From IMG/VR virus record IMGVR_UViG_3300034157_000063: a stretch of DNA of 64,000 nt. One strand, given 5' to 3'. This stretch comes from a virus (taxonomy: Duplodnaviria; Heunggongvirae; Uroviricota; Caudoviricetes). This document shows, piece after piece, positions 1-64,000 of this stretch (position 1 is its first letter; each line of letters opens with the position of its first letter). The notes below the pieces were generated by a model that was not told where the DNA came from, ran no database searches, and saw only the letters and a list, made by a program, of their open reading frames with translations. Made by a program: the position numbers and the translations under genes.

Positions 1-270
1 AACTAGATTATAACATTCATCGGATTGAAGAAGAACAGTTATCATCTATTAGTATTGATAATCAAGTCTTCAATAATGTTTCTCTTTTTGATGTTGTCTA
101 TTTGATTACTTCTGATACAGATCGTGTTCGATCTTTTACCTTATCTGATATTATTCAGACCTGTGGTTTTAGCTTTGATAGGCTGATTGGCAATAATATG
201 GAGCACTTCATGAACATTGAGAACATCTTTGATGAGGATGAACTGAAAGTCATTGAAATGGCTTATATCT
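1..270 (+). CDS. 3' end of a C-terminal 'xM-x-x-I' tail-family paralogue (partial, starts upstream of window)
   Basis: Reading frame into the window ends ...DELKVIEMAYI-TAA at 268-270, matching the family tail. Confidence 0.5.
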
Positions 271-276
271 AATCTA

Positions 277-1017
277 TTATCCAAATAAGTTGTCTATCTT
301 TTTGGCAAGATTTAATCTCATTTTTATGTTTTCATTGTATTCGCTTTTCATGAGTTCTTCTATTGAAAAATCATAAGCCTTTTCACGATCATTAAAGATA
401 TGATAACCTTCTGCTGGTGAGTAGTAATTGTCTGTAAATTTTAGATTTATCAGTTCTATATTGTCCACATTAAACGCTCTTATGTTAGTTTTTATGCTAA
501 TGTTGTTTTCATTATCGAAAAAAGGCGTCAAGGATTCTACATAAACAGTTTCAAGATTGATATTCGCTTTATTTCTTAAATCAACAATGTGGATGTAATC
601 ATGCACCTTCATTTCAGATTCATGTATATTAACCATCTTAGTTGTATCATAAATATAAATATCTTTTTTAAAGTAATCGTAGACTTTATTTAAATCTTGT
701 ATTCTGTCTTGATGGTATTTAATTTTATCTTTTTTGTCTTTATTTACAAGTGTTGATAAGAAACCTTTGCTCAATTGAGCTATTTCTTCACTGTGATAAT
801 CGACTAAATTTTTATGATCTTCTGTGATTAACGATTCAAATTCAGAAATAATATCGTTTATTAACCAAAATGAATTTTTATTACTGGATTGATGGCGTCC
901 AAACTTTTTCTCAATTTCAAAGATAATACCTTTTTCTATGCTGGCATGATATTTCACCACATAGTGAGAACCATATGCGTCAAATACGTCTGATAATTTA
1001 ACTTTTTTCATATTCAT
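277..1017 (-). CDS. hypothetical protein
   Basis: Track ORF 277..1041 starts on GTG. The in-frame ATG at 1017 is preceded by AAAGGA (SD). No family tail. Confidence 0.5.
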   Translation of the reverse strand: MNMKKVKLSDVFDAYGSHYVVKYHASIEKGIIFEIEKKFGRHQSSNKNSFWLINDIISEFESLITEDHKNLVDYHSEEIAQLSKGFLSTLVNKDKKDKIKYHQDRIQDLNKVYDYFKKDIYIYDTTKMVNIHESEMKVHDYIHIVDLRNKANINLETVYVESLTPFFDNENNISIKTNIRAFNVDNIELINLKFTDNYYSPAEGYHIFNDREKAYDFSIEELMKSEYNENIKMRLNLAKKIDNLFG

Positions 1018-1134
1018 GTTCAGTATCCTTTTATTAGGCACATGATAACAAATTAAAAAATAAAATCAACATTCCAATTGATTTATTAAGCAAAATAGTA
1101 TAATATACAGTGAATTATTGGGTGACCATTTTCT

Positions 1135-1905
1135 ATGAATACGATAAAACCTACCAACCTAGACGCAGAAATTGAATATCGTTATTTAGACACGCATGTT
1201 ATTAATGAAAATAATATGCATGAATACAAAGATAATTTCATTGAGATGTTGAAAGATTTTTCTCACATCATAAAATTTGAGTTTAAACGACCACAATTGA
1301 ATGACTTTCTATCATTAGTTGGATTTTCGTCTAAAGAAAACACGTTGAAATTTGATGACAACCAAGGATGTGAGATTGATTTAACTATTCTCGTTAATGG
1401 TGAAGTTGTACAAGATACCTATATCTTACAATGGGTTGAATTTACTAAGAATGATCGTCATGCTCACAGTTATTTTACATCTTACAATCTACAAGGTGTT
1501 GCTGTTTCTCGGACATTTAAATCAGCAAACAAAATATTGACAGGACTCACCCTTAAAACTATTCATTATATCATAGAACATGATACGCTTAAGATCGACC
1601 AAATTGGTTATTGTTTTAACGATAACAGAAAGTTACAAAAAGGGATTAATGGCTATGTAACAATGATCATTGAACATCCATTAAAAAGAATTGTTGAAAA
1701 TACTCAGTTATTTGACAATGTAAATGTCTATGATGTTTACTATACTGTACATGGGAAATCTAAAGAAATACGACTGATTGATATATTAACCCAGTGTGAT
1801 TTTAGTTGTGCTAGAATGTATGGCACTGATTACACTGATTTTCTTACTATGTCTAAAATGTTTACTAAAAGAGAGCGGGATATCATTGAGATGATGTATA
1901 TCTGA
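1135..1905 (+). CDS. tail-family paralogue (ends ...ERDIIEMMYI)
   Basis: 256-aa ORF. tAgTATAAT -10 at ~1096, SD GGGTGA. Shares the internal 'LQKGINGxV' motif with the next gene. Confidence 0.7.
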   Translation: MNTIKPTNLDAEIEYRYLDTHVINENNMHEYKDNFIEMLKDFSHIIKFEFKRPQLNDFLSLVGFSSKENTLKFDDNQGCEIDLTILVNGEVVQDTYILQWVEFTKNDRHAHSYFTSYNLQGVAVSRTFKSANKILTGLTLKTIHYIIEHDTLKIDQIGYCFNDNRKLQKGINGYVTMIIEHPLKRIVENTQLFDNVNVYDVYYTVHGKSKEIRLIDILTQCDFSCARMYGTDYTDFLTMSKMFTKRERDIIEMMYI

Positions 1906-1926
1906 ATACGATTTAGGGAGTGAAAT

Positions 1927-2706
1927 ATGCCAAAAGCTACTGAAGAAGATTACTTGTCTAGAATTGAATTTCATTATGTTGATCATTATTTAATTAATAA
2001 AGAAAACAGTGAAGCATATAAACCTCTGTTTATGAATATTGTTGAAAGTTCAAATTATTGCTTGCAGTTTGACTTGGACACCGATGAACTCAATCAATTT
2101 TTTAATGATATTGGGTTTGAAGTCAATGAAATTATTTATAGATACAGTAATAACAAAGGATGTGTGATTGAACTTGCGTCTGCAGTTGTTGATAAAAAAG
2201 AGCAATCTTATTTTGTAATAACTAACGCAGCCTTTGAAAAAGGAAGCGAATATTCTTTGTCATATACCATCAATTTTAGTTCATCTGGCTTACCACGGAT
2301 GATTAAATTTGCTAAACCTAAAAGATTATTAAAAGATCTTTATTTAAAAAGCATGTCATATGAAATTGATTCTACTACGTTTAAAATCGATCAAGTTTGG
2401 TACTTCTTGGAAGATTGCAGACCTCTTCAAAAAGGTATTAATGGTACCGTTCCTATAGTGGTTGAACGCCCCGTTAAAAGCATACTTCAAGAAGATGGAA
2501 CCACTTTACACGATATTAATATTTATGATGTCCATTACTTTGTGTTTAAGTCAGGTGAGCTGGAATCTATTTTACTGAGTGATATTCTTAACACATGTGA
2601 GATCAGTGTGACCAAAATGTATGGTAGTAGTTTTACTCATTTTTTAAGAACAAATAAGATGTTTAATAAAAGAGAGCTTGAACTTATCAGAATGTCTTAT
2701 ATTTGA
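1927..2706 (+). CDS. tail-family paralogue (ends ...ELELIRMSYI)
   Basis: 259 aa. SD AGGGAG. Tandem paralogue of 1135..1905. Confidence 0.7.
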   Translation: MPKATEEDYLSRIEFHYVDHYLINKENSEAYKPLFMNIVESSNYCLQFDLDTDELNQFFNDIGFEVNEIIYRYSNNKGCVIELASAVVDKKEQSYFVITNAAFEKGSEYSLSYTINFSSSGLPRMIKFAKPKRLLKDLYLKSMSYEIDSTTFKIDQVWYFLEDCRPLQKGINGTVPIVVERPVKSILQEDGTTLHDINIYDVHYFVFKSGELESILLSDILNTCEISVTKMYGSSFTHFLRTNKMFNKRELELIRMSYI

Positions 2707-2710
2707 ATAC

Positions 2711-2743
2711 AAAAAACCACATACTGTGATGTGGTTTATTCTT
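2711..2743. terminator. bidirectional rho-independent terminator
   Basis: AAACCACAT-ACTGTG-ATGTGGTTT hairpin flanked by A-run and T-run, between convergent genes. Confidence 0.6.
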
Positions 2744-2760
2744 TAAATGTTAAATCATCA

Positions 2761-3207
2761 TTACATTTTATGTTTTGTGATTTTTGGTGCCGGAGATTCT
2801 ACTTTTGGTGTATGAACATCTTGGTATTTTTTCGCTGCTGGGTAAATATCGCTTAAATCAGTTTCTCCAAGAAAATCATCTTTGAAAGCTTGTGAATAGA
2901 AATAACGATCAATATCTTCGTTGTAATACAATTCATAGTTGCAAATATGTTTTTCAACAAGATCATAGAACTTATCAGGATTATCAATCTTTTCAGTCAA
3001 TAAAGAAGTTTTTAATTCTTTGACGAACTCATCAAAGGCTTCATCACCTTTTTCAAAGGGAGCAAAGTCATCTGCTGACATTGTATCATGTCCCCATGCT
3101 GACCAGACTCTTGTGCAAGAATATATGTTACCAAATGCTTTTCCTATTTCTTTATCCAATGTTTCATTGGTTTCAAGTTTTGCTTTAATGTCTTCTAATA
3201 CACTCAT
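2761..3207 (-). CDS. hypothetical protein
   Basis: Track ORF 2761..3267. The ATG at 3207 has an AAAGGTTG SD 7 nt upstream. Confidence 0.5.
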   Translation of the reverse strand: MSVLEDIKAKLETNETLDKEIGKAFGNIYSCTRVWSAWGHDTMSADDFAPFEKGDEAFDEFVKELKTSLLTEKIDNPDKFYDLVEKHICNYELYYNEDIDRYFYSQAFKDDFLGETDLSDIYPAAKKYQDVHTPKVESPAPKITKHKM

Positions 3208-3329
3208 TTTTGCAACCTTTTTTGTTTGATTATTTCTTATTATAGCATTTATTTCTAAAAAAAACATTGCGATTTTTATATTCTTTTGTTAATATCTTTA
3301 TACAAAATATGCAATAAGTAGAGGTCAAT

Positions 3330-3764
3330 ATGAAAAATACATCAGCAGAATGGGTAAATTTAATTCGTTACAGGCTACAATGTGAAAAAGATGGTTATCC
3401 AGAGAATTATCTTGCCATTGTTGTTAATGCTATGAATGATGAATGTATAGATCCTCAAAACCCTCTCATTTTTATGGACAACGTAGGCCATGTGCTTACC
3501 ATTAAATACCTTAATACGTTAACCATTAAAGCGATTAATAAGTTGTTTACTGATTATGGTTTTGCCGATGACATTAAATACTTTTTAACCCTGACTGAGC
3601 CGATGGCTTTGCAGTATACAGAGGATTATCGTATTAACTATCAGCAATACAGTGTCTTTAAAACGCTGTTGAGTTTTCAAGCAATTGAAAGCATTTCAAA
3701 TATTGATAAAAAAAGATTTATTTTAACATTAAAAAGAAGCAAAAATAGTGATGATGTGTTATAA
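3330..3764 (+). CDS. hypothetical protein
   Basis: 144-aa ORF, SD AGAGGT. Confidence 0.55.
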   Translation: MKNTSAEWVNLIRYRLQCEKDGYPENYLAIVVNAMNDECIDPQNPLIFMDNVGHVLTIKYLNTLTIKAINKLFTDYGFADDIKYFLTLTEPMALQYTEDYRINYQQYSVFKTLLSFQAIESISNIDKKRFILTLKRSKNSDDVL

Positions 3765-3791
3765 TACCTATCTACTTTACGGAGAGTTCTA

Positions 3792-4385
3792 ATGATTTAT
3801 CTATTTAAGCGAGCCAGCAGTGATTTCAAACGAGTGTTAATGACCCTTGGCTACGAAATTGCTCAAGCTAAAAATGAATATGAAATGAAAAATCATATGT
3901 TGGAATACTTTTCTGAATCGTGTCTGGGTTTGGATGATATTAAACGTGATGAAGAAGTTAGATTTAAACTCAATGAAGTTTTCATGGCTCTTACTGATGG
4001 TGAAATTGATCGAGTAAAGTCTCATATTGAACGTCTTGAACCTGTTGTTAAAGCAATGATTCCCAATAGCCTGCTTGAACTCGTTGGCCTTTATTTTGAG
4101 GGAAAGAAAGTATTTAACTATTCAAACCTTGAGTTAAACGAACATGCTGAATATGCTCGACTGATTTCAATAATTTCGCACCATTATCGTGAAGATGAGA
4201 TTGATAAAGCTGAGTATTTTGAGAAAAGATTGTACGAACTGGTCAGAGTTAGCGAACTTAGTGTGGCGGTTGACAACAAAATGCCTGATGATGAACTTCT
4301 TGATATTTGTGCTGAATACCTTAAAAAGTGTAAAGACCCAGAAGCCAAAATGATTGCTTTTCTTATCAACCAAGCCAAAGCTTAA
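3792..4385 (+). CDS. hypothetical protein
   Basis: 197-aa ORF, SD GGAGAG. Confidence 0.55.
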   Translation: MIYLFKRASSDFKRVLMTLGYEIAQAKNEYEMKNHMLEYFSESCLGLDDIKRDEEVRFKLNEVFMALTDGEIDRVKSHIERLEPVVKAMIPNSLLELVGLYFEGKKVFNYSNLELNEHAEYARLISIISHHYREDEIDKAEYFEKRLYELVRVSELSVAVDNKMPDDELLDICAEYLKKCKDPEAKMIAFLINQAKA

Positions 4386-4399
4386 TTAGAGGATTACTT

Positions 4400-5671
4400 A
4401 TGATGCGAAATATTGATTTGCCTAAATTCGCTGGCTCTATTTCTGTGGTCTTGCAAGACATGTTTCTTGCAGGTCTTAAAAATGGTGACTTTAAAAAGTT
4501 ATCTGAGATCAAGAACTATAATAATAAAACAGAAACTACCTTGATTACATCACAACCTTATGATGGTTTTCAGTATATTTTTAAACTTGATGAACTTTTC
4601 AGTGTGTATCGTATTGCAAAAGAAAAAGTTGCTGAAAATATGGATTACCAACGAGAACATATCATGACCGCTCTGTTAACCAGTCCAAAAGAATGGGAAC
4701 GAATGAAGAAGGATGGTTCATTTAGCATGATGGCATCTTATCAATTTCATGTGTCTAGTATTTCATTGTTAAAAAAAATGATGATTGACCTTAATCTTAA
4801 TCATTTTGACGATAAATATCATTATTTTGAAGAAGACATGGCCCTTTATAATTTTGGTTTCAAAAGTGATATTGCTGTTATTTTTGACGCTTCAACTGAT
4901 TATGAAAGTGAATTTGAAATGGGGAGTGATTGTTTTCATAAACATCAAATAGGTTCAAAAGAAATAGTTTCATACACCAGTACATCGGCGTGTGTGACTA
5001 AATTCATTCTGTATGAACGTGATGTTGAGACTGGCACTATTCGTGTTTTCGAAGAGCTTGAAGAAAATGTGGATGATGAGAAATTTCCTCACGATACAAT
5101 TGTTATTGGTGAATATCCAGAAATTGTAAAACATTACATTGAGAACGCTGAACCTTGTGTTGTCATTGAAAATGGTGTTTTTATTAAAAATGAAAACCCC
5201 TATGTTATTCTTACGTCTTCTTTTATTGGAGAGAGCTTGGCACAAGAGTTCTCAATTGAGAAAACTAAACCTTATGATGTCACCCGTTTGGCATCTGTCA
5301 TGGACTATATGACTTATGACAACATTAATTTGTTGTATACTTATGGCATGTGGTCAAGTGATTGTAAATGGAAGAAGAACGCTGCTGGTAAATACTATAT
5401 TGCTTTTGATGAAGATCTTCTTAGCACCTATAAACGTAACACACCAATGGCACATGGCAGCACAGACTATGGATATATCAGTCTATACAGTTATAAAAGC
5501 CCTATGTATAAACTACCAGAAACAGGTGAAATTGAACCTGAATGGTTGGATTTGGTGGTAAAATCCTATACATTTGTATCGAAATATCACAAGAAACTGC
5601 CAGTGTGTGAGGTCAAAGAAAAAGACATTCAACAAGTAGCAGAAAAACTATTGGCAAGAAATTGCATTTAA
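4400..5671 (+). CDS. hypothetical protein (423 aa)
   Basis: Long ORF, SD AGAGGA, followed by tandem terminators. Confidence 0.6.
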   Translation: MMRNIDLPKFAGSISVVLQDMFLAGLKNGDFKKLSEIKNYNNKTETTLITSQPYDGFQYIFKLDELFSVYRIAKEKVAENMDYQREHIMTALLTSPKEWERMKKDGSFSMMASYQFHVSSISLLKKMMIDLNLNHFDDKYHYFEEDMALYNFGFKSDIAVIFDASTDYESEFEMGSDCFHKHQIGSKEIVSYTSTSACVTKFILYERDVETGTIRVFEELEENVDDEKFPHDTIVIGEYPEIVKHYIENAEPCVVIENGVFIKNENPYVILTSSFIGESLAQEFSIEKTKPYDVTRLASVMDYMTYDNINLLYTYGMWSSDCKWKKNAAGKYYIAFDEDLLSTYKRNTPMAHGSTDYGYISLYSYKSPMYKLPETGEIEPEWLDLVVKSYTFVSKYHKKLPVCEVKEKDIQQVAEKLLARNCI

Positions 5672-5676
5672 ATTAG

Positions 5677-5702
5677 AAGGCTAATTGATTAGCCTTTTTT
5701 AT
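5677..5702 (+). terminator. rho-independent terminator (a second hairpin follows at 5707-5746)
   Basis: AAGGCTAAT-TGA-TTAGCCTT followed by a T-run. Confidence 0.6.
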
Positions 5703-5787
5703 TGTCTAAAAAGTCATTTTTTTTCAAATAAAAGATGACTTTTTTCATTTATTTTGATACAATATTTAAAATTTTAGAGGGCTAGTT

Positions 5788-6606
5788 ATGATTGAACTGA
5801 TGGCTAAACATTATAAATCTGGTTTTGATGATCAAGACATTAAACCTTTCATGAAATCATGCCTGAAAATGGTGGATAATGGTTTAGTGCTTCATAACTT
5901 ACCCAAAGTAACGAGAGATGGCATTGATTTTCAACTTGGATTTAATAAGGCATACACTGCTTTAATTAATAACATGGAGTATGAAGCCCCCTTCAGTCAA
6001 GAACAAATGTTCGAAATTTGCACTAATCTCTTCACAGTAATGTTTGATTATCGACTATTCACATCAGGTACTGGGTTTGAAAGCCGTTTTAAGACACCCC
6101 AACGGATGAGCAGCAAGCTATCCAGCTTCTGGTATGATAAACGATTTAATCGAATGACTGTGCCCGCTGAAATCTATGACGACCACGGCGATTATCGTAC
6201 AAACAGCACTATTCCAGTGTCGTTGACCTATGATATTATTTTTAATGAATACATTGCAGGCATTCAACATACGTTTCATACTCCAACCAAATTCAGTTCA
6301 GTAATGATGGGCCAGAAGAACCATCAAGAATTGATTATTAATTTTAGAAAACTGGCTAACGTTTTTTATTACAATGTAAAAATTATTAGTCTTGATGATA
6401 CAGATAAAGAAAAGATTCTTTTTACAACGTCTAAAACATTTGAAAAATTCGATGACTTCTTAACAGAGTTGACGTATGTGATTAAACGTGAACTGTTTAA
6501 CATTAACTATAAAGCTCGTTTTGAAGCATTCACTGGAACCACCATTGATTTTGAGAGCTTTGATGTAGACTCAATCAACACGCTTTTCGATATGATGAAA
6601 ATTTAA
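5788..6606 (+). CDS. tail-family paralogue (ends ...NTLFDMMKI)
   Basis: 272 aa, SD AGAGGG. Confidence 0.6.
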   Translation: MIELMAKHYKSGFDDQDIKPFMKSCLKMVDNGLVLHNLPKVTRDGIDFQLGFNKAYTALINNMEYEAPFSQEQMFEICTNLFTVMFDYRLFTSGTGFESRFKTPQRMSSKLSSFWYDKRFNRMTVPAEIYDDHGDYRTNSTIPVSLTYDIIFNEYIAGIQHTFHTPTKFSSVMMGQKNHQELIINFRKLANVFYYNVKIISLDDTDKEKILFTTSKTFEKFDDFLTELTYVIKRELFNINYKARFEAFTGTTIDFESFDVDSINTLFDMMKI

Positions 6607-6691
6607 CAAAAAATCACCTTAGAAGCCTTAATTTACTTGATCTAGACCATTTAAAATGGTATAATATATGAAATCAAACGGAGCTTAATAC

Positions 6692-8566
6692 ATGAATATC
6701 AATGACATCAAATACCCAACAACCGAAGCTGCTTTCATTGAGCTGCTTGAAGATTACAATGATTGCTACCGCAAATCGTTGCCAAAGACTGCCTTGTTTG
6801 GTCTTGATCCAATTGCCGATGAAAATTATGACGCTGTTGTTGAAGATTTTCGTGCTAAATTCCCTGAATCAACATGGTTTGATGAAATTGAATTGGAAGA
6901 AGTGGGCGAGAACGCTATTACTCACTCTTCACCAATGCTTTCAACCGAAAAATTTTACACTTCCGAAGCCTTGGCAAAGTGGTTTAAGCGTGTTGAAGAC
7001 GTAGCTCACGATCTTCATCTTAAAGCCATGTATAAAGTCACTTGCAAACTTGATGGTTTTGCCGGTTGCCATGAAACAGAGAAATTGTCTACTCGTGGTG
7101 ATGGTATTCGTGGTAACGATATTACTTACATCTACGATAAAGGCGTTATTCGTAAAGAAAATGCCGAAGGTCGTGGTGAATTGGTGATTGATAAAACTTA
7201 TTTCGCTGAGAACTTGGCTACAATGTTCCCACATCCACGAAACATGATGAGCAGTGTATTGTCTCAGGAAGACACTCGCCCTGAAACTCAGAAGGCTTTG
7301 GATGACGGTGCTATTCACTTTGTGCCTTACACTACTTTGCAGGCTTATGTTGGCACGGCTGATGACATTCTTGCTAACCTTGAACAAATCAACAACGATT
7401 TGCGTGCTGCGATTCCTTACTTGATTGATGGCTTCGTGATTGAATCCATTGTTCCAGAAATCAAAGAATACATGGGCTACAACAACCATCACAACAAATG
7501 GCAGTGTGCGTTTAAAGAACGTGGTGAAACTGCACAGACTACCGTGCTTGATGTTAAACTTCAAGTAGGTCGCACTGGCACTATCACTCCTGTTCTCGCT
7601 GTGGCTCCTGTTCTTGTGTCGGGTGCAACGATTAGTAATGTAACCGCTCACCACATGAACAACGTTCGCACAAACAAAATGGGTGTTGGTGCTGTGATTG
7701 AAATCATTCGTAGTGGTGAAGTAATCCCTAAAATTGAAAAGGTAATTACCCAAGCTGAATACGAAGTTCCAACGAACTGCCCTTGCTGTGACACTGTGCT
7801 TGAATGGGAAAGTCACTTCCTTTTCTGCCCGAACCATTCCGGTTGCTCGGAACAAATTAGCCAGACCTTGTTGCACTTCTTCGCAACTTTGGCTAACAAT
7901 GATGGTTTTGGTGGTAAAACAGTCGCTAAGTTGGTTGAAGCAGGTTTCGACACCTTGGAAAAGATTTACGCCATGAAAGAGCAAGATTTCTTGACTGCTG
8001 GTTTTGGTAAAGGTGAAAGCCCTAACTTGGTCGCCGCTCTTGAAACCAGTAAATCAAGTCAAATTGAAGACTGGCGTTTCCTTGCAGCCTTCGGTATTTC
8101 AAGTCTTGGTAAAGGTGACTCTAAAAAGTTGCTTAAAGTCTTCAATATCGACGCATTGCATGAAGTCGAAGAAGGTAAATTGATTAAGATGAAAGGTTAC
8201 GGCAAAGTGAACAGCGTTATCATTCCAGCCGGTATTCAAGAAAAACTTGAATTGATTAACACCTTGCGTCCTTTGTTCAACCTTGAATTGTCTTCACAAG
8301 CAGTTGTTGACAACGATAGTCCATTCTCTGGTAAGAACGTGGTGGTAACTGGCACAATGGTTAGCTACTCACGTAAAGAGATTGAAGCGTTCTTCACATC
8401 GAAAGGTGCGAAGATCCAAAGCAAAGCAAGCAAGACAACACAAATTCTTGTTTACGGTGAAAGTGCTGGTAGTAAACTTGCTGACGCCCAAGCCTTGAAA
8501 GCGAAAGGTGTTGATATTGAAATCTTGACCGAAGCTGAATTTGTTGAAAAATACATTTCAGTTTAA
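6692..8566 (+). CDS. ligA: NAD-dependent DNA ligase
   Basis: Adenylation motif KLDG...TRGDG, 'HSSPMLS', C4 zinc finger CPCCD...CPNHSGC, HhH region and a C-terminal BRCT-like domain. TGgTATAAT promoter at ~6657, SD ACGGAG. Confidence 0.9.
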   Translation: MNINDIKYPTTEAAFIELLEDYNDCYRKSLPKTALFGLDPIADENYDAVVEDFRAKFPESTWFDEIELEEVGENAITHSSPMLSTEKFYTSEALAKWFKRVEDVAHDLHLKAMYKVTCKLDGFAGCHETEKLSTRGDGIRGNDITYIYDKGVIRKENAEGRGELVIDKTYFAENLATMFPHPRNMMSSVLSQEDTRPETQKALDDGAIHFVPYTTLQAYVGTADDILANLEQINNDLRAAIPYLIDGFVIESIVPEIKEYMGYNNHHNKWQCAFKERGETAQTTVLDVKLQVGRTGTITPVLAVAPVLVSGATISNVTAHHMNNVRTNKMGVGAVIEIIRSGEVIPKIEKVITQAEYEVPTNCPCCDTVLEWESHFLFCPNHSGCSEQISQTLLHFFATLANNDGFGGKTVAKLVEAGFDTLEKIYAMKEQDFLTAGFGKGESPNLVAALETSKSSQIEDWRFLAAFGISSLGKGDSKKLLKVFNIDALHEVEEGKLIKMKGYGKVNSVIIPAGIQEKLELINTLRPLFNLELSSQAVVDNDSPFSGKNVVVTGTMVSYSRKEIEAFFTSKGAKIQSKASKTTQILVYGESAGSKLADAQALKAKGVDIEILTEAEFVEKYISV

Positions 8567-8584
8567 TTCAAATAGCTAGCAGAT

Positions 8585-8607
8585 AAAGCCTCTTCGGAGG
8601 CTTTTTT
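8585..8607 (+). terminator. rho-independent terminator
   Basis: AAGCCTC-TTCG-GAGGCTT followed by TTTTTT. Confidence 0.65.
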
Positions 8608-8659
8608 GTTGCTTATACATTTGAGACATGCTATAATCGGCCTATTATTGGGAGATGTT

Positions 8660-9523
8660 ATGCAATCTATTACAAACAGTCTACGGCCAGAAGAAATGGT
8701 TGCTAATCACATGCATCAAGCACTCAGTGCCCATGTAGCTATCAACATGCCATCAGAAGGCGGAAGTGTTCCCGGCACTTTTGGACAGTTTGAATTTAAA
8801 ATCACTGATACAGACAGTCACTTTAATGTTTTTATTCATAAAAATCGTGCAATCTTTAAAGTCGATCACTTTGTAAAAGAAGATCGTAATGAGTTTGAAC
8901 ACACTTTCTGCAAAGCCTTTAACATCAAAAGAGAAACTGTTGATAATGTGTTAAAAGCCTATCTTGACGTTGCTAAAAAAATGTCTTCATCTGGCATATT
9001 GTCTATTGTTAAAAATGATTTTGAACAAGTAGCTGCAAATCCAGTGGCTTATATTTCGTTTAAATCTAAATATGCCCAAGATGATGTATGTTGCCGGTGT
9101 AATATTGCCCAATTAAAATTCAATCAGGCTTATAAAAAAAATAAACGATACAGCCATATAAAGGTTTCTTTGATTAAAAGTCAACTTCATTTTTATATTG
9201 ATCAACACAACAACCTTAAACCCATATTTATTGTAGATACTTGGTTTGACCAAGACTATGCTGCCAGTTTTATTGTAGATGTTTACGCTGATCAAGTGTA
9301 TACCACTCGCCAAGTGTTTGCTGCTCGTTCTTATGAAGACCTTATTTCCATGTCTCGACCTGTCAACAAAGAACAATTGCCTGAACTTATGGAAGCCCAA
9401 TTTATTAGTAGGCTTCTGCCTGTCATCAAGAAACGTTATGGTTTGAAAAAAGACCAGATTGATTTAACTAATACTGAAATGCGAGATCGTTATCTTGCTT
9501 TATTGATGATGGAGTCCATATGA
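8660..9523 (+). CDS. tail-family paralogue (ends ...LALLMMESI)
   Basis: Track ORF begins at 8606, but TGcTATAAT (-10) lies at ~8627. The ATG at 8660 has a GGGAGA SD. Confidence 0.6.
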   Translation: MQSITNSLRPEEMVANHMHQALSAHVAINMPSEGGSVPGTFGQFEFKITDTDSHFNVFIHKNRAIFKVDHFVKEDRNEFEHTFCKAFNIKRETVDNVLKAYLDVAKKMSSSGILSIVKNDFEQVAANPVAYISFKSKYAQDDVCCRCNIAQLKFNQAYKKNKRYSHIKVSLIKSQLHFYIDQHNNLKPIFIVDTWFDQDYAASFIVDVYADQVYTTRQVFAARSYEDLISMSRPVNKEQLPELMEAQFISRLLPVIKKRYGLKKDQIDLTNTEMRDRYLALLMMESI

Positions 9524-10143
9524 GCGAAGATTTTTATGCATTTAAAAAAGACTACACTAAAATCTCAGGTGAATATACGGTTGATGATATTAGAAAATTC
9601 ATATCGAATATTACGTTTACAGATGGTGATAAAGTGCATTCAACGGATGAAGTGATGGATAACGTTATCTCCTATAACAATTACTGTACATACAGTGAAA
9701 TTTCTGTTGATTGCTTCACTATTTTTTGGAGATTTGAAAGTTGTGAACGTAAACTAACTCAATTAGCATCTGCTCATTGCCCACAGAATCCTGATGGTGA
9801 TATATATTTTCCTATCCTAGATAAAATATATGCAATTGCCAACAGTCTTCATGTTCAAGATGACCCATTCGATGATTATGAAGAGGCTTTTTATTTTGAT
9901 CAAAATGGATTACTTAAAGTGGCGAGAACACTTAGATTAGTTGATCCTTCTGATGAAAACGATGATGGTGTTGAAATTATTATGTATGAAGGCATGGATG
10001 AATCACTTTATGATGATATGATTAATGATTTTTTTTATCGGGCCTATATTCGTTATATGTGTGATTTGCCTGATGATCTTAGAAAGCCTATTACTAAGAT
10101 GACCGCCGATGAATACCAAGTATTTTTAATGTATATTATTTAA
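9520..10143 (+). CDS. tail-family paralogue (ends ...EYQVFLMYII)
   Basis: 207 aa. ATGA overlap with the upstream stop. Confidence 0.6.
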   Translation: MSEDFYAFKKDYTKISGEYTVDDIRKFISNITFTDGDKVHSTDEVMDNVISYNNYCTYSEISVDCFTIFWRFESCERKLTQLASAHCPQNPDGDIYFPILDKIYAIANSLHVQDDPFDDYEEAFYFDQNGLLKVARTLRLVDPSDENDDGVEIIMYEGMDESLYDDMINDFFYRAYIRYMCDLPDDLRKPITKMTADEYQVFLMYII

Positions 10144-10158
10144 TTTTAGGATTTTTTT

Positions 10159-10725
10159 ATGACTATTGAAACTTATAAATTTACTGACGATACTGTCTTT
10201 GAAGCTCTTCAAACTTTTTGTTTGATTAATTCTATCAAAAAGGAAGAGTTCTGTGCAGCACTTCCAGAGATTATGACTCGTGAAATTATTTTTGATAATC
10301 AAACTATTTCGATGGGGCATTGTTTCAAAATAAAATGGAACCATCCGTTTTGTGAGCCGTTGTCTAATTATTTAGAACACCGTTATACATTTGAGAGCCG
10401 ACTCGAAAAAGCACTGACTTGTTATGATGACGTTTTTAATAATCATCCAAGAAAAGACTGTTATTATGTTAATGGACATTATGCTTTTGATATGGATGAA
10501 AGACTGAGAAAAGTTTATTCATTTGATTTTACTGAAGCTGATACAGGGCATGATTATATGAGGCTTCTTGAATTCGATGACAGTGATTTAGTCTCATTGG
10601 AAACTAGAATTTTTGATTACTATTTTCATTATTTTGGCAACTCCAACACACCAGAAGAGTTAAAAAGACCATTAAGTCAATTATCAAAAGAAGAAATATC
10701 GTTACTTCAAATGATTCATATCTAG
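10159..10725 (+). CDS. tail-family paralogue (ends ...EISLLQMIHI)
   Basis: 188 aa. Confidence 0.6.
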   Translation: MTIETYKFTDDTVFEALQTFCLINSIKKEEFCAALPEIMTREIIFDNQTISMGHCFKIKWNHPFCEPLSNYLEHRYTFESRLEKALTCYDDVFNNHPRKDCYYVNGHYAFDMDERLRKVYSFDFTEADTGHDYMRLLEFDDSDLVSLETRIFDYYFHYFGNSNTPEELKRPLSQLSKEEISLLQMIHI

Positions 10726-10791
10726 CTAGATTGTGTGGATTTTTTGTTATTACAATGCTATAATAGCTCATCTATTTTAAAGGTGTTATTG

Positions 10792-11355
10792 ATGATGATT
10801 GAAACCAAAGAGTTCTCACATGACTTGATTTATGATCAGGCCCAAGATTTCTTCCTTTCGAAAGGAATTAATAAAAAATCTTTTAGACTATCACGTCCGC
10901 ACCTTGTTCATCAACAAAATCTAGTCGATCATATAACACTTGAAGAAGGCGAAGCGTTTGGCATTAACCCAGAACATTACGCTTGGAGTGATTTTTTAAA
11001 ATATCTTGAAGAAAAATATTCATTTGAGTCCAAGCTATATAACATCATTAAAGATTATGATGAATTTTTCAATCCTGAAAAAAATGATGAATGTTATAAT
11101 GAGTATGTTTATTATTTTATCAATACCTCTGGCACTATTCAAAAGGTTCATGTATTCGAATTCGTGGAGCTTGAATATGGTGATTATCACATGTCTCTTT
11201 TTGAGGTAAATGATAGCAATATTGAAGAAATGGAAAGACAAGTATTAGATTATTACATTAGTTATTTTGGTAAACCGATTCCAGAAGAACTGATCAAACC
11301 CTTTGCAAGCATGACACCTGAAGAACGTGAAGTCATTCGCATGATTTGCATTTAA
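10792..11355 (+). CDS. tail-family paralogue (ends ...EREVIRMICI)
   Basis: TGcTATAAT at ~10757 lies inside track ORF 10735... The ATGATG at 10792 has an AAAGGTG SD. Confidence 0.6.
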   Translation: MMIETKEFSHDLIYDQAQDFFLSKGINKKSFRLSRPHLVHQQNLVDHITLEEGEAFGINPEHYAWSDFLKYLEEKYSFESKLYNIIKDYDEFFNPEKNDECYNEYVYYFINTSGTIQKVHVFEFVELEYGDYHMSLFEVNDSNIEEMERQVLDYYISYFGKPIPEELIKPFASMTPEEREVIRMICI

Positions 11356-11424
11356 TTGTTGTAAAATCGCTTCTTTTTTGCTATAATATGGCCTTAACAT
11401 TAACCACTTGGAGTTTTAAAATAA

Positions 11425-12075
11425 ATGAAAACATCTACAGCTTATGCTTCGGAAAATACAATCTCTACACGATTGTATAATTTTATCATCGGTGCTGTAT
11501 TGTTGTATGGTTTTTTGATGAACGTTTTTATCGTTAAAACCGTTCCAGTAGCCAGTCTGTTGTCCATCAATATTTGGGTTTTCTTGATTGGTTATTTGGC
11601 AAGCTGCTTGTTTGGTATTTATTTGTTTACCAAATCTGACAACCCTGTTGTTAGCTTTATTGGGTTTAACTTTGTTGCTGTCCCCTTTGGTTTGATTGTG
11701 AATATGGTTACTTCTCAGTATTCACCTGAAATGGTTATCAATGCCATGCAGGTTACTACGGTAGTAACGTGTATTATGATGGTGTTGGGCACTGCCTATC
11801 CTAAGTTCTTTGAAAGTATTGCATCAGGTCTGTTTTGGGGTTTGCTGGCATCTATCGTCGCTGAATTGATCTTGACCTTTGTGTTTAAAATGGACTTGGG
11901 CATTATGGACTGGATTATTGCTGCTATCTTCTGTGGTTACATCGGTTACGACTGGGGCAAGGCTTCTGCACTCCCTAAAACTGTCGATAACGCCGTAGAC
12001 TCAGCCGCAGCTCTGTATATGGACATCATCAACTTGTTCTTGCGAATCCTCAGTATCATGGGCAAGAAAGACTGA
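11425..12075 (+). CDS. Bax-inhibitor-1/YccA (TMBIM) family membrane protein
   Basis: Seven hydrophobic segments. The C-terminal ...ALYMDIINLFLRILSIMG resembles the family signature. Confidence 0.7.
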   Translation: MKTSTAYASENTISTRLYNFIIGAVLLYGFLMNVFIVKTVPVASLLSINIWVFLIGYLASCLFGIYLFTKSDNPVVSFIGFNFVAVPFGLIVNMVTSQYSPEMVINAMQVTTVVTCIMMVLGTAYPKFFESIASGLFWGLLASIVAELILTFVFKMDLGIMDWIIAAIFCGYIGYDWGKASALPKTVDNAVDSAAALYMDIINLFLRILSIMGKKD

Positions 12076-12094
12076 TAAAATGTGTACTGTTTAT

Positions 12095-12118
12095 GGATGG
12101 CTTCGGCCATCCTTTTTT
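12095..12118 (+). terminator. rho-independent terminator
   Basis: GGATGGC-TTCG-GCCATCC followed by TTTTTT. Confidence 0.7.
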
Positions 12119-12137
12119 ACATTTAATGGAGTAACTT

Positions 12138-12872
12138 TTGATGAATGAAATCATTGATGAAGAAACAAAGCAGAAGTTTCCAATTTATGGACTCCTTGAT
12201 TATTTCGTGAGTAATTTTACGGACGAAAATTATGAATATGGAATGGATCAAATGGGCATTTGTCGATATCCTTTGAATTCTGATGGTAACCGTATTGTGG
12301 TGAAACTTGAAGAAGACAGATTTACTTATGGTCTGGATGGCGGAACAGCCACTAAGTCTGAATCAATTGCTCCTTTTCGTAAAGGTGATACACCAAGTTC
12401 TATTTATTTTAATATTTCGACAAAATATGACGATATTTATTCTGAGTATTTTGGTGATTTGTCATCTCCAATGATAGACTTGTTTGTAGATCACACCAAT
12501 AAACACTTAGAGTTGATTAATCAAAAGAAAATTTCAGATGATTATCAATTGCTCATCTGTAAAGATTTTTCAGTGGATGCTAGCTTTAAATATGATCAAA
12601 TGACCAAAAAAATTACAAGAGTTTTATCTATTGTTTTTAGAAGAAACCCTACAGCATCTGAACCCATTCGCAGTGTTCATTGTGTGACTGACAACCTGTT
12701 AACCACTCAGGCTACATTAAAACACATGGATAGTGAGTTTTTTAATCGTTATTACAAAGAAAAAATAAAAGAAGCTTATCCCGATTTAAGCTTTGATCAA
12801 GTTTATGAATTATTAGATCTTTCAAAATGGAATGAACATTTGAATGCTCTTGTAAAGATGACATATTATTGA
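12138..12872 (+). CDS. tail-family paralogue, 'M-x-Y-Y' subgroup (ends ...LNALVKMTYY)
   Basis: 244 aa, SD TGGAGT. Shares 'YxYGxDxxxxxRYPLxxDGxRI' with the next gene. Confidence 0.65.
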   Translation: MMNEIIDEETKQKFPIYGLLDYFVSNFTDENYEYGMDQMGICRYPLNSDGNRIVVKLEEDRFTYGLDGGTATKSESIAPFRKGDTPSSIYFNISTKYDDIYSEYFGDLSSPMIDLFVDHTNKHLELINQKKISDDYQLLICKDFSVDASFKYDQMTKKITRVLSIVFRRNPTASEPIRSVHCVTDNLLTTQATLKHMDSEFFNRYYKEKIKEAYPDLSFDQVYELLDLSKWNEHLNALVKMTYY

Positions 12873-12906
12873 TACAATTAATTAAATCAAAAAAGGCTTA
12901 CTTCTT

Positions 12907-13602
12907 ATGATAAAATCAACAATGTATGGAAATGAAAATAAGTTAAAAGCACTTGGTCACTTATTTTTTTCTAAGTTTTCGAATCAAGACTATGACTATG
13001 GACAAGATGGATTGTCTGTTGTACGTTATCCACTCACCGCTGATGGCAAGCGAATTCATATGTATGAAGTTAATAGCTGGGATGGGGATATTTGTGGCTA
13101 TGATAAGTCTTATACCATTGCCAATATCATTAACTCTAATTGGGATTATGATTGTGATGTTTCTTTTGTTTTGACATCGGATCAAAATGATAACGGAAAA
13201 CCTGTTAAGTTTGATTATCTCTACAAGTTTCATTCTAATGAGTTTTTAGTTCGGTTGAAAAAACACTTGAAGCTCTTGAATGATTCCCCTGAAATGCATA
13301 GAAAACGTGAGTTGGTTGAGTTTGAATCGAACCGATTTAAAGTATCTATTTTCTATCGCTATGATATTTCTACTAAAATAGTTAGTCGTTGTGCAGAGCT
13401 TAGGTTTAAAGCTTTCAATGGAATGCTAGAACATAGGATTACTGTTCTTAATGATGATCATAAATTTTTAGCAGCAATGGATGAAATGGAGCACGAATTT
13501 CAAGAACGTTATTATCGTAATATAATTGAACGTGAAAAAATTGAGCGTGGCACTTTTTTAAATAAAACTGAACAAAATCTTGTTAGAATGGTATATTACT
13601 AA
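12907..13602 (+). CDS. tail-family paralogue (ends ...EQNLVRMVYY)
   Basis: 231 aa. Confidence 0.65.
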   Translation: MIKSTMYGNENKLKALGHLFFSKFSNQDYDYGQDGLSVVRYPLTADGKRIHMYEVNSWDGDICGYDKSYTIANIINSNWDYDCDVSFVLTSDQNDNGKPVKFDYLYKFHSNEFLVRLKKHLKLLNDSPEMHRKRELVEFESNRFKVSIFYRYDISTKIVSRCAELRFKAFNGMLEHRITVLNDDHKFLAAMDEMEHEFQERYYRNIIEREKIERGTFLNKTEQNLVRMVYY

Positions 13603-13605
13603 TAT

Positions 13606-14274
13606 ATGGATATCGGAAAATTCGATTTACCTGACAATATGGCATCCTTTAATTATTATTTAAAGCATTCAGCCAGTAACATGAATTATAGATATCAAAT
13701 ATCTTCTGGGTACACTATTGTTCAGGAAGCTCTAAATCAAGATGGCACACCAAAAACAAGGTCAGGTTATGACAGGTATCATGCCATTGGCAATCTGACT
13801 TATTTTCAACATGATTCAGAGCATGAGTGTTCTTTCGACATAAAACCCAATCTGTTATCAAAAAAAGAATCACCTAGAAAAGTCTATTTTGAGAATGTTG
13901 ATGATTATCATGCCAAACAATTTTTCAAGGTGATTACTAATCACCTTCGTCTTATAAATAAAGGCGATGAAATAAACAAAAAGAAAAATCCGCTGTATGT
14001 TAACCTTGATCATATTGAAATCTATCCAGTTTATGTTTATCATTCATTGCATGGACACATCTATCAAAAAATAGTTGTAAAATTTAAAAAGCATAAAGAA
14101 TTCCCTGAAATTTATATTATTGTGAAGAATAATGACTGTAGTTTTGAGAATGCAGTTAAAATGATTGACAATGAATTTTTTATTAGATACTATTCACAAC
14201 TTATTGAGAAAAAGGACACGACAGAGAAGCTTACTAAATCAGAAAAGCAAATCGTTAAGATGTATTACTATTGA
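13606..14274 (+). CDS. tail-family paralogue (ends ...EKQIVKMYYY)
   Basis: 222 aa. Starts 4 nt after the upstream stop. Confidence 0.6.
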   Translation: MDIGKFDLPDNMASFNYYLKHSASNMNYRYQISSGYTIVQEALNQDGTPKTRSGYDRYHAIGNLTYFQHDSEHECSFDIKPNLLSKKESPRKVYFENVDDYHAKQFFKVITNHLRLINKGDEINKKKNPLYVNLDHIEIYPVYVYHSLHGHIYQKIVVKFKKHKEFPEIYIIVKNNDCSFENAVKMIDNEFFIRYYSQLIEKKDTTEKLTKSEKQIVKMYYY

Positions 14275-14283
14275 GGGCTTTTT

Positions 14284-14904
14284 ATGATTAAGGATTTTAA
14301 CCGTTTTTTAAGAGATAAATTAGACAACCAGAAATACACTTACACACACTGTGAAGGTGAAATATATCGCCATTCTAATAAAATAACATTTGATAAAGCC
14401 ATGAGTGAAAATAACTTTATTATTGTGGGTGAAGCGTTCTTCCATCTTGATAAAGAGACGGTCGATCAATATGACATGTTTTTCATGAATACAGCTAAAT
14501 TTAATTCAAAAGCTAGGGCTGAGCATAATTTAGTCATGGACTACTCTGAACATATTCAGACTCGAAAACTATTCTTAGCTTTCTTGGCAAACGTTGTTCT
14601 CATTGAAAAACATAAAAGACATCCAGATAAATATACCTTAGATACAAAAAGTTTTTATTACAGTAATGTTTTTTATTTTAGACCTGACAATAGTAAGCCG
14701 CTCGCATTACCTTACTTAACGATGCAAACGCCAACAGGATACATTCAACTTGAATTCAATCATACTCAACTTCAAAATGTTAATGAACAAATAAGGGTTA
14801 TCAATGAAACCTTCCGAGACTATTATTTTAAACACGTTCTTGATAAGACGGTTACTGAGATGTCAGACGATGAAAAGAAAGCTGTGATAATGTTTTATCA
14901 ATAA
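14284..14904 (+). CDS. tail-family paralogue (ends ...EKKAVIMFYQ)
   Basis: 206 aa, SD GAGGG. Confidence 0.6.
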   Translation: MIKDFNRFLRDKLDNQKYTYTHCEGEIYRHSNKITFDKAMSENNFIIVGEAFFHLDKETVDQYDMFFMNTAKFNSKARAEHNLVMDYSEHIQTRKLFLAFLANVVLIEKHKRHPDKYTLDTKSFYYSNVFYFRPDNSKPLALPYLTMQTPTGYIQLEFNHTQLQNVNEQIRVINETFRDYYFKHVLDKTVTEMSDDEKKAVIMFYQ

Positions 14905-14935
14905 AAAAAAGAGGCCGAAGCCTCTTTAATTTTCA
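14903..14935. terminator. bidirectional rho-independent terminator
   Basis: A-run, AGAGGC-CGAA-GCCTCT, T-run, between convergent genes. Confidence 0.65.
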
Positions 14936-14948
14936 GTGGTGTTGATTG

Positions 14949-16127
14949 TTATGGCTTAATCTCTCTGACTTCTTTGACAGACCCACGATTGACGACAAAA
15001 CTAATCACACCTTCATTGTCATATTTACTTTGTTCAGCTTCACCGACTACAATGATCTCAGGCACACCACGTTCTTTCCAGTATCGAATCTTCTTCCCTA
15101 ATGAGTCAGCACTTTGATCCAGCTTAGATGATTTCTTATCAAGATGAGAGAACACGACCTTTGCATACTCCATAGATTTTTCGGATACTGGAATAACCAC
15201 TGATTTCATAGGGTGTAAGAAGTCAGGTATGTCTTTACCAAATGACTCCAACAAGATCCCTATCATGCGTTCAAGTGAACCTAATACGGCATGGTGGAGA
15301 ATAATAGGACGCTTAGGTTTGTTATCGGCATCAATGTATTCAAGACCAAAACGTTCTGGTAGAACATAATCAAGCTGTATTACACCTAATTGCCATGATC
15401 TGCCGAGTTTGTCTTCTACTTGGAGTTCTAGTTTCGGACCATAGAAAGCCCCGTCATTTTCGTTCTCTACGAAATCAAGGTTATTCATTCTGCAGGCTTC
15501 TCGTAATGCTTCTTCTGCTTTATCCCATAAGCTGTCATCACCAAATCTTTTCTCTGGACGTAAAGCAATCGCATATTTTATCTTTTTGAAGCCAAGTTCT
15601 TCATAAGCTTTCTGGCTCATTTGTATGTATTGATTGACCGAACTGATTAGATTTTCTTCGTTCACAAACACATGACTATCATCCTGACAAAACTGTCTTT
15701 GTCTGAATAATACTTGTAACGCACCAGATGCTTCATTACGAAACACCTCACCAAACTCAAATATTGGTAACGGGAGTTCACGGTAGCTTCTTTTTTCTGA
15801 TTGGTAGATTAGGATATGGTTGGGACAGCTCATAGGACGGAGAGCGTAGTTACTGGCTTCTGATGAATTAAGAAAGAACATATTGTCTTTGTATTTATCC
15901 ATATGACCAGATTGCTCAAATAAGCTAGGAACCACAATGGATGGACTCTTGACTTCAAGATAACCAGCGTCTTCATGGTGTTTACGGATAAAAGATTTTA
16001 AATTCTCATACAATTTAAGACCTTCTGGTTTCCAGTAAACCACACCTGCACTTTCAGCCAACATGAATAAGTTCATTTCTTTGGCGACTTGCATGTATCT
16101 CTTTTCTTCGTTTAATTTGTCGTTCAT
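14949..16127 (-). CDS. thrS: threonyl-tRNA synthetase, catalytic core plus anticodon-binding domain only (392 aa, no N1/N2 editing domains)
   Basis: Class II motifs, 'ALRPMSCPNH', and 'ILHHAVLGSLERMIGILLE' (ThrRS motif-3 region). Aligns with E. coli ThrRS from about residue 240 onwards. SD AAGGGGAAAT. Confidence 0.85.
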   Translation of the reverse strand: MNDKLNEEKRYMQVAKEMNLFMLAESAGVVYWKPEGLKLYENLKSFIRKHHEDAGYLEVKSPSIVVPSLFEQSGHMDKYKDNMFFLNSSEASNYALRPMSCPNHILIYQSEKRSYRELPLPIFEFGEVFRNEASGALQVLFRQRQFCQDDSHVFVNEENLISSVNQYIQMSQKAYEELGFKKIKYAIALRPEKRFGDDSLWDKAEEALREACRMNNLDFVENENDGAFYGPKLELQVEDKLGRSWQLGVIQLDYVLPERFGLEYIDADNKPKRPIILHHAVLGSLERMIGILLESFGKDIPDFLHPMKSVVIPVSEKSMEYAKVVFSHLDKKSSKLDQSADSLGKKIRYWKERGVPEIIVVGEAEQSKYDNEGVISFVVNRGSVKEVREIKP

Positions 16128-16183
16128 TTTATTTCCCCTTGATAGTTTAGTTTGTTTGTGTGTTAATCATTTATTTTAGGCAT

Positions 16184-16212
16184 AAAAAAACCCAGCCGTT
16201 TAGCTGGGTTTG
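16184..16212 (-). terminator. attenuator terminator in the thrS leader
   Basis: On the minus-strand RNA: CCCAGC-UAAACG-GCUGGG followed by UUUUUUU, ~60 nt upstream of the thrS ATG. Confidence 0.55.
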
Positions 16213-16228
16213 TGTGGTTCCGATTATT

Positions 16229-16306
16229 TTAAGACAGCAACAATCGACCAGCCCAGCTATTGAACTGAGTTGTTGTAGTCGTTGTGTTTGCTGCAAATAA
16301 TTTCAT
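16229..16306 (-). CDS. thrS leader peptide MKLFAANTTTTTTQFNSWAGRLLLS (six consecutive Thr codons)
   Basis: ATG at 16306-16304 with GGAG 9 nt upstream. Codons ACA ACG ACT ACA ACA ACT. UAA at 16231-16229. Confidence 0.55.
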   Translation of the reverse strand: MKLFAANTTTTTTQFNSWAGRLLLS

Positions 16307-16329
16307 CTGAATTTTCTCCAATTACTTAT

Positions 16330-16359
16330 ATTGTGATCTTTATTTTCAAAAATGTCAAC
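16330..16359 (-). promoter_or_regulatory. putative sigma70 promoter for the thrS leader
   Basis: TTGACA (rc of 16354-16359) with a weak -10 (CACAAT) about 18 nt downstream. Confidence 0.35.
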
Positions 16360-16557
16360 TATTATTTTTAGTTTTATCATTTTTGTATTTTTGCAATTCA
16401 TTTTCAAAAATATGTCTAATTAAGAAAAATGACGCCTAAAATCCATCCTAGTATTAAGGTTAATTGACAGACACTTTTCATACTTTTAAAAATCTGGATA
16501 AGCAATAAATTGATAGTAAAAGTATGTGCAAAAAGACATGATAACAAAACCTACAAT

Positions 16558-16851
16558 TTAGTTTATTTTGATTTTTGATATCTTATTTTCTAATGTTGCG
16601 ATATCTTTTTTATTGAAAATGTAATTTACAAAAAAAAGAACAGCGGCACCTGCCCCCATAAAAGAAAAAATATTTAGTATGTTTATAATATTTTCATATT
16701 CTATAGAAGCTTTCAAATCAGCACTCGTTCTGAACATAATGTTTACAAGAACGACTACAACTGAAAATACGATTGCGTTTCTAATATTGTATTTCATTTG
16801 TTTTTTTTCTTCGGTTCTTTTGTTATTTAAAGAAGCTATTGTCGGTTCCAT
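16558..16851 (-). CDS. small hydrophobic protein (2 TM)
   Basis: 97-aa ORF in an AT-rich region. Weak. Confidence 0.35.
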   Translation of the reverse strand: MEPTIASLNNKRTEEKKQMKYNIRNAIVFSVVVVLVNIMFRTSADLKASIEYENIINILNIFSFMGAGAAVLFFVNYIFNKKDIATLENKISKIKIN

Positions 16852-17000
16852 GTTATTCTCCTATATATTTGATATATGATACACAAAATTTATAATGCAT
16901 CAATAACGTTTTTCAAAAAAAACTATTATGTAATAAAAATATTGCAATTTTTCTATTTTTTTGTTATTATAATATTCTGATATCTTATAGGAGAACTATT

Positions 17001-17363
17001 ATGCTTCCAAAAGCCTTTGTAGATTTATTGTTTCCAAAAGCTAAACCATTGCCAACTGTATTGGTTGATACCTACAAATCAGAAGTTCATGATATTTTGA
17101 CTGCTCTGCATGTTCCGGGTGTCAAGGTGTCGGACACCACTACAATTTCCAGTTTGTTCTATACATGTAGTCATGGGGCAATGACTATTGGCATGAGTCC
17201 GAGAACTTATACTGAACGTCAGTTGAACGATAATAAAATGGAGGCTTTGAAAGCTTTCGCTGATGTTGTTAAACTGTTTGATGGTGTTGCCATTGTTGAA
17301 CTTGATGACAAGGTGGTAGATTTAGCCAAAAAACTACATGAGTTTAACTTTACAACAGCTTAA
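17001..17363 (+). CDS. hypothetical protein
   Basis: 120 aa. TGtTATtATAAT promoter, SD TAGGAGAA. Confidence 0.5.
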   Translation: MLPKAFVDLLFPKAKPLPTVLVDTYKSEVHDILTALHVPGVKVSDTTTISSLFYTCSHGAMTIGMSPRTYTERQLNDNKMEALKAFADVVKLFDGVAIVELDDKVVDLAKKLHEFNFTTA

Positions 17364-17376
17364 AAAACTAGACGGC

Positions 17377-17409
17377 AAAAAAAGAACTGCATAGACAGTT
17401 CTTTTTTTT
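17377..17409. terminator. bidirectional rho-independent terminator
   Basis: AAAGAACTG-CATAGA-CAGTTCTTT followed by T8. Confidence 0.65.
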
Positions 17410-18196
17410 AAATATAAATCATCTCTTTAAGTTTGATATAATTTATAAAATCTTCATAGTTTTCTGCGAGAATATCATCGACGTATTTTTCTGCGATAAA
17501 ATCAATATCTTCCCCATCAGCGTAGTGGCTGAGCACAATAAGGCAATCTAATTGTTTAGTAGTTAACACAATCATTTCAGTTTCATTGCTTCTATCACCA
17601 TTAAAACAAACTTCGGTTGACACTATTTTCTGATTGTGGTCAATATTGATATCTAACATCAATTTTTTATTGTCAAGATGGTTAAGCATATAGACAATAT
17701 TTAAAGATTCTTTACTAAAATTCATACACAGCATGATAGGTGTTGTAAAATAGGTGACACTTATTTTAGCATTCTCAAAAAAGTGAGAAAGAATAACGTC
17801 AGCTTTTTTATGATTGTCTGCGATATAGTCTACAAACGTTAAATTACTTCTAGCATGTGCCTTTTTAACAAGGTTCTCAATAAAATCCATATATACCTTA
17901 GAATTTTGATTTTTTACATCCATATATTCTGTGCAATCATCTTTATCAGGAGCGTGATAAATTCGAACGTCAGCGAATTTTTTATTCGTTTCTTTTAGAT
18001 ATTTAGTAACTTTATCTTTAACATTTAAGCACGCTGAAAAATAATGCCTTATATTTGGGGCACTAATATCCAATAACTTTTTAAAGTCTTCATTTTCTGT
18101 TTTTACAGTTAAATATTTATTCTCAACACCCTTATTAGATGTCTCATCGAAGACATGTTTTGAGCTGAGCATTTTTACGATATATTGATTTGTCAT
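17408..18196 (-). CDS. tail-family paralogue (ends ...INYIKLKEMIYI)
   Basis: 262 aa. Tandem paralogue of the next gene. ATGA overlap. Confidence 0.65.
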   Translation of the reverse strand: MTNQYIVKMLSSKHVFDETSNKGVENKYLTVKTENEDFKKLLDISAPNIRHYFSACLNVKDKVTKYLKETNKKFADVRIYHAPDKDDCTEYMDVKNQNSKVYMDFIENLVKKAHARSNLTFVDYIADNHKKADVILSHFFENAKISVTYFTTPIMLCMNFSKESLNIVYMLNHLDNKKLMLDINIDHNQKIVSTEVCFNGDRSNETEMIVLTTKQLDCLIVLSHYADGEDIDFIAEKYVDDILAENYEDFINYIKLKEMIYI

Positions 18197-18921
18197 ATGT
18201 AAGTCATCTCTTTTACTTTAAAATAATTAATTACATCTTTATAATCTTCTGCTAACACCTTATCAACATATGGCTCCACATTAAAATCTTTCTCTTCGAT
18301 CATGCCATAATGACATAAAGCAATAAGATAATCTAGCTGTTTATGACTTAATTTTATCTTTTCTGGTTCTTTATAAATCTTGCCATTAAAGTGAACAATT
18401 GTTGATAATATTTCATTATTTTTATTGATTTTTATTTCTATCATCATTTTATTACTGTCATTATTGTTAATTTTGTATACAATAACCAAACCAGTCTCAG
18501 TAAATGTAAAAAGAGTGCTAATTGTTTGAGTGTGATATGTTATTTCTATTTTTGGGCGATTGAAGAGATAGCAAATATCCATATAACCTTTTCGATCAGA
18601 TAATGGTAAATGTTCATAATAATTGAGGTCATTTCTAGCATGAGATTGTTTTAATAATTGACTAATAAAATTATAATATATTCTATCATCACGATTCTCG
18701 ACATCACAATATTCACGGTGACTTCCTTTTTCTGGTGTTGCATACATATTGATCATATCAATTTTCACACCTTCCAAAAAAAGTTTTTTAATAACTTCTT
18801 TAACTTTAGTATCATTGTTAAACCAATTTGAAAAATAATAACTCATATTAATTTGACTGATATCGAACAATTCGTCAAATTCTAAAAGATCATTATTGAT
18901 TATTGTATATTTCTTATTCAT
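18193..18921 (-). CDS. tail-family paralogue (ends ...INYFKVKEMTYI)
   Basis: 242 aa. Shares 'SHARxxLxxxxxL' and 'KQLDxLIxLxHY' with 17408..18196. Confidence 0.65.
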   Translation of the reverse strand: MNKKYTIINNDLLEFDELFDISQINMSYYFSNWFNNDTKVKEVIKKLFLEGVKIDMINMYATPEKGSHREYCDVENRDDRIYYNFISQLLKQSHARNDLNYYEHLPLSDRKGYMDICYLFNRPKIEITYHTQTISTLFTFTETGLVIVYKINNNDSNKMMIEIKINKNNEILSTIVHFNGKIYKEPEKIKLSHKQLDYLIALCHYGMIEEKDFNVEPYVDKVLAEDYKDVINYFKVKEMTYI

Positions 18922-18940
18922 TTTTTTTAATTATTCCTAT

Positions 18941-18976
18941 AAAAAACGAAGCCCCAAGTTTCGGCAAGGGGCTTTT
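18941..18976 (-). terminator. rho-independent terminator (minus strand)
   Basis: AAGCCCC...GGGGCTT hairpin, with a T-run on the minus strand. Confidence 0.55.
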
Positions 18977-18979
18977 AAA

Positions 18980-20074
18980 TCAAGCTTCTTTCATTTTTAC
19001 AAGCATTTCCATTGCAACGTCTTTATAAGTGACTACAAATTCTTCAATGTCTGGCACACTTTGTTCAAGTGCTTTCAAATAATCACTGATTTCTTTGTTT
19101 TTCAACTCAGGCTTAAATTTCAAAAGACGACCACCATTGAAATATTCTTTGAAAACCTTACGGCGTTCAAGCATAGCCCAAGTATCCTTCTCAGTTTGTG
19201 CAAAACTTGGAAAGAATTCATAGACACGTTCTTTCCATTTATCGCTATCCATCGGTGTTTTTTCTTTGAAATAACCCAGAGCATCTTGTTCTTCAATCCA
19301 GTTCAAGAAGCCATTATACGTTGGACGTTTACGATCACGGGTACGTTGTGTATGGTTACGGTTCTCAAATGCATACAGGCTTGGGCTGAAATAGCGGCTA
19401 GACGCTGCATACTCATAAATCTCCAAGAGGTTATCAAAACCAGCATAATAACGCTCTTGTGAGTAACCAAAGAACTCCAACGCTTCATCCCAATCATTCG
19501 TCAACACAACACTCTCAAAGAGGTTGTCACCATCCCTGAACAAATAACGAAGACCATCATGACCATATTTCAAGAAACCATTAGAGCTGGCAACAACACC
19601 CACCAAATTACCCAAATCATTCCAATTCAAATAAGAAGATTGAAAATTGTAGTAAGCTCGCTCAGAAGCAATCAAATCAAGCTGGAAATAAACCGCTTCT
19701 TCATCCGAAGGCAGACCGATACTCATCACCATATCTTTTTTGTCTTTTGGTTTGTAAGGCAATGGGCCAGTGTGATTGAATTCCACACGAAGCATTTCCA
19801 TCACTTCTTCATAAGGAACGAAGCTAAACAATTCACCATCTACCAGCAAATCGAGATCACCAAAAGTTTCTTTTTGACGATACGCTTTGACTTCATGGGG
19901 AGCATCAACAATGTTAGCACCCATAGAGTTTGCTTTTTCGATGGCAGCATTCAACACCTTGACAACTTTCGCCGTCAAGCTATCAAAATCTTTTTTATGG
20001 AGACGTTTCGATTGAACGCCAACCGGCTCAGGATTACCGTTTACTACGGCAAGAGCTAATGCATTACCACCCAT
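18980..20074 (-). CDS. hypothetical protein with a possible nucleotidyltransferase-fold motif (GDLDLLV)
   Basis: 364 aa. 'KETFGDLDLLVDG' resembles the pol-beta-superfamily DxD motif. Assignment is tentative. Confidence 0.5.
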   Translation of the reverse strand: MGGNALALAVVNGNPEPVGVQSKRLHKKDFDSLTAKVVKVLNAAIEKANSMGANIVDAPHEVKAYRQKETFGDLDLLVDGELFSFVPYEEVMEMLRVEFNHTGPLPYKPKDKKDMVMSIGLPSDEEAVYFQLDLIASERAYYNFQSSYLNWNDLGNLVGVVASSNGFLKYGHDGLRYLFRDGDNLFESVVLTNDWDEALEFFGYSQERYYAGFDNLLEIYEYAASSRYFSPSLYAFENRNHTQRTRDRKRPTYNGFLNWIEEQDALGYFKEKTPMDSDKWKERVYEFFPSFAQTEKDTWAMLERRKVFKEYFNGGRLLKFKPELKNKEISDYLKALEQSVPDIEEFVVTYKDVAMEMLVKMKEA

Positions 20075-20127
20075 GATGATACTCCTTTTAAAATAATGAC
20101 TTATTATATCATAAACCTATTAATAAA

Positions 20128-20448
20128 TCAAAGGATTAAAAAAGCATCATTCTCAAAATAATAGATAAAAGCAATCAACAAATCTTCTGCTGTTGCATTT
20201 TCTTTTTGGTCTTTAATATTTAATACAATATCTTCAATGGTGGCATTATCCAGTGTCACAATCCATTTTCCATCTCTTACTTCTAATGGCAAATACTCTT
20301 CTGAATCTGGTGCATAATTACTGCTGTCTTCTGTAAATGACCCAATGGTATCTAATGTCCATGATTGATGGTCATTTGGCAGACAAAACCAGCCTTCTGG
20401 ATTTTTATTGGCTTCGTTTAAAATAGTACTTATTGTATATTTTTTCAT
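20128..20448 (-). CDS. hypothetical protein
   Basis: 106-aa ORF. Confidence 0.45.
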   Translation of the reverse strand: MKKYTISTILNEANKNPEGWFCLPNDHQSWTLDTIGSFTEDSSNYAPDSEEYLPLEVRDGKWIVTLDNATIEDIVLNIKDQKENATAEDLLIAFIYYFENDAFLIL

Positions 20449-20474
20449 GTATTACTCTTTTTTAAGTTAATTGT

Positions 20475-21476
20475 TTATATGGCTTTAATGGTAAAGAAAG
20501 TATCTTGATCATCATATTTAGCTGCATTATAGGAAGTGACTTCATATTTGCCAGCAGGAACATCAATATAGACTGGTTTATACTGATCTTCGATAGATTC
20601 AATGTCTTTTCCATTTACTTGACATAGCTTAATGAATTCATCATAGTCCATGCCAAAGACAGCCCAGACTGCTGTATCAATTTTACCTTTTTTTGTTGCA
20701 CCTTTTACCGCTTTATTAATCTTGCAGGTAATTTCGTGTGTCTTTGGATTTTGATACAATGTAGGTGATGTATTCCCGACTTGAATATAAATAACTTTTA
20801 AGTGATTCCAAAACTCTGTGTTTAATTTTACGCCATAATCGCTGTTAATACTATTATTATAGCCAGAAATGTCACTGATGTATTTATCCGATGTGATTGC
20901 CAGTGTTCTATCAAACAAATTCAGTAAATGGTTTGAAAAAATTAATTTCCCTGATGGTACATCAATAACGTTGCTATAATGACCCACACCTTCTGGAAAT
21001 TTACACGCTGATTGTGCTTCTTTTACATAGACCCAATATTCTTCTTCTTCTTTTTTCAAATCATTTGTATAGGTATCACCTTTCTTTTTTACTTTTACGT
21101 TGCAACCACAATCAACACAGTGAATTTCTTTTATCCAGTGCGGATTATTTTCACCTTTTTTGAAAAATGGCACAATTTCTTCTTTCTTGTGAACGCCTTT
21201 AACTAACGGATCTAATAAATAAGATTCAATTACGCTTAGGTATCTGTCTTTTAAATCTATCCATAGCCGTTGATTTTCAAAGTCAGACATCGGTCTAATA
21301 TCCACAACCGCTCTTAGGTGTCCTTGTAGATTAATAGTTTGACTATTAAAATTCTCTTTAAAATAAGTATTAAAAATATCTTCTGCTAAAGCTTTAACTA
21401 CTGATTTACTCTTATCAGTTTGTTTAAGATGTTCATTGGCGAAATCATAAATAGCAGCGTGATCAATAGGTGTCAT
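20475..21476 (-). CDS. hypothetical protein
   Basis: 333-aa ORF. Confidence 0.55.
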   Translation of the reverse strand: MTPIDHAAIYDFANEHLKQTDKSKSVVKALAEDIFNTYFKENFNSQTINLQGHLRAVVDIRPMSDFENQRLWIDLKDRYLSVIESYLLDPLVKGVHKKEEIVPFFKKGENNPHWIKEIHCVDCGCNVKVKKKGDTYTNDLKKEEEEYWVYVKEAQSACKFPEGVGHYSNVIDVPSGKLIFSNHLLNLFDRTLAITSDKYISDISGYNNSINSDYGVKLNTEFWNHLKVIYIQVGNTSPTLYQNPKTHEITCKINKAVKGATKKGKIDTAVWAVFGMDYDEFIKLCQVNGKDIESIEDQYKPVYIDVPAGKYEVTSYNAAKYDDQDTFFTIKAI

Positions 21477-21525
21477 TTGTCAATTCCTCAATAATTATTT
21501 TAATAAAATGGTCCGGTTAAGTCTT

Positions 21526-22299
21526 TTATTTACTTTTTACAAAATCAATCAGCAAGGCTTCAAGTGATTTAATATTTTTATTCACGTTAACACCTTTGCA
21601 TTCAGAAAGATAAATATTGAAAATGGCTTTCAGGGCAACTGAATCATGTTCCATCATTTCTAATACATCTATATAATGAAATTTACTGGTGGGATTGTGT
21701 TCTTTTTGTAGAGTTTTACAAACATCCATCATGTATTCAAAGAAACCATGATAGTTTTTATGGAAGACTGTATGAATTTCAACATCTGTTAGCCCATCAA
21801 ATACACCCGCTTCTTCAAGAACTTTATGACAACCCAGCCATTTTTCTTGTGCAATCAGATCTCTGTTATCTTCACATGTCTTAATGTTGTCTACAAGTTT
21901 AGTCATGTAGTGTTCATAGCAATAGTATTCATAACCAATATTATGGATGACTTCATGTTTGCCACAGGCATTGCAAGTGGTTAGCATTTTAAACATCTTG
22001 TCTTTTTTCATGGAGCAATGTTTACATTTACCCAGTTGGCTTGTATCGCTGAACCGTTGAAATTCATGATTACAACCCATATAGACTTGGTATTTATCCC
22101 AAGCGGCTTTCTCAGCTTCGGCTAGCGTAACACCTTCACCACGGATATAACTCATATCTTTAATAAAGACTTCAAAAAAAACTACGGAACCAATACCATC
22201 AAGTGAACCACCACCAGCCTGCGATCCAGAACCGTCCGGCCATTCATAAATGGTTTCTTCTTTGTATTCATTTGTCAGTAGACCTGTTCTAATTTTCAT
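21526..22299 (-). CDS. hypothetical Cys/His-rich protein (possible metal-binding)
   Basis: 257 aa with CNHE...CKHC...CNACGKHE...CYEHY clusters. Confidence 0.55.
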   Translation of the reverse strand: MKIRTGLLTNEYKEETIYEWPDGSGSQAGGGSLDGIGSVVFFEVFIKDMSYIRGEGVTLAEAEKAAWDKYQVYMGCNHEFQRFSDTSQLGKCKHCSMKKDKMFKMLTTCNACGKHEVIHNIGYEYYCYEHYMTKLVDNIKTCEDNRDLIAQEKWLGCHKVLEEAGVFDGLTDVEIHTVFHKNYHGFFEYMMDVCKTLQKEHNPTSKFHYIDVLEMMEHDSVALKAIFNIYLSECKGVNVNKNIKSLEALLIDFVKSK

Positions 22300-22418
22300 C
22301 TATTAATTCCCATTAAATTTTCATTATTTTAACACAATTAAGACGTTCTTTCAAGTCTCTTTAAGTTTGACATCGGCCTGTTTTTTTGCTATTATTAGAC
22401 AACAATATTGGAGGCGAG

Positions 22419-22754
22419 ATGACTAACAAAGTAGACGTTCAGAAAGCAGATAGCGATTTAGTAGATATCTTTGAAAAAGAGACAGCTATTATCCTTGAAG
22501 CACTCGGCCATCCAGAAGCTATGGTTACTGATGAATCCGAGGTTGGTGATTTTCTTATTTTGCTTTTTATGGAGCCTAAGACCGCCGATGACTTTCAGGA
22601 AATGCAGAAAATTGCAGAGTATAATAAGCTCAGTCTTGATCACCTTCAATCTATTTTTGATCCTATCTGTGAAGTTACGCGAACATCACTCATTGGGGAA
22701 CTCGCTCAGAAGCTGAGTTTCTATAACGCATCCAAGGTGAAAACACTGCATTGA
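22419..22754 (+). CDS. hypothetical protein
   Basis: The ATG at 22419 is preceded by a GGAGG SD. Track ORF starts upstream at 22386. Confidence 0.5.
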   Translation: MTNKVDVQKADSDLVDIFEKETAIILEALGHPEAMVTDESEVGDFLILLFMEPKTADDFQEMQKIAEYNKLSLDHLQSIFDPICEVTRTSLIGELAQKLSFYNASKVKTLH

Positions 22755-22792
22755 TAGCGTGTTTGTTACCTTTTAATAGATAGGTAAAACAT

Positions 22793-23455
22793 ATGAAGAA
22801 ATTTGATAAAGTAGTCGGATCACGTTACATTAAAAGCGATGATCAAATCAACTTTAAAACACCAGCAAAGTCGAAAAGACATATTTTTCATTTCTACTGG
22901 AAAGATAAGCGTATTATTAAAGATTGTGCTTACAGTGGTTGGGCCGATTTAGTTAATGACATTTTAAGAACAAACAATATTACAACAGAATCGTATTTTA
23001 ATTACAGTTTGCGTTTTATGGATAAATTTAATTCATTTGCGACTATGTTGAATTATCCGATTATGCTTTATAACAATTATCACTATACGATATCTGTTCA
23101 TTATGATTCTGATGTTATTGAAGATATTCTGAAACCAAGTCGTGTCATTATTCGTTGGAACAATGGTTTTAATCATTGTATTAATTTGAATAAAGAAAAA
23201 GGCACGTTTGCTGAATACAAACAAGATGATATAGAAAATTACAAGAAAACTGGTTTTTTTGTGGATATTCGAGAGTATTCTTTTACTCGTGGTGATGTGT
23301 TTATAGAGCATGGCATTACTGATCAAAGCAAAGCCATCAAAGCCTTATTAAGAACGAAATATGAATCCATCCCAGATGAATATAAGGTAGGTGTTACACC
23401 CGAAACGATGGATTATGATTCATTGTGTTTACTGTTTGAAATGTCTACTATTTAA
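22793..23455 (+). CDS. tail-family paralogue (ends ...LCLLFEMSTI)
   Basis: 220 aa. Confidence 0.6.
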   Translation: MKKFDKVVGSRYIKSDDQINFKTPAKSKRHIFHFYWKDKRIIKDCAYSGWADLVNDILRTNNITTESYFNYSLRFMDKFNSFATMLNYPIMLYNNYHYTISVHYDSDVIEDILKPSRVIIRWNNGFNHCINLNKEKGTFAEYKQDDIENYKKTGFFVDIREYSFTRGDVFIEHGITDQSKAIKALLRTKYESIPDEYKVGVTPETMDYDSLCLLFEMSTI

Positions 23456-23472
23456 GATTAATTGTTGACAAC

Positions 23473-23498
23473 AAAAAACCGCAGAGATGCGGTTTTTG
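23473..23498. terminator. bidirectional rho-independent terminator
   Basis: AAAACCGCA-GAGA-TGCGGTTTT between convergent genes. Confidence 0.65.
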
Positions 23499-23513
23499 TA
23501 TTTAATTATATAA

Positions 23514-24242
23514 TTAACTATTATAGTTCGTAATAGGTTGTCTACATACTTCATATTCAACCGATGAACCATTTGTAACTTTTACAACACTTTTTGTATA
23601 AAAATAACTCACAACCAATGTCATTGATATTGGGTTCGTACTATTATTTACATTATAGGATGATCCACCCCAGACAACAGTCTCTGTATAGTTACCACCC
23701 GTAGTAACAGTTTCCCAATAAGTGGCTGGTTGGCCTCCTGCTGGATGTAGGTAACGACATACTTTTGAACCTAGTATGCCCGTTGATGGTATGACTCTAC
23801 TATCGACACTGGCGACTGTTTCAGTGCTCGTTTCAGTTGTTGGACTGGATATATTTCTGTATTGATCCGTTTCAGCATTATATTCCCTAGCTTGCACACT
23901 TCTTGTTTTATCTTTTGAACAAGATGTGGATGTTTGAGAGGTTGTATAACCAAAACCAGAGGGTTGCTTATTAGATGATGGTGTCCAATTACAACTGTGC
24001 AGTGTCTCGTTATAAACCCATGCTGTATACTCAGGTGCAGTAGCAACCCATATTTCTTCTGGTGTTGTTGGCACTTCTGGGGTTGATGGTGTGTTCGAAA
24101 ATGATATAGACCCATTGGCTAGTGAACCACCTTGACTTTGTTCTAATGGCTCTATGACTACATATTCTGCTTTTACTTGATTTATTGATAAAACACCTAA
24201 ACATACAAAAAACGATAATTTCCATTTATGTTCTTTTTTCAT
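23514..24242 (-). CDS. secreted protein (signal peptide), member of the EPLEQSQGGSLANGSISF-motif family
   Basis: N-terminus MKKEHKWKLSFFVCLGVLSINQVKA, then the shared motif. Cys-containing and S/T-rich. Confidence 0.55.
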   Translation of the reverse strand: MKKEHKWKLSFFVCLGVLSINQVKAEYVVIEPLEQSQGGSLANGSISFSNTPSTPEVPTTPEEIWVATAPEYTAWVYNETLHSCNWTPSSNKQPSGFGYTTSQTSTSCSKDKTRSVQAREYNAETDQYRNISSPTTETSTETVASVDSRVIPSTGILGSKVCRYLHPAGGQPATYWETVTTGGNYTETVVWGGSSYNVNNSTNPISMTLVVSYFYTKSVVKVTNGSSVEYEVCRQPITNYNS

Positions 24243-24413
24243 ATAAAAACCTATACATGTTTTTCTATATTTTAGCAACAATAAAACTAATGTAAATATG
24301 TTTAATAATATATTTTTTTATATATTGCTATGCAGTCTTATGACCGTATAGAATATCTAAAGCGATGTAATTATTGAGTATTTCTAAGATTTAATGAGAA
24401 AATAAAAAAATGG

Positions 24414-24442
24414 TTGACAATGCGGTAGTAATATCGTATTAT
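24414..24442 (+). promoter_or_regulatory. sigma70 promoter for the tRNA pair
   Basis: TTGACA-17nt-TATTAT, 14 nt upstream of tRNA-Pro. Confidence 0.5.
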
Positions 24443-24455
24443 TTAATTATCGAAA

Positions 24456-24532
24456 CGGAGTGTAGGTCAGCCCGGTAGACCGCTTGCTTTGGGAGCAAGA
24501 TGCCGCAGGTTCAAATCCTGCCACTCCGACCA
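24456..24532 (+). tRNA. tRNA-Pro (anticodon UGG), CCA encoded
   Basis: Hand-folded cloverleaf: acceptor CGGAGTG/CACTCCG, D-arm GGTC/GACC, anticodon stem CTTGC/GCAAG with loop TTTGGGA, T-arm GCAGG-TTCAAAT-CCTGC, discriminator A, then CCA. Confidence 0.85.
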
Positions 24533-24580
24533 ATTTTTAAAATAGAGTAACTTAGTTGCTCTATTCTTTTCTAAAGAGTT

Positions 24581-24658
24581 TGAAGGGTAGCTCAGTGGGT
24601 AGAGCAGCCTGCATTTTGGGCGGGTATGTCGGAGGTTCAAATCCTTCCTCTTCAACCA
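24581..24658 (+). tRNA. tRNA, anticodon probably UUU (Lys); unusual anticodon arm
   Basis: D-arm GCTC-AGTGGGTA-GAGC and T-arm GGAGG-TTCAAAT-CCTTC are canonical. Acceptor TGAAGGG/CTCTTCA (one G-U). The best anticodon-arm fold is CCTGC-ATTTTGG-GCGGG, with an extra unpaired nt at position 26 or a 6-bp stem. CCA encoded. Confidence 0.55.
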
Positions 24659-24706
24659 TATTTTGTAAACTATGTAATGGTATGTAGTCTGAACTGAGGT
24701 CATTAG

Positions 24707-25585
24707 ATGGATATTGGTATGGAACACTTTAAATTGCTACAGGCACGCTCTGATTTTGGTGTTAGCATGAAGTCATATCGAGATGCAAAAACTGGTAATT
24801 TTCATGTGTTTTCAAGTAATGGTATCTACTGTGTTTTAATCAATCGTAGAGATATTCATTTTTATAGAAATCATGATTTCCTTGTAAAGACGAAAGCGAG
24901 ATACAGTCATGTGAGTCCATTTAGTAATGATCTAGATATCATTAATTATTTAGAGTTATCAATTTTTTTACATGCTAATGCTACGGTTGTTGATAACTTA
25001 GTAAAATTGTTAAGTAAGGTGAGTTATTCAGAAGATGTTAGCCATATGTTGCATATAAAGCAAATGAACTATTTCTTCAATCTAGACCATGACCACCATG
25101 TTTTCAATACAGGCATTGCTGCTAGAAATGCTCAAATTGCAATGATTAAAAATGATGAAGAATTTTACTATTCAAATAATAGTTTTCAACGTCTAAATTC
25201 AAGTTTAAACAATTTTATACAGAATCATACTGGTTGTCTTACTGAGTTATATTATAGTCTGGAAACCGATAAGATCTTATTTACACACGATTTAAAGTGG
25301 TCAGTTATTAATTTTGTTTACGCTCCATCAACTGGTATTTTAGATATCAATAGCCGTCCTCGTGATAAATATAAAGATTCACAAAATGCACTAGATGAAT
25401 TAATTCCAGAAGTATCTATAAGTTTATCAGAAGCTGCAATGTATGAATATGTCTACGAATATGTCTTTAAACGGTCGGTCGAAGATTTAAAACCGTCAAT
25501 GGAACAAGTATTTAATGATTTCGGTGTGACATTTGATAGTAATTATAAGGACACATTGAAAATCGTTGATATGATAATGATTTAA
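24707..25585 (+). CDS. tail-family paralogue (ends ...TLKIVDMIMI)
   Basis: 292 aa. SD GAGG 8 nt upstream. Confidence 0.6.
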   Translation: MDIGMEHFKLLQARSDFGVSMKSYRDAKTGNFHVFSSNGIYCVLINRRDIHFYRNHDFLVKTKARYSHVSPFSNDLDIINYLELSIFLHANATVVDNLVKLLSKVSYSEDVSHMLHIKQMNYFFNLDHDHHVFNTGIAARNAQIAMIKNDEEFYYSNNSFQRLNSSLNNFIQNHTGCLTELYYSLETDKILFTHDLKWSVINFVYAPSTGILDINSRPRDKYKDSQNALDELIPEVSISLSEAAMYEYVYEYVFKRSVEDLKPSMEQVFNDFGVTFDSNYKDTLKIVDMIMI

Positions 25586-25765
25586 TACGCAGTATACGAA
25601 TGTGATGAAGTTAATCATCCATTCACCAGATTTAGGACGTGATGGCGAACGGCAGTAGTCTATTATGTGAAGCGGGGTTCGAGTCCCTAAACTAGAATGT
25701 TCGACTCCTTCAGTGCATGGTGCAAAGCATAATGGTCCTAATCTATTTTTAATTGGAGAGCAACT

Positions 25766-25936
25766 ATGAATCAAAGAGAAATGTTTGAAAAAAGTTTTGA
25801 ACGTCCAACTAATTATTGTAAATTAGATGCTGAATCTCAATGGCGAATTGATGATAGGCTTGGTATTCTTGATTGGGAAGGTAAGGATTTAAGCTCCGAA
25901 GATCGTCAACGCATGAATGAACATTACGAGAAATAA
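25766..25936 (+). CDS. small hypothetical protein (56 aa)
   Basis: ATG at 25766 with a GGAGAG SD. Followed by a terminator. Confidence 0.4.
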   Translation: MNQREMFEKSFERPTNYCKLDAESQWRIDDRLGILDWEGKDLSSEDRQRMNEHYEK

Positions 25937-25943
25937 CAACACA

Positions 25944-25973
25944 ACAAAAAAGACCTTTTCAGGTCTTTTTTTT
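25944..25973. terminator. bidirectional rho-independent terminator
   Basis: AAAAAGACCT-TTTC-AGGTCTTTTT followed by a T-run. Confidence 0.65.
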
Positions 25974-25977
25974 ATTA

Positions 25978-26388
25978 TTAATATGGATAGTATCCATTGT
26001 AATATACTCTTTGCACAGGTGGTGCGTAGTAAGCAGGTCTATCGACATAGATGACTTGTTGTCTTACTGGTGGAGCGTAATACACAGGTTGTGAATAGTA
26101 TACAGGTTGTGGCTGATAACGTCTGCTCATTTCATAATCGTAAGCAGCTTGTTCTCTGGCAGCAGCTTGATACCTATAACTGTCATTGTAACCTCTATTA
26201 TAGGAATTGTTATTGCCTGAGTTAATGACATAAGATACAGCACCAACTGTTAAAGCTGCAGCAGCCGTATAGCCCACAAATCTACCAAAATCATTTCCGC
26301 CGCCGTGATGATGTCCACCGCGTGCTTGAGCTACACCTACTGATAGTAATGTGCTGGCTAGAACTAAAATTGTAAATGCCTTTTTCAT
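25978..26388 (-). CDS. secreted low-complexity Tyr/Pro/Gln-rich protein
   Basis: Signal peptide MKKAFTILVLASTLLSVGVAQA, a GGHHHGGG stretch, and repeated PVYY / YYAPPV motifs. Local GC is higher than the surroundings. Start chosen at the ATG with a GGAG SD. Confidence 0.55.
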   Translation of the reverse strand: MKKAFTILVLASTLLSVGVAQARGGHHHGGGNDFGRFVGYTAAAALTVGAVSYVINSGNNNSYNRGYNDSYRYQAAAREQAAYDYEMSRRYQPQPVYYSQPVYYAPPVRQQVIYVDRPAYYAPPVQRVYYNGYYPY

Positions 26389-26475
26389 GGTAAACTCCAT
26401 TGTGGTGTTATCTTGATCCTATCATATCAAAATAATAATCATTTACAATGAGCTTTACACAATTATTACATAGGT

Positions 26476-26505
26476 AAAAAAAAGCACCTATTTCTAAGTG
26501 CTTGT
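26476..26505 (-). terminator. rho-independent terminator (duplicated cassette)
   Basis: AAAAAAAGCACCTATTTCTAAGTGCTT. Identical 27-mer at 27372-27398. Confidence 0.6.
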
Positions 26506-26510
26506 TATTT

Positions 26511-27251
26511 TTAAAGTTCCATATTCTTAACTCGACATATTTCTGAATATTCAAAATTAGGATTAGGCCCAGATATTCTTTCGTCACCTTCGCTATAGTT
26601 ATCAAAATAGATATACGATGATGTATTGGTTGGCGATCTGTCTGGATCATAATCATCAGGAACATAATACCAGTTATCAAGTTTAAGATGATTTAATCCA
26701 AAAGTGTTTGAATGAAATTCCTGAGTACCATCTATTATATTCGTAGCTGCATAGTCTGTACTTGTATTCAAAATACACTCTGGGGTCCAATCTGGACCAG
26801 TGTGATCATCTTCAGGTGGTCTTTCATCCATATCAACAGGTGGCATCATTGGATAACTTGACAAATTATCACCACATATTTCAAATAGTTTACCCTCTGG
26901 GTAGCTCTCCATTTGTTTGCCCTTGCTCAATCCCGGTTTTATAAATTTGTTATTCGATGGACTGTAATAACTAATAACACTTTGATTAAAAATAAACATC
27001 ATATCCCCAATCTGAAATTCTCTATCCGGTTGTTCATAGACAACAACTAGGTTGTTGTCATCATAGATACAATTATTGCTTGGATTTTCTCCATTATCTG
27101 TATTACCCTTATCACCAAAACTTATGCTTCCATCAGGCAAACCTCCACCAGCATCCATTTCTAATGGTAATGCAACTTGATAGGCTGCGAATGTAAATTG
27201 TGAAAAAGACGTTATCATCAGCATTGTTGTTATTTTTAATAGCTTTGACAT
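26511..27251 (-). CDS. secreted protein, one 'NCIYDDNNLVVV...PGLSKG...EIC' module
   Basis: Signal peptide, then the shared N-terminal motif LPLEMDAGGGLPDGSISF. C-terminus GPNPNFEYSEICRVK. Confidence 0.6.
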   Translation of the reverse strand: MSKLLKITTMLMITSFSQFTFAAYQVALPLEMDAGGGLPDGSISFGDKGNTDNGENPSNNCIYDDNNLVVVYEQPDREFQIGDMMFIFNQSVISYYSPSNNKFIKPGLSKGKQMESYPEGKLFEICGDNLSSYPMMPPVDMDERPPEDDHTGPDWTPECILNTSTDYAATNIIDGTQEFHSNTFGLNHLKLDNWYYVPDDYDPDRSPTNTSSYIYFDNYSEGDERISGPNPNFEYSEICRVKNMEL

Positions 27252-27371
27252 CTTGCCAACCTTTAAATTATTAATATATGTGTATATGTTAACTTGGTAA
27301 TAATTAAAGTCAAATTTATGACGTATTGCTAAGTTTATGTTTTTATTTGATAATCTGTCATTATTTTGGCT

Positions 27372-27400
27372 AAAAAAAGCACCTATTTCTAAGTGCTTTA
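27372..27400 (-). terminator. rho-independent terminator (duplicated cassette)
   Basis: Same hairpin as 26476-26505. Confidence 0.6.
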
Positions 27401-27412
27401 TTTTTTATCTTA

Positions 27413-28426
27413 TCATTCTAGTCTTTTCTTCACACGACATATTGCATTGTAATCGTAGTTCGGATTTGGGCCACTGACAGTATCGCTTTCTTCTGGTAAG
27501 TATTGATATGAACCCGGTCTGTCTTCGTCATAATCGGCAGGTTTATAAACCCAGTTTACTCTTACATGATCTATTCCATAAGTCGTAGAATTGTATTCAT
27601 ATTGATCCGCTACTCTGTCGTAGGCAACATAGTTATTTGTGGTATCTAATGGTAAACATTCAGGTGTATAATCTGGTCCATGAGTATCCTCTTCTGGTGG
27701 CCTTTCCTCTTGATCAACACCGCCCGTTATTGGATAAATTGATAGATCATTAGCACAAATTTCAAAATATGACTCATCTCCATAAGTCTCGATCTTTTGA
27801 CCTTTACTTAATCCCGGTTTTGGCGTCTTGTTGTTAGCTGGGCTATAATAACTAATCACTCTTTCGTCAGCAACAAATATTAAATCGCCTTTTGAATAGA
27901 ACCTATCTGGCTGAGCTTCATCAATACGAATGACATAGTTCTTATCGTCATAAATACAATTATTACTTGGTTCTTCCGGTCCCGGTCCACTGAGTGGCGG
28001 TAATGACGGATAGCTTGAAAAATTATCACTACATATTTCGTACATCATCGCATCAGTATTACTACCATCATCTTTTCGAGCACCTTTACTTAGGCCACTC
28101 GGAACTGTGAATCCTCTTGATGGAATATTAAACCCAATAATTGTTTGATTATAGCCATACATTTCGTCACCTGCGTTATAGACACTATTGCCTCTTTTGA
28201 AAACAACGACTAGGTTATTTTCATCATAAAGACAATTAGTACTTGCGGGTGGTGGCGTTCCATTATCAGGATTTGTTACATTGCCTATCACAATGCTTCC
28301 GTTTGGGAGAGCACCACCTTGTGATATTTCTAATGGGATTGTGATTCTATAAGAAGCTAAAGTTGGCAGTATTCCCACCATAGCTATTAGCAGTGTTGTT
28401 ACTTTTAATGTTTTTGACACGATCAT
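27413..28426 (-). CDS. secreted protein, two tandem copies of the same module
   Basis: Signal peptide, IPLEISQGGALPNGSIVIG, then the module twice (NCLYDENNLVVV... and NCIYDDKNYVIR...). C-terminus GPNPNYDYNAICRVK. Confidence 0.6.
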   Translation of the reverse strand: MIVSKTLKVTTLLIAMVGILPTLASYRITIPLEISQGGALPNGSIVIGNVTNPDNGTPPPASTNCLYDENNLVVVFKRGNSVYNAGDEMYGYNQTIIGFNIPSRGFTVPSGLSKGARKDDGSNTDAMMYEICSDNFSSYPSLPPLSGPGPEEPSNNCIYDDKNYVIRIDEAQPDRFYSKGDLIFVADERVISYYSPANNKTPKPGLSKGQKIETYGDESYFEICANDLSIYPITGGVDQEERPPEEDTHGPDYTPECLPLDTTNNYVAYDRVADQYEYNSTTYGIDHVRVNWVYKPADYDEDRPGSYQYLPEESDTVSGPNPNYDYNAICRVKKRLE

Positions 28427-28520
28427 ACCTTATATTATAAATTATAGTTAAATATAGATTACTTTAATTCTTATAAAAGTCAAATATTTATATTGTTTTT
28501 ATAGGGAAAAATTAATGTCG

Positions 28521-29414
28521 TCAGATTGTCGCCATATCTGTTAATGTCATATACGATTTTACAATTTCCTTACTTGTAAATATAATGTTATCTTTATAAC
28601 TTTTACTGGTAAATAACTCTGCTGTCTTTATAATTGTTGAATATAAAACTGTATTAATTTCATCAAAATGATTGAATACATATTCCAAGAATATACGTTC
28701 TTCTTTTGCTGTTAAGTTGAAATTTTTGTGAAAACTAAAATGACCTGTCTCCAAATTAACTTTTGTTTTAATATTATTCACATTTATTTTACTAAACTTA
28801 CACTCACTGATCAGTTCACTAATTTTACTGATGTATTGAATCCTGTATGTTTCAATGTCTTCATTGTTTGTTTTGTTCATTGTTTCATAATAGGTTTCAT
28901 TTTTTTTAGATAGACAATATTCATTGTATTGAAAATGTGGAAATTTAAAATCATCGCCTAGTCTTCTACCTACACGTCTTAATGCGATAGTGGTATCACT
29001 CATTCCACCTCTTAATGTATGACTCCCAAACGTTTCATAATTAAGACTAACTGAAAAATCTTGATGACTATTTAGATTCGCTTTCTGTCTTTTTAAGACA
29101 TGTTTACTCAATACATCATCTTTAAATGTAAAACCATCCATTAAAAAAGTCACAACATTATCATCAACTAAAGCAATTCCTTCATTATCCATAGAGTTTC
29201 CAAGATAAAGATATACACCACCTTTATAGATATTTCCCGGTTGTGGAGGAAATCCAATGTGGATATCACTCACTTGCGGATATCTATTGATGATATAGGT
29301 GAATAAATCAATGTTTGTTTTGTTATTTAATATCATTACATCATCAATCACCTTTAACTCCAACGTATTGGAATGATTGTTTAAATCTATTAAAGCTTCT
29401 GCTGTTAATTGCAT
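28521..29414 (-). CDS. tail-family paralogue (ends ...SYMTLTDMATI)
   Basis: 297 aa. Confidence 0.6.
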   Translation of the reverse strand: MQLTAEALIDLNNHSNTLELKVIDDVMILNNKTNIDLFTYIINRYPQVSDIHIGFPPQPGNIYKGGVYLYLGNSMDNEGIALVDDNVVTFLMDGFTFKDDVLSKHVLKRQKANLNSHQDFSVSLNYETFGSHTLRGGMSDTTIALRRVGRRLGDDFKFPHFQYNEYCLSKKNETYYETMNKTNNEDIETYRIQYISKISELISECKFSKINVNNIKTKVNLETGHFSFHKNFNLTAKEERIFLEYVFNHFDEINTVLYSTIIKTAELFTSKSYKDNIIFTSKEIVKSYMTLTDMATI

Positions 29415-29585
29415 TTTGTTTTCCTAATTTATTTTAATATACGCCAAAAAATCAGCCATTAAAGTTATTCGTAATTTTATCACTTATCCTTAATTTTATC
29501 AACAAAAAAAGAAAACCAATAAGTGGTTACTTTTCGTTTGCTTTCTGTTATAATAGCTTCAATTAAACCAGTTGAGGATTTCAAT

Positions 29586-29885
29586 ATGCGATTTGTTATG
29601 GAGTATTCTATCGGGGACGAGTTCACTTGGCACGGCACTGACATCGTTCCATTTGAATATGAAAGCAAAGAAAAATTTCTTTATGATATGATGACCGCTT
29701 GCCTTGCGGCTGTTGAACAAAAAAAATATGTGTTCAATTTTATTGGTCGTGAATTTGAGCTGCTTTATTTCGGTTACTTCAAAAATAAAGAAAAACAAAA
29801 AGGCTTTGAATTTTTTGAACCTCGCGTTCAAACCCTTGAAGAATGGTTTGTTTCAAATCTGACAACCGAAAAAGAAGGCACCTGA
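29586..29885 (+). CDS. hypothetical protein (99 aa)
   Basis: TGtTATAAT at ~29548. The ATG at 29586 has a GAGGAT SD. The track ORF is longer upstream. Confidence 0.45.
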   Translation: MRFVMEYSIGDEFTWHGTDIVPFEYESKEKFLYDMMTACLAAVEQKKYVFNFIGREFELLYFGYFKNKEKQKGFEFFEPRVQTLEEWFVSNLTTEKEGT

Positions 29886-29898
29886 GTGCCTTTTTTCT
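29872..29898. terminator. bidirectional rho-independent terminator
   Basis: GAAGGCAC-CTGA-GTGCCTT followed by TTTT. The stop codon sits in the loop. Confidence 0.6.
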
Positions 29899-30770
29899 TA
29901 TACGGATAATTTTGTTTTTCTTTTTCCAACATCATCGTCATTCTTAACCCCAAATTCTTTCTTGATTTGACGGTTTTCAATGGCTTCTGCCGCCATTCTT
30001 ATTCCTGACCAAGCTAAGGCTCCAACGCCACCGATGACACCTAATCCAGTTACCATTAAAGAAGCGGCTGATAACCCACCAACTGCTGCCACTGCTCCAC
30101 CCATTGCAATGGTTAATCCTAAACCTGTTTTTAAACTCTCTTTTCTGGTGGAGTAGAACGACTGTGGTATTATCTTTTCAAGACTTGCTTCAAGTTGTCC
30201 TGATACATTTTCTTTAAATACTTTTTTATGCTTTGTATCTGGTAGATTTATTGCTTTCAACGCATCATCTAATGAAGTTCCATTATCATTAATAATAGCC
30301 TTTTTTAATTCATCAAGTTGGCTATATTGCAATCGTTTATGGTCAGATGTTTGTGATAAAATATTATTTATTTTTTTATCAAATTTACTTCCAGCTTTTT
30401 TGACAAAATCTTCATCAGTCAACATTGATTTTATACCAAAGCCATTCGAAAGTTTACTTTCATGATATTTTCTAACAAGATGATTTACACCCGCATAGGC
30501 TAAGGCGACACCACTAATAGGTACACTTGCTGTGACTATTGCAGCAGCAAGTGGAGCTGCAATCAAACCAGAAGATGCTACGGCTATTACACCAAATGCA
30601 CCCAGTGAAGCTGCAGACATTGTTAACATACCAGCAATAGCCTTAAATCTACTGCTTTCAACTTTTTCTTCTATGTTTTGTTTTTCATGCAATGATTCTC
30701 TGTATTCTTGGATGGTATCTAATATTTTTGATTGCATTTCATCAGCAGTTTTTTTACGAAATAAAGTCAT
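29898..30770 (-). CDS. membrane protein with two Gly/Ala-rich bilobed hydrophobic regions (internal repeat)
   Basis: 290 aa. Residues ~47-96 and ~226-269 are each G/A/S/V-rich two-helix hairpins (glycine-zipper-like). Confidence 0.55.
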   Translation of the reverse strand: MTLFRKKTADEMQSKILDTIQEYRESLHEKQNIEEKVESSRFKAIAGMLTMSAASLGAFGVIAVASSGLIAAPLAAAIVTASVPISGVALAYAGVNHLVRKYHESKLSNGFGIKSMLTDEDFVKKAGSKFDKKINNILSQTSDHKRLQYSQLDELKKAIINDNGTSLDDALKAINLPDTKHKKVFKENVSGQLEASLEKIIPQSFYSTRKESLKTGLGLTIAMGGAVAAVGGLSAASLMVTGLGVIGGVGALAWSGIRMAAEAIENRQIKKEFGVKNDDDVGKRKTKLSV

Positions 30771-30899
30771 AGACTTTCCTTGTTATTGTTTTAATTCATT
30801 TTATCATATTTTAAAAAAAAGATAAGTGGAGTATTAAAATATTTTGTTTTTCTAAAAATTGTGCTATAATAAGTTCTACTCAATCGACAGGAGCCACCC

Positions 30900-31430
30900 A
30901 TGAATTCTTCGCTAAGTAAGCTTTTTAAATCACAAAAAAGTGGTAATGTTCACTATTTAGAAACAGACTTAATCGAAGTACCTACCCGTAAGAAACTGGT
31001 TGATTCCCGTTTGATGTTTGAACAAGCTGTTGAAAATCACCATCTTGCTGACACCGCCGAAGCTTTCAAATACTACTCAATCAGTTATGCATTCGCCATT
31101 GACAACATCCTTTATCAGTTTGCAAGCATTCAGCGTCGTATTTCTGCACAAGGTGTTAACAAAGAGAATATCAAACAATTTGGTGAAGCATCAAAAGAAG
31201 CAAAATCAAGTGCATTCATTTACATTCTTCTTCAACAATTTAATACGGGATCAGAGTTGAATTGGAAACCTTTCGTGCGTGGCTACCGTGATGCTGAAAT
31301 GAGAATTCGTGGGATTTGCCAATATATTTATAACGAAAAACATGCTCGACAACTGACAGACTCTATGATTTATACCAGCTTCTGGGAATTAGCCGCAAGT
31401 GAACGTATTGAGCTGCCAGCCGATTTTTAA
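30900..31430 (+). CDS. hypothetical protein
   Basis: 176 aa. TGcTATAAT promoter, SD AGGAGC. Confidence 0.55.
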   Translation: MNSSLSKLFKSQKSGNVHYLETDLIEVPTRKKLVDSRLMFEQAVENHHLADTAEAFKYYSISYAFAIDNILYQFASIQRRISAQGVNKENIKQFGEASKEAKSSAFIYILLQQFNTGSELNWKPFVRGYRDAEMRIRGICQYIYNEKHARQLTDSMIYTSFWELAASERIELPADF

Positions 31431-31448
31431 CTAACTTAGAATACTTGT

Positions 31449-31475
31449 TAATGAGGCTTCGGCCTCATTTTTTGT
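31449..31475 (+). terminator. rho-independent terminator
   Basis: ATGAGGC-TTCG-GCCTCAT followed by TTTTTT. Confidence 0.7.
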
Positions 31476-31499
31476 GTATCATTTTTGAGATTTTCAAAT

Positions 31500-31527
31500 T
31501 TGACATTCTCCTTCTTTAATTTATACT
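31500..31527 (+). promoter_or_regulatory. sigma70 promoter
   Basis: TTGACA-16nt-TATACT. Confidence 0.5.
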
Positions 31528-31559
31528 AGAAAAGCATTAATTTAAAAGGAGAAATGTAT

Positions 31560-32474
31560 ATGTTTGGAAATGCTTTTATGATAATATTATTATTCGTATT
31601 TATTGGCTTATTGATTTACTCATGTGTTGTTTTAACCAAAAACAAACATGTTTCAGTAATTGTTACATTTGGTAAGTTTTCTACCATCAAAGAAGCTGGT
31701 TTGTCTTTCAAACTTCCTTGGCCGATTCAAGCTGTTGATAAAGTTGTTCCTTTGAACATTTTACAATTGAGCACTGTTCTTGAATTGAAAACTAATGATA
31801 ACTTATTTATTAAATACCCAATAAACGTTCAGTACCATGTGCTTGACGCTGAGAAAGCTGCTTATGAACTTGATGATCCAGAAACGCAAATCATCAGTTA
31901 TGTTAGCAACCTTGTTCGTTCAGAAGTGGGTAAGAAAACATTCTTGGAACTTTATAGCGTTCGTGATGAAATTCAAGATGTCATTGAAGAAGTATTGTCT
32001 AAAAAGATGGAAGAATTTGGTTTCAAAATTGTTGCTGTTCTAGTTGACGAACCAATTCCAACCAGTGATGTTCAAGACTCATACAACTCAGTAACTGCCT
32101 CTGAGCGTGAAAAAGAAGCGGCCAAGAACCGTGCAGAAGCCTCAAGAATTACTATTGTTGCAGAAGCTCAGGCACAAAAAGAATCTAAGAAACTACAAGG
32201 TGAAGGTATTGCGGATCAACGTCTTGCTATTAGCCGTGGTTTCAAAGAATCTATTGAAAGCCTTTCTGAATCATTGGGTGTATCGAATGAAATCGCTGTG
32301 GCTATGATGCTTCAATTGAATAAGTTTGACACATTGCGTGACGTTGCAAATGGTAAAGGTTCACTCATCATTAGTGATGCAGGCACTAACGCTGAACTTA
32401 AAGAGTTAACTACTTTAGTTGCTGGTCTACGTTCATCTGATCTGGGTAATCACCACCCACACCAAAAAGTTTAA
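31560..32474 (+). CDS. SPFH/band-7 (stomatin/prohibitin-like) membrane protein
   Basis: N-terminal TM helix followed by an SPFH-domain sequence. Coiled-coil 'EKEAAKNRAEA...' C-terminus. SD AAGGAG 8 nt upstream of the ATG at 31560. Confidence 0.8.
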   Translation: MFGNAFMIILLFVFIGLLIYSCVVLTKNKHVSVIVTFGKFSTIKEAGLSFKLPWPIQAVDKVVPLNILQLSTVLELKTNDNLFIKYPINVQYHVLDAEKAAYELDDPETQIISYVSNLVRSEVGKKTFLELYSVRDEIQDVIEEVLSKKMEEFGFKIVAVLVDEPIPTSDVQDSYNSVTASEREKEAAKNRAEASRITIVAEAQAQKESKKLQGEGIADQRLAISRGFKESIESLSESLGVSNEIAVAMMLQLNKFDTLRDVANGKGSLIISDAGTNAELKELTTLVAGLRSSDLGNHHPHQKV

Positions 32475-32492
32475 TTGATTAAGCTTAATTAA

Positions 32493-32518
32493 GAAAGAAC
32501 CTTCGGGTTCTTTTTTAT
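32493..32518 (+). terminator. rho-independent terminator
   Basis: GAACC-TTCG-GGTTC followed by TTTTTT. Confidence 0.7.
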
Positions 32519-32577
32519 TGCCTAAATTTCCTCTTTGTGTTATAATTTAATCATTATTTTTATAGAGAGATCATATT

Positions 32578-32997
32578 ATGAATCAAATTGTTATTTCAAA
32601 AACATTTACCCATCATGGTAAAAATAGCGAAGCTTCAGTGATTGTTATTGAATCTAATCATTCTGTTATTGAATTTGATAATTTATTTAGAAATGCTTTG
32701 TTTACTTTTATTACTCGTTGGCGAGATCTTTATGATCAAGTCCAGCAAGATTTGAGTGTTTGCCAGAAACTTGAAGAAGGCATGACAGGTTATGATGAAG
32801 CATTGAAAGCATTCACGCATTCATTTGATGAACAAATTAACTTTGAGACGAACCATTCAGTCTTTGTTCATGGGTCTTTTAAAATTGCACTGGATTCCTT
32901 TATTGTTGCTAGTGAAATTTGTGATTTCAGTGTCCTTTCTTTGGTAGATTGGATTTCTATTAAAACAGCAGAATCCAGTGTAGGTTTTAACTCGTGA
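32578..32997 (+). CDS. hypothetical protein
   Basis: 139 aa. TGtTATAAT promoter, SD AGAGAGA. Confidence 0.5.
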   Translation: MNQIVISKTFTHHGKNSEASVIVIESNHSVIEFDNLFRNALFTFITRWRDLYDQVQQDLSVCQKLEEGMTGYDEALKAFTHSFDEQINFETNHSVFVHGSFKIALDSFIVASEICDFSVLSLVDWISIKTAESSVGFNS

Positions 32998-33002
32998 GTA
33001 CA

Positions 33003-33728
33003 ATGAACGAAGGTCTTAAAGATTTCATTAATACGTTGAATGCATATTCATTCGATACGAATGAACTTTTATTTAATGGAGTTCATAAAACCTCATTAAC
33101 GTTAACTAAACATTCAGTAAAGTGGTCAGAACTTGATTATTTTACACCTATCAATGTTGAGAAAAATCTTTTTAAAGACTATTCAGATATTTATGTTTTT
33201 ACTACTAAGTTTTCATTGATGGAACGTGAAATTTATAAATCGCTTGGCTTTGACTTTGACAAAGTAGAATCTATTTGCAAATCATATGTTAGTTACATGC
33301 ATGATTTCAAAATGCACCAATATGATTATTTTTATATAAAAGCTGTCTTTCGTGAATCTTTTACCAGTAAGTATGACTCCTTTGCTGGGGTTGCCGCCGA
33401 TGGCAATTACTACTCTAAAGAATTCAGTGGTGGATTAAATCTAAAAGACGCTCGTATTTATATTCAGTTGTTTTTGCATTTTCAAGATGGTGTTATTCAT
33501 CCAAGGGCTAAAATCACATTCCCACTCTCAGAAGAGGGCTATTTCTCTGTTATTATTGGTAGTGATGAATTATATGAAGTCGCACAAAAAGTAGTCAAAG
33601 AAGGCGTTCTGAGTGAGTTTAAAGCTTTCTTGATTGATGCTTACCCAGAAGAATGTTTTGACGCTGTTGAATTTGATGAAGAAACGCTTAAACAATACTT
33701 AACCGTTCTTAGTATGGAAAAAATTTAA
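33003..33728 (+). CDS. tail-family paralogue (ends ...LTVLSMEKI)
   Basis: Track start 32994 is GTG. First ATG is at 33003. Confidence 0.6.
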   Translation: MNEGLKDFINTLNAYSFDTNELLFNGVHKTSLTLTKHSVKWSELDYFTPINVEKNLFKDYSDIYVFTTKFSLMEREIYKSLGFDFDKVESICKSYVSYMHDFKMHQYDYFYIKAVFRESFTSKYDSFAGVAADGNYYSKEFSGGLNLKDARIYIQLFLHFQDGVIHPRAKITFPLSEEGYFSVIIGSDELYEVAQKVVKEGVLSEFKAFLIDAYPEECFDAVEFDEETLKQYLTVLSMEKI

Positions 33729-33729
33729 A

Positions 33730-34431
33730 ATGAAAAACTTTAAACAGATTGTTCTCAATGAAATCAACGAATACAAAGAAGCTCACAAAGAAGGAATCTT
33801 TAAATATTACATTGAGGAAAATAATTACACTCAATACATGACTTTAAATAAAATTAAAGCTGATGTTTTTGAAGTGAATGTTACCGCATTGAATCTTAAT
33901 ATGCTTAAAGCGATTTATGGATTGTTTTCAATTGATTTTAAGATTGTTCGAGAAATTGTTGATCTGTATATGTCACACATGGATAATACTCAATTGACAA
34001 CGACTGTTAGTCATCAACCTACCTTTGATATTGAAAACTTTCATGCCGATAGCTTTAATTATGAAATGATGGTTCCGTTGAAAGACAGGAATGTGATTGC
34101 CAATAAAGAAACTTTTTATACAGTCAGAAAAGGGTACAACATTTACCCAAGTGTTCAAATAGCCATGCGATTCATTGTAAAAGGCGATGAGTTTGAACCT
34201 ATTATGGATATTTACTTACCTACGGCTCGTAGGGAACGTTTCTTAGTGAGTATTAAACCTGATTACAACATTCAATTAATTGATGACATCATTAAAAAAG
34301 CAATTCGTCAACGTGTGCTTTGTTTGTTGACTACAAAGAAGATTAAACTGTTCAGCCGACAAGATATTAAATCAGCCGAATTTGACGACATCGGACGATA
34401 CATGACACTGATTGCTATGGATACTATTTAA
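33730..34431 (+). CDS. tail-family paralogue (ends ...MTLIAMDTI)
   Basis: 233 aa. Starts 2 nt after the upstream stop. Confidence 0.6.
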   Translation: MKNFKQIVLNEINEYKEAHKEGIFKYYIEENNYTQYMTLNKIKADVFEVNVTALNLNMLKAIYGLFSIDFKIVREIVDLYMSHMDNTQLTTTVSHQPTFDIENFHADSFNYEMMVPLKDRNVIANKETFYTVRKGYNIYPSVQIAMRFIVKGDEFEPIMDIYLPTARRERFLVSIKPDYNIQLIDDIIKKAIRQRVLCLLTTKKIKLFSRQDIKSAEFDDIGRYMTLIAMDTI

Positions 34432-35204
34432 TGCAAAAAATTACTGCACTGGAAGCGGATGAAATCCGAAAGTTTCAACAGCATTTGTCATCCGTCATTC
34501 ACTTTGAGCATGATAATCAATTAGTCGATATATTTCCAAGGTATAATGGTTTTAAATCTACTGCTTTTATTTGTAATGCAAATCGTTCTAGTTTGAACAT
34601 ACGCTGTAATCGAGAAATCATGGAACATATTTGCAATTATTTCGAACTGTCATTTGTTCCCATCGTAGACATGATGACATCCGTTGCTCAATGTTTTGAT
34701 GAACATAAATTGATATCATATGGTTCCTATGAAAAAAGTTTGAAGACGTTTCCTAATATTGATGAGATGAGTATTCCTGTTGATATTACACCTTTAAATT
34801 TTTATGATGTAAAAAAACCTTTATACCGAGCTGCTGATGTCGCTATGCGTAGCAAAATATTTTTCAGTGTGTCTTTTGATTTTACTGAAACTCCAAAACT
34901 ATTAATTAACATTGATTTTTTAGTTAACTATGGCTATGTTGTAAGAGTGGAAATCTCTAAACCACTGGGCGATGACAAAGAGATTCGAGTTAGCACCATC
35001 ACATCATTAAGTTCAATCGGACGTAATAGAAAAAATTATAAAGTTGTCAATGAAGAACAATTATTGAGACACTTGAAAAGATATGCTTTCAGACGTATTC
35101 GTGCTGTCTTAATTAAATTATTGAAAATGGATAATGATGTGTTTTTACAAGATAAAAAGAATCTTCCACAATATATTTCCTTGGCAGAGATGTCTTTGAT
35201 ATGA
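34431..35204 (+). CDS. tail-family paralogue (ends ...ISLAEMSLI)
   Basis: 257 aa. TAATG overlap. Confidence 0.6.
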   Translation: MQKITALEADEIRKFQQHLSSVIHFEHDNQLVDIFPRYNGFKSTAFICNANRSSLNIRCNREIMEHICNYFELSFVPIVDMMTSVAQCFDEHKLISYGSYEKSLKTFPNIDEMSIPVDITPLNFYDVKKPLYRAADVAMRSKIFFSVSFDFTETPKLLINIDFLVNYGYVVRVEISKPLGDDKEIRVSTITSLSSIGRNRKNYKVVNEEQLLRHLKRYAFRRIRAVLIKLLKMDNDVFLQDKKNLPQYISLAEMSLI

Positions 35205-36034
35205 GTGCCCGTATAGAATTACAAGATTACACAGAAGCAATGTTAAGATTTCTTTTCAGAAAAAATCTTGAATTTATTTCAATTCATGAAGATAAAGAAG
35301 ACAGTGTTTTCAATGTTTATTTTAGTCACAATGACAGACCGTCTGATAAAACTTCAGTGCGGATTCGACATTATGATTTTATATTAAAGGCAAAAAATAA
35401 GGACGGCTTAATTTTTACGTTTTCTTTTGATAGTAAAGGACAAAATGCTATAAAAATTGAATTAGACACCATGCAAAATCAATACATTAATCATAATAAA
35501 GGACTATATGATATTTTAGATCATGCTATTCTTGAAAAAATTAATAGTTTTTACTTTAATCTTGCATTCAGTTATAGGCTATATAAAAGTGCAGCAGGAC
35601 TAACCAGACAGTTTTGTTTTTTAAATTTATTGAATACAGGTTTGTATGAGGTTCCACATAAAAATTATCAAATGGCAACGATGACACCCACTCCTGTATT
35701 TTTGTTGAATGGGCCATTAGGACATATTCCTTATTCTGGATCTTCACCGAATATTCAATTCAGTTTTCAATTATGTTATGAAGATGGTGATATTGACTTC
35801 AAATACGTTTTAAAGATACCTATTAGTTCAAATGAATGGATTCCAGCACACGTTGACAATAAAAATTCAATGTCATCATTATTACTATTAAAGTTTGAAA
35901 TTGAGCAGAAATTTGATCTTTTGTTATGTCATCTTATTGAAACTCATCTGGGTATTTATTTGCACAGTTTTAAAGTGTTGCCTGAGCCTGATAAACTTCG
36001 ATATTTTTCCCTTCTTGATATGCATATTATTTGA
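35201..36034 (+). CDS. tail-family paralogue (ends ...FSLLDMHII)
   Basis: 277 aa. ATGA overlap. Confidence 0.6.
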   Translation: MSARIELQDYTEAMLRFLFRKNLEFISIHEDKEDSVFNVYFSHNDRPSDKTSVRIRHYDFILKAKNKDGLIFTFSFDSKGQNAIKIELDTMQNQYINHNKGLYDILDHAILEKINSFYFNLAFSYRLYKSAAGLTRQFCFLNLLNTGLYEVPHKNYQMATMTPTPVFLLNGPLGHIPYSGSSPNIQFSFQLCYEDGDIDFKYVLKIPISSNEWIPAHVDNKNSMSSLLLLKFEIEQKFDLLLCHLIETHLGIYLHSFKVLPEPDKLRYFSLLDMHII

Positions 36035-36092
36035 TTGACCCGATTGTTTAATTACTATATACTCAGACATCTATTTTAAGAGGTATCTACCA

Positions 36093-36506
36093 ATGAGTTT
36101 CGATAATCGTATTTTTAATGTCAATGGCGAAGATGACCCACATCTTGAAATGGCGATTAAGTTAGCCTTTCATATTCAAAGTAATTACAATGAAAAAGGT
36201 GCATCAGCCAAAGGCTATGTCGTGATGCCGACCAAAGGGCTAGTCTTTCTATGGCATAATACACCCGAAGCGATTGCATTTCCAGAACCTATTTATGCTG
36301 CAGAAGCGTATACGTTTGCTAAGCAGTGGCTAGCCAGTCGTGATGCTAAACAGATTGAACTTAAAGAACCGTGGGAAGGTGATTGTAAACATGATGGCTC
36401 AAATGATCTTGGATGGCGTGTGTATGTTGAAGACTGGGGTCATGTAGGCAGCAATAGCTACACAATTTGTGCAGTTAAGCCCTGTTATGTATGGTACGGA
36501 AAATAA
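36093..36506 (+). CDS. hypothetical protein
   Basis: 137-aa ORF. GC is higher than neighbouring genes. Confidence 0.5.
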   Translation: MSFDNRIFNVNGEDDPHLEMAIKLAFHIQSNYNEKGASAKGYVVMPTKGLVFLWHNTPEAIAFPEPIYAAEAYTFAKQWLASRDAKQIELKEPWEGDCKHDGSNDLGWRVYVEDWGHVGSNSYTICAVKPCYVWYGK

Positions 36507-36547
36507 GCATTAAAAAAGGCACTTCGGTGCCTTCTTCATTAATTATG

Positions 36548-37009
36548 TTATTTTATATTATCTTCTTTCAATATTTGATAGTCTGTTAGAGCTTGATTAT
36601 ATAATTTAGATTGACTGTTTGTTAATAAAGCCATATATATACACCATGTTATTAGATTAAAAAATAATACAATCACTACAAAAAAAAACGCTCCAAAATC
36701 ATTTGTTCCAGCAGTTCCTATTAAATCAATTATCAATAACATTGAAAAAATAATTATTGTTACATAAACGATCTGTCCTACTAATAGTTCTCTTATATGG
36801 TTACTGTATTTCCAGTTTTGACTTTTGTTAAAACTTTTTTTAATAATTAATATAATTGGAATTAATGTATATATCAATGATATTATCCAAAATGTTGAAC
36901 TCTTGTGTAGATAAATCTGACACAAGAATATTATTGGAAGTCCAACAGTAACTAATATAGTTTGCCTTGTTAAATCTTTTAACATTGTAATATTATCTTT
37001 TTTATTCAT
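36548..37009 (-). CDS. small 4-TM membrane protein, paralogue 1 of 6
   Basis: 153 aa with four hydrophobic segments. Confidence 0.55.
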   Translation of the reverse strand: MNKKDNITMLKDLTRQTILVTVGLPIIFLCQIYLHKSSTFWIISLIYTLIPIILIIKKSFNKSQNWKYSNHIRELLVGQIVYVTIIIFSMLLIIDLIGTAGTNDFGAFFFVVIVLFFNLITWCIYMALLTNSQSKLYNQALTDYQILKEDNIK

Positions 37010-37010
37010 A

Positions 37011-37466
37011 TTAAATCTCTTGATTAATTAAATTGTAAATGTTATTTGAAGCTTTTATTACTTCGTGTAAATAATAAACCCATGATGCAATGATACATAT
37101 AACCATCACAGGCATTGTTACCAGTATCATTACTTGGTTTATTATTACTAAAAAGAAGAAAATCATTTCAGGTAAAGGTATTTTTATTATCAACGATATT
37201 AATGTAGATATAATCAATGGAAGTAATGCTGAAAGCAAAATAATTATTGAAATTAAAAATTTCTTTAAAATGTTTCTAACATGTATTTTTAATACATTGT
37301 CTTCATTTTTTTTGTAGTATTTAATATATATGTATATATTTGGGATGATAATATACAGCAATACCAACGATCCATAAAAAAAAACGGTTAATGGAATGGA
37401 CGTTATTAATATTATCAGTATCAAATATATTTTTTTTAATTGCTTGTAGTCTTTTAATTCATTCAT
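37011..37466 (-). CDS. small 4-TM membrane protein, paralogue 2 of 6
   Basis: 151 aa. Conserved '(L)KxIY...KYYK...SWxYY'. Confidence 0.55.
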   Translation of the reverse strand: MNELKDYKQLKKIYLILIILITSIPLTVFFYGSLVLLYIIIPNIYIYIKYYKKNEDNVLKIHVRNILKKFLISIIILLSALLPLIISTLISLIIKIPLPEMIFFFLVIINQVMILVTMPVMVICIIASWVYYLHEVIKASNNIYNLINQEI

Positions 37467-37476
37467 GATTTTATTT

Positions 37477-37905
37477 TTAAACGTAGTTATTAAATAGAGA
37501 TTTATCTACACTACCAGAAGCTGTAATTAAACCATGTAAGTAATATATCCAACTAGCTAAAAGACCTATAAAAATTGAAGCCATTGATATCATTAACACT
37601 ACATAGCCCGTGCCATTATCTATTTTTGTATAGTTTATAAATAACATTGATAATAGAGGTAAAAATGAAACAAACACGATTATCATCGAAATCACACATT
37701 TTTTCAACATCTCACTGATATGTAATTCAAATGTGCTTTCACCATGTCGTTTATAATATTTACTGTAAATGTAAAGATTAGGTATCAATATATACAAAAA
37801 CAAAAATGGGCCAAAAAATAAGACAGCTATTGGTGATATAGCGGTGAGCATTATCATTCTGGAATATATGTTCTTTAAACATTCGTATTCATTAAAATCA
37901 TTCAT
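37477..37905 (-). CDS. small 4-TM membrane protein, paralogue 3 of 6
   Basis: 142 aa. Confidence 0.55.
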   Translation of the reverse strand: MNDFNEYECLKNIYSRMIMLTAISPIAVLFFGPFLFLYILIPNLYIYSKYYKRHGESTFELHISEMLKKCVISMIIVFVSFLPLLSMLFINYTKIDNGTGYVVLMISMASIFIGLLASWIYYLHGLITASGSVDKSLFNNYV

Positions 37906-38330
37906 GCGTTATCCTCTTTTTTATTAATTATATTAAAATTATTTATTATGCCATATGTGTAGTAAGTCCAAGAACCTAAAAGACCTATTACAAAACCAGC
38001 TACAGCTAAAATAGATAGCCATTGAATTCCATTATCAGTATTATCCATTGTTAACATTGGTAAAAATGAAAATACAAAAATAATCGCAGCAATTAAAAAT
38101 GTCTTCAATATTTTTTTGATGTTTTGTTGGTAACTGGATTCATCATTTGATTTGTAATATTTATGAAATATCATAATATGAGGCGTGATACTGAACAGAG
38201 CCATCACAAAAAAACCTAAGATGTAAGATTTAAATGAAATAACCAGAGCGAGTGATGGCCCTGCAAATGTTAAAAAAATTAATAATTTGTAAAGACTTTT
38301 GATTGCTGGATAATTACTGTTGTCATCCAT
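37902..38330 (-). CDS. small 4-TM membrane protein, paralogue 4 of 6
   Basis: 142 aa. ATGA overlap. Confidence 0.55.
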   Translation of the reverse strand: MDDNSNYPAIKSLYKLLIFLTFAGPSLALVISFKSYILGFFVMALFSITPHIMIFHKYYKSNDESSYQQNIKKILKTFLIAAIIFVFSFLPMLTMDNTDNGIQWLSILAVAGFVIGLLGSWTYYTYGIINNFNIINKKEDNA

Positions 38331-38443
38331 AAGGACTCATCTTAAATGGTTATTTATAACATTATAATATGTCATTTTCTATTTACAATCATTCAACTAT
38401 AAAAAAAGACACCTAAGTGTCTTTGTCATATTGATTTCATGTT

Positions 38444-38881
38444 TTAAGCAATGAATACATTTGTTTTTTTCTTGTTTTTTTCAAATTGATAATATTCTTT
38501 TATCAAAACCACTAAATAATAGCCCCATGCACCAATAGAACCTATAAATTTAATGACCCCAGCAATCATATCCATTGTCGCTGTCATGTCATTGACAACA
38601 GTGTATGAAGTGATTAAAGCTGGGACGGAGGTTAGGAACAAAATAGTAATGGATGTGCTAAAGAAACGCAGTAATTTTCTAATCTCTCTATCAAAAGATG
38701 AGCGAACCAATTCGTTGTAATATTTCATAGACATGATTAAGTTGGCTATTAGAGCGATTGTTAACACCACTGGTAGTCCAAAGGGCAATGAAATGAATAA
38801 TGCCATGATTGGCCCACAGATTGTGAGTGCTATAAAAATTCTATAAATTGTAGTTAATATTGATTTATCCTGACTGTTCAT
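38444..38881 (-). CDS. small 4-TM membrane protein, paralogue 5 of 6
   Basis: 145 aa. Confidence 0.55.
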   Translation of the reverse strand: MNSQDKSILTTIYRIFIALTICGPIMALFISLPFGLPVVLTIALIANLIMSMKYYNELVRSSFDREIRKLLRFFSTSITILFLTSVPALITSYTVVNDMTATMDMIAGVIKFIGSIGAWGYYLVVLIKEYYQFEKNKKKTNVFIA

Positions 38882-38907
38882 AATTTCCCTATTATAATTG
38901 TTTTAAT

Positions 38908-39348
38908 TTATTGTTCATGATATCGAGTGGTATAATCCTTGAAAACTATCAGTAAATAATAGAGCCATCCACACACAATACCTAGTGTATCCATGCCAGC
39001 CGTTAGTATTAAAAACCTTGCCTCATCTTCTGGAATTCCATTTAATGTGTAAAGTGATGGCAAGTATCCAATCCCTAGTACAATCATAGCAATAACAAAA
39101 TATTTCAGTAAGTTTTTAATATCTTTTTGAAATGATGTATTACTTTCTTTCTTGTAATATTTAGCCCATATGACTAGATTACTGACAATCGCCAGTGTTA
39201 ACATAACAGGCATTGCAATCGGTTTTAATGGTGTTAACGCAAATGCTGGCCCCAATAAGGTTAACCACATGACAACTTTATAAATACTTTTTAATAATTC
39301 TCGTTCGCTTTTGGCTTTGACACATTTCTTAAAATTTATTATTTTCAT
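38908..39348 (-). CDS. small 4-TM membrane protein, paralogue 6 of 6
   Basis: 146 aa. Confidence 0.55.
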   Translation of the reverse strand: MKIINFKKCVKAKSERELLKSIYKVVMWLTLLGPAFALTPLKPIAMPVMLTLAIVSNLVIWAKYYKKESNTSFQKDIKNLLKYFVIAMIVLGIGYLPSLYTLNGIPEDEARFLILTAGMDTLGIVCGWLYYLLIVFKDYTTRYHEQ

Positions 39349-39457
39349 TATGTAATTAATTTATTATTGCTATTTTAAGTATTATAATATGACGATTTTC
39401 TTTTGCAATCATCGGACAATAAAAAAGACACCGAAGTGTCTTTTCTACATACTCTAT

Positions 39458-41605
39458 TTAGAAACCAATGATTAAATTCGTAATATCAACTCCATTAGTT
39501 TCTTTTTTCTTTCTAGTCTTTTTAACTGCAGTTACTTTGTGTTGTACGGTTTCTTCTAGTTTAGTCACCTTTTCAATAAGATAATCAATCATCTTTTTAT
39601 CTTTAAGCTGTGAATCACTTTTATTGTGGGCGGCTTTTACCGTATTCGTCTTCGTTAACGTAACACCTAGAAGCGATTTGACACTTTTTGATGTTTGATT
39701 AAAGTCGTAGATGAAATACTGTTTGCCACCTTTTTCAGTGTATTGATCAAAGTAAGTCTTGTTTCGACTGATACACCATGAACCACTCCCTAATTTTTTA
39801 GACTGATCAAAGTTCTCAATTTCCAGAATAAGAATATTATCCGAATCTGAGATGACTTTTACTTTGTTAGAGACTGCTTTAATTTTAATTGATTCAATAT
39901 CGAAGTCGTTAAAGCTATTGATTAGACTCTTAATATTGTCATTAAACATTGTTTCTGTTTCTACAGCAGCCAATTTTTTACCAATCATTTCTTGAACAAT
40001 CTTCAAGTCAATGCCTAAATCATAGAGTTCTTTAAACAATTTATAACTTTGAGCATTATACAAATGTTTATACTTGCTGCTCACAATACTTTCAGCGTAT
40101 TTTTTAATCTTATGTTCACGAATTAATTTATGCATCTTGTCATCAATTTTTTCGAAGGAATCCAGTTTTTTGCATGTTTCAATGAAATCAAATTTCAATG
40201 ATTTTAAAATATTTTCATTTTTGAAATAAGTATCAATGGATACCATGATTTTATTGAACTGTAATGGTCGATCATAATACCGCTCAGTACTCTCATTGAT
40301 TTTATTAATATTATTTTCAAACGCATTGCTGATAACTTTGGCAATTGTTGGGTTTTTTCTAAGCATGTTCTTTAAGTAACCAACCATTGCGACTCTTACA
40401 AGGTGTTTAGTTTCATTAATATCAACAAAAACTTTAAATCGCTCTTGACCATCCACCAAAACAGCAACACTGTTATCTTCAAAAATGACTACTTTTTTAT
40501 AATGAATATTTTGATGAGAAATGTTCTCAGCAATCAACATGACATCTTTTTTTCTTTTTTCTAAAAAAGTCTCAATAGCTTGTTCATCATATATTTTGTT
40601 AGGTGTTAAAAGCGTTACATCTTCAGTGAAAAACTTAGCTTTTGTCACAGGCAGAACAATTTTATCTGTCAGTTTCTTATAGGCTGAATAGATTGCAGTG
40701 ACTAACACTTTATTATTTTTTCTAATTTCGACTTCATCAAAGGCATCGTTTTTAATAGAAACCATAGCTTTTTTTATGTTATTTTTTAAGGCATCAATTT
40801 TTTCTTGAAGATTGTCTACTTCATTCATAATTTCTTCATCTACAACATATTTCTGGCTATTCATTGGATTGCCGTTTGAATTGAACGCATAGTGTGGATT
40901 AATAAAGCTTTCTAATCCCTGATTTGGATTGTTATAATACATTGATCGCATAATATTTTGTGCTTTCATTATAAAATCTGTCGAATTATAGCGAATAGAA
41001 CTAAACTCAGATGTCAGTTTCTTATGGATGTTAAAGCTCTCCTTATCTTTTTCTAGAAATTCAAGAACGGGGGCCATGTCACTGTCAATGTTTACATTAT
41101 GTTGTTTTGCAAACAATAACCATTCATCCACCAGTGGTGTACAGTTTAACATATTTTGAACCATAAACAGTTCTCTAATCGCATGATAGGACATTTGAAC
41201 GGAGCTTTCAAAATTCATCATCTTGTATTCAAATGTTTTTATAATTTCTTCTTTTGAGAGATCTTTGTTTTTCTTCATCATAAATGGCATGAATTGACCA
41301 TCCTCATTATCAAAGTCCATATAATGAGATATTGCACGTTTTTTATTGGTCATAGTGAACATGGACAAATCCATATCGAGAAATTCTAAACCCAAACACA
41401 TTTTAAAATCGTTATCATTACGAATATTAGATAAATCATATCTCTTATATGAATTGTGTTTATGATGGATATCTTCTGAATCTTCACAATAGGCAAATGA
41501 TTCAAAGTCTCTATCAAATCTTGAATTATAATGATGATGATTATGACCTTGTTGTTTTAAGCAAAGTTCTTCAAGTGCTTTGAAAAATTTAGGATTGATA
41601 TGCAT
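39458..41605 (-). CDS. large hypothetical protein (715 aa) with a conserved C-terminal 'LGSGSWCI...AAH' domain
   Basis: Paralogue of 58118..60028. Shared blocks 'KY(K/Q)HLY...LYDL', 'IL(K/E)IENF(D/Q)QS...GS(G/T)SWCI', 'FIYD(F/L)N', 'AAHxKxDxQL'. Confidence 0.65.
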   Translation of the reverse strand: MHINPKFFKALEELCLKQQGHNHHHYNSRFDRDFESFAYCEDSEDIHHKHNSYKRYDLSNIRNDNDFKMCLGLEFLDMDLSMFTMTNKKRAISHYMDFDNEDGQFMPFMMKKNKDLSKEEIIKTFEYKMMNFESSVQMSYHAIRELFMVQNMLNCTPLVDEWLLFAKQHNVNIDSDMAPVLEFLEKDKESFNIHKKLTSEFSSIRYNSTDFIMKAQNIMRSMYYNNPNQGLESFINPHYAFNSNGNPMNSQKYVVDEEIMNEVDNLQEKIDALKNNIKKAMVSIKNDAFDEVEIRKNNKVLVTAIYSAYKKLTDKIVLPVTKAKFFTEDVTLLTPNKIYDEQAIETFLEKRKKDVMLIAENISHQNIHYKKVVIFEDNSVAVLVDGQERFKVFVDINETKHLVRVAMVGYLKNMLRKNPTIAKVISNAFENNINKINESTERYYDRPLQFNKIMVSIDTYFKNENILKSLKFDFIETCKKLDSFEKIDDKMHKLIREHKIKKYAESIVSSKYKHLYNAQSYKLFKELYDLGIDLKIVQEMIGKKLAAVETETMFNDNIKSLINSFNDFDIESIKIKAVSNKVKVISDSDNILILEIENFDQSKKLGSGSWCISRNKTYFDQYTEKGGKQYFIYDFNQTSKSVKSLLGVTLTKTNTVKAAHNKSDSQLKDKKMIDYLIEKVTKLEETVQHKVTAVKKTRKKKETNGVDITNLIIGF

Positions 41606-41709
41606 ACAATAAACACCTCTTTAAAATTTGGTCCATTATATCAAAATATGACGTTCTCTGTCAATTTATTTACTTATTTTGAAGCCTTTAATTGCTTTAT
41701 TTTCTGCTA

Positions 41710-41738
41710 TTGACAAGAAAGATAAATATTGCTATATT
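41710..41738 (+). promoter_or_regulatory. sigma70 promoter
   Basis: TTGACA-17nt-TATATT. Confidence 0.5.
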
Positions 41739-41780
41739 TAAAGCTCAAACACATAAGCTTAATTAAATGAGGATTTATAT

Positions 41781-41936
41781 ATGGCTAAAATTGTAGTGAA
41801 CACCAAGACTGAACGCAAAGAACGTGAAATTGAGCTGGCATGGAAACAACATGAAGCCAAATTTGCACCAAGAGTATCGAGAGATCAAGCATGGGAACGT
41901 TTCGAACAGCTACGAGAGAAAGCACTCGGTTATTGA
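41781..41936 (+). CDS. small basic protein (51 aa) MAKIVVNTKTERKEREIELAWKQHEAKFAPRVSRDQAWERFEQLREKALGY
   Basis: Good promoter, AGGA SD, terminator directly after. Not in the ORF track (below 60 aa). Confidence 0.45.
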   Translation: MAKIVVNTKTERKEREIELAWKQHEAKFAPRVSRDQAWERFEQLREKALGY

Positions 41937-41956
41937 TTTTAACCACTTAAACACCA

Positions 41957-41984
41957 TAGGCAGCCAAATCGGTTGCCTTTTTTA
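41957..41984 (+). terminator. rho-independent terminator
   Basis: AGGCAGCC-AAATC-GGTTGCCTT followed by TTTT. Confidence 0.6.
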
Positions 41985-41987
41985 TTG

Positions 41988-42016
41988 CTTGCTCAAAATG
42001 GCCCAATATGTTATGA
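41988..42016 (+). promoter_or_regulatory. sigma70 promoter heading the 42047-55252 array
   Basis: TTGCTC-17nt-TATGAT. Confidence 0.45.
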
Positions 42017-42046
42017 TAGGACATCATTTTTTGGAGCTATACCACC

Positions 42047-42661
42047 ATGAGAGATTTAAATTCATTTGATTTCACCACCGTGAAGACCTTTATTCAGGCC
42101 GCATTTCAAAAGAGTGTTGACCTTGGAGCTTTTCAGGATGTTGGCTTTTCAGTGGAAAGCTTTATGAATCGTGTTATGGATAATGGTTTCGAACCCACAT
42201 TTAATTACATGAAATCTCAATCCAATAATTTTGAGCGAATTACATACAGCACAGCGTACCGCCGTAAGTCCAGTAGTGGTAAAGTCGCCAAAACTTCGAT
42301 TATCTACTATCGCTTCGATACCGAATTTGAAGCCCGAGAAGAGGGCGTGAAACACGTCTATTCTGGTAATTTTCTTCGCCTTTGCTGGCCTGTTCATCTG
42401 ATGAATAAAAAAGACCTCTGGTTTGATTTGGATACGGGTGATATTTGGCTCACTTATCGCCATCCTAGTGAGGTTAATGAAAATCATAAAAAAGTGACTA
42501 TCGAAGAACTTCTTAATTTGTTTTATGTCGAAACAATGGGTTCTCTTCATTATATTGTTAACAAAAAAACTAATGTTGGCATGACTAAAAAACTCTTTTT
42601 TGAATTGCCAGTCGAAACCATTCGTTCTCATTTGGCTCTTTGCGAAATGATTGAGGTGTAG
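42047..42661 (+). CDS. tail-family paralogue (ends ...HLALCEMIEV)
   Basis: 204 aa. SD GGAG. Confidence 0.6.
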   Translation: MRDLNSFDFTTVKTFIQAAFQKSVDLGAFQDVGFSVESFMNRVMDNGFEPTFNYMKSQSNNFERITYSTAYRRKSSSGKVAKTSIIYYRFDTEFEAREEGVKHVYSGNFLRLCWPVHLMNKKDLWFDLDTGDIWLTYRHPSEVNENHKKVTIEELLNLFYVETMGSLHYIVNKKTNVGMTKKLFFELPVETIRSHLALCEMIEV

Positions 42662-42662
42662 T

Positions 42663-43472
42663 GTGACAGAGCATGAACTATTAGTAAACCATACTGCTTT
42701 GTTCATCAAGCGGTATAGTGCCATTATACTTGGTAATTTAGACAACGGAACCATGACATATGCCTACACAAAAAATGGTTCATCTCTTATTAAATTTATG
42801 TCGAGTGATTATACATCTTACACTTTTGAACTTTTTCCAAAAGTCTTCTCAGTCAATGAGAAATTTGACTCTGAATTATCACATTACCCAATGAAATTAA
42901 CTGTAGATGGCCCTGATAAAAATGAAAACACTGTTTATAAGGATATTAAGAAGGTGGTTCCCTTTGTTTCAGTTGACTACAAAAAGTCTTTTCAAATTTT
43001 TGATTTTATTAAAGAAGATGATCAATTATTAGGTTCTATAAAATCAATTAAACGCTTTAATTCAATGACAGATGACTTTCAGTCTGTTTTTAATGGTGTG
43101 AAAATAGTACATGAAATCAAGTATGAAAATTTTTACAAAAAAATATACAATCGCTCAAAATTAAACAGTGATATACTCACTTCTTTGTTTTTTGACGATG
43201 AACTTAATATTTTAACTTTATACACGGTGATTTTGGATTTTTCACCACATTCTTTTATTGAAATTAATTTTACTAGTGCAGATAACAAGTATTACGTTTT
43301 TGAAAAAAAGGAATTTTTGACAAAAGATGAACTATTTCAATACATAAAATCAGTTCGAAGACATTTTATACAACGTAGAATTAAGCAATTATTTAAAAAT
43401 TTAGAATTTGAAATTGATTTCGATAACAAATATCAAGAACAAATACAATTATTAGAAATGTTAGTTATATAA
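42663..43472 (+). CDS. tail-family paralogue (ends ...IQLLEMLVI)
   Basis: Track start is TTG 42651. GTG 42663 has a GAGG SD 6 nt upstream. Start is uncertain. Confidence 0.5.
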   Translation: MTEHELLVNHTALFIKRYSAIILGNLDNGTMTYAYTKNGSSLIKFMSSDYTSYTFELFPKVFSVNEKFDSELSHYPMKLTVDGPDKNENTVYKDIKKVVPFVSVDYKKSFQIFDFIKEDDQLLGSIKSIKRFNSMTDDFQSVFNGVKIVHEIKYENFYKKIYNRSKLNSDILTSLFFDDELNILTLYTVILDFSPHSFIEINFTSADNKYYVFEKKEFLTKDELFQYIKSVRRHFIQRRIKQLFKNLEFEIDFDNKYQEQIQLLEMLVI

Positions 43473-43481
43473 GGATACTAT

Positions 43482-44225
43482 ATGTTAGAAGCCATTATTA
43501 ATAAATTTTTAGAACGTTACCACACTGATTTTAGCTTGGGTGGCTATTCCTTACATAAGGTTACTCATTCTCCCAGTATTTCTGTTCTGAATATGCGTTC
43601 TGACGATTATATCTTGAAATTTTCATTCTTTAATGAACTTCCTTTCCGTTTGTTAGTTGACATTCATCGCAGTGATCAATTGAAACTTAATGAAAAAAAC
43701 AAAACCGTTATTTTAAATAGAGAACTCTCTTTTTTCCCTTTTAATAATCATAAACATGAAATTCTAGACACTATTCAAAAAGATATTTGTGAACGTATTG
43801 GTGTCTGCGAAGTGGTTGATGCTACTGATGATCCTACGAAATTGGCTTCTGATAATTTATACAATGCTCGATTTAATAATAAGCTTTTTCAAGTATTACC
43901 TAGTATGAAAAAAACAGTGGGTGGTCAGCAAATATTTCGATTAAATAATTATGTCATTAATGTTACAAGCGATGGTGAAGTATTTTATAGCACTAAAACT
44001 TACTATTCTTTTGATAATGAGTATTTTATTTTTAATAATAATGATGATTTCTACTCTTATTGTGGTATTGATTATACTGAACATGAACTTGAATCGTTAT
44101 TCTTTAAAATCATTGTGAACAGAATTAACAATGAAATATTTAAAGAGACAGAGATTTCTTTAATGCATGAATCGGAAGACTTCATTAAAAAAGCAATCAA
44201 TGTCTATAAAATGATTAAAATTTGA
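43482..44225 (+). CDS. tail-family paralogue (ends ...NVYKMIKI)
   Basis: 247 aa. SD AAGGAT. Confidence 0.6.
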   Translation: MLEAIINKFLERYHTDFSLGGYSLHKVTHSPSISVLNMRSDDYILKFSFFNELPFRLLVDIHRSDQLKLNEKNKTVILNRELSFFPFNNHKHEILDTIQKDICERIGVCEVVDATDDPTKLASDNLYNARFNNKLFQVLPSMKKTVGGQQIFRLNNYVINVTSDGEVFYSTKTYYSFDNEYFIFNNNDDFYSYCGIDYTEHELESLFFKIIVNRINNEIFKETEISLMHESEDFIKKAINVYKMIKI

Positions 44226-44278
44226 TTTATTTTTACATGTTTTTATGATATAATGGGTCATCTTTCATTGGAGATCCT

Positions 44279-45088
44279 ATGGACAATCTATTTATAGAAC
44301 AATTTGCTTCAAATTATTCCGCCAAGCTTTTTGCGGAAGGTTTTGACTATAAAGATAAATCAGTCAGTGAGCCGAAATTTTTTGATCGTAAATTTTTCTC
44401 CGTATTGACCATCCCTAATAAAAATGGTGATATTCTTTATATCGAAGAAACCGCCAAGGAAAATAATAGTAACTCTAAGTCTTATGAACTTCATTTTTCA
44501 TTTAATACACAAGATGATAAAGAAAAGACGGCTCGTATGCTTCGTTACCTTGATAAAATCTTTAATACTAATTTTAATTACATGAAGGCGATTCATGACA
44601 GCTATGTTCAGGCAGGTTTGGATGTAGGTTTATTTATCAAAACGGGTGATGTAGAATTTAAACCCAGTTCTATCCTTTCCCATATGGACACTTCTGTGGT
44701 TAATAAGAAGTTTAATGTAGCCATTCAGAATGTTACCTATAATCCAGTTGTAGCTAAAATCATCAAAACTAAAAAAATTGAGTTAAAAGGTGGTGTTCCT
44801 CAATCTTTTGACGATGGCGAGTTTACTGCTACATTTCAGACAAAAGTATTGTTTCTTGATCAAAGTCCTTTCTTTTTTTATAACAATGGTGAAACGCCTA
44901 TTTTAGTCCATGCCCCCAATAGCAGCATGACTGAGGTATTATCAGTGGGAATGCTTTACACTTATTTTTATGATAGCTTTAAAGACCGTATTGGAAAAAA
45001 ATTCTTGGACATGGATATTGATCTTAAAAGTATCAGTAAAGAATTGTTTGATAGTTATATTGATGTTATTGATATGGCAAAAATTTAA
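44279..45088 (+). CDS. tail-family paralogue (ends ...YIDVIDMAKI)
   Basis: 269 aa. TGaTATAAT promoter, SD TGGAGA. Confidence 0.6.
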   Translation: MDNLFIEQFASNYSAKLFAEGFDYKDKSVSEPKFFDRKFFSVLTIPNKNGDILYIEETAKENNSNSKSYELHFSFNTQDDKEKTARMLRYLDKIFNTNFNYMKAIHDSYVQAGLDVGLFIKTGDVEFKPSSILSHMDTSVVNKKFNVAIQNVTYNPVVAKIIKTKKIELKGGVPQSFDDGEFTATFQTKVLFLDQSPFFFYNNGETPILVHAPNSSMTEVLSVGMLYTYFYDSFKDRIGKKFLDMDIDLKSISKELFDSYIDVIDMAKI

Positions 45089-45114
45089 AATTTAACAATG
45101 GAGTTACAGACATT

Positions 45115-45849
45115 TTGAAAAAGTTAATCATTCCAGTATTTACTAAATTCTTTAAAGAATATTTCAGTGTAGATGTTTTTGTCGAAGAAGTGCCCGCTGT
45201 GAATCCAGTTTTTACAGTGAGTATTTATAATGGAAACAAGAAACAACACCTGCTTATTATTTATATCAATGATAGACAAGGCAGATTACCTATCTTAAAC
45301 GTTTACCATTATAATGGTGAGGGTGAGATTTATTTACGTGAAATGGTTAAAAAAGCTAAACGGGTTGATTCTCACTACACTCGTATTATTAAAATGTTTG
45401 AAAACATACATGAACAATTATCATTATTCAAAATGACCAAATTAGAATCAGAAGACACGATCTTTAATCTTTTTACATCTGATCGAGTTAACAGAGTTAA
45501 TGATTTTAATAAATTGTCAGGGACTGATGTTGCAAAGTTTAAGTCTGTATTAGGCTTCACAACTGTTCGACATGATTTCGTATTTACTATCTACAATGAA
45601 GAGTTATATCTTGATCTTCGATTAAATTGCTCAGTTAATTTCTCAGATAAAATTATCAGCTCACACCCACAATTATTGGAGAATAATCCATCTTATTATG
45701 ATGATTTAGAGAAAGGTCTATATAATTTATCAAGATCATCTATTATTAATAGGATTAGGCAGAATTTAAAAATTACGCTTGATCCAAAAGAAGTCTTAGA
45801 TGAAGATATTGTTCGATATGTTCAACTATTAGAGATGCATAAAATATGA
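45115..45849 (+). CDS. tail-family paralogue (ends ...VQLLEMHKI)
   Basis: TTG start in the track. No in-frame ATG until about residue 77. Confidence 0.5.
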   Translation: MKKLIIPVFTKFFKEYFSVDVFVEEVPAVNPVFTVSIYNGNKKQHLLIIYINDRQGRLPILNVYHYNGEGEIYLREMVKKAKRVDSHYTRIIKMFENIHEQLSLFKMTKLESEDTIFNLFTSDRVNRVNDFNKLSGTDVAKFKSVLGFTTVRHDFVFTIYNEELYLDLRLNCSVNFSDKIISSHPQLLENNPSYYDDLEKGLYNLSRSSIINRIRQNLKITLDPKEVLDEDIVRYVQLLEMHKI

Positions 45850-46598
45850 ATATGAATGATTTATGTGATTCAATTATAGCCAAAATAAAGCCATTTTTTG
45901 AAGAAAATGTACTCGAACCTGTCTTTTTCCAGAAACGGACTAAGGGAGATGTAGGTAGTCATAATGTTTTTCCTGATGTTCGTGTCCTCACTGCTTCAGG
46001 AGGCATTATTTTCAGTTTTATTCTTGAATCGACAAGTGACGCTAAAAGACATTCAATTAATATAGTGATTGGTGACCAAAAGTATTTAGATATCTACAAT
46101 TTATTTGTAAAAGAATGTTGTGTTGATGGTTTTGATTCCTTTTCATTGTTTATTGATGCTATGATTAAAAAAAGCGATCATTTAAAATTTATTAAAGCTG
46201 TCAACATATTACAAGATTCCAAGACAATTGAGTATTCATCAAGTTTGCATGGTGTTATTGATCAACAAACCTATGCAATACTTGAAACTGCTTTTGAGAC
46301 TATTGAAATAAAACAAAGACCTCTCTTTATTTTTGAAAATAACAAATTCTATCTTAATCCAGAATTTATATTTACATTGGATTGTGGTAAATTAAAACTC
46401 ATCAAGAAAACAGAAAATAATGATAAATACATTAAGGATTATGTTTCAAAATGTGCTGATTTATTCTATACACAATATTTGAAATATATACAATCTGCAC
46501 TGAGTGATCTCTATGATATTCCAGTGGATGAGATTTCTAATTGGTCGCCAGAATTATTGATGTCTTATTATCCTGTATTAGCAATGGAGGTTTGTTAA
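45846..46598 (+). CDS. tail-family paralogue, 'YYPVL(A/S)(M/I)E' subgroup (ends ...YYPVLAMEVC)
   Basis: 250 aa. ATGA overlap. Confidence 0.65.
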   Translation: MNMNDLCDSIIAKIKPFFEENVLEPVFFQKRTKGDVGSHNVFPDVRVLTASGGIIFSFILESTSDAKRHSINIVIGDQKYLDIYNLFVKECCVDGFDSFSLFIDAMIKKSDHLKFIKAVNILQDSKTIEYSSSLHGVIDQQTYAILETAFETIEIKQRPLFIFENNKFYLNPEFIFTLDCGKLKLIKKTENNDKYIKDYVSKCADLFYTQYLKYIQSALSDLYDIPVDEISNWSPELLMSYYPVLAMEVC

Positions 46599-47357
46599 AT
46601 GACAACAGAACAATTGATTGAGAGCATGAAGTCAGTTTTAAGCTTGTTTGCTGCTCAACATCTTAATTATCCTGTTATGTTTAAGTCGTCATTAAATAAT
46701 ACTAAGCCTAATGGCATTTCTTTTGATATTTTACATATGCAATCATCTACAGGACAACTTTTATTGTCTTTTATTATTATGAAAGACAGGAGGATCTATG
46801 ATCAAAAGTTTAAATCTATCGAAGTAAAAGTCCACGATGAAAAACATTTAAACATATTGAATAAATTTATAGCTGTGTGTAGTCAATACAGTTCTAATTC
46901 ATTTAATTTATTTATGAATGAAACACTTGAACATACCGATCATTTAAAATTAATAACCGCTATTGATGTATTGCCATTTGAGGAAAGGAAGATTATTGTA
47001 GATGATAAGTATATTAGAGTGGATTTTACTGTCCATGCTATTATGACGACACCTTTTGAAGTCATCAATATTTATAAGATACCTAAATTTATTTTTGAGA
47101 ATAATAAATTTTACTTACATGATAAGTTTAGTTTTACTTCACTAGGTCAACACTATACGTTTACTCAAAAAACAGAAGACGTAGATGTTATGCAGGTTGA
47201 AGTTAAAGAATTCGCTCAGAAATTTTATGAAGATCACTATGAAATCATTACTTCGAAGATTAATGAACTGTATGATGTGCCTTTTACTGAATTTGGCCTT
47301 TGGACTGATGAACAGTTCCGGGCTTATTACCCCGTATTGTCAATGGAACGTTATTAA
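46599..47357 (+). CDS. tail-family paralogue (ends ...YYPVLSMERY)
   Basis: 252 aa. GGAGG SD sits inside the upstream gene's 3' end. Confidence 0.65.
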   Translation: MTTEQLIESMKSVLSLFAAQHLNYPVMFKSSLNNTKPNGISFDILHMQSSTGQLLLSFIIMKDRRIYDQKFKSIEVKVHDEKHLNILNKFIAVCSQYSSNSFNLFMNETLEHTDHLKLITAIDVLPFEERKIIVDDKYIRVDFTVHAIMTTPFEVINIYKIPKFIFENNKFYLHDKFSFTSLGQHYTFTQKTEDVDVMQVEVKEFAQKFYEDHYEIITSKINELYDVPFTEFGLWTDEQFRAYYPVLSMERY

Positions 47358-47375
47358 TGATAGGAACCACAAAAA

Positions 47376-48140
47376 ATGAATGATAATGAATTATGTCAAG
47401 CAATGATCGCAGAATTAAGACCTTTCTTTGAAAAAAACATGAAAGGTTCTGTTATTTTTCATACCCGCACTGGATTGGGACAGTATGCTGGTGGTCGAAC
47501 CATTTGTTGCATAGATGTCAATACGAGTAAAGCTAAGCCTATTTTTCGATTTACTATCAATAACAATATTGAAAAAGGCGATTATGTAGTAAATAATATT
47601 GATTTAGAGATTGATAACAAAAAATATTTGCCACTTTATAATAAGTTTATTAAACACTGCAGTGAACAAAGCACAGATTCTTTTTCATTATTTATGAAAG
47701 CTGCTAGTGAATACAGTGAACAACTAAAAATTATCTCAAAAATAAATGTTTTACCTTTTGCAAAAAGAACATTAAAATTTGGCTCATGGAAAACTCTCAT
47801 GATGGATACAACTCTTCATGCCGAAGTCACAACACCTTTTGAGACTTTCAAAGTTTACAAAAGATCTAAATTTATATTTGAGAACAATCAATTTTATCTT
47901 AATGATGAATTTCACTTCATATCATTTGGCATGGATTTTTGGTTTCAGAAGATCACTGAGCAGGATAGTTTAGTTAAAATGCAGTTGCATACTTTTGCCA
48001 CTCAATTTAATGACCTCCATCAGACACAAATTTTAGGCACAATCATTCGTTTATACAATTTACCTCACACCGAAGTTAATGCGTTCAGTAACGAACAAAT
48101 TATGAGTTACTATCCAGTTTTGGCTATCGAACACTATTGA
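47376..48140 (+). CDS. tail-family paralogue (ends ...YYPVLAIEHY; Met replaced by Ile)
   Basis: 254 aa. Shares 'IFENN(K/Q)FYLN' with the previous two genes. Confidence 0.65.
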   Translation: MNDNELCQAMIAELRPFFEKNMKGSVIFHTRTGLGQYAGGRTICCIDVNTSKAKPIFRFTINNNIEKGDYVVNNIDLEIDNKKYLPLYNKFIKHCSEQSTDSFSLFMKAASEYSEQLKIISKINVLPFAKRTLKFGSWKTLMMDTTLHAEVTTPFETFKVYKRSKFIFENNQFYLNDEFHFISFGMDFWFQKITEQDSLVKMQLHTFATQFNDLHQTQILGTIIRLYNLPHTEVNAFSNEQIMSYYPVLAIEHY

Positions 48141-48178
48141 ATAAATAGTATTACTGTGTTAGAATATCGAATATTTGA

Positions 48179-49459
<1,281 letters not shown>

Positions 49460-50293
49460 GTGTCTAAACTCAATTCAAAAGAAATCTGCCAGCCACTGTT
49501 GGATCATGCTAAAACAGTGCTGTCGGATGGTTTGGATCGCCCTTTTGAACAATACACTGTTGATTATGGACATGATGGTTTTTCAATTTTTAAAAACAGA
49601 AAGACAGGTTACAAATCGAGTGCTTACAACATCCTTAATGCCTATGTGCTACCTTGTAAAAATGGTAACTTCTTAAAAGTAGGCATGGATGGTTCTATTG
49701 ATGACTATAATAACCTTTATTCAACACTTTTTAAAGATCCTATTGTTGATGAAGTGTACCTTCAAGCTGTTATTCAGAAGTTTTTTGATGCCGGGTTAAG
49801 ATGGAACCAGTTTGATTCTGTGGAATACTATCCAAAAGATTTATCCATTGATTCGTTAACTTCTGACGACCATCATCGTAGGAAATCGACTAATAAGAAA
49901 CATTTGGCTATGTTCTATTACTCAGCTCGTAGTCGTAAAGCTGAACAACGCCGTCGATTCAGTAATAGAAAAAGTAAAGCAGCCTATTCAGTCTGTACAA
50001 TGAGTTTGAATATGTCTACTTATACAGGTGAATTGAAGCCTGTTTATGTTTTGAACATACCTTTATTAGCCGATATTAAATTTTCTATTATGGTTGATGC
50101 TAATACTGGCATCAGTGAAGATGATATACAATTGTTGGTTTATAAATATGAACTATGCATTCGCACTCAATTGTATGACATCATTAAACGTAATCTTAGG
50201 CTTAAAGATCATGAATCACTAGGTGAAGTAACCGAATACTCTATGCAACAACTCGTTGATTATGTCATTGTGACAGAAATGGCTTCTTATTGA
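49460..50293 (+). CDS. tail-family paralogue (ends ...VIVTEMASY)
   Basis: GTG start immediately after the serS TAA, with GGAG 6 nt upstream inside the serS 3' end. Confidence 0.55.
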   Translation: MSKLNSKEICQPLLDHAKTVLSDGLDRPFEQYTVDYGHDGFSIFKNRKTGYKSSAYNILNAYVLPCKNGNFLKVGMDGSIDDYNNLYSTLFKDPIVDEVYLQAVIQKFFDAGLRWNQFDSVEYYPKDLSIDSLTSDDHHRRKSTNKKHLAMFYYSARSRKAEQRRRFSNRKSKAAYSVCTMSLNMSTYTGELKPVYVLNIPLLADIKFSIMVDANTGISEDDIQLLVYKYELCIRTQLYDIIKRNLRLKDHESLGEVTEYSMQQLVDYVIVTEMASY

Positions 50294-50344
50294 TTTAACT
50301 CTAAAAATATGGTATAATCTTGCCATATTTTGGAGATTTAATTC

Positions 50345-51109
50345 ATGTCAACTTTATTAGACAATGCTACGTTTATTAAAAACAATATTGTAAAATTTAT
50401 TGTTGATGTTTTAGTTCGTGAATTAGATTCCTTTTCCATTGAAGACAATGCGTATCAAACAGGATCTATCATTACCTGTCACTACAAAACAGAAAAAGGT
50501 AAATTGCACTCTATTTCTGCAGATTATTTACACAGCACCACCCAAGAAATTAGCCTTAAATGCAGTGCCAACCCCGGACTGCTTAGAGATTTCTATTGGT
50601 TTTTTATGTCTAAACAAGAAAATGAACAATTACATCTGATTAAAGACTCTATTGACGCCATTCTTAGTGAATTTCAGGTAGGTGCTGTGCATATGAAATT
50701 TAATGCCCAACCTATGGGTGAGATTTACCATGATAAAAAAAGAAAAATTAAATATTGTGTTCATAAGGAAATGTTTCAAGGTAAAATTTCATTTGAAAGT
50801 CATTTTAATAAATTTTCTTTCATGAATGCACGTCTTAAAAGCAAACCTTATTACTATTTGGATGGCTCCGTATTAAAATCTAGCAAGATGATTCAATTTA
50901 TTATTACGGCTCAATCATTTTCTCTTGATTTAAAAGATGATGAAGATTTTTTGAATAGAGTTAATACAATGTGCAGCAACATTTACCCTGTTGTTTTAAA
51001 AAACGCTTCATCTACTATTTCAGAAAAATTTTGTCTTGATGATATAACCTGTTTTTCTGAGGATGATATTAAAGGTTATCTAACACTTATGACTATGGAA
51101 AACATTTAA
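50345..51109 (+). CDS. tail-family paralogue (ends ...LTLMTMENI)
   Basis: 254 aa. TGgTATAAT promoter, SD TGGAGA. Confidence 0.6.
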   Translation: MSTLLDNATFIKNNIVKFIVDVLVRELDSFSIEDNAYQTGSIITCHYKTEKGKLHSISADYLHSTTQEISLKCSANPGLLRDFYWFFMSKQENEQLHLIKDSIDAILSEFQVGAVHMKFNAQPMGEIYHDKKRKIKYCVHKEMFQGKISFESHFNKFSFMNARLKSKPYYYLDGSVLKSSKMIQFIITAQSFSLDLKDDEDFLNRVNTMCSNIYPVVLKNASSTISEKFCLDDITCFSEDDIKGYLTLMTMENI

Positions 51110-51921
51110 TGAACACATTCACAAACATTGATACCATTAAAGAAGCATTCCGTTTAATGCTAGGTGATGATTATTCTCTTGATTTTTATGAAGACCAAAA
51201 GACATTTTATTTGTTTAATAATATGACAATGAGTAAAGTGCTTAACTTTGAATATGACAATGAGACTCGTAAATTTTCTTACTACAAATTAACAGATTCT
51301 GATTTTCGTGAGACAGCAGACTCTATTTTTACACAATTTGATAGCTTTAAGACGTGTCAAATGATTTCAGACAGTTTCTTTAATAATGAGCTTTCAAAGA
51401 TTATTTTTAAAGACCCTATTTTCTTTGATTCTGATACTTTCAATAGGTCGAAAATAGTAGGCAAAAGAATAACGCTCTCGCCTATTTTCTATTACATGAA
51501 TGCATGGAACATGTTGTTTGTCGAATTAGGTTATGTGGTGACAGAAGATTTTAAAATTAAACCCATTATTGATCTGTGTATCAATTTACGTGGATTTGGA
51601 AAAACTCGATTCTTGGTTGATGAAGATTCTGGGCAGTTTGTCAATTTGTTGGATACTAATCATTATAGATTACATACTGATAATCCGGCTCTGAGCACAA
51701 CAACCATCAGTATTATTTCATCAGCCGACATCGTGAGAAATGTGGCTATTAATAAAAACCCGAATTTAGTTGGACTTAATGATTATATTAATGACTTCAT
51801 GAATAAACTAACCCCTGAATTATACAATTTCTATGTCAATCAATTTAATGTGGTTGGCAGTAGCAGTGAAGCTAATGGTTCGATTAATGATTTTAAAGTA
51901 TTGGAGATGTTAAAAGTATGA
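51109..51921 (+). CDS. tail-family paralogue (ends ...FKVLEMLKV)
   Basis: 270 aa. TAATG overlap. Confidence 0.6.
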   Translation: MNTFTNIDTIKEAFRLMLGDDYSLDFYEDQKTFYLFNNMTMSKVLNFEYDNETRKFSYYKLTDSDFRETADSIFTQFDSFKTCQMISDSFFNNELSKIIFKDPIFFDSDTFNRSKIVGKRITLSPIFYYMNAWNMLFVELGYVVTEDFKIKPIIDLCINLRGFGKTRFLVDEDSGQFVNLLDTNHYRLHTDNPALSTTTISIISSADIVRNVAINKNPNLVGLNDYINDFMNKLTPELYNFYVNQFNVVGSSSEANGSINDFKVLEMLKV

Positions 51922-52697
51922 CAAATAAAAAAGAAGTCAATCACCTTTTGGTCATTAAGAAAGATTTTAGTCAACTATTGAAAGAAAAATTTAATCTTGA
52001 TGTGATTGGAACCAACATTAAACATAAAGTCGATATGTGTCAGTCTGATGTCATTAAATTTACTGTGTTCGTCAGTAATGAGAACAAGTTTATTTATGTC
52101 TATGTTAATCGACAAGATAAAAAGACTATTCACATTTCAACGGATATTAATGAAACCTTTCTTGATGAGCTATCCCAACTGTTTATGCATAAAGATGCTG
52201 ATTCATTCATCAAAAATTTCAATAGGGGGTTTTTAGACTTTACTACCAAATACAGTTTATTAAAGTCTTCAGATTTTAATGATGAACCCTTCTTTAAGTC
52301 ACAGTTTGGTTTCATTAGATCGTACAGCTCGCATTCTTATTTTTATGCAATGAGAACCTATTCAAACCATTTTTTGAATACTAAATTATACAAAATTCAA
52401 AATTCGATGATCATGATGACCACTAAATTGATGTTTAACTATCATAATGGTGCATTTACTGCCTATCCTTATCTTAAAATTAAGTTTGGTTCTATTGAGC
52501 ATGATGTTCATTTGTCTAGTGCTCACACTATGCAGAACAATCTGGCTGGCTTTTTGATGAAAGTTAAAAATGAAATCGATCCAACGGTGAAAAATCTTTT
52601 CAAAAAGTTATTTGACATTGATGACGCAGGTTTTAACGCTCTCAATAAAGAATCTTTTGAAGACCACCTTTCGATCATTGCAATGAACCATATTTGA
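51918..52697 (+). CDS. tail-family paralogue (ends ...HLSIIAMNHI)
   Basis: 259 aa. ATGA overlap. Confidence 0.6.
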   Translation: MTNKKEVNHLLVIKKDFSQLLKEKFNLDVIGTNIKHKVDMCQSDVIKFTVFVSNENKFIYVYVNRQDKKTIHISTDINETFLDELSQLFMHKDADSFIKNFNRGFLDFTTKYSLLKSSDFNDEPFFKSQFGFIRSYSSHSYFYAMRTYSNHFLNTKLYKIQNSMIMMTTKLMFNYHNGAFTAYPYLKIKFGSIEHDVHLSSAHTMQNNLAGFLMKVKNEIDPTVKNLFKKLFDIDDAGFNALNKESFEDHLSIIAMNHI

Positions 52698-52712
52698 TAT
52701 AGGATATTAATA

Positions 52713-53627
52713 ATGAAAAATATTGATCTAACAGCCTTACTTAATAGTATCAACAGTGGTGCTGTCAAAGTGACAACTTTTAATCAATCAAAAAAGGACA
52801 ACAAAGAAAAACAAGAGGCTGCTATGAAAGAATATGAACCACTTATAAAACAAGTTAGAGCCATACTGGTTGATAAATATGGATCTAAGCATTACCCCCT
52901 TGAAAGTAATGATACTTATCAAACGTGTGGATTCAGAATGATACTTGAGTCTGGTCCTAAATTCTCTGATAATAAATACTTACGAGTTTATAACAATGTG
53001 TATGATGGTCAATCTGTTTATTCAATTTTTAATGATAAGATTGATAAAAGCAAAGTTGTTCTGACTTTATTTGAACAGTTGATGGCCGGTCGTGATTTTC
53101 CATCTTACATTATGGACACTGTTATTGATCGTTATATTAAAGAGACTAATGAATTTGAATTCTTTTCTCACTTTGAAAAAAGTGTCACTCCACAACAGTT
53201 AAAAGATTTTTTTGTAAAGACTAAAACCTACAAAGACACAAAAGAACAACGTTTGTGTAAATCTTATTATGGTTATCTTTCAAAAGCTGAAAATTCAAGA
53301 AAACAAACGAGCTTTTCATTTTCTCCATCCAAAGTAGAAATTGTATTGATGAGAGATAGTCAAGGGGCATTCGTGCCGGGTTTTTTGTTTAACCTTCCCG
53401 TCCTATCAACTTTAAAATTTAAGTATGCAGTGCCTATGTTTTCTGATAATATGGCAGTATCTATTGATGAGTTATTTGAGAAATTTAATGCCAAATTCAT
53501 AAAGTGTGTTGTTGATATTATTGGTCGAGCTGAAAACTTAAAATTGAAGGAGAAAAAATTAATGATGACCTTACCAAGAGCAGAGTTGATTGGTCGATTG
53601 AAAGTGACTGAGATGTTGACGTATTAA
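52713..53627 (+). CDS. tail-family paralogue (ends ...RLKVTEMLTY)
   Basis: 304 aa. Confidence 0.6.
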   Translation: MKNIDLTALLNSINSGAVKVTTFNQSKKDNKEKQEAAMKEYEPLIKQVRAILVDKYGSKHYPLESNDTYQTCGFRMILESGPKFSDNKYLRVYNNVYDGQSVYSIFNDKIDKSKVVLTLFEQLMAGRDFPSYIMDTVIDRYIKETNEFEFFSHFEKSVTPQQLKDFFVKTKTYKDTKEQRLCKSYYGYLSKAENSRKQTSFSFSPSKVEIVLMRDSQGAFVPGFLFNLPVLSTLKFKYAVPMFSDNMAVSIDELFEKFNAKFIKCVVDIIGRAENLKLKEKKLMMTLPRAELIGRLKVTEMLTY

Positions 53628-53629
53628 CA

Positions 53630-54421
53630 ATGTCAAACATTAATCAGACGTTTCTTGACGCTGTTTCTAAAACCTTTGATGGTCATTTTGTTTCGGCCAC
53701 ATTTTTAAACAGTTCAACGCTTTCGTTAACTCATCAGAACAATGAGCCAGTTGCCTTGTTAAATTTTCATGGGAATGTTCTTTCGCGTTCAGTTTTTTAC
53801 AAGGAAGATGTCTATTTATCATGTATTCCAGATATTATGTATACCCGAGAAGAAAATAAGTTACTCAAAAAAGCATTTTCATCTTTTTGTTTGAATGAAG
53901 CCCTTGTTCATATGATTAAAACTAAGGGTGAGTTTGATTTAAAATCCATTCATCGAGTTGTTACTGTTAATCAGCGAGTCGAGCATATGTTTTATAATTC
54001 ATGCACATTATCAGATATAGACCTTTATCATTCACCGAAAAGACATAACTTCTATTATTCTTATGACAAGCGAATGGTGTTAGACAATTCTGGTAATTTT
54101 CGACCCATCTTAGTGTTGGACATCTCTTTAAAACAAAAGACCTATTCAATTTTACTATCGCCTGAACTCAATAAAGCAGCAAATATTTCAACCTTTAGTG
54201 GAAACAATGCGGATAGGTGTTTTCTGACCTTTGAACAATTATTCGATAATGGTGTTGAAATTAATGATTTAAAGACTTCGATTGATAGTAATTGGACATA
54301 CGATATTTTCTTTTACTATATTGATAGTCTCCTTAACGATAGGAAACTGGTTGAGAGTATTTTTGACAGTTGTTCTAATTACGCTGAAATGATGAATTTG
54401 GTTGAAATGAATCGTATATAA
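53630..54421 (+). CDS. tail-family paralogue (ends ...MMNLVEMNRI)
   Basis: 263 aa. Confidence 0.6.
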   Translation: MSNINQTFLDAVSKTFDGHFVSATFLNSSTLSLTHQNNEPVALLNFHGNVLSRSVFYKEDVYLSCIPDIMYTREENKLLKKAFSSFCLNEALVHMIKTKGEFDLKSIHRVVTVNQRVEHMFYNSCTLSDIDLYHSPKRHNFYYSYDKRMVLDNSGNFRPILVLDISLKQKTYSILLSPELNKAANISTFSGNNADRCFLTFEQLFDNGVEINDLKTSIDSNWTYDIFFYYIDSLLNDRKLVESIFDSCSNYAEMMNLVEMNRI

Positions 54422-54454
54422 TGTTATACTCATTCATTATTTTTGGAGCTTATT

Positions 54455-55252
54455 ATGGAAAATTTTCGAAATGCTGTTTCTGGGGCATTTAATACCAAAA
54501 CAACACAAACAACATTTTTTGAATATGAGCAATATCCTATGATGGACACTCATGTTCATATTATGCTTAAAAAAGATAAAAACCCCATTAATATAGATAA
54601 AATATTTTTAAGTTTCGGCATTTCACCGGGACAACCTCTTTTCCATTCAATTTGTCTCAAAGATCTTATTTATATAGACAAGTTTAATCAAATGTTTCAA
54701 ATGCATAAAAACTCAAGAAACGATTTTAATTTTATCAATGATTATCTTAATTCTTTTCATAAAAACTCTAATTTCTCAAAATTATTGAGAATTGATTATG
54801 ATATAAAATCTCACGAATTTTATACTTTTAAAAAATTATATATGTTAGAAAAAGACGAGTCTAAATATGGTATAACATCTTGTGTTAATAAGTCTTACAG
54901 AAGTGTTGCACAATATGAATTTATTAAAAACTTTTCAATAACCCGTGATGGAGTAATAGCTCTGTTTCCAACTGTTCATTTTTTTAAGCATGTTAATCCA
55001 TTTTCATTATATTTTAGCCTGTCTGATAAAAAAGTTTATAAACTTCCAGAAAGTTTTGAAGGCTTAGTGACCTTGGAAGATATTGTAGAAGCCAGCACCC
55101 TTTTTACCGATCATGATATTGATGTTTTTACAGATGAAATATTGATGATGTATGTGTGTAATCTTCATAATGGATTTTATCAAGAATTTCTAGATATCCC
55201 ACAAGAAAATATTTCTGATAAGATAGATTTATTACTAATGACCGCTATTTAA
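54455..55252 (+). CDS. tail-family paralogue (ends ...KIDLLLMTAI)
   Basis: Track start 54443 is TTG. The ATG at 54455 has TGGAGC 6 nt upstream. Confidence 0.6.
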   Translation: MENFRNAVSGAFNTKTTQTTFFEYEQYPMMDTHVHIMLKKDKNPINIDKIFLSFGISPGQPLFHSICLKDLIYIDKFNQMFQMHKNSRNDFNFINDYLNSFHKNSNFSKLLRIDYDIKSHEFYTFKKLYMLEKDESKYGITSCVNKSYRSVAQYEFIKNFSITRDGVIALFPTVHFFKHVNPFSLYFSLSDKKVYKLPESFEGLVTLEDIVEASTLFTDHDIDVFTDEILMMYVCNLHNGFYQEFLDIPQENISDKIDLLLMTAI

Positions 55253-55263
55253 AAATCGTTTAC

Positions 55264-55305
55264 AAAAAAAAAGGCATTCTAATTATCTTAGGTGCCTTTT
55301 TTTAT
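55264..55305 (+). terminator. rho-independent terminator
   Basis: AAAGGCA...TGCCTTT with a 16-nt loop, followed by a T-run. Confidence 0.45.
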
Positions 55306-55376
55306 TTATTTTAAATATTATTTGACATTTTTCTTTTTGGAACGTTGATAATACTAATGTCTACGTGGATATGTGG

Positions 55377-55979
55377 TTAAATTCTTGCCATTTTTAATAG
55401 GTCGAAAGTATCATCATTGAAATCTCCAATGTTTTTAATTTCAACATCAATTGTTTGTTTTACCATTTCTTTAAACGCTGGATAAATAATATTATCATAT
55501 AAAGATTTAAAACTATACTCAGTATTTTTTGCTTGAATGGTGCATTCCATCATAGGGCCAAGTGGAATTTCAAGACACAAATTAGAGAGTATACTCTCTG
55601 GTTTATGATTAACATCCAATTTCTTTACAGGTTCTCGTTTAATATAGGTAGCGTCGAGATCCCGAATGCTGACTGAGAATCCAGTTGGGTTTATAGTGTA
55701 AAGTATATATTCTAAATAAGCATATATTTTAAAAATATCCACAATTTTTCCGAAATATGGATCTTTTATAGTTTCTAACAATGTATTAAAGAATTCGTCA
55801 GCATTATTTTTATTGATAACAAAAAGACCTTTAATAATCCTAATTTCATTAATATTACTTAAATTTTCTCTACTCCCACTAGAACCTTCAGCGAGTTCTT
55901 CATAGGTTTTGCAAATACGCACATTAATAGCTTTTTCTTTTAATTTATCAATTGTTTCTTGACATGTTAGCCATTTCAT
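55377..55979 (-). CDS. tail-family paralogue (ends ...TFDLLKMARI)
   Basis: Start chosen at the second ATG, which has GGAGTGG upstream. Confidence 0.55.
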   Translation of the reverse strand: MKWLTCQETIDKLKEKAINVRICKTYEELAEGSSGSRENLSNINEIRIIKGLFVINKNNADEFFNTLLETIKDPYFGKIVDIFKIYAYLEYILYTINPTGFSVSIRDLDATYIKREPVKKLDVNHKPESILSNLCLEIPLGPMMECTIQAKNTEYSFKSLYDNIIYPAFKEMVKQTIDVEIKNIGDFNDDTFDLLKMARI

Positions 55980-56125
55980 AAGCCACTCCATTAAATAATT
56001 ACACCAAGTATATCAAAATTAGTAATTGAGGTAAAGTTTTATTTTTTTCAATTTAATGGTTGATGTTGAAGTGAAATATTGATACAATAGTGGCCTACTT
56101 AAATGATGACTAAGGAAGCGTACAG

Positions 56126-56326
56126 ATGAAACATACCTATCTATTTTGTGGCAAAATGTATTCAATTAGTGGCAATTTGTATAAGCTGGTATCTGTATTG
56201 AGTTATGGTTCTGGTTTGCTTCGTGGTGTCCAACGTTATATTTTTGAACCTGAAAATAAATCACTTCCTGTTCTTCGTACTACTCGCTGGGCTGATGGTG
56301 AGATTGGGCGAATTTCCCGTTATTAA
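56126..56326 (+). CDS. small hypothetical protein (66 aa)
   Basis: SD AGGAAG. Weak. Confidence 0.3.
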   Translation: MKHTYLFCGKMYSISGNLYKLVSVLSYGSGLLRGVQRYIFEPENKSLPVLRTTRWADGEIGRISRY

Positions 56327-56409
56327 AAATAATATTATGAAAATCATTGCTTTACAATACTTTCAAAATGTACTATAATTCACTCATTCATAACGCTTAG
56401 GAGCAATAA

Positions 56410-57294
56410 ATGTCTAAAGAAATTCGTTTCAAAACAGAAATCAAAGATCTGAACCGTGAACTTCTTAAAAAAATTGAAAGCAAAGAAGTTCGTCGTCAAA
56501 TTAAAGAAAACTCGAAAGATGCCAACATTTTTGTAATTCGTTTTAATTCAGACGATAAAGGGAATGCTTTTGAAAAACTGGAACGTGATGTGGACATGAC
56601 TATTCTTAACTCAGAACGTAGTGATGCTGTTTATATGATTATTAAAAGTCCCGGTGGTAGCGTAACTGCTTATGCAAACGCTGCACAGCAAATCAATCGA
56701 CTTCGTGCTCACGGTTTGCATGTTACTGGGTTTGTGGATGAAGTCGCTGCAAGTGGTGGTTATATGATGGCTTCTGTGTGTGACCGCATTGTTGCTCAAC
56801 CTTTTGCTTTTGTTGGTTCTATCGGCGTTGTTTCGCAAGTGCCTATCTTTGAAGAAGTTTTGAACAAAATCGGTGTTGATGTTCGAGTTTATACGGCTGG
56901 TGTTAATAAGCGTTCAGTAGTTCCAACAAAAACGCCAACTGAAGCAGACGAAACTGTTTTTAAACAAAAGCTTGTTGATATTCATACCGCGTTTAAAAAT
57001 CACGTATTGAAATATCGCCCAATGATTAACCCTGAGAAGTTGATGGAAGGTGATTTCTACATGGCTCAAGATGTTTTGGCTGAAAAACTGGTTGATGAAA
57101 TTGGTGATAGTCGCACGGCTATTCTGAAAGCGTTTAAAGAAGGTTCTAAAATGTATCAAGTGAACACTGACGTAAAAGCGAAAAGTGGTGGTATTGCTGG
57201 ACTGTTTGGTCTTGATACCATTTTGGAGACATCCATCAGTAAAGCAATTGATAAACTGTTTTCAATGTCTCACCCAAATGAAAGCATTCGTTAA
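56410..57294 (+). CDS. S49-family (SppA/SohB-like, ClpP-fold) serine peptidase
   Basis: 'YMIIKSPGGSV' and 'VDEVAASGGYMMASVCD' match the S49 catalytic-Ser and Lys regions. SD AGGAGC. Confidence 0.7.
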   Translation: MSKEIRFKTEIKDLNRELLKKIESKEVRRQIKENSKDANIFVIRFNSDDKGNAFEKLERDVDMTILNSERSDAVYMIIKSPGGSVTAYANAAQQINRLRAHGLHVTGFVDEVAASGGYMMASVCDRIVAQPFAFVGSIGVVSQVPIFEEVLNKIGVDVRVYTAGVNKRSVVPTKTPTEADETVFKQKLVDIHTAFKNHVLKYRPMINPEKLMEGDFYMAQDVLAEKLVDEIGDSRTAILKAFKEGSKMYQVNTDVKAKSGGIAGLFGLDTILETSISKAIDKLFSMSHPNESIR

Positions 57295-57358
57295 TTGTTA
57301 AATTTTAAAATATCTCTTAGGAGATATTTTTTTATTGCTAGTGTTAAGGAGTATCGAA

Positions 57359-58042
57359 ATGACAGCAAAAACTAATCAAGACATTATAAGAGAACATCTT
57401 TTAACAGACCTTTCAGAATTGTCAGATGCAGATTTTCGTCATTTTGATAGTTTGTTTGATATGGGTGATCATATTAATAAATATGCTTACCCAACATTGA
57501 AATATGATTTTAATGGTTCTGGTTTTATTTATCTGCTTGGAGCGAACAACCAAAAGTACGCGATTGGACACTACACGTCAAACGCCTTTGAGCTAAATAT
57601 CTGTGTTCCTTTTATTTTTATGAAGCGAATAACCATCAACAAACTTAATTCGTTTAATATTTCGCCACAACGTGAGCAAATCATATCAAAAAACCTCATA
57701 TTTTTAGATAAAATGTTTTATTATTTTAAAGGTTATGAAATTATTAATTCAATAGGATTAAAATTTACAGACACTGGTATTTTGAGGTTTGGAACTCATT
57801 TTATTAGATACAAGAACACATTTACTGTAGCACTAAATAATCAGTCATTACGATTTGATTATAATTATATTCTTTATGAGAAAAAAGGAGCTGTTGAATA
57901 TTTCATCGGCAGTATTCATATTCAAAAATTTAGGACGGCCTTAGAAAATTATCTAAGTGAACATACGGTTCCTTTGTTCAATAAAAAATTTAGTAAATTG
58001 ACAAAAAAAGAACTTTTACTTTTAAAAATGTGTAATATTTGA
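57359..58042 (+). CDS. tail-family paralogue (ends ...ELLLLKMCNI)
   Basis: Track start 57335 is TTG. The ATG at 57359 has AAGGAG upstream. Confidence 0.6.
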   Translation: MTAKTNQDIIREHLLTDLSELSDADFRHFDSLFDMGDHINKYAYPTLKYDFNGSGFIYLLGANNQKYAIGHYTSNAFELNICVPFIFMKRITINKLNSFNISPQREQIISKNLIFLDKMFYYFKGYEIINSIGLKFTDTGILRFGTHFIRYKNTFTVALNNQSLRFDYNYILYEKKGAVEYFIGSIHIQKFRTALENYLSEHTVPLFNKKFSKLTKKELLLLKMCNI

Positions 58043-58117
58043 AATAGTCTATAGTTTAATAATCTCTTAAATTTTTTCTTATTGTATGTTATAATGATAA
58101 AAAACCACGATTTATTT

Positions 58118-60028
58118 ATGTTAACCAAAGAAGAAATAGAAATTTTAAGCGACTCTCATGCTAACAGCTATGATAGTTATGAAGACTTCGCATTCCACAA
58201 TAATTTTAGAAATAAGACGGCTGATCGGGCTGAACATAAGTATAATGCTCGTTTTGATAGTTATTTTTTCAAGCTTGATTCCATGTATAATAAACTGACA
58301 GGTCAGGCATATATCGTCTCTCAACAAATGAATGAATTTAGAAAAATACATTCTGTTATTGATTTCAATGATTACAAATCCGTTCAAGATTTCTTATTTA
58401 AAACAAACTCAATGAAAGATATTGTACGAACATTAAATAGATTAAAACCTGCCAATATTATTGAAGACCTTTCTGTTAACTTTAATGGTTGGGCAGCAAT
58501 TGCAGAAGAACAAGGTGTCGATATTTCTCAACAATTAAATAAAATTGAAACATTATGTACAGCTCTTCGTGCAGAAGATATCATCTCTCCCATCTTAAGT
58601 AAACTTGAAAAAGCTCAACGCCTTTTAAGTGATGTTAATTATGATAACCGTCTTGTTACTTTATCTAATCCTACTGATCTAGAAAAATCGACCTATATGG
58701 AAAGTTGCTTTAATTTAAAAAGACATGTTGCTTTTTTTGAAAAATATTTCAATCAAGAGAATGTTTTAAATACACTCATTAAAGATAGTAAAGTTTTTGA
58801 ATATATTGATCAATATAAAACAATAAGAAAAGAAATAGTCGATACATTAATAAAAAATAAGCCTGATTTTTCTTATTCATGTGCTCATAAGTTTGTGACT
58901 TTATTTAATAATGCGGGTGCTGTTGAACTTATGCTTTTAGAGCGTTCTAATACTGATCTAGATTCTGTTCATCGTATTCGCAACACTATTAAAATAGATG
59001 ATAAAAACTCGCAGGTGAGTCAGATTAATCTCTTTGATGATAACAGTATTGCTATCAAAAAATCGTCTGGTGATTGGGTCAATCTTAACTCAAAAGAATT
59101 AAAAGATTCATTTATTGAAAACTTTATGTACAAAGAATTATTCAATAAATTAAAAAAAAGTCCTACTATTGCAAAAATGTTTGTGACTAAGTTGAAAGAA
59201 GATTTTGATGAGTGTATACATTCATTTGTTGCCGCAAATACCTATCTTGAGTATGAAGCTATTTTAAAATCAAAAGACTATAATCTACTTGAAGAAATAG
59301 ATGATTCATTATTTGAATCCTTGGATGACTCAATGAATGCTTATGTGCGAAAACATAAAATAGAGCAATATGGATTAAGTATATCCAGCAAAAAATATCA
59401 ACATCTTTACGATGAGGATGTCTTTAAAACATTAGAACTCTTATATGATTTAAAAATACCAGCAAGTGAACTACAAGAAAGTTTAGGTAAAAAACTTGCG
59501 TCCTTTAAAACCAGTGAAGACTTTAATAAAGGATTAAAACAACTTTACTCTATTCATAGTGGATTTAATACAGAAGCGATTATTAAAAAAGCTAATGCCA
59601 TTAATGCAGAAGTCATTAAAAATGATAACAACTTGATTATTTTAAAAATAGAGAACTTTCAACAAAGTTCAGCGGTGGGTAGCACGTCTTGGTGTATCGT
59701 TCGAGATGAGGTTCATTTTAAAAGTTATAAAGAAGATTGTCAGCAATATTTCATTTATGATCTCAATAAAGATCCTGCTGATAACCATTCGCTTATTGGT
59801 ATTACATTGTATAAGGATGGATCTCACAGTGCAGCTCACTTAAAAAATGATAATCAACTTTATAATGATGAGAATGAGTTTAAAACATTACAATTAGAGA
59901 TTATTAAACATGACTTAAAAAGTTATCCTGCATTAAATGAAGAGTTAAAGTCAAAAATTGATGCTAATACTGATTCTAAAAAACAAAGCTTATTAAAAAA
60001 CATTACCTCGAAATTGTTTAATCGTTAA
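58118..60028 (+). CDS. large hypothetical protein, paralogue of 39458..41605 (GSTSWCI...AAH C-terminal domain)
   Basis: TGtTATAAT (-10) lies inside track ORF 58082..., so the start is placed at ATG 58118. Confidence 0.6.
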   Translation: MLTKEEIEILSDSHANSYDSYEDFAFHNNFRNKTADRAEHKYNARFDSYFFKLDSMYNKLTGQAYIVSQQMNEFRKIHSVIDFNDYKSVQDFLFKTNSMKDIVRTLNRLKPANIIEDLSVNFNGWAAIAEEQGVDISQQLNKIETLCTALRAEDIISPILSKLEKAQRLLSDVNYDNRLVTLSNPTDLEKSTYMESCFNLKRHVAFFEKYFNQENVLNTLIKDSKVFEYIDQYKTIRKEIVDTLIKNKPDFSYSCAHKFVTLFNNAGAVELMLLERSNTDLDSVHRIRNTIKIDDKNSQVSQINLFDDNSIAIKKSSGDWVNLNSKELKDSFIENFMYKELFNKLKKSPTIAKMFVTKLKEDFDECIHSFVAANTYLEYEAILKSKDYNLLEEIDDSLFESLDDSMNAYVRKHKIEQYGLSISSKKYQHLYDEDVFKTLELLYDLKIPASELQESLGKKLASFKTSEDFNKGLKQLYSIHSGFNTEAIIKKANAINAEVIKNDNNLIILKIENFQQSSAVGSTSWCIVRDEVHFKSYKEDCQQYFIYDLNKDPADNHSLIGITLYKDGSHSAAHLKNDNQLYNDENEFKTLQLEIIKHDLKSYPALNEELKSKIDANTDSKKQSLLKNITSKLFNR

Positions 60029-60040
60029 AAAAAAGACTCT

Positions 60041-61117
60041 TCATAGAGTCTTTTTGTTTCTTCTTTTATTGATTGCTTTATCTTTCTGCCCGATGCCTTT
60101 TAATTTATAATAGTTTTGATCGGCTATACTTATTTCTTCTATCTGTGATGGATATTCTTTTTTTATCTTTTCCCACAAACCTTTTGCACTGGGTGATTGT
60201 AATGATGAGCTTCTGAATACAATATTTTTATTATCATAATGTTCAGCCATCTTTAAATAAATTTGTGTGCCTAATCCTTTACCTTTAAAATTATCACTGA
60301 TCTTTGAATAGTCTATTGTGGCTACATCATTAAACATTTTCAAGTCTCTTTGAATTTTCTTGAATTGGTCTTTTAATTCATTCTTTTTAATGTTAAAGAT
60401 GATGTCATAATTAGTTTCAGTAAATACAACATCTTTTTCTTTTAAATATGCCATCTTTTCATCAGCACTCATGTGGTCATTGACTTGTATTTGATAATCT
60501 TGTCCTAGTAATTCTTTAATGATCGAATAATTGGTGTATTTAGTCTTTAAAAATCCGATTTGAACATTGTCCTTATACACTCTCAATTCATCCAATAACA
60601 ATAAAGAACCCAATGTCATATCACTGTTTTCAATAATCTTGTAACTGAATTCTTCACCTTCTTTTGAATAGATAACACCTTGATCTTTTAAATTACAAAA
60701 ATTCATCATCAATCCATTGGCTTCTTCTAATTTAATGTCATTGAGTGTTCCAAATATTTCTTTAAATTCAACTTCGCTGAGTGTTTTTAATTCTATGTTG
60801 GTCATTTCATTTTCTTTGTAGTCATAATTAGGATTGATTAAATAAGAACTGCTTAATCTTGGTTTATTTCCACCAATATCAATAAATTTGTCGCCCAATT
60901 TGTTTTGGTTAATATCTGAAAGATACTTTTGTTTGATAATAGCTCTCTTATGTGTTTTTTCATCACGTTCAAAGGTCACCATAGCAAGTTCTACACTTTC
61001 AACATCTTTAGTTTTCTGGTAATACGACCATGCAAACTCGGCATGATGGTTTTCTGAAAAATCTTTTTTGACAGCTTCGTCAATATATTCTCTTTTTAAA
61101 TACATATTAAAATACAT
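60041..61117 (-). CDS. hypothetical protein with a possible C-terminal GNAT-like acyltransferase region
   Basis: 358 aa. 'FKGKGLGTQIYLKMAEHYDNKNIVFRSS' resembles the GNAT motif A region. Tentative. Confidence 0.45.
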   Translation of the reverse strand: MYFNMYLKREYIDEAVKKDFSENHHAEFAWSYYQKTKDVESVELAMVTFERDEKTHKRAIIKQKYLSDINQNKLGDKFIDIGGNKPRLSSSYLINPNYDYKENEMTNIELKTLSEVEFKEIFGTLNDIKLEEANGLMMNFCNLKDQGVIYSKEGEEFSYKIIENSDMTLGSLLLLDELRVYKDNVQIGFLKTKYTNYSIIKELLGQDYQIQVNDHMSADEKMAYLKEKDVVFTETNYDIIFNIKKNELKDQFKKIQRDLKMFNDVATIDYSKISDNFKGKGLGTQIYLKMAEHYDNKNIVFRSSSLQSPSAKGLWEKIKKEYPSQIEEISIADQNYYKLKGIGQKDKAINKRRNKKTL

Positions 61118-61232
61118 AGTTGTTATTCTTATTGTAACATAATCTATTTTATTTTAAATATTTTTAAACCAGTCTTTTATTCTAGTTTTTTTGATGTATT
61201 ATTTAAGATTATTAAACTAAAAGGGTATTATT

Positions 61233-61628
61233 ATGACAGATAAAAAAGAATATGTTCTCGCCGTGGCATTCAGTGCTGATAAACGTAAAATATTACTCAT
61301 ACGCAAATTAACCCCAGAATGGCAGCGTGGTTTGTTAAATGGCCCCGGTGGAAAAATTGAAATGGGTGAAACTCCACTTCAAGCCATGATTCGTGAATTT
61401 AAAGAAGAAACTGGTGTTGATACAACAGCCGACCATTGGTCAGGTTTAGGTGCCATTGAAAGTGATGTGTTTAAAGTTTTTGTATTCAGCATGTTTGATG
61501 ACTTAATTTATCAGGCAAGAACCGTCGAAAAAGAAGTCGTTGATATCTTTAATGTGGATATTGATATGTTGGAAAAATGTGGCGTAGATAACCTTTACAA
61601 AATAGTGGAATTAGCACTTACTCAATAA
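61233..61628 (+). CDS. Nudix hydrolase
   Basis: Nudix box GGKIEMGETPLQAMIREFKEETGV (GX5EX7REUXEEXGU). Confidence 0.75.
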   Translation: MTDKKEYVLAVAFSADKRKILLIRKLTPEWQRGLLNGPGGKIEMGETPLQAMIREFKEETGVDTTADHWSGLGAIESDVFKVFVFSMFDDLIYQARTVEKEVVDIFNVDIDMLEKCGVDNLYKIVELALTQ

Positions 61629-61647
61629 TTCTAGCCTGCTTGAAAAG

Positions 61648-61677
61648 TTAAGAGACTTCGATGTCTCTTTTTTTTTG
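61648..61677 (+). terminator. rho-independent terminator
   Basis: AAGAGAC-TTCGAT-GTCTCTT followed by T8. Confidence 0.65.
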
Positions 61678-61710
61678 TGTGTTTTTGTGTTAAACTGTAT
61701 TAATAAACAA

Positions 61711-62304
61711 ATGGTAGTTGTTATGCTTGATGTCATAGAAGATAAAGAATTAAACGCACTTAACCAGAAAGGTTTGGATGATTTGGCTGTATTGAGACAA
61801 GTCTTTAATGTCAATGAATTGATGCAGCATTCGAAAAGTGATCATATTAAAAATTATTTTCAAAACTATTACAATGATTTACAAGTGGTCGTTTTAAGAC
61901 GTGATTTTATTGATCTCTATCCAAAGATTAAACAAATAGAAACAGAGTGGAAAAATGACCTTCCTACGCTTAATACAAGCAATCTGGCTATCTCAGACAA
62001 CCAAATAGAAGCTATGTTAACTCATCGTAAAAATAAGACCGTTGATGAGTTCCATTCATCCATGAAAGAAATTGGCAGTTATCTTTCTAACGATACATTA
62101 AAGAACATCGAAAAGAATAAAATCAGCCAGAATGAATTTGTGAATCAAAAGACCGTCTACAATGTGATTGCTTCCGAGACTTTGAAAAACAACAGTCATT
62201 TGTTCAAGCTTGATATTATGAGCAATTATACAATAGGCAGTAACGATATTTTTAAATCTGATACCGTAAAACCAGTGAAACAATGGAAACCATCCCATAA
62301 TTAA
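61711..62304 (+). CDS. hypothetical protein
   Basis: Track ORF 61675..62304. The start is uncertain (ATG 61711 or 61723). Confidence 0.45.
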   Translation: MVVVMLDVIEDKELNALNQKGLDDLAVLRQVFNVNELMQHSKSDHIKNYFQNYYNDLQVVVLRRDFIDLYPKIKQIETEWKNDLPTLNTSNLAISDNQIEAMLTHRKNKTVDEFHSSMKEIGSYLSNDTLKNIEKNKISQNEFVNQKTVYNVIASETLKNNSHLFKLDIMSNYTIGSNDIFKSDTVKPVKQWKPSHN

Positions 62305-62337
62305 GCAAGATTTTCTTGCTTTCTTTTTGTTTTTTTG
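62303..62337 (+). terminator. rho-independent terminator
   Basis: AAGCAAGA-TTTT-CTTGCTT followed by a T-rich run. Confidence 0.6.
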
Positions 62338-62516
62338 TTAGAATAGTCATATTAAACGAAACGCAATCAAAGGAACCACATCATGAACGCTTCAAACACA
62401 TTTCACTTTCAAAAGTCTTTCACCGTTCGATATTGAACTTCTCCGCTCTATGCTTCTTTTAGAGGCATTATCTATTTAACTAAAAATCAGCGACACACAA
62501 ACACAATTAAATTTTC

Positions 62517-63791
62517 GTGGAGAAAAATATTATGAACGCATTTATTCAAGAACTCAAACATCGTGGCCTCGTTTCTCAGATGACAGACGAAACCAAAATT
62601 TCAGAGCTTATGGACAATGGCTTGTCCCTATACTGTGGATTTGACCCAACTGCAGAGTCTTTGCATGTGGGTAGTCTTTTGCCATTGATTACTATGCTTC
62701 GATTTAAGAAAGCAGGTCATACTGTGTTCCCATTGATTGGTGGTGCTACCGGCATGATTGGTGACCCTAGCTTTAAAGCACAAGAACGTACTTTGAATGA
62801 CGCTGAAACAGTTAATCGTTTCAAAGCAGGTATTGCTGGTCAAATCAAACACATTCTGGGTGATGTAGAGCTTGTTGATAACCATGATTGGACTGTGAAC
62901 CTTTCAGTTATTGACTTCCTGCGGGATGTGGGCAAGCATTTCTCTGTCAATGCCATGATGAGTAAAGATTCGGTGCGTAGCCGCTTGGATCGTGATGATC
63001 AAGGTATTTCTTTTACCGAGTTCTCATACCAGCTCCTGCAGTCAATGGACTTCCATCACTTGATGAAAGAGAAAAATTGCCGTCTTCAACTGGGTGGTAG
63101 CGATCAGTGGGGTAACATTACGGCGGGTATCGACCTTATCCATCGTAAAGAAGGTAATGATGTCGTCGCCACTGGCTTGACTATTCCATTGCTGACCAAA
63201 GCGGATGGCACGAAGTTTGGTAAAAGCGAAAGTGGTGCGGTTTGGTTGTCCTCAGAAATGACCAGTCCTTTTGATTTCTTCCAGTTTTGGTTGAAAGTGG
63301 CGGATGCGGATATTCCTAAGTTCTTCAAAATGCTGTCCTTTAAGTCTATTGAAGAAATTGACGCTATCCTTGAAGCTGATAAAGAACGCACTAAACCGAT
63401 GGCTCAACAGCTTTTGGCCGAGGAATTGACTGTTATTGTTCATGGTCAAGCTGCACTTGATTCAGTATTGCGTAATATTAATGCTTTGTTTGATAACAAC
63501 TTTGATAGCTTGCAAGAAGATGATTTTGTCAATCTTGAAAAGAACGGTATGGTCGCTGTGGTTCCTGAGACATTGAATGTGCTTGATTTGATGGTCGCTA
63601 CTGGTTTGGCTAAGTCTAAACGACAAGGCCGAGAGTTTATCCAGAGTGGGGCTGTTCAAGTAAACGGTAACAAGTTGGTAGTCAGCGAGGATGACATGAA
63701 CGCTCTTGAAATTACAGATTTCAAGTTTGGTAAATTTGCTGTCTTTCAACGTGGTAAACGAGAGTTCCGACTCATTAAAAAGCCCGCCTAG
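62517..63791 (+). CDS. tyrS: tyrosyl-tRNA synthetase (bacterial type with a C-terminal S4 domain)
   Basis: 'GFDPTAESLHVGS' (HIGH region), 'KFGKS' (KMSKS), and a C-terminal S4-like region. SD GGAGAA. Confidence 0.9.
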   Translation: MEKNIMNAFIQELKHRGLVSQMTDETKISELMDNGLSLYCGFDPTAESLHVGSLLPLITMLRFKKAGHTVFPLIGGATGMIGDPSFKAQERTLNDAETVNRFKAGIAGQIKHILGDVELVDNHDWTVNLSVIDFLRDVGKHFSVNAMMSKDSVRSRLDRDDQGISFTEFSYQLLQSMDFHHLMKEKNCRLQLGGSDQWGNITAGIDLIHRKEGNDVVATGLTIPLLTKADGTKFGKSESGAVWLSSEMTSPFDFFQFWLKVADADIPKFFKMLSFKSIEEIDAILEADKERTKPMAQQLLAEELTVIVHGQAALDSVLRNINALFDNNFDSLQEDDFVNLEKNGMVAVVPETLNVLDLMVATGLAKSKRQGREFIQSGAVQVNGNKLVVSEDDMNALEITDFKFGKFAVFQRGKREFRLIKKPA

Positions 63792-63805
63792 TGCGGGTTT
63801 TTTAT
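63780..63805 (+). terminator. rho-independent terminator (overlaps the tyrS stop)
   Basis: AGCCCGC-CTAGT-GCGGGT followed by TTTTT. Confidence 0.65.
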
Positions 63806-64000
63806 TTCTTATAAAATACTCATTATTCAGCAGCGAATATGATTTTACTGTAATAGGTTGGTTTTCCATAAGTAGCATCAGCATCTTCACACGGAACGGT
63901 GACGACTTGTTCAAACGAACCACCGATTAAGCTTGTATTTTTTGCTGTATATTTTTTAAAGAGTTTTCCAAAGGTGTCGTAAACGTAAACGTTCTTGTAT

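Follow-up and report, generated by a model that had tools for sequence, protein, structure and literature searches.

The window analysed here, a whole stretch of 64,000 nucleotides of viral DNA, carries a family of paralogous genes that end in a common C-terminal tail (Table 1). In a six-frame ORF scan the motif [LVI]-h-x-M-x-x-[IYV]-stop was found to end 37 complete ORFs and one ORF cut by the left window edge, and all 38 tails listed in the initial annotation were recovered, including that of the edge-cut EMAYI member. The complete ORFs encode 188-305 aa and sum to 27,855 nt, compared with the 190-300 aa and roughly 29 kb reported earlier. Each complete tail reads M-x-x-[I/Y/V/C/Q]-stop, with Ile in place of Met in a single member (AIEHY). 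From amino-acid composition, 0.46 tails with M at -4 and I, V or Y at -1 are expected in 80 ORFs, versus at least 35 observed, an enrichment over chance of approximately 80-fold, and the family is real. The 10 kb adjoining the window on its left contain four further members, including a full-length copy of the edge-cut one, which brings the count to at least 41 family copies over 74 kb. No match to the family was found in any database searched. The sub-family blocks LQKGINGxV, RYPLxxDG and IFENNxFYLN are present as first described. Almost half of the window is taken up by about 40 fast-evolving soluble proteins of this family, nearly all of which finish with a short predicted helix of pattern L-x-x-M-x-x-I before the stop.

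Members form co-directional arrays, as had been noted, with 24 member-member junctions whose gaps range from -11 to +53 nt and five of which are ATGA overlaps; Shine-Dalgarno-like sequences lie upstream of 46 of the 74 genes. The earlier observation that members contain no transmembrane segments also holds: their highest Kyte-Doolittle mean over 19 residues does not exceed 1.63, versus 2.1-3.0 in the real membrane proteins of the window, and the sole value above 1.5 falls in a doubtful TTG-extended N-terminus.

The source genome is uncultivated, approximately 1.9 Mb, large and AT-rich, with phage-like gene content. A number of neighbouring genes match jumbo phages best, and one relative is listed as viral in IMG/VR; the phage-like setting, one of the options first raised, is plausible. 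A soluble S49 peptidase is encoded inside the array at 56410-57294 and shares 86-90% identity among close relatives; it matches cellular SohB at 215 bits and, among phage head-maturation protease profiles, prohead protease at 110 bits. Cell-envelope genes (SohB-like, HflK-like, Bax1-I and DsbA-like) are also nearby. In approximately 84 kb, comprising the window and its flanks, no T4SS, T1SS or T6SS component was recognised, nor was any capsid, portal, scaffold, encapsulin or microcompartment shell gene. There were no PADLOC matches, and no toxin gene was found near the members.

Table 1. Family members in the window, with strand, tail and source or remarks
Member	Coordinates	Strand	Tail	Source or remarks
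edge-cut, C-terminal ~90 aa	2..272	+	EMAYI	stop 270-272; full-length 269-aa copy, L036 8329-9138
256 aa	1135..1905	+	EMMYI	ORF scan; BLASTP pair with 1927-2706
259 aa	1927..2706	+	RMSYI	ORF scan; BLASTP
272 aa	5788..6606	+	DMMKI	ORF scan
<=305 aa	8606..9523	+	MMESI	TTG start doubtful; L036 gene 287 aa
207 aa	9520..10143	+	LMYII	ATGA overlap with preceding member
188 aa	10159..10725	+	QMIHI	ORF scan; pairs with 10735-11355
<=206 aa	10735..11355	+	RMICI	GTG start doubtful; L036 gene 187 aa
244 aa	12138..12872	+	KMTYY	triplet with 12907..13602 and 13606..14274
231 aa	12907..13602	+	RMVYY	ORF scan; triplet
222 aa	13606..14274	+	KMYYY	ORF scan; triplet
206 aa	14284..14904	+	IMFYQ	ORF scan; last residue atypical
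262 aa	17408..18196	-	EMIYI	ORF scan; pairs with 18193-18921
242 aa	18193..18921	-	EMTYI	ATGA overlap with next member
220 aa	22793..23455	+	EMSTI	solitary; hairpin after gene
292 aa	24707..25585	+	DMIMI	solitary; directly past tRNA pair
297 aa	28521..29414	-	DMATI	solitary
244 aa	32994..33728	+	SMEKI	ORF scan
233 aa	33730..34431	+	AMDTI	ORF scan
257 aa	34431..35204	+	EMSLI	ORF scan
277 aa	35201..36034	+	DMHII	ORF scan
204 aa	42047..42661	+	EMIEV	orthologues in L004, L012, L013, L017
<=273 aa	42651..43472	+	EMLVI	TTG start uncertain
247 aa	43482..44225	+	KMIKI	ORF scan
269 aa	44279..45088	+	DMAKI	ORF scan
244 aa	45115..45849	+	EMHKI	ORF scan
250 aa	45846..46598	+	AMEVC	in triplet sub-family
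252 aa	46599..47357	+	SMERY	AlphaFold model 2, pLDDT 88.5
254 aa	47376..48140	+	AIEHY	Ile for Met, orthologues likewise
277 aa	49460..50293	+	EMASY	start immediately past SerRS stop codon
254 aa	50345..51109	+	TMENI	AlphaFold model 1, pLDDT 63; orthologue alignment A2
270 aa	51109..51921	+	EMLKV	ORF scan
259 aa	51918..52697	+	AMNHI	ORF scan
304 aa	52713..53627	+	EMLTY	remotely related to 49460-50293
263 aa	53630..54421	+	EMNRI	ORF scan
269 aa	54443..55252	+	LMTAI	ORF scan
204 aa	55377..55991	-	KMARI	ORF scan
<=235 aa	57335..58042	+	KMCNI	L004, L005: stop lost, tail +5 residues

Conservation of the C-terminal tail

Information content in the tail peaks at -4 (4.8 bits), followed by -1 (2.6), -7 (2.3) and -10 (1.5; Y15/E9), with weaker signals extending back to about -22. 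The hydrophobic positions are -10, -9, -7, -6, -4 and -1, and hydrophobic residues fill 6 or 7 of the final ten positions. Acidic residues recur at -5 (E/D, 17/37), -15 (E, 13/37) and -22 (E/D, 21/37). The chain ends exactly three residues past the Met position in 38/38 paralogues, despite a body identity of about 10%. The upstream pattern [LM]-[TSN]-x-x-E-[RK], said earlier to precede the tail often, occurs in about ten members and is not a family-wide rule.

Tail conservation is at the protein level, because synonymous codons are used at -7 (CTT, TTA, GTA, ATC, GTT, GTC, CTG, TTG), at -6 and at -1 (ATT, ATA, ATC, TAT, TAC, before TAA, TGA or TAG), and because the DNA downstream of the tails is unrelated between members. 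These findings refute an origin of the motif in a repeated DNA element, and the selection on the C-terminus first proposed is seen at the protein level, the tail being the most conserved segment among the paralogues. It is hardly credible that the tail is a nucleotide signal of any kind, whether a DNA repeat or a Shine-Dalgarno or re-initiation sequence for the next gene. GGA/GAG purine runs do occur in the last six codons at 11 of 12 tight junctions (gap <=3 nt) versus 3 of 25 others, which suggests that part of the E/D preference beside Met is dual coding for the next RBS, and Met has a single codon, so that -4 alone cannot separate the protein from the DNA level. The motif is, however, as frequent in the 25 members with no coupled next gene, some of which precede terminator-like hairpins, and its hydrophobic periodicity spans at least 10 residues, with many synonymous or conservative codons along it. 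The start-stop overlaps of the initial annotation exist and account only for the purine-rich codons beside Met, not for the motif, and a nucleotide-level reading is largely refuted.

Each member has a 1:1 syntenic orthologue in related genomes and is under purifying selection, with orthologue identities of 45-85% versus 91-96% for the adjoining SerRS. Related genomes supplied 112 distinct homologues, of which 99 have M and 10 have I at -4, and none has L, V or F there; 105 of the 112 keep the end position of the chain, as do all 38 members of the window. Within orthologue groups, pairwise identity is 0.79 in the tail versus 0.59 in the body, and the tail's mean rank among 10-residue windows is the 86th percentile. 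Most tails persist in a more distant lineage (L017, about 30% overall identity), where a few carry one or two extra residues or Ile for Met; these exceptions indicate that there is no absolute requirement for the free C-terminal carboxylate to lie at one set position.

Predicted fold of the members

Two members were modelled with AlphaFold, in line with the suggestion that structures be predicted for several: 46599..47357 (model 2; pLDDT 88.5, pTM 0.80) and 50345..51109 (model 1; pLDDT 63). The order of elements is identical in both, namely a helix, four strands, two helices, about nine strands, a long helix and a terminal helix, and they appear to adopt the same previously unseen fold. With the tails removed, hhalign gave the pair a probability below 1%; between bodies across the family no member-to-member sequence similarity was detectable, sub-families being visible only as pairs or triplets. 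Residues 201-250 have pLDDT values of 88-96 in model 2 and 76-86 in model 1, of which they are the best-modelled part, and the tail helix (residues 241-250) has values of 88 and 76, respectively. Rather than a disordered signal, the tail is thus predicted to form an ordered helix that runs on from a helical module modelled with confidence; a linker of variable length precedes the tail. The conserved terminal helix offered as one option in the initial annotation fits both models, and such pLDDT values in monomer models are equally compatible with purely intramolecular packing.

When profiles built from the last 70 residues were compared, 34% of family pairs gave in-register alignments that reached both C-termini, spanning 24-62 columns at probabilities of up to 61%, versus 0% of pairs that include a non-family protein. 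Because the two models match in element order and these profiles often align in register, we read the members as probably a single family, ancient and restricted to its lineage, of soluble cytoplasmic alpha/beta proteins about 190-305 aa long. That the fold is common to the whole family is extrapolated from 2 of 38 members modelled, together with length, the in-register C-termini and similar N-terminal helices.

Possible roles of the tail

We tentatively favour a role for the tail as a fixed handle, both structural and for docking, attached to a body that diversifies. The C-terminal module would close the fold and display one invariant interface, centred on the Met and on the carboxyl end with its terminal Ile/Tyr, to which a common partner or fellow family members could bind. 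We infer the intermolecular interface, and with it a common partner; the confinement of -4 to M or I together with the fixed end goes beyond what is usual at a simple core site and suggests a specific contact.

Somewhat less likely, the tail could be a purely structural core helix that locks the C-terminal module to the sheet, with bodies that have drifted or sub-functionalised and share no partner; it would still be recognisable because it tolerates the fewest substitutions. The high pLDDT of the ordered helix in the monomer models would suit this, as would the helix's many hydrophobic positions, the occasional tolerated extensions of 1-5 residues, and the fact that other segments are conserved about equally within orthologue groups, the tail standing at the 86th rather than the 100th percentile. 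Core sites, however, normally exchange L, I, V, M and F, whereas -4 is restricted to M or I in about 150 sequences, and the invariant spacing from Met to chain end among such diverged paralogues is also hard to reconcile with this role.

We think it improbable that the tail loads the members, as capsid-internal or ejected phage proteins or as protein-shell cargo, into a particle or compartment whose container would bind the terminal helix. The phage-like context is in keeping with this, as is the peptidase inside the array, with its match to head-maturation protease profiles, and a terminal amphipathic helix behind a variable linker on unrelated-looking bodies recalls the general logic of encapsulation, cargo-loading and capsid-targeting peptides. 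Yet the peptidase is a better match to cellular SohB, the approximately 84 kb covered contain no recognisable shell or capsid gene, and encapsulin peptides have another consensus and are disordered until bound. Also against loading, the capsid-targeting sequences known from phages, those of the T4 internal proteins, lie at the N-terminus and are removed by cleavage.

Secreted effectors bearing a type IVB-like translocation signal for a dedicated secretion system, the reading preferred in the initial annotation, now seem very unlikely. Like the effectors of Legionella and Coxiella, the members form a large, fast-evolving set with a hydrophobic residue near -3/-4 and acidic residues upstream in the last 25 residues or so; such a set would be plausible if the replicon were that of a host-associated bacterium, and the nearby cell-envelope genes are compatible with it. 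However, Dot/Icm-type C-termini are typically disordered and polar, whereas the models predict an ordered, helical structure for this tail. Dot/Icm substrates are, moreover, unrelated to one another, whereas here a fold is common to both modelled members, many C-terminal modules align in register, and the Met and the chain end vary far less than in any known Dot/Icm signal. T4BSS genes, like other secretion components, were not seen in the window or flanks, and the viral listing of a relative and the jumbo-phage matches of neighbours also speak against secretion.

The chance is slimmer still that the tail is a degron or a protease-adaptor tether for timed turnover by ClpXP, Lon, a tail-specific protease or the S49 peptidase. 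The non-polar extreme C-terminus with its fixed end and the conserved peptidase within the array would agree with it, but known degrons are short and exposed, whereas the tail belongs to a confidently folded helix, and the peptidase is tied to the family by adjacency alone. To our knowledge the tail resembles neither the ssrA-type LAA end nor any other known C-terminal degron motif. Short motifs at the extreme C-terminus with hydrophobic residues at i, i+3 and i+6 (here -7, -4 and -1) are also found in tethers and clamp motifs such as the ClpX-binding tail of SspB, bacterial QL[SD]LF and the PCNA PIP box Qxx[LIM]xx[FY][FY], and PIP boxes permit Met at the central position. Unlike the clamp motifs, however, the tail lacks the first-position Gln and the aromatic pair, and it lies inside a folded helix instead of being flexible. 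We know of no precedent for more than 40 clamp or ClpX binders in a single genome.

Nor do the members fit the hypervariable paralogues or immunity repertoire that had been suggested. Like polymorphic-toxin immunity genes, they form tandem co-directional arrays encoding small, soluble proteins that have diverged, but immunity arrays comprise mixed unrelated families, adjoin toxin genes and turn over rapidly, whereas this family seems to have one fold and keeps stable 1:1 synteny under purifying selection, with neither toxin gene nor PADLOC match.

For a fixed handle on diversifying bodies, one close parallel is with poxvirus ankyrin-repeat proteins, in which a variable body is joined to a short conserved C-terminal PRANC/F-box-like docking motif. 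In both, dozens of diverged, arrayed paralogues have fast-evolving bodies and a short C-terminal helical motif as the sole family-wide conserved element, and the genome here, like those of large DNA viruses with such families, is large, AT-rich and virus-like. The two are without sequence or fold relationship, however; the body here is predicted to be a novel alpha/beta fold and not a set of repeats, and the expression signals are prokaryotic. The pattern of fast evolution with 1:1 synteny would fit interaction or accessory proteins. The logic of the members may be that of adaptor or cargo proteins, as in the multigene families of large viruses; the bodies of the members would be free to diverge towards differing specificities.

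Extent and conservation of the C-terminal tail

A six-frame ORF scan of the window recovered 37 complete ORFs of 188-305 aa, together 27,855 nt, that end in M-x-x-[I/Y/V/C/Q]-stop, with Ile in place of Met in one of the 37. The EMAYI tail belongs to a member truncated by the left window edge (stop at 270-272); L036, a contig overlapping the window, shows its full 269-aa copy, which is one of four members within 10 kb beyond that edge. The chance expectation for the motif, from the amino-acid composition of long ORFs, is 0.46 per 80 ORFs. The 37 complete ORFs and the edge-cut one confirm the initial annotation's count of 38 fixed-tail members. The family takes up about 44% of the 64-kb region.

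Counting back from the stop, with -1 as the last residue, the information content is 4.8 bits at -4, 2.6 bits at -1 (I26, Y7, V2; n = 37), 2.3 bits at -7 (L20, V12, I4) and 1.5 bits at -10 (Y15, E9), with fainter preferences back to about -22. Hydrophobic residues fill six or seven of the last ten positions. Two other features claimed for the family were also found: no member has a segment hydrophobic enough to span a membrane, as the window's true membrane proteins do, and members stand in co-directional arrays with start-stop overlaps (24 member-member junctions with gaps of -11 to +53 nt, five of them with an ATGA overlap).

The tail is conserved at the level of protein. At -7 the members use eight different codons for Leu, Val and Ile, and at -1 ATT, ATA, ATC, TAT and TAC; all three stop codons occur among the members, and the DNA past the stop is unrelated from one member to the next. 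This variation in codons and in downstream DNA excludes a repeated DNA element, in which nucleotide conservation would reach into the non-coding flanks and which had been named as a possible source of the motif. GGA/GAG purine runs are present in the last six codons of 11 of the 12 tails whose next gene lies 3 nt away or less, versus 3 of 25 others, and the tail codons contain the next gene's Shine-Dalgarno sequence (GAG-ATG, ATG-GAx; for example in 51109-51921, 45115-45849 and 34431-35204), which favours Glu or Asp at -5 and -3. The codons of the acidic residues beside the Met thus do double duty, in part, as a ribosome-binding site for the gene downstream. Met, -7 and -1 are as well conserved in the 25 uncoupled members as in the coupled ones; a Shine-Dalgarno or re-initiation origin of the motif was dropped except for this local effect on codons -5 and -3, and a nucleotide-level signal is scarcely credible as its explanation.

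The same array, in the same order, is found on other metagenomic contigs with a 1:1 orthologue for each member. Orthologous members are 45-85% identical, versus 91-96% for the seryl-tRNA synthetase (SerRS) embedded among them, and in the distant lineage L017 (SerRS 75% identical) members are 28-38% identical versus 48-67% for neighbouring genes. From this synteny and these identities the family appears to be ancient and stably inherited, evolving fast and under purifying selection, and not hypervariable as had been suggested. Judged by sequence comparison, the tail is the slowest-evolving part of this fast-evolving family, with a mean pairwise identity within orthologue groups of 0.79 over the last ten residues versus 0.59 over the body. 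Of 112 distinct homologues, 99 have Met and 10 have Ile at -4, the remaining three having shifted or truncated ends, and the chain ends at the same position in 105; a few distant homologues have one or two extra residues, or Ile for Met. In one related genome (L004/L005) the orthologue of 57335-58042 lacks its stop codon, and five residues are added after the tail (…LLKMYNIGHSLS). It offers a natural test case of whether the free C-terminus matters.

Relationships among members and predicted fold

Sub-families are small: all-vs-all BLASTP joined members only as pairs and triplets, none grew when HMMs of tail-less sequences were iterated against window ORFs and decoys, and profile-profile comparison of tail-less orthologue groups detected, beyond the known triplet, only the pair of members at 49460 and 52713. 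Two members, 50345-51109 and 46599-47357, were modelled with AlphaFold, the second with a mean pLDDT of 88.5 and a pTM of 0.80. Without their tails their profiles match with a probability below 1%, yet both models share one topology: a single helix at the N-terminus, four strands, two helices, nine strands, then a helix some 30 residues long before the terminal helix or helices. In 34% of family pairs, profiles of the last 70 residues aligned exactly in register up to the C-terminus of each (24-62 columns, probability up to 61%); none of the pairs with a non-family protein did so. The matching model topology and the in-register C-terminal profiles argue for common ancestry of the members. The register of these alignments also means that the conserved unit is larger than seven residues, being a C-terminal module of about 30-60 residues made up of the long helix, a linker and the tail. 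In both models the last 55 or so residues are predicted as ordered helices (pLDDT 76-96), and the tail itself is modelled as an ordered helix that runs on from a confidently folded helical module.

Searches with the 37 members gave no Pfam family hit common to more than one of them (best single E-value 0.0014) and one marginal match each in PHROGs and PADLOC. A profile of one orthologue group retrieved only orthologues of this lineage from 1.84 billion cluster representatives; PDB sequence profiles gave no match, Foldseek against BFVD gave TM-scores of 0.27 or less, 11 concatenated members gave no tblastn hit at E ≤ 0.01 in 50,697 phage records, and 24 kb of sequence compared by megablast with the phage collection was likewise without a match. 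By these tests both fold and family appear to be new. Nor was a relative of the family found among GTDB species representatives. In having a short conserved terminal motif on a diversified body, the family is similar to expanded multigene families found in large viruses and in host-associated bacteria, from which the apparently new fold and motif would set it apart.

A T4-type prohead-protease site (L-x-E, cleaved after Glu) was ruled out, Glu being at -5 in just 12 of 37 members, as was a sliding-clamp tail (Qxx[LIM]xx[FY][FY] or QL[SD]LF): L, V or I but never Q occupies -7, 26 of 37 members have I at -1, and the aromatic pair is absent. About ten tails (L-T-x-x-E-x-x-h-h-x-M) resemble helix 1 of the LuxR/sigma region-4 HTH; they have no Pfam hit, and the chain stops at the point where a turn would start.

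Gene neighbourhood and replicon

A Shine-Dalgarno-like 4-mer precedes 46 of 74 window genes, versus 11.6 expected, and TATAAT boxes lie upstream of many; the window genes use bacterial expression signals. Three aminoacyl-tRNA synthetases (ThrRS, SerRS and TyrRS) lie within 64 kb. The part missing from ThrRS is probably the TGS/editing region. The GTG start of member 49460-50293 abuts the end of SerRS with zero bases between, an arrangement kept in every related contig examined. The SohB/S49 peptidase has a non-hydrophobic N-terminus and aligns to the SohB model from position 65 onward only; it is 86-90% identical in close relatives, and profiles of phage head-maturation proteases match it too (phrog_53, E = 5e-31).

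Features of the window, its left flank and related loci
Feature	Location	Strand	Remarks
Threonyl-tRNA synthetase (ThrRS)	14949-16127	-	392 aa; covers only 173-535 of a 565-position ThrRS model, without the N-terminal part
SGPNPN-block paralogues (three)	23514-24281, 26511-27251, 27413-28426	-	Common C-terminal block SGPNPN[FY][DE]Y..ICRVK
tRNA-Pro(TGG) and tRNA-Lys(TTT)	24456-24658	+	About 50 nt apart; directly upstream of solitary member 24707-25585
Tandem paralogues (six)	36548-39348	-	142-153 aa
Large paralogue	39458-41605	-	715 aa
SerRS	48188-49459		Embedded in family array
SohB/S49 serine peptidase	56410-57294	+	Inside family array; soluble
Large paralogue	58082-60028	+	648 aa
Tyrosyl-tRNA synthetase (TyrRS)	62517-63791
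NAD-dependent ligase			Phage profile 365 bits versus cellular LigA model 311 bits (LigA cut-off of 444 not reached)
Pol-beta-type nucleotidyltransferase			Homologues in jumbo and huge phages
NUDIX hydrolase			Found in syntenic loci
HflK-like protein and Bax1-I protein			Among the window's recognisable genes
Polynucleotide-kinase-like, R2K ATP-grasp (phrog_7313) and DsbA-like proteins	Just left of window
Tandem genes (four)	L017, 1934-6093		Ends Y.YFYY..CRKP[VI]
Stop-loss orthologue of 57335-58042	L004/L005, 16987-17688

Other paralogous sets occur nearby. A strongly hydrophobic segment (mean Kyte-Doolittle value over 19 residues of 2.1-2.7) is present in each of the six tandem paralogues, which appear to be a second expanded family, of membrane proteins; several end in a W-x-Y-Y-L-like C-terminal region, and the set is conserved in the related loci L032 and L033. 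Two of the three SGPNPN-block paralogues have signal-peptide-like N-termini, and the three have neither a Pfam nor a PHROG match. The two large paralogues stand on either side of the main array, one on each strand; neither matches a family, and their sole outside similarity is a weak one to the huge phage LR756502 (E = 3e-5).

The window's proteins lie on a JGI contig of 1,917,244 bp, with syntenic relatives on contigs of 1,843,594, 1,851,360 and 1,859,102 bp and a more distant relative on a 437-kb IMG/VR viral contig; the L017 lineage has a size of 437-604 kb. Contigs of 1.84-1.92 Mb come from four independent assemblies and have phage-like gene content: the NAD ligase is of phage type, ThrRS is truncated, the Pol-beta nucleotidyltransferase has homologues in huge phages, and a polynucleotide kinase and an R2K ATP-grasp protein are also encoded. 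TyrRS, with no close relative among GTDB species representatives, is at most 44% identical to scattered phyla and so gives no taxonomic placement. We lean towards a very large phage-like element and favour a reduced bacterium less. A viral genome of this length would be over twice as large as the largest phage genome in our literature search (841 kb), which found nothing relevant on phages above 1 Mb. The tail family sits in a replicon that is itself unusual.

Possible roles of the tail

With hydrophobic residues at -10, -9, -7, -6, -4 and -1, the pattern is denser than a free amphipathic helix would allow, and the tail helix therefore probably packs on the body. Packing alone would hardly explain why -4 is Met or Ile only in about 150 sequences, or why the chain end is fixed in 38 of 38 paralogues despite a body identity of about 10%; these features suggest a specific interface. 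We tentatively propose, with somewhat less than even confidence, that the tail helix is a fixed handle on a diversified body and that its end would form part of a specific interface, whether to a partner common to the family or to other members. A purely structural role, to which the dense hydrophobic pattern would be suited and the fixed Met and chain end would not, is rather unlikely. Use of the tail to target members to a particle or compartment seems improbable.

A secretion signal is more doubtful still. The initial annotation favoured an effector repertoire with a Dot/Icm-like (type IVB) signal, and the hydrophobic -4 and some upstream Glu residues of such a signal are indeed present in the tails. 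The Dot/Icm signal, however, lies in the last 20-35 residues, a disordered and polar stretch that has a block rich in Glu and is hydrophobic at -3/-4, whereas the tail here is a predicted ordered helix in a largely hydrophobic chain end. Dot/Icm substrates are, moreover, structurally unrelated proteins with only the signal in common, whereas two sequence-dissimilar members of this family share a predicted topology and the C-terminal modules align in register. With the signal not disordered and the substrates not unrelated, the Dot/Icm reading fails on two features. No T4SS component was recognised with Pfam, NCBIfam and PHROGs in the window and its flanks, about 84 kb of the contig of about 1.9 Mb, nor was a secretion-system gene of any kind. 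An immunity repertoire, also raised earlier, fares no better. A polymorphic-toxin immunity array would have a toxin gene alongside, mixed immunity families and fast turnover; here no toxin domain was found among neighbour genes, the two modelled members have a common predicted fold, and synteny between genomes is 1:1. A degron, finally, is a very remote explanation of the tail.

A broader reading, which we consider possible but doubtful, is that the members make up the cargo or adaptor repertoire of a so far undescribed virus-like replicon of about 1.9 Mb with bacterial expression signals. The Met helix would then be a new targeting handle for a dedicated hub (packaging, export or proteolysis), one interface delivering dozens of activities. 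As the sole family-wide constant, a terminal helix with a near-invariant Met and a fixed chain end suggests a common interface for many diversified bodies. Such a logic underlies effector, cargo and adaptor repertoires, and no such motif has been described; finding the partner of the tail could reveal how a genome of this kind organises its many accessory proteins.

Follow-up and report, generated by a model that had tools for sequence, protein, structure and literature searches.

The window, by which we mean the whole 64 kb stretch of DNA analysed here, carries on its minus strand a gene for a threonyl-tRNA synthetase (ThrRS), thrS, preceded by a leader in which a short upstream ORF (uORF) with a run of threonine codons is followed by an intrinsic terminator (Table 1). 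Transcription of the leader is predicted to be driven by a sigma70-like promoter, and a hairpin terminator 3' of the gene makes thrS monocistronic.

Table 1. Features of the thrS locus, in window coordinates.
Feature	Position	Strand	Basis or remark
Sigma70-like promoter (predicted), TTGACA-17 nt-CACAAT	16358-16330	minus	10/12 consensus positions
Shine-Dalgarno motif GGAG	16319-16316	minus	nine bases 5' of uORF ATG at 16306
Leader peptide uORF, MKLFAANTTTTTTQFNSWAGRLLLS	16306-16229	minus	25 codons plus UAA
Regulatory Thr codons ACA ACG ACU ACA ACA ACU	16285-16268	minus	six in tandem
Anti-antiterminator hairpin (1:2)	16294-16234	minus	MFE and centroid folds
Region 2, AGCUGGG	16258-16252	minus	antiterminator 5' arm, complementary to 16208-16202
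Intrinsic terminator (3:4), AAACCCAGCU-AAAC-GGCUGGGUUU plus UUUU	16211-16184	minus	terminator scan
thrS ribosome-binding site AAGGGG	16140-16135	minus	seven bases 5' of ATG
thrS, truncated ThrRS of 392 aa	16127-14949	minus	regulated gene
Terminator downstream of thrS, bidirectional hairpin	14927-14908	minus	terminator scan

The Shine-Dalgarno (SD) motif, its nine-base spacing and the uORF consist of the same bases that were named in the original prediction, the six consecutive Thr codons are present, and the uORF, which had been placed 100-180 nt 5' of thrS, was measured at 102-179 nt from the ATG at 16127. SD-type motifs precede 38 of the 74 ORFs in the window, against a background of 4%. The claimed intrinsic terminator was recovered by the terminator scan as a 10-bp stem (16211-16188) with a 4-nt loop and a T tract that reaches 16184 (-14.5 kcal/mol). 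Its 5' arm is complementary to uORF codons 17-19. The pairing with region 2 comes to 8 bp once the preceding U at 16259 is included, and the two complementary 8-nt arms, UAGCUGGG (16259-16252) and CCCAGCUA (16208-16201), are those on which the proposed antiterminator was based.

Folding of the leader RNA, suggested at the outset as a check, gave hairpin 1:2 in both the MFE and the centroid structure, and the 221-nt leader folds with z = -2.7 relative to dinucleotide shuffles. In the predicted fold GCAGCA, ACAACGACUA and CUCAGUU pair with AGCUGGG, UGGUCG, UUGU and UGCUGU; the Thr codons thus also form the 5' strand of the anti-antiterminator, and the AT-rich spacer ahead of thrS is unpaired. 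The antiterminator duplex of the window has a computed energy of -13.0 kcal/mol (z = -3.2, p = 0.005 versus shuffles), and when a ribosome mask is set on Thr codon 2 before the terminator 3' arm exists, region 2 is predicted to pair with the terminator 5' arm. The promoter-like site, the hairpin at 16294-16234 and the terminator after thrS had not been noticed in the original prediction; the hairpin is the long anti-antiterminator that would set the default state.

The Thr run is the sole run of at least five in all six frames of the window, which argues that it is not a product of chance, and runs of at least six were found in 0 of 200 Markov-1 simulated windows. Covariance model R1 gives the whole window leader 98.9 bits. 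The Rfam Thr_leader model (RF00506) did not match the window element at its gathering score or at E <= 10, and the T-box model had no match in the window, where only two tRNAs reach the gathering score. Phe_leader (RF01859) gave 22.2 bits (E = 0.16, correct strand) against a gathering score of 55; the window element is thus not a member of that family, and the likeness is one of shape only.

A truncated ThrRS on a phage-like replicon

While thrS stands as the regulated gene, its product is not the ordinary synthetase assumed initially, as it has 392 aa (roughly E. coli residues 243-602) and lacks the TGS and editing (N2) domains. Pfam domains tRNA-synt_2b and HGTP_anticodon, i.e., the class II catalytic core and the anticodon-binding domain, are the only ones present, and the TIGR00418 match (394.2 bits, cut-off 383.65) covers model positions 173-535 only. 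No upstream extension of the ORF is possible, and more than 100 homologues have 357-415 aa. Zinc-ligand motifs CP.H, QDD.H and LHH align with E. coli C334, H385 and H511, and motif 2 and motif 3 residues are kept in the alignment to E. coli delta-N ThrRS (1EVK); with its catalytic and zinc-binding residues intact, the protein is plausibly a working synthetase.

The window enzyme aligns end to end with E. coli delta-N ThrRS (residues 242-642, PDB 1EVK/1EVL), although the latter is a laboratory construct and the former is natural. The construct, studied by Dock-Bregeon and colleagues in 2000, is reportedly active but mischarges serine. The truncated ThrRS is expected to form Ser-tRNA(Thr) in the absence of an editing domain. 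Crenarchaeal ThrRS-cat is, in the account that PMC4787780 gives of Shimizu et al. 2009, likewise without a cis-editing domain but works with a separate editing protein; no gene for a separate editing domain was seen in the window.

The gene belongs to a divergent stand-alone ThrRS clade that is about 40% identical to ordinary bacterial ThrRS. Phage and plasmid collections contained no DNA match to the window, and their protein matches were all below 60% identity, with 22-43% among the best rows. The three of these matches that were inspected proved to be full-length enzymes or host DNA.

The replicon that contains the window is rich in ORFans and phage-like, and its overall appearance is that of a giant phage or a comparable element rather than of a standard bacterium. 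Of the tailed-phage hallmark genes (major capsid protein, terminase and portal), only a weak PHROG portal match (2e-9) to one unassigned window ORF came up; an S49 peptidase in the window looks SohB-like, and a Pol-beta-like protein recurs mostly in large or huge phages (156-735 kb) within the phage records searched. IMG/VR contains one syntenic relative, and others lie on contigs of 1.5-1.86 Mb, among them Ga0247725_1000001 (1.54 Mb) and Ga0308158_10000001 (1.86 Mb).

Other translation genes in the window were considered as candidates for similar leaders and rejected: SerRS has only 48 nt upstream, TyrRS is preceded by a uORF (MNASNTFHFQKSFTVRY) with neither a Tyr run nor a terminator, and the tRNA-Pro and tRNA-Lys genes are both directly 3' of a promoter. 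The sequence TGTTAGAAT was also discarded as a recurrent promoter motif (three matches versus 1.7 expected, not significant). In one relative (L095), a tRNA-Arg/Asp/Met/Asp cluster lies behind a uORF whose peptide includes Asp-Asp-Arg-Met-Phe-Asp-Asp (L095:3785-3910); other P0095-bearing contigs have the same neighbouring genes and provided no new variant of this leader.

Conservation of the leader among relatives

Relatives were retrieved with a clade-specific ThrRS peptide segment, never with the leader, and yielded 30 distinct upstream regions (GC 22-67%, ThrRS identity 54-99%). The Thr-run uORF, whose conservation had been proposed as a check, is kept in all 30, with 4-10 consecutive Thr codons and a GTG start in two, and all 30 have an intrinsic terminator; the leader is always immediately 5' of thrS. 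Outside the Thr run the leader peptide diverges, and the length of the run varies. Codon positions 1-2 are invariant and position 3 is free (n = 195; ACA 70, ACC 60, ACU 38, ACG 27), with at least three different Thr codons used in 25/30 leaders. A genome-contig search with the full ThrRS alignment, which drew on universally conserved peptides, returned only ordinary full-length ThrRS (39-45% identity). These loci provided a negative control, with an ACN x5 run upstream in only 1 of 75 full-length thrS loci, and also brought to light the Burkholderiales leader described below. A search of viral contigs with the single ThrRS protein gave no match.

The spacing of the elements is constant: region 2 starts 0-13 nt past the Thr run in all leaders but one (29/30; L118 has 28 nt), its end is 14-20 nt 5' of the stop codon in 19/30, and the distance from uORF stop to terminator is 12-38 nt. 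Most leaders are preceded by TTGAC(A/T)-17-TAnnnT sites. For about five relatives the -10 box lies 6-7 nt ahead of the uORF ATG, which suggests a leaderless uORF.

In a structure-blind MAFFT alignment the terminator stem is 90.8% paired, 7/9 pairs are compensatory, and 0/500 shuffles match the score. By column count the antiterminator fares poorly (58.9% paired; 10/500 shuffles equal its covariation score in MAFFT A4) because several sequences have region 2 shifted by one base (MAFFT A4; CM alignments A7, A8), and support for this structure therefore comes from alignment-free shuffle and swap tests. Binding of region 2 to the terminator 5' arm beats shuffles in 30/30 leaders (mean z -2.3; p <= 0.05 in 17/30), and the cognate region 2 outperforms non-cognate ones (mean rank 0.19, Wilcoxon p = 2e-6). 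Full-length MFE folds retain the terminator in every leader and pair the Thr codons downstream of region 2 in 27/30, and a ribosome mask on Thr codon 2 leads the terminator 5' arm to pair with region 2 in all 30 predicted folds. A covariance model built from 12 leaders recovers non-seed members at 44-75 bits. The mutually exclusive antiterminator and terminator of the original prediction are thus borne out by covariation and by cognate pairing that exceeds shuffles and swaps, and conservation of the three structures supports the classical leader-peptide architecture it had proposed. About 30 related uncultivated genomes, which look like giant phages, keep the same device.

Attenuation model and alternative readings

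A ribosome-mediated, threonine-specific transcription attenuator very probably controls this monocistronic gene for an editing-less catalytic-core ThrRS. Taken together, the elements in the sequence, the conservation and covariation they show and the alternative folds predicted for them let us infer how termination, read-through and ribosome stalling would proceed, and to what physiological end. A host-type RNA polymerase would initiate at the sigma70-like promoter and make the 25-codon leader. With plentiful Thr-tRNA(Thr), the ribosome would pass the six Thr codons and reach the UAA, and in its wake the Thr codons together with the seven bases that follow would pair with AGCUGGG and the GU-rich stretch (hairpin 1:2), leaving the terminator 5' arm free for its 3' arm; transcription would stop at the U tract, ~60 nt before thrS. 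With scarce Thr-tRNA(Thr), the ribosome would stall on the first Thr codons and cover the 5' strand of hairpin 1:2, and the free AGCUGGG would pair with CCCAGCU once this is made, so that no terminator forms and thrS is transcribed. Without any translation, hairpin 1:2 would form and lead to termination; by sequestering region 2 whenever the Thr codons are free of a ribosome, it would set the default state.

Within this model the signal read is threonine supply or ThrRS activity and, as the run contains several different Thr codons, general charging of tRNA(Thr) rather than that of one isoacceptor. We infer that the purpose is an on-demand back-up synthetase, kept off otherwise because an enzyme that lacks editing should form Ser-tRNA(Thr). 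Since the terminator exceeds the 7-8 bp antiterminator core in thermodynamic stability, the switch must be kinetic, as in other attenuators. A ribosome with the stop codon in its A site would leave region 2 uncovered, so repression is assumed to depend on 1:2 outpacing 2:3. Were the replicon a phage with its own RNA polymerase at that stage, neither intrinsic termination nor translational coupling need hold.

The same mechanism could also serve another natural signal, namely poisoning or loss of the resident ThrRS instead of threonine starvation, which we regard as possible but rather unlikely. Such poisoning or loss could stem from an inhibitor of the borrelidin or obafluorin type, from host defence or from phage-induced shut-off, and the truncated enzyme would be a resistant or replacement synthetase, like the indolmycin-resistant trpRS1 of Streptomyces coelicolor. 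The divergence of the stand-alone clade from ordinary bacterial ThrRS, its carriage by ORFan-rich, phage-like replicons and the mixed Thr codons, which would sense overall charging, are all consistent with such a role, and an auxiliary synthetase under ribosome-mediated attenuation is known (Vecchione and Sello 2010, cited in PMC4787780); however, no inhibitor biosynthesis genes were recognised in the window.

Two further readings dispense with Thr-tRNA sensing, and we consider both very improbable. If the uORF and terminator were an independent small gene for a protein or small RNA, with a thrS promoter in the 60-nt spacer and no attenuation, the AT-richness of the spacer would be in keeping, and trans action of terminated attenuator RNAs such as rnTrpL is known from other bacteria (PMC6614838). 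Yet no promoter-like site was found at 16184-16127 on the minus strand, the peptide is unconserved beyond the Thr run, the element is always directly 5' of thrS, and a free-standing gene would need neither the covariation between region 2 and the terminator arm nor the downstream pairing of the Thr codons. Alternatively, the Thr run could be a nascent-peptide or general translation-stress sensor, like the ermC or topAI uORF, that responds to ribosome-targeting drugs or slowed translation and not to Thr-tRNA. Regulatory uORFs that sense antibiotics exist (PMC12121999), but here the run is conserved in nothing but its amino acid, with flanking residues and run length variable, and the regulated gene encodes the synthetase for that very amino acid. 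That an ACA-rich repeat and a terminator came together by chance, for which only the low complexity of ACA/ACN repeats speaks, has a negligible likelihood given the simulated windows and is contradicted by conservation in 30/30 relatives across GC 22-67% with synonymous variation.

Comparison with known regulators and significance

The threonine attenuator shares with E. coli thrL (Thr_leader, RF00506) a leader peptide with a Thr run, an intrinsic terminator, an antiterminator and the sensing of Thr-tRNA by stalling; thrL, however, also has Ile codons and controls thrABC biosynthesis, whereas the window element controls a synthetase. E. coli thrS is likewise regulated via its 5' leader, where ThrRS represses translation by binding mimics of the tRNA(Thr) anticodon arm beside the ribosome-binding site; in the window, by contrast, the spacer is unstructured and the signals are the uORF and terminator. 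The T-box of B. subtilis thrS/thrZ follows the same logic, in that low tRNA(Thr) charging blocks a terminator 5' of a ThrRS gene, but its sensor is a direct RNA-tRNA contact without a translated uORF. T-box control there includes a normally silent second ThrRS copy (Putzer et al. 1992, cited in PMC4787780).

More so than the original prediction implied, leader-peptide control of synthetase genes has precedents (PMC1262725, PMC2965389, PMC8079986), namely pheST, trpS, leuS, hisS paralogues and, weakly, Streptomyces thrL. The E. coli pheST attenuator (pheM leader) similarly controls a synthetase operon by leader-peptide attenuation (so cited in PMC1262725), but it uses Phe codons and acts on the housekeeping two-subunit PheRS. 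Streptomyces trpS/trpRS1 and leuS have leader-peptide attenuators, classical or proposed (PMC1262725; PMC8079986), of which trpRS1 is an auxiliary, inducible paralogue (Vecchione and Sello 2010, in PMC4787780's citation of it); Streptomyces leaders have leaderless uORFs, as apparently do several relatives of the window element. The proposed S. lividans thrL has two Thr codons, no clear intrinsic terminator and a full-length thrS, whereas in the window family the run has 4-10 Thr codons, the terminator is canonical and the enzyme is truncated. In Bacillus a leader peptide with a run of cognate codons controls hisS paralogues (Naville and Gautheret 2010, PMC2965389), as here for thrS; the codons are His, the hosts are Firmicutes, and some paralogues are non-canonical (hisZ) (PMC2965389).

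Burkholderiales with full-length thrS have an M(V)MTPRT(T)(T) uORF and a strong intrinsic terminator directly upstream of the gene. This leader resembles the window element in placing a short Thr-codon uORF and then a terminator before thrS, but differs in its conserved MTPRT motif, in having only 1-5 Thr after the Arg, and in controlling a housekeeping full-length enzyme; it gave no match at E <= 1 to the covariance model of the window element, and no description of it was found in the literature searched. That literature, mostly outside subscription journals, also yielded neither a Thr-run leader peptide for thrS nor a leader-peptide attenuator carried by a phage.

Emergency-only expression of the truncated enzyme would agree with the proposed selection against misacylating ThrRS as housekeeping enzymes (PMC4787780). 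The leader family (~110 nt, GC 22-67%, three-way covariation) could serve as a switch responsive to threonine or to ThrRS inhibitors. To our knowledge, little has been learned of how large phages and related elements regulate their synthetases and tRNAs. A conserved threonine attenuator would demonstrate demand-driven expression, via host Thr-tRNA charging, for one such gene at least, and would thereby open to experiment the question of why such elements contain translation genes at all. A broader proposal, which we make tentatively and with less than even confidence, is that a lineage of 0.4 to 1.9 Mb ORFan-rich, phage-like replicons reads the charged-tRNA pool of its hosts by codon-specific leader-peptide attenuators, activating translation genes of its own only under shortage of a particular tRNA. 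The proposal draws on two cases, the editing-less ThrRS with its Thr-run leader, seen in the window and some 30 relatives, and the L095 tRNA cluster. If true, it would extend amino-acid-sensing attenuation to viruses, and leader-peptide control to tRNA genes, for the first time.

Architecture of the thrS leader

Re-reading the minus strand upstream of thrS confirmed the original prediction of a GGAG Shine-Dalgarno motif with a 9-nt spacer, and translation reproduced exactly the proposed uORF with six consecutive Thr codons. The two complementary arms also lie where they had been placed, and the terminator with its U tract was recovered by a terminator scan as well as in the RNA fold. The predicted 5' UTR is ~20 nt long, with GGAG before the uORF. 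Given the promoter-like site and the terminator after thrS, the unit consists of a promoter, leader, attenuator, one gene and terminator. No other run of ≥5 Thr codons exists in any of the window's six frames, and runs of ≥6 occurred in 0 of 200 Markov-1 simulated windows.

Features of the window and of related loci
Feature	Position	Strand	Remarks
Promoter-like site TTGACA-17-CACAAT	16358-16330	-	scan; immediately 5' of leader
Shine-Dalgarno GGAG	16319-16316	-	9 bases before uORF ATG; sequence reading
Leader peptide uORF MKLFAANTTTTTTQFNSWAGRLLLS	16306-16229	-	translation
Six Thr codons ACA ACG ACU ACA ACA ACU	16285-16268	-	translation
Antiterminator arm UAGCUGGG	16259-16252	-	partner CCCAGCUA at 16208-16201
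Terminator AAACCCAGCU-AAAC-GGCUGGGUUU	U tract to 16184	-	terminator scan
Second terminator	14927-14908		after thrS; scan
Tandem paralogous ORF arrays	42651-55252; 37011-39348; 10159-14274	+; -; +	140-300 aa; no known family
SerRS	48188-49459	+	embedded in largest paralogue array
TyrRS	62533-63791	+	second additional synthetase in window
SPFH/Band 7 protein	31554-32474	+	
S49 (SohB-like) peptidase	56410-57294	+	also scores as PHROGs phage head-maturation protease
L095 attenuator-like unit	L095:3722-4318 (LNFM01002013.1)		~470 nt downstream of L095 truncated thrS
L095 unit, promoter and uORF MFTKFSDDRMFDDTKFLVGKFVSF	uORF 3785-3859		
L095 unit, terminator	3880-3911		strong
L095 unit, downstream genes			directly after: tRNA-Arg(ACG), tRNA-Asp(GTC), tRNA-Met(CAT), tRNA-Asp(GTC)
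Relative L083	Ga0247725_1000001		1,539,155 bp
Relative L085	Ga0308423_1259934		1,851,360 bp
Relative L087	Ga0308158_10000001		1,859,102 bp
Relative L107	Ga0308158_10000004		1,463,929 bp

When 16340-16120 is folded as RNA (-42 kcal/mol, z -2.7), the terminator appears together with a long hairpin that the original prediction did not mention. In this hairpin (1:2), GCAGCA, the first Thr codons (ACAACGACUA) and CUCAGUU are paired with AGCUGGG, UGGUCG, UUGU and UGCUGU, which buries the proposed antiterminator arm (region 2).

Conservation and covariation in relatives

To avoid circularity, relatives were retrieved with a clade-specific ThrRS peptide segment (alignment A3 of this ThrRS clade) and exact-protein look-ups, yielding 30 distinct upstream regions with 22% to 67% GC. 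In every one, a uORF contains 4-10 Thr codons in a row (median 6; GTG start in 2 of 30) and an intrinsic terminator is present. An ACN x5 run occurs upstream of just one of the 75 ordinary full-length thrS loci that served as a control. Outside the Thr run the leader peptides diverge freely (e.g., MNKFVFNTTTTTTLLKAGLVGYCLE, MSFFATTTTTTTSGFGPRGSVLR, MNILFAGTTTTTTTTTTMVGRSCVRRFS). Bases 1-2 of the 195 Thr codons are invariant and the third is free (ACA 70, ACC 60, ACU 38, ACG 27), with at least three different Thr codons in 25 of the 30 leaders. Such free third positions bear the signature of selection on the ribosome's reading, rather than on a DNA repeat. The run mixes codons for several isoacceptors, so what is sensed would be general tRNA(Thr) charging.

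In about five relatives (L095, L100, L105, L116 and L117) a -10 box lies just 6-7 nt upstream of the uORF ATG and the Shine-Dalgarno motif is absent; their leader peptide would then come from a leaderless mRNA, a situation already reported for leader peptides in Streptomyces.

Based on a structure-blind MAFFT alignment, the terminator stem is 90.8% paired, with compensatory changes in 7 of 9 pairs and a covariation score matched by 0 of 500 shuffles. Column-wise pairing of the antiterminator is weak (58.9%) because region 2 is out of register in several sequences (MAFFT, covariance model), and it was assessed alignment-free. In all 30 leaders, the best duplex that the sequence following the Thr run can form with the terminator 5' arm is stronger than in dinucleotide shuffles (mean z -2.3; p ≤ 0.05 in 17), and terminator arms prefer their own region 2 over those of other leaders (mean rank fraction 0.19 vs 0.5 expected; Wilcoxon p = 2e-6, cognate vs non-cognate). 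The covariation is visible by eye in arm/partner pairs such as CCCAGC/GCUGGG, UCCAGC/GCUGGA, CCUAGU/ACUAGG and CCCAGUG/CACUGGG, and CCGCCCGG-type arms go with CCGGGCGG-type partners. Leader spacing is constant across relatives: region 2 starts 0-13 nt past the Thr run in 29 leaders (28 nt in that of locus L118), earlier where the run is longer, and ends 14-20 nt ahead of the stop codon in 19 of 30, with 12-38 nt between stop and terminator.

Full-length minimum free energy folds keep the terminator intact in all 30 leaders and pair the Thr codons with a GU-rich segment past region 2 in 27. When a ribosome was placed at the second Thr codon by masking and the 3' arm omitted as if untranscribed, the terminator 5' arm paired with region 2 in every one of the 30 leaders. 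What the analysis shows is the set of elements, how far these are conserved and which alternative structures are predicted; together they support the attenuator architecture first proposed.

From 12 low-GC leaders a covariance model was built, which gives the window element 98.9 bits and recovers non-seed members at 44-75 bits. It also matches L095:3815-3911, in a contig of one relative, at 36.6 bits. A stretch there, UUUUUGGUAGGG, is complementary to the terminator 5' arm (z -3.4, p 0.006), and the uORF codons Asp-Asp-Arg-Met-Phe-Asp-Asp mirror the downstream tRNAs, pointing to control of tRNA genes by a leader peptide; with a single genome showing it, this is a lead rather than a finding.

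Separately, a conserved uORF M(V)MTPRT(T)(T) and a strong intrinsic terminator precede full-length housekeeping thrS at 18 Burkholderiales loci (L002, L005, L006, L008, L009, L011, L015, L017, L019, L021, L022, L023, L027, L031, L033, L038, L051 and L071), e.g., at about 2125-2250 in L008 and as MVMTPRTTTTTPTRV in Roseateles violae. This leader has no Rfam match, and no description of it was found in the literature searched.

A truncated synthetase on a phage-like replicon

The thrS ORF (16127-14949) encodes 392 amino acids comprising a class II core and an anticodon-binding domain. The protein clears the curated thrS model over model positions 173-535 only, aligns over its full length with crystallised E. 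coli fragment 242-642 (1EVK), and keeps the zinc-ligand motifs (CP.H, QDD.H, LHH His), motif 2 (FRNE.SG) and motif 3 (GS.ER). Its reading frame is closed upstream, and domain searches of the window revealed no TGS or editing domain encoded nearby. A database search returned >100 homologues of 357-415 amino acids (57-99% identity), and the truncation is therefore a stable feature of the clade, not a pseudogene.

The window has 32.5% GC, Pfam matches in only ~10 of 74 ORFs and numerous tandem paralogue arrays; three consecutive array genes at 45846-48140 share 32-36% identity. Neither the SerRS nor the TyrRS of the window is preceded by a codon-run leader, and the 17-codon uORF upstream of TyrRS (62384-62437, MNASNTFHFQKSFTVRY) is without a terminator. 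Also encoded are tRNA-Pro, tRNA-Lys, a divergent NAD ligase and a Pol-beta-like protein, whose homologues in the phage records searched are mostly from large or huge phages (156-735 kb). Shine-Dalgarno motifs precede half of the ORFs vs 4% background, so expression is prokaryotic. Amid this ORFan context stand cell-type membrane-quality-control genes, the SPFH/Band 7 and S49 proteins; an NfeD-domain hit may come from the ORF at 30900-31430 (+), and Bax1-I and NUDIX proteins are also encoded.

The neighbours of thrS in 22 other loci are equally poor in known families, with recurring ankyrin repeats. At L096:3648-3723, a relative has an amber-suppressor tRNA (anticodon CTA; ARAGORN calls it tRNA-Pyl) in a tRNA cluster adjoining its truncated thrS; this may point to TAG recoding, which has been reported in some large phages. 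L172 (IMGVR_UViG_3300031133_000383; 437,043 bp), a syntenic member of this ORFan-rich lineage that is filed as viral in IMG/VR, has the ligase, the Pol-beta-like gene and thrS in common with the window, and flanking genes too (23-84% identity). Syntenic relatives also lie on contigs of about 1.5-1.86 Mb, more than twice the size of the largest phage on record (735 kb; PMC13359090). They may be giant phages or giant elements of another type, a cellular lineage, or products of mis-assembly. Because of these megabase relatives, and because no secure capsid, terminase or portal gene was found in the window, we call the replicon no more than phage-like.

Proposed mechanism and its precedents

The data fit the textbook model of leader-peptide attenuation, from which we infer stalling, termination and read-through. 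By stalling on early Thr codons, a ribosome would cover the 5' strand of hairpin 1:2 and so free region 2, which would capture the terminator 5' arm, and RNA polymerase would read into thrS. With the ribosome unimpeded or absent, hairpin 1:2 would form, followed by the terminator. On sequence and modelling grounds, the element is very probably a functional Thr-responsive attenuator. Starvation, an inhibitor and host shut-off are all candidates for its natural trigger.

No Rfam family matches the window element at gathering score: Thr_leader gives no hit even at E ≤ 10, and Phe_leader stops at 22 bits (gathering score 55); the leaders of the relatives have no match either. E. coli thrS is controlled by a translational operator, and B. 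subtilis thrS and thrZ obtain an equivalent output by T-boxes. The kind of device is well known and already applied to synthetase genes, including pheST in gammaproteobacteria and trpS and leuS in Streptomyces (PMC1262725), with a leader peptide also before hisS paralogues in Bacillus (PMC2965389). The inducible auxiliary trpRS1 is a further precedent for attenuation, as PMC4787780 cites it from Vecchione and Sello (2010). A thrL proposed before thrS in S. lividans belongs here too, with two Thr codons only and no clear terminator (PMC8079986). The new aspects are that a canonical Thr attenuator with a long run is devoted to thrS, that it is coupled to a natural delta-N enzyme, that it is conserved over a wide GC range and that its setting is phage-like; a literature search covering few subscription-journal papers found no phage-borne leader-peptide attenuator.

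The truncated enzyme, the wide conservation and the unusual replicon add to the significance of the element, and the existing precedents detract from it. When E. coli ThrRS lacks its N-terminal part, it can charge tRNA(Thr) but no longer clears Ser-tRNA(Thr). In housekeeping ThrRS, impaired editing is thought to be selected against (PMC4787780). An editing-less ThrRS would therefore best be kept silent until charging fails, which is the likely rationale of the control.
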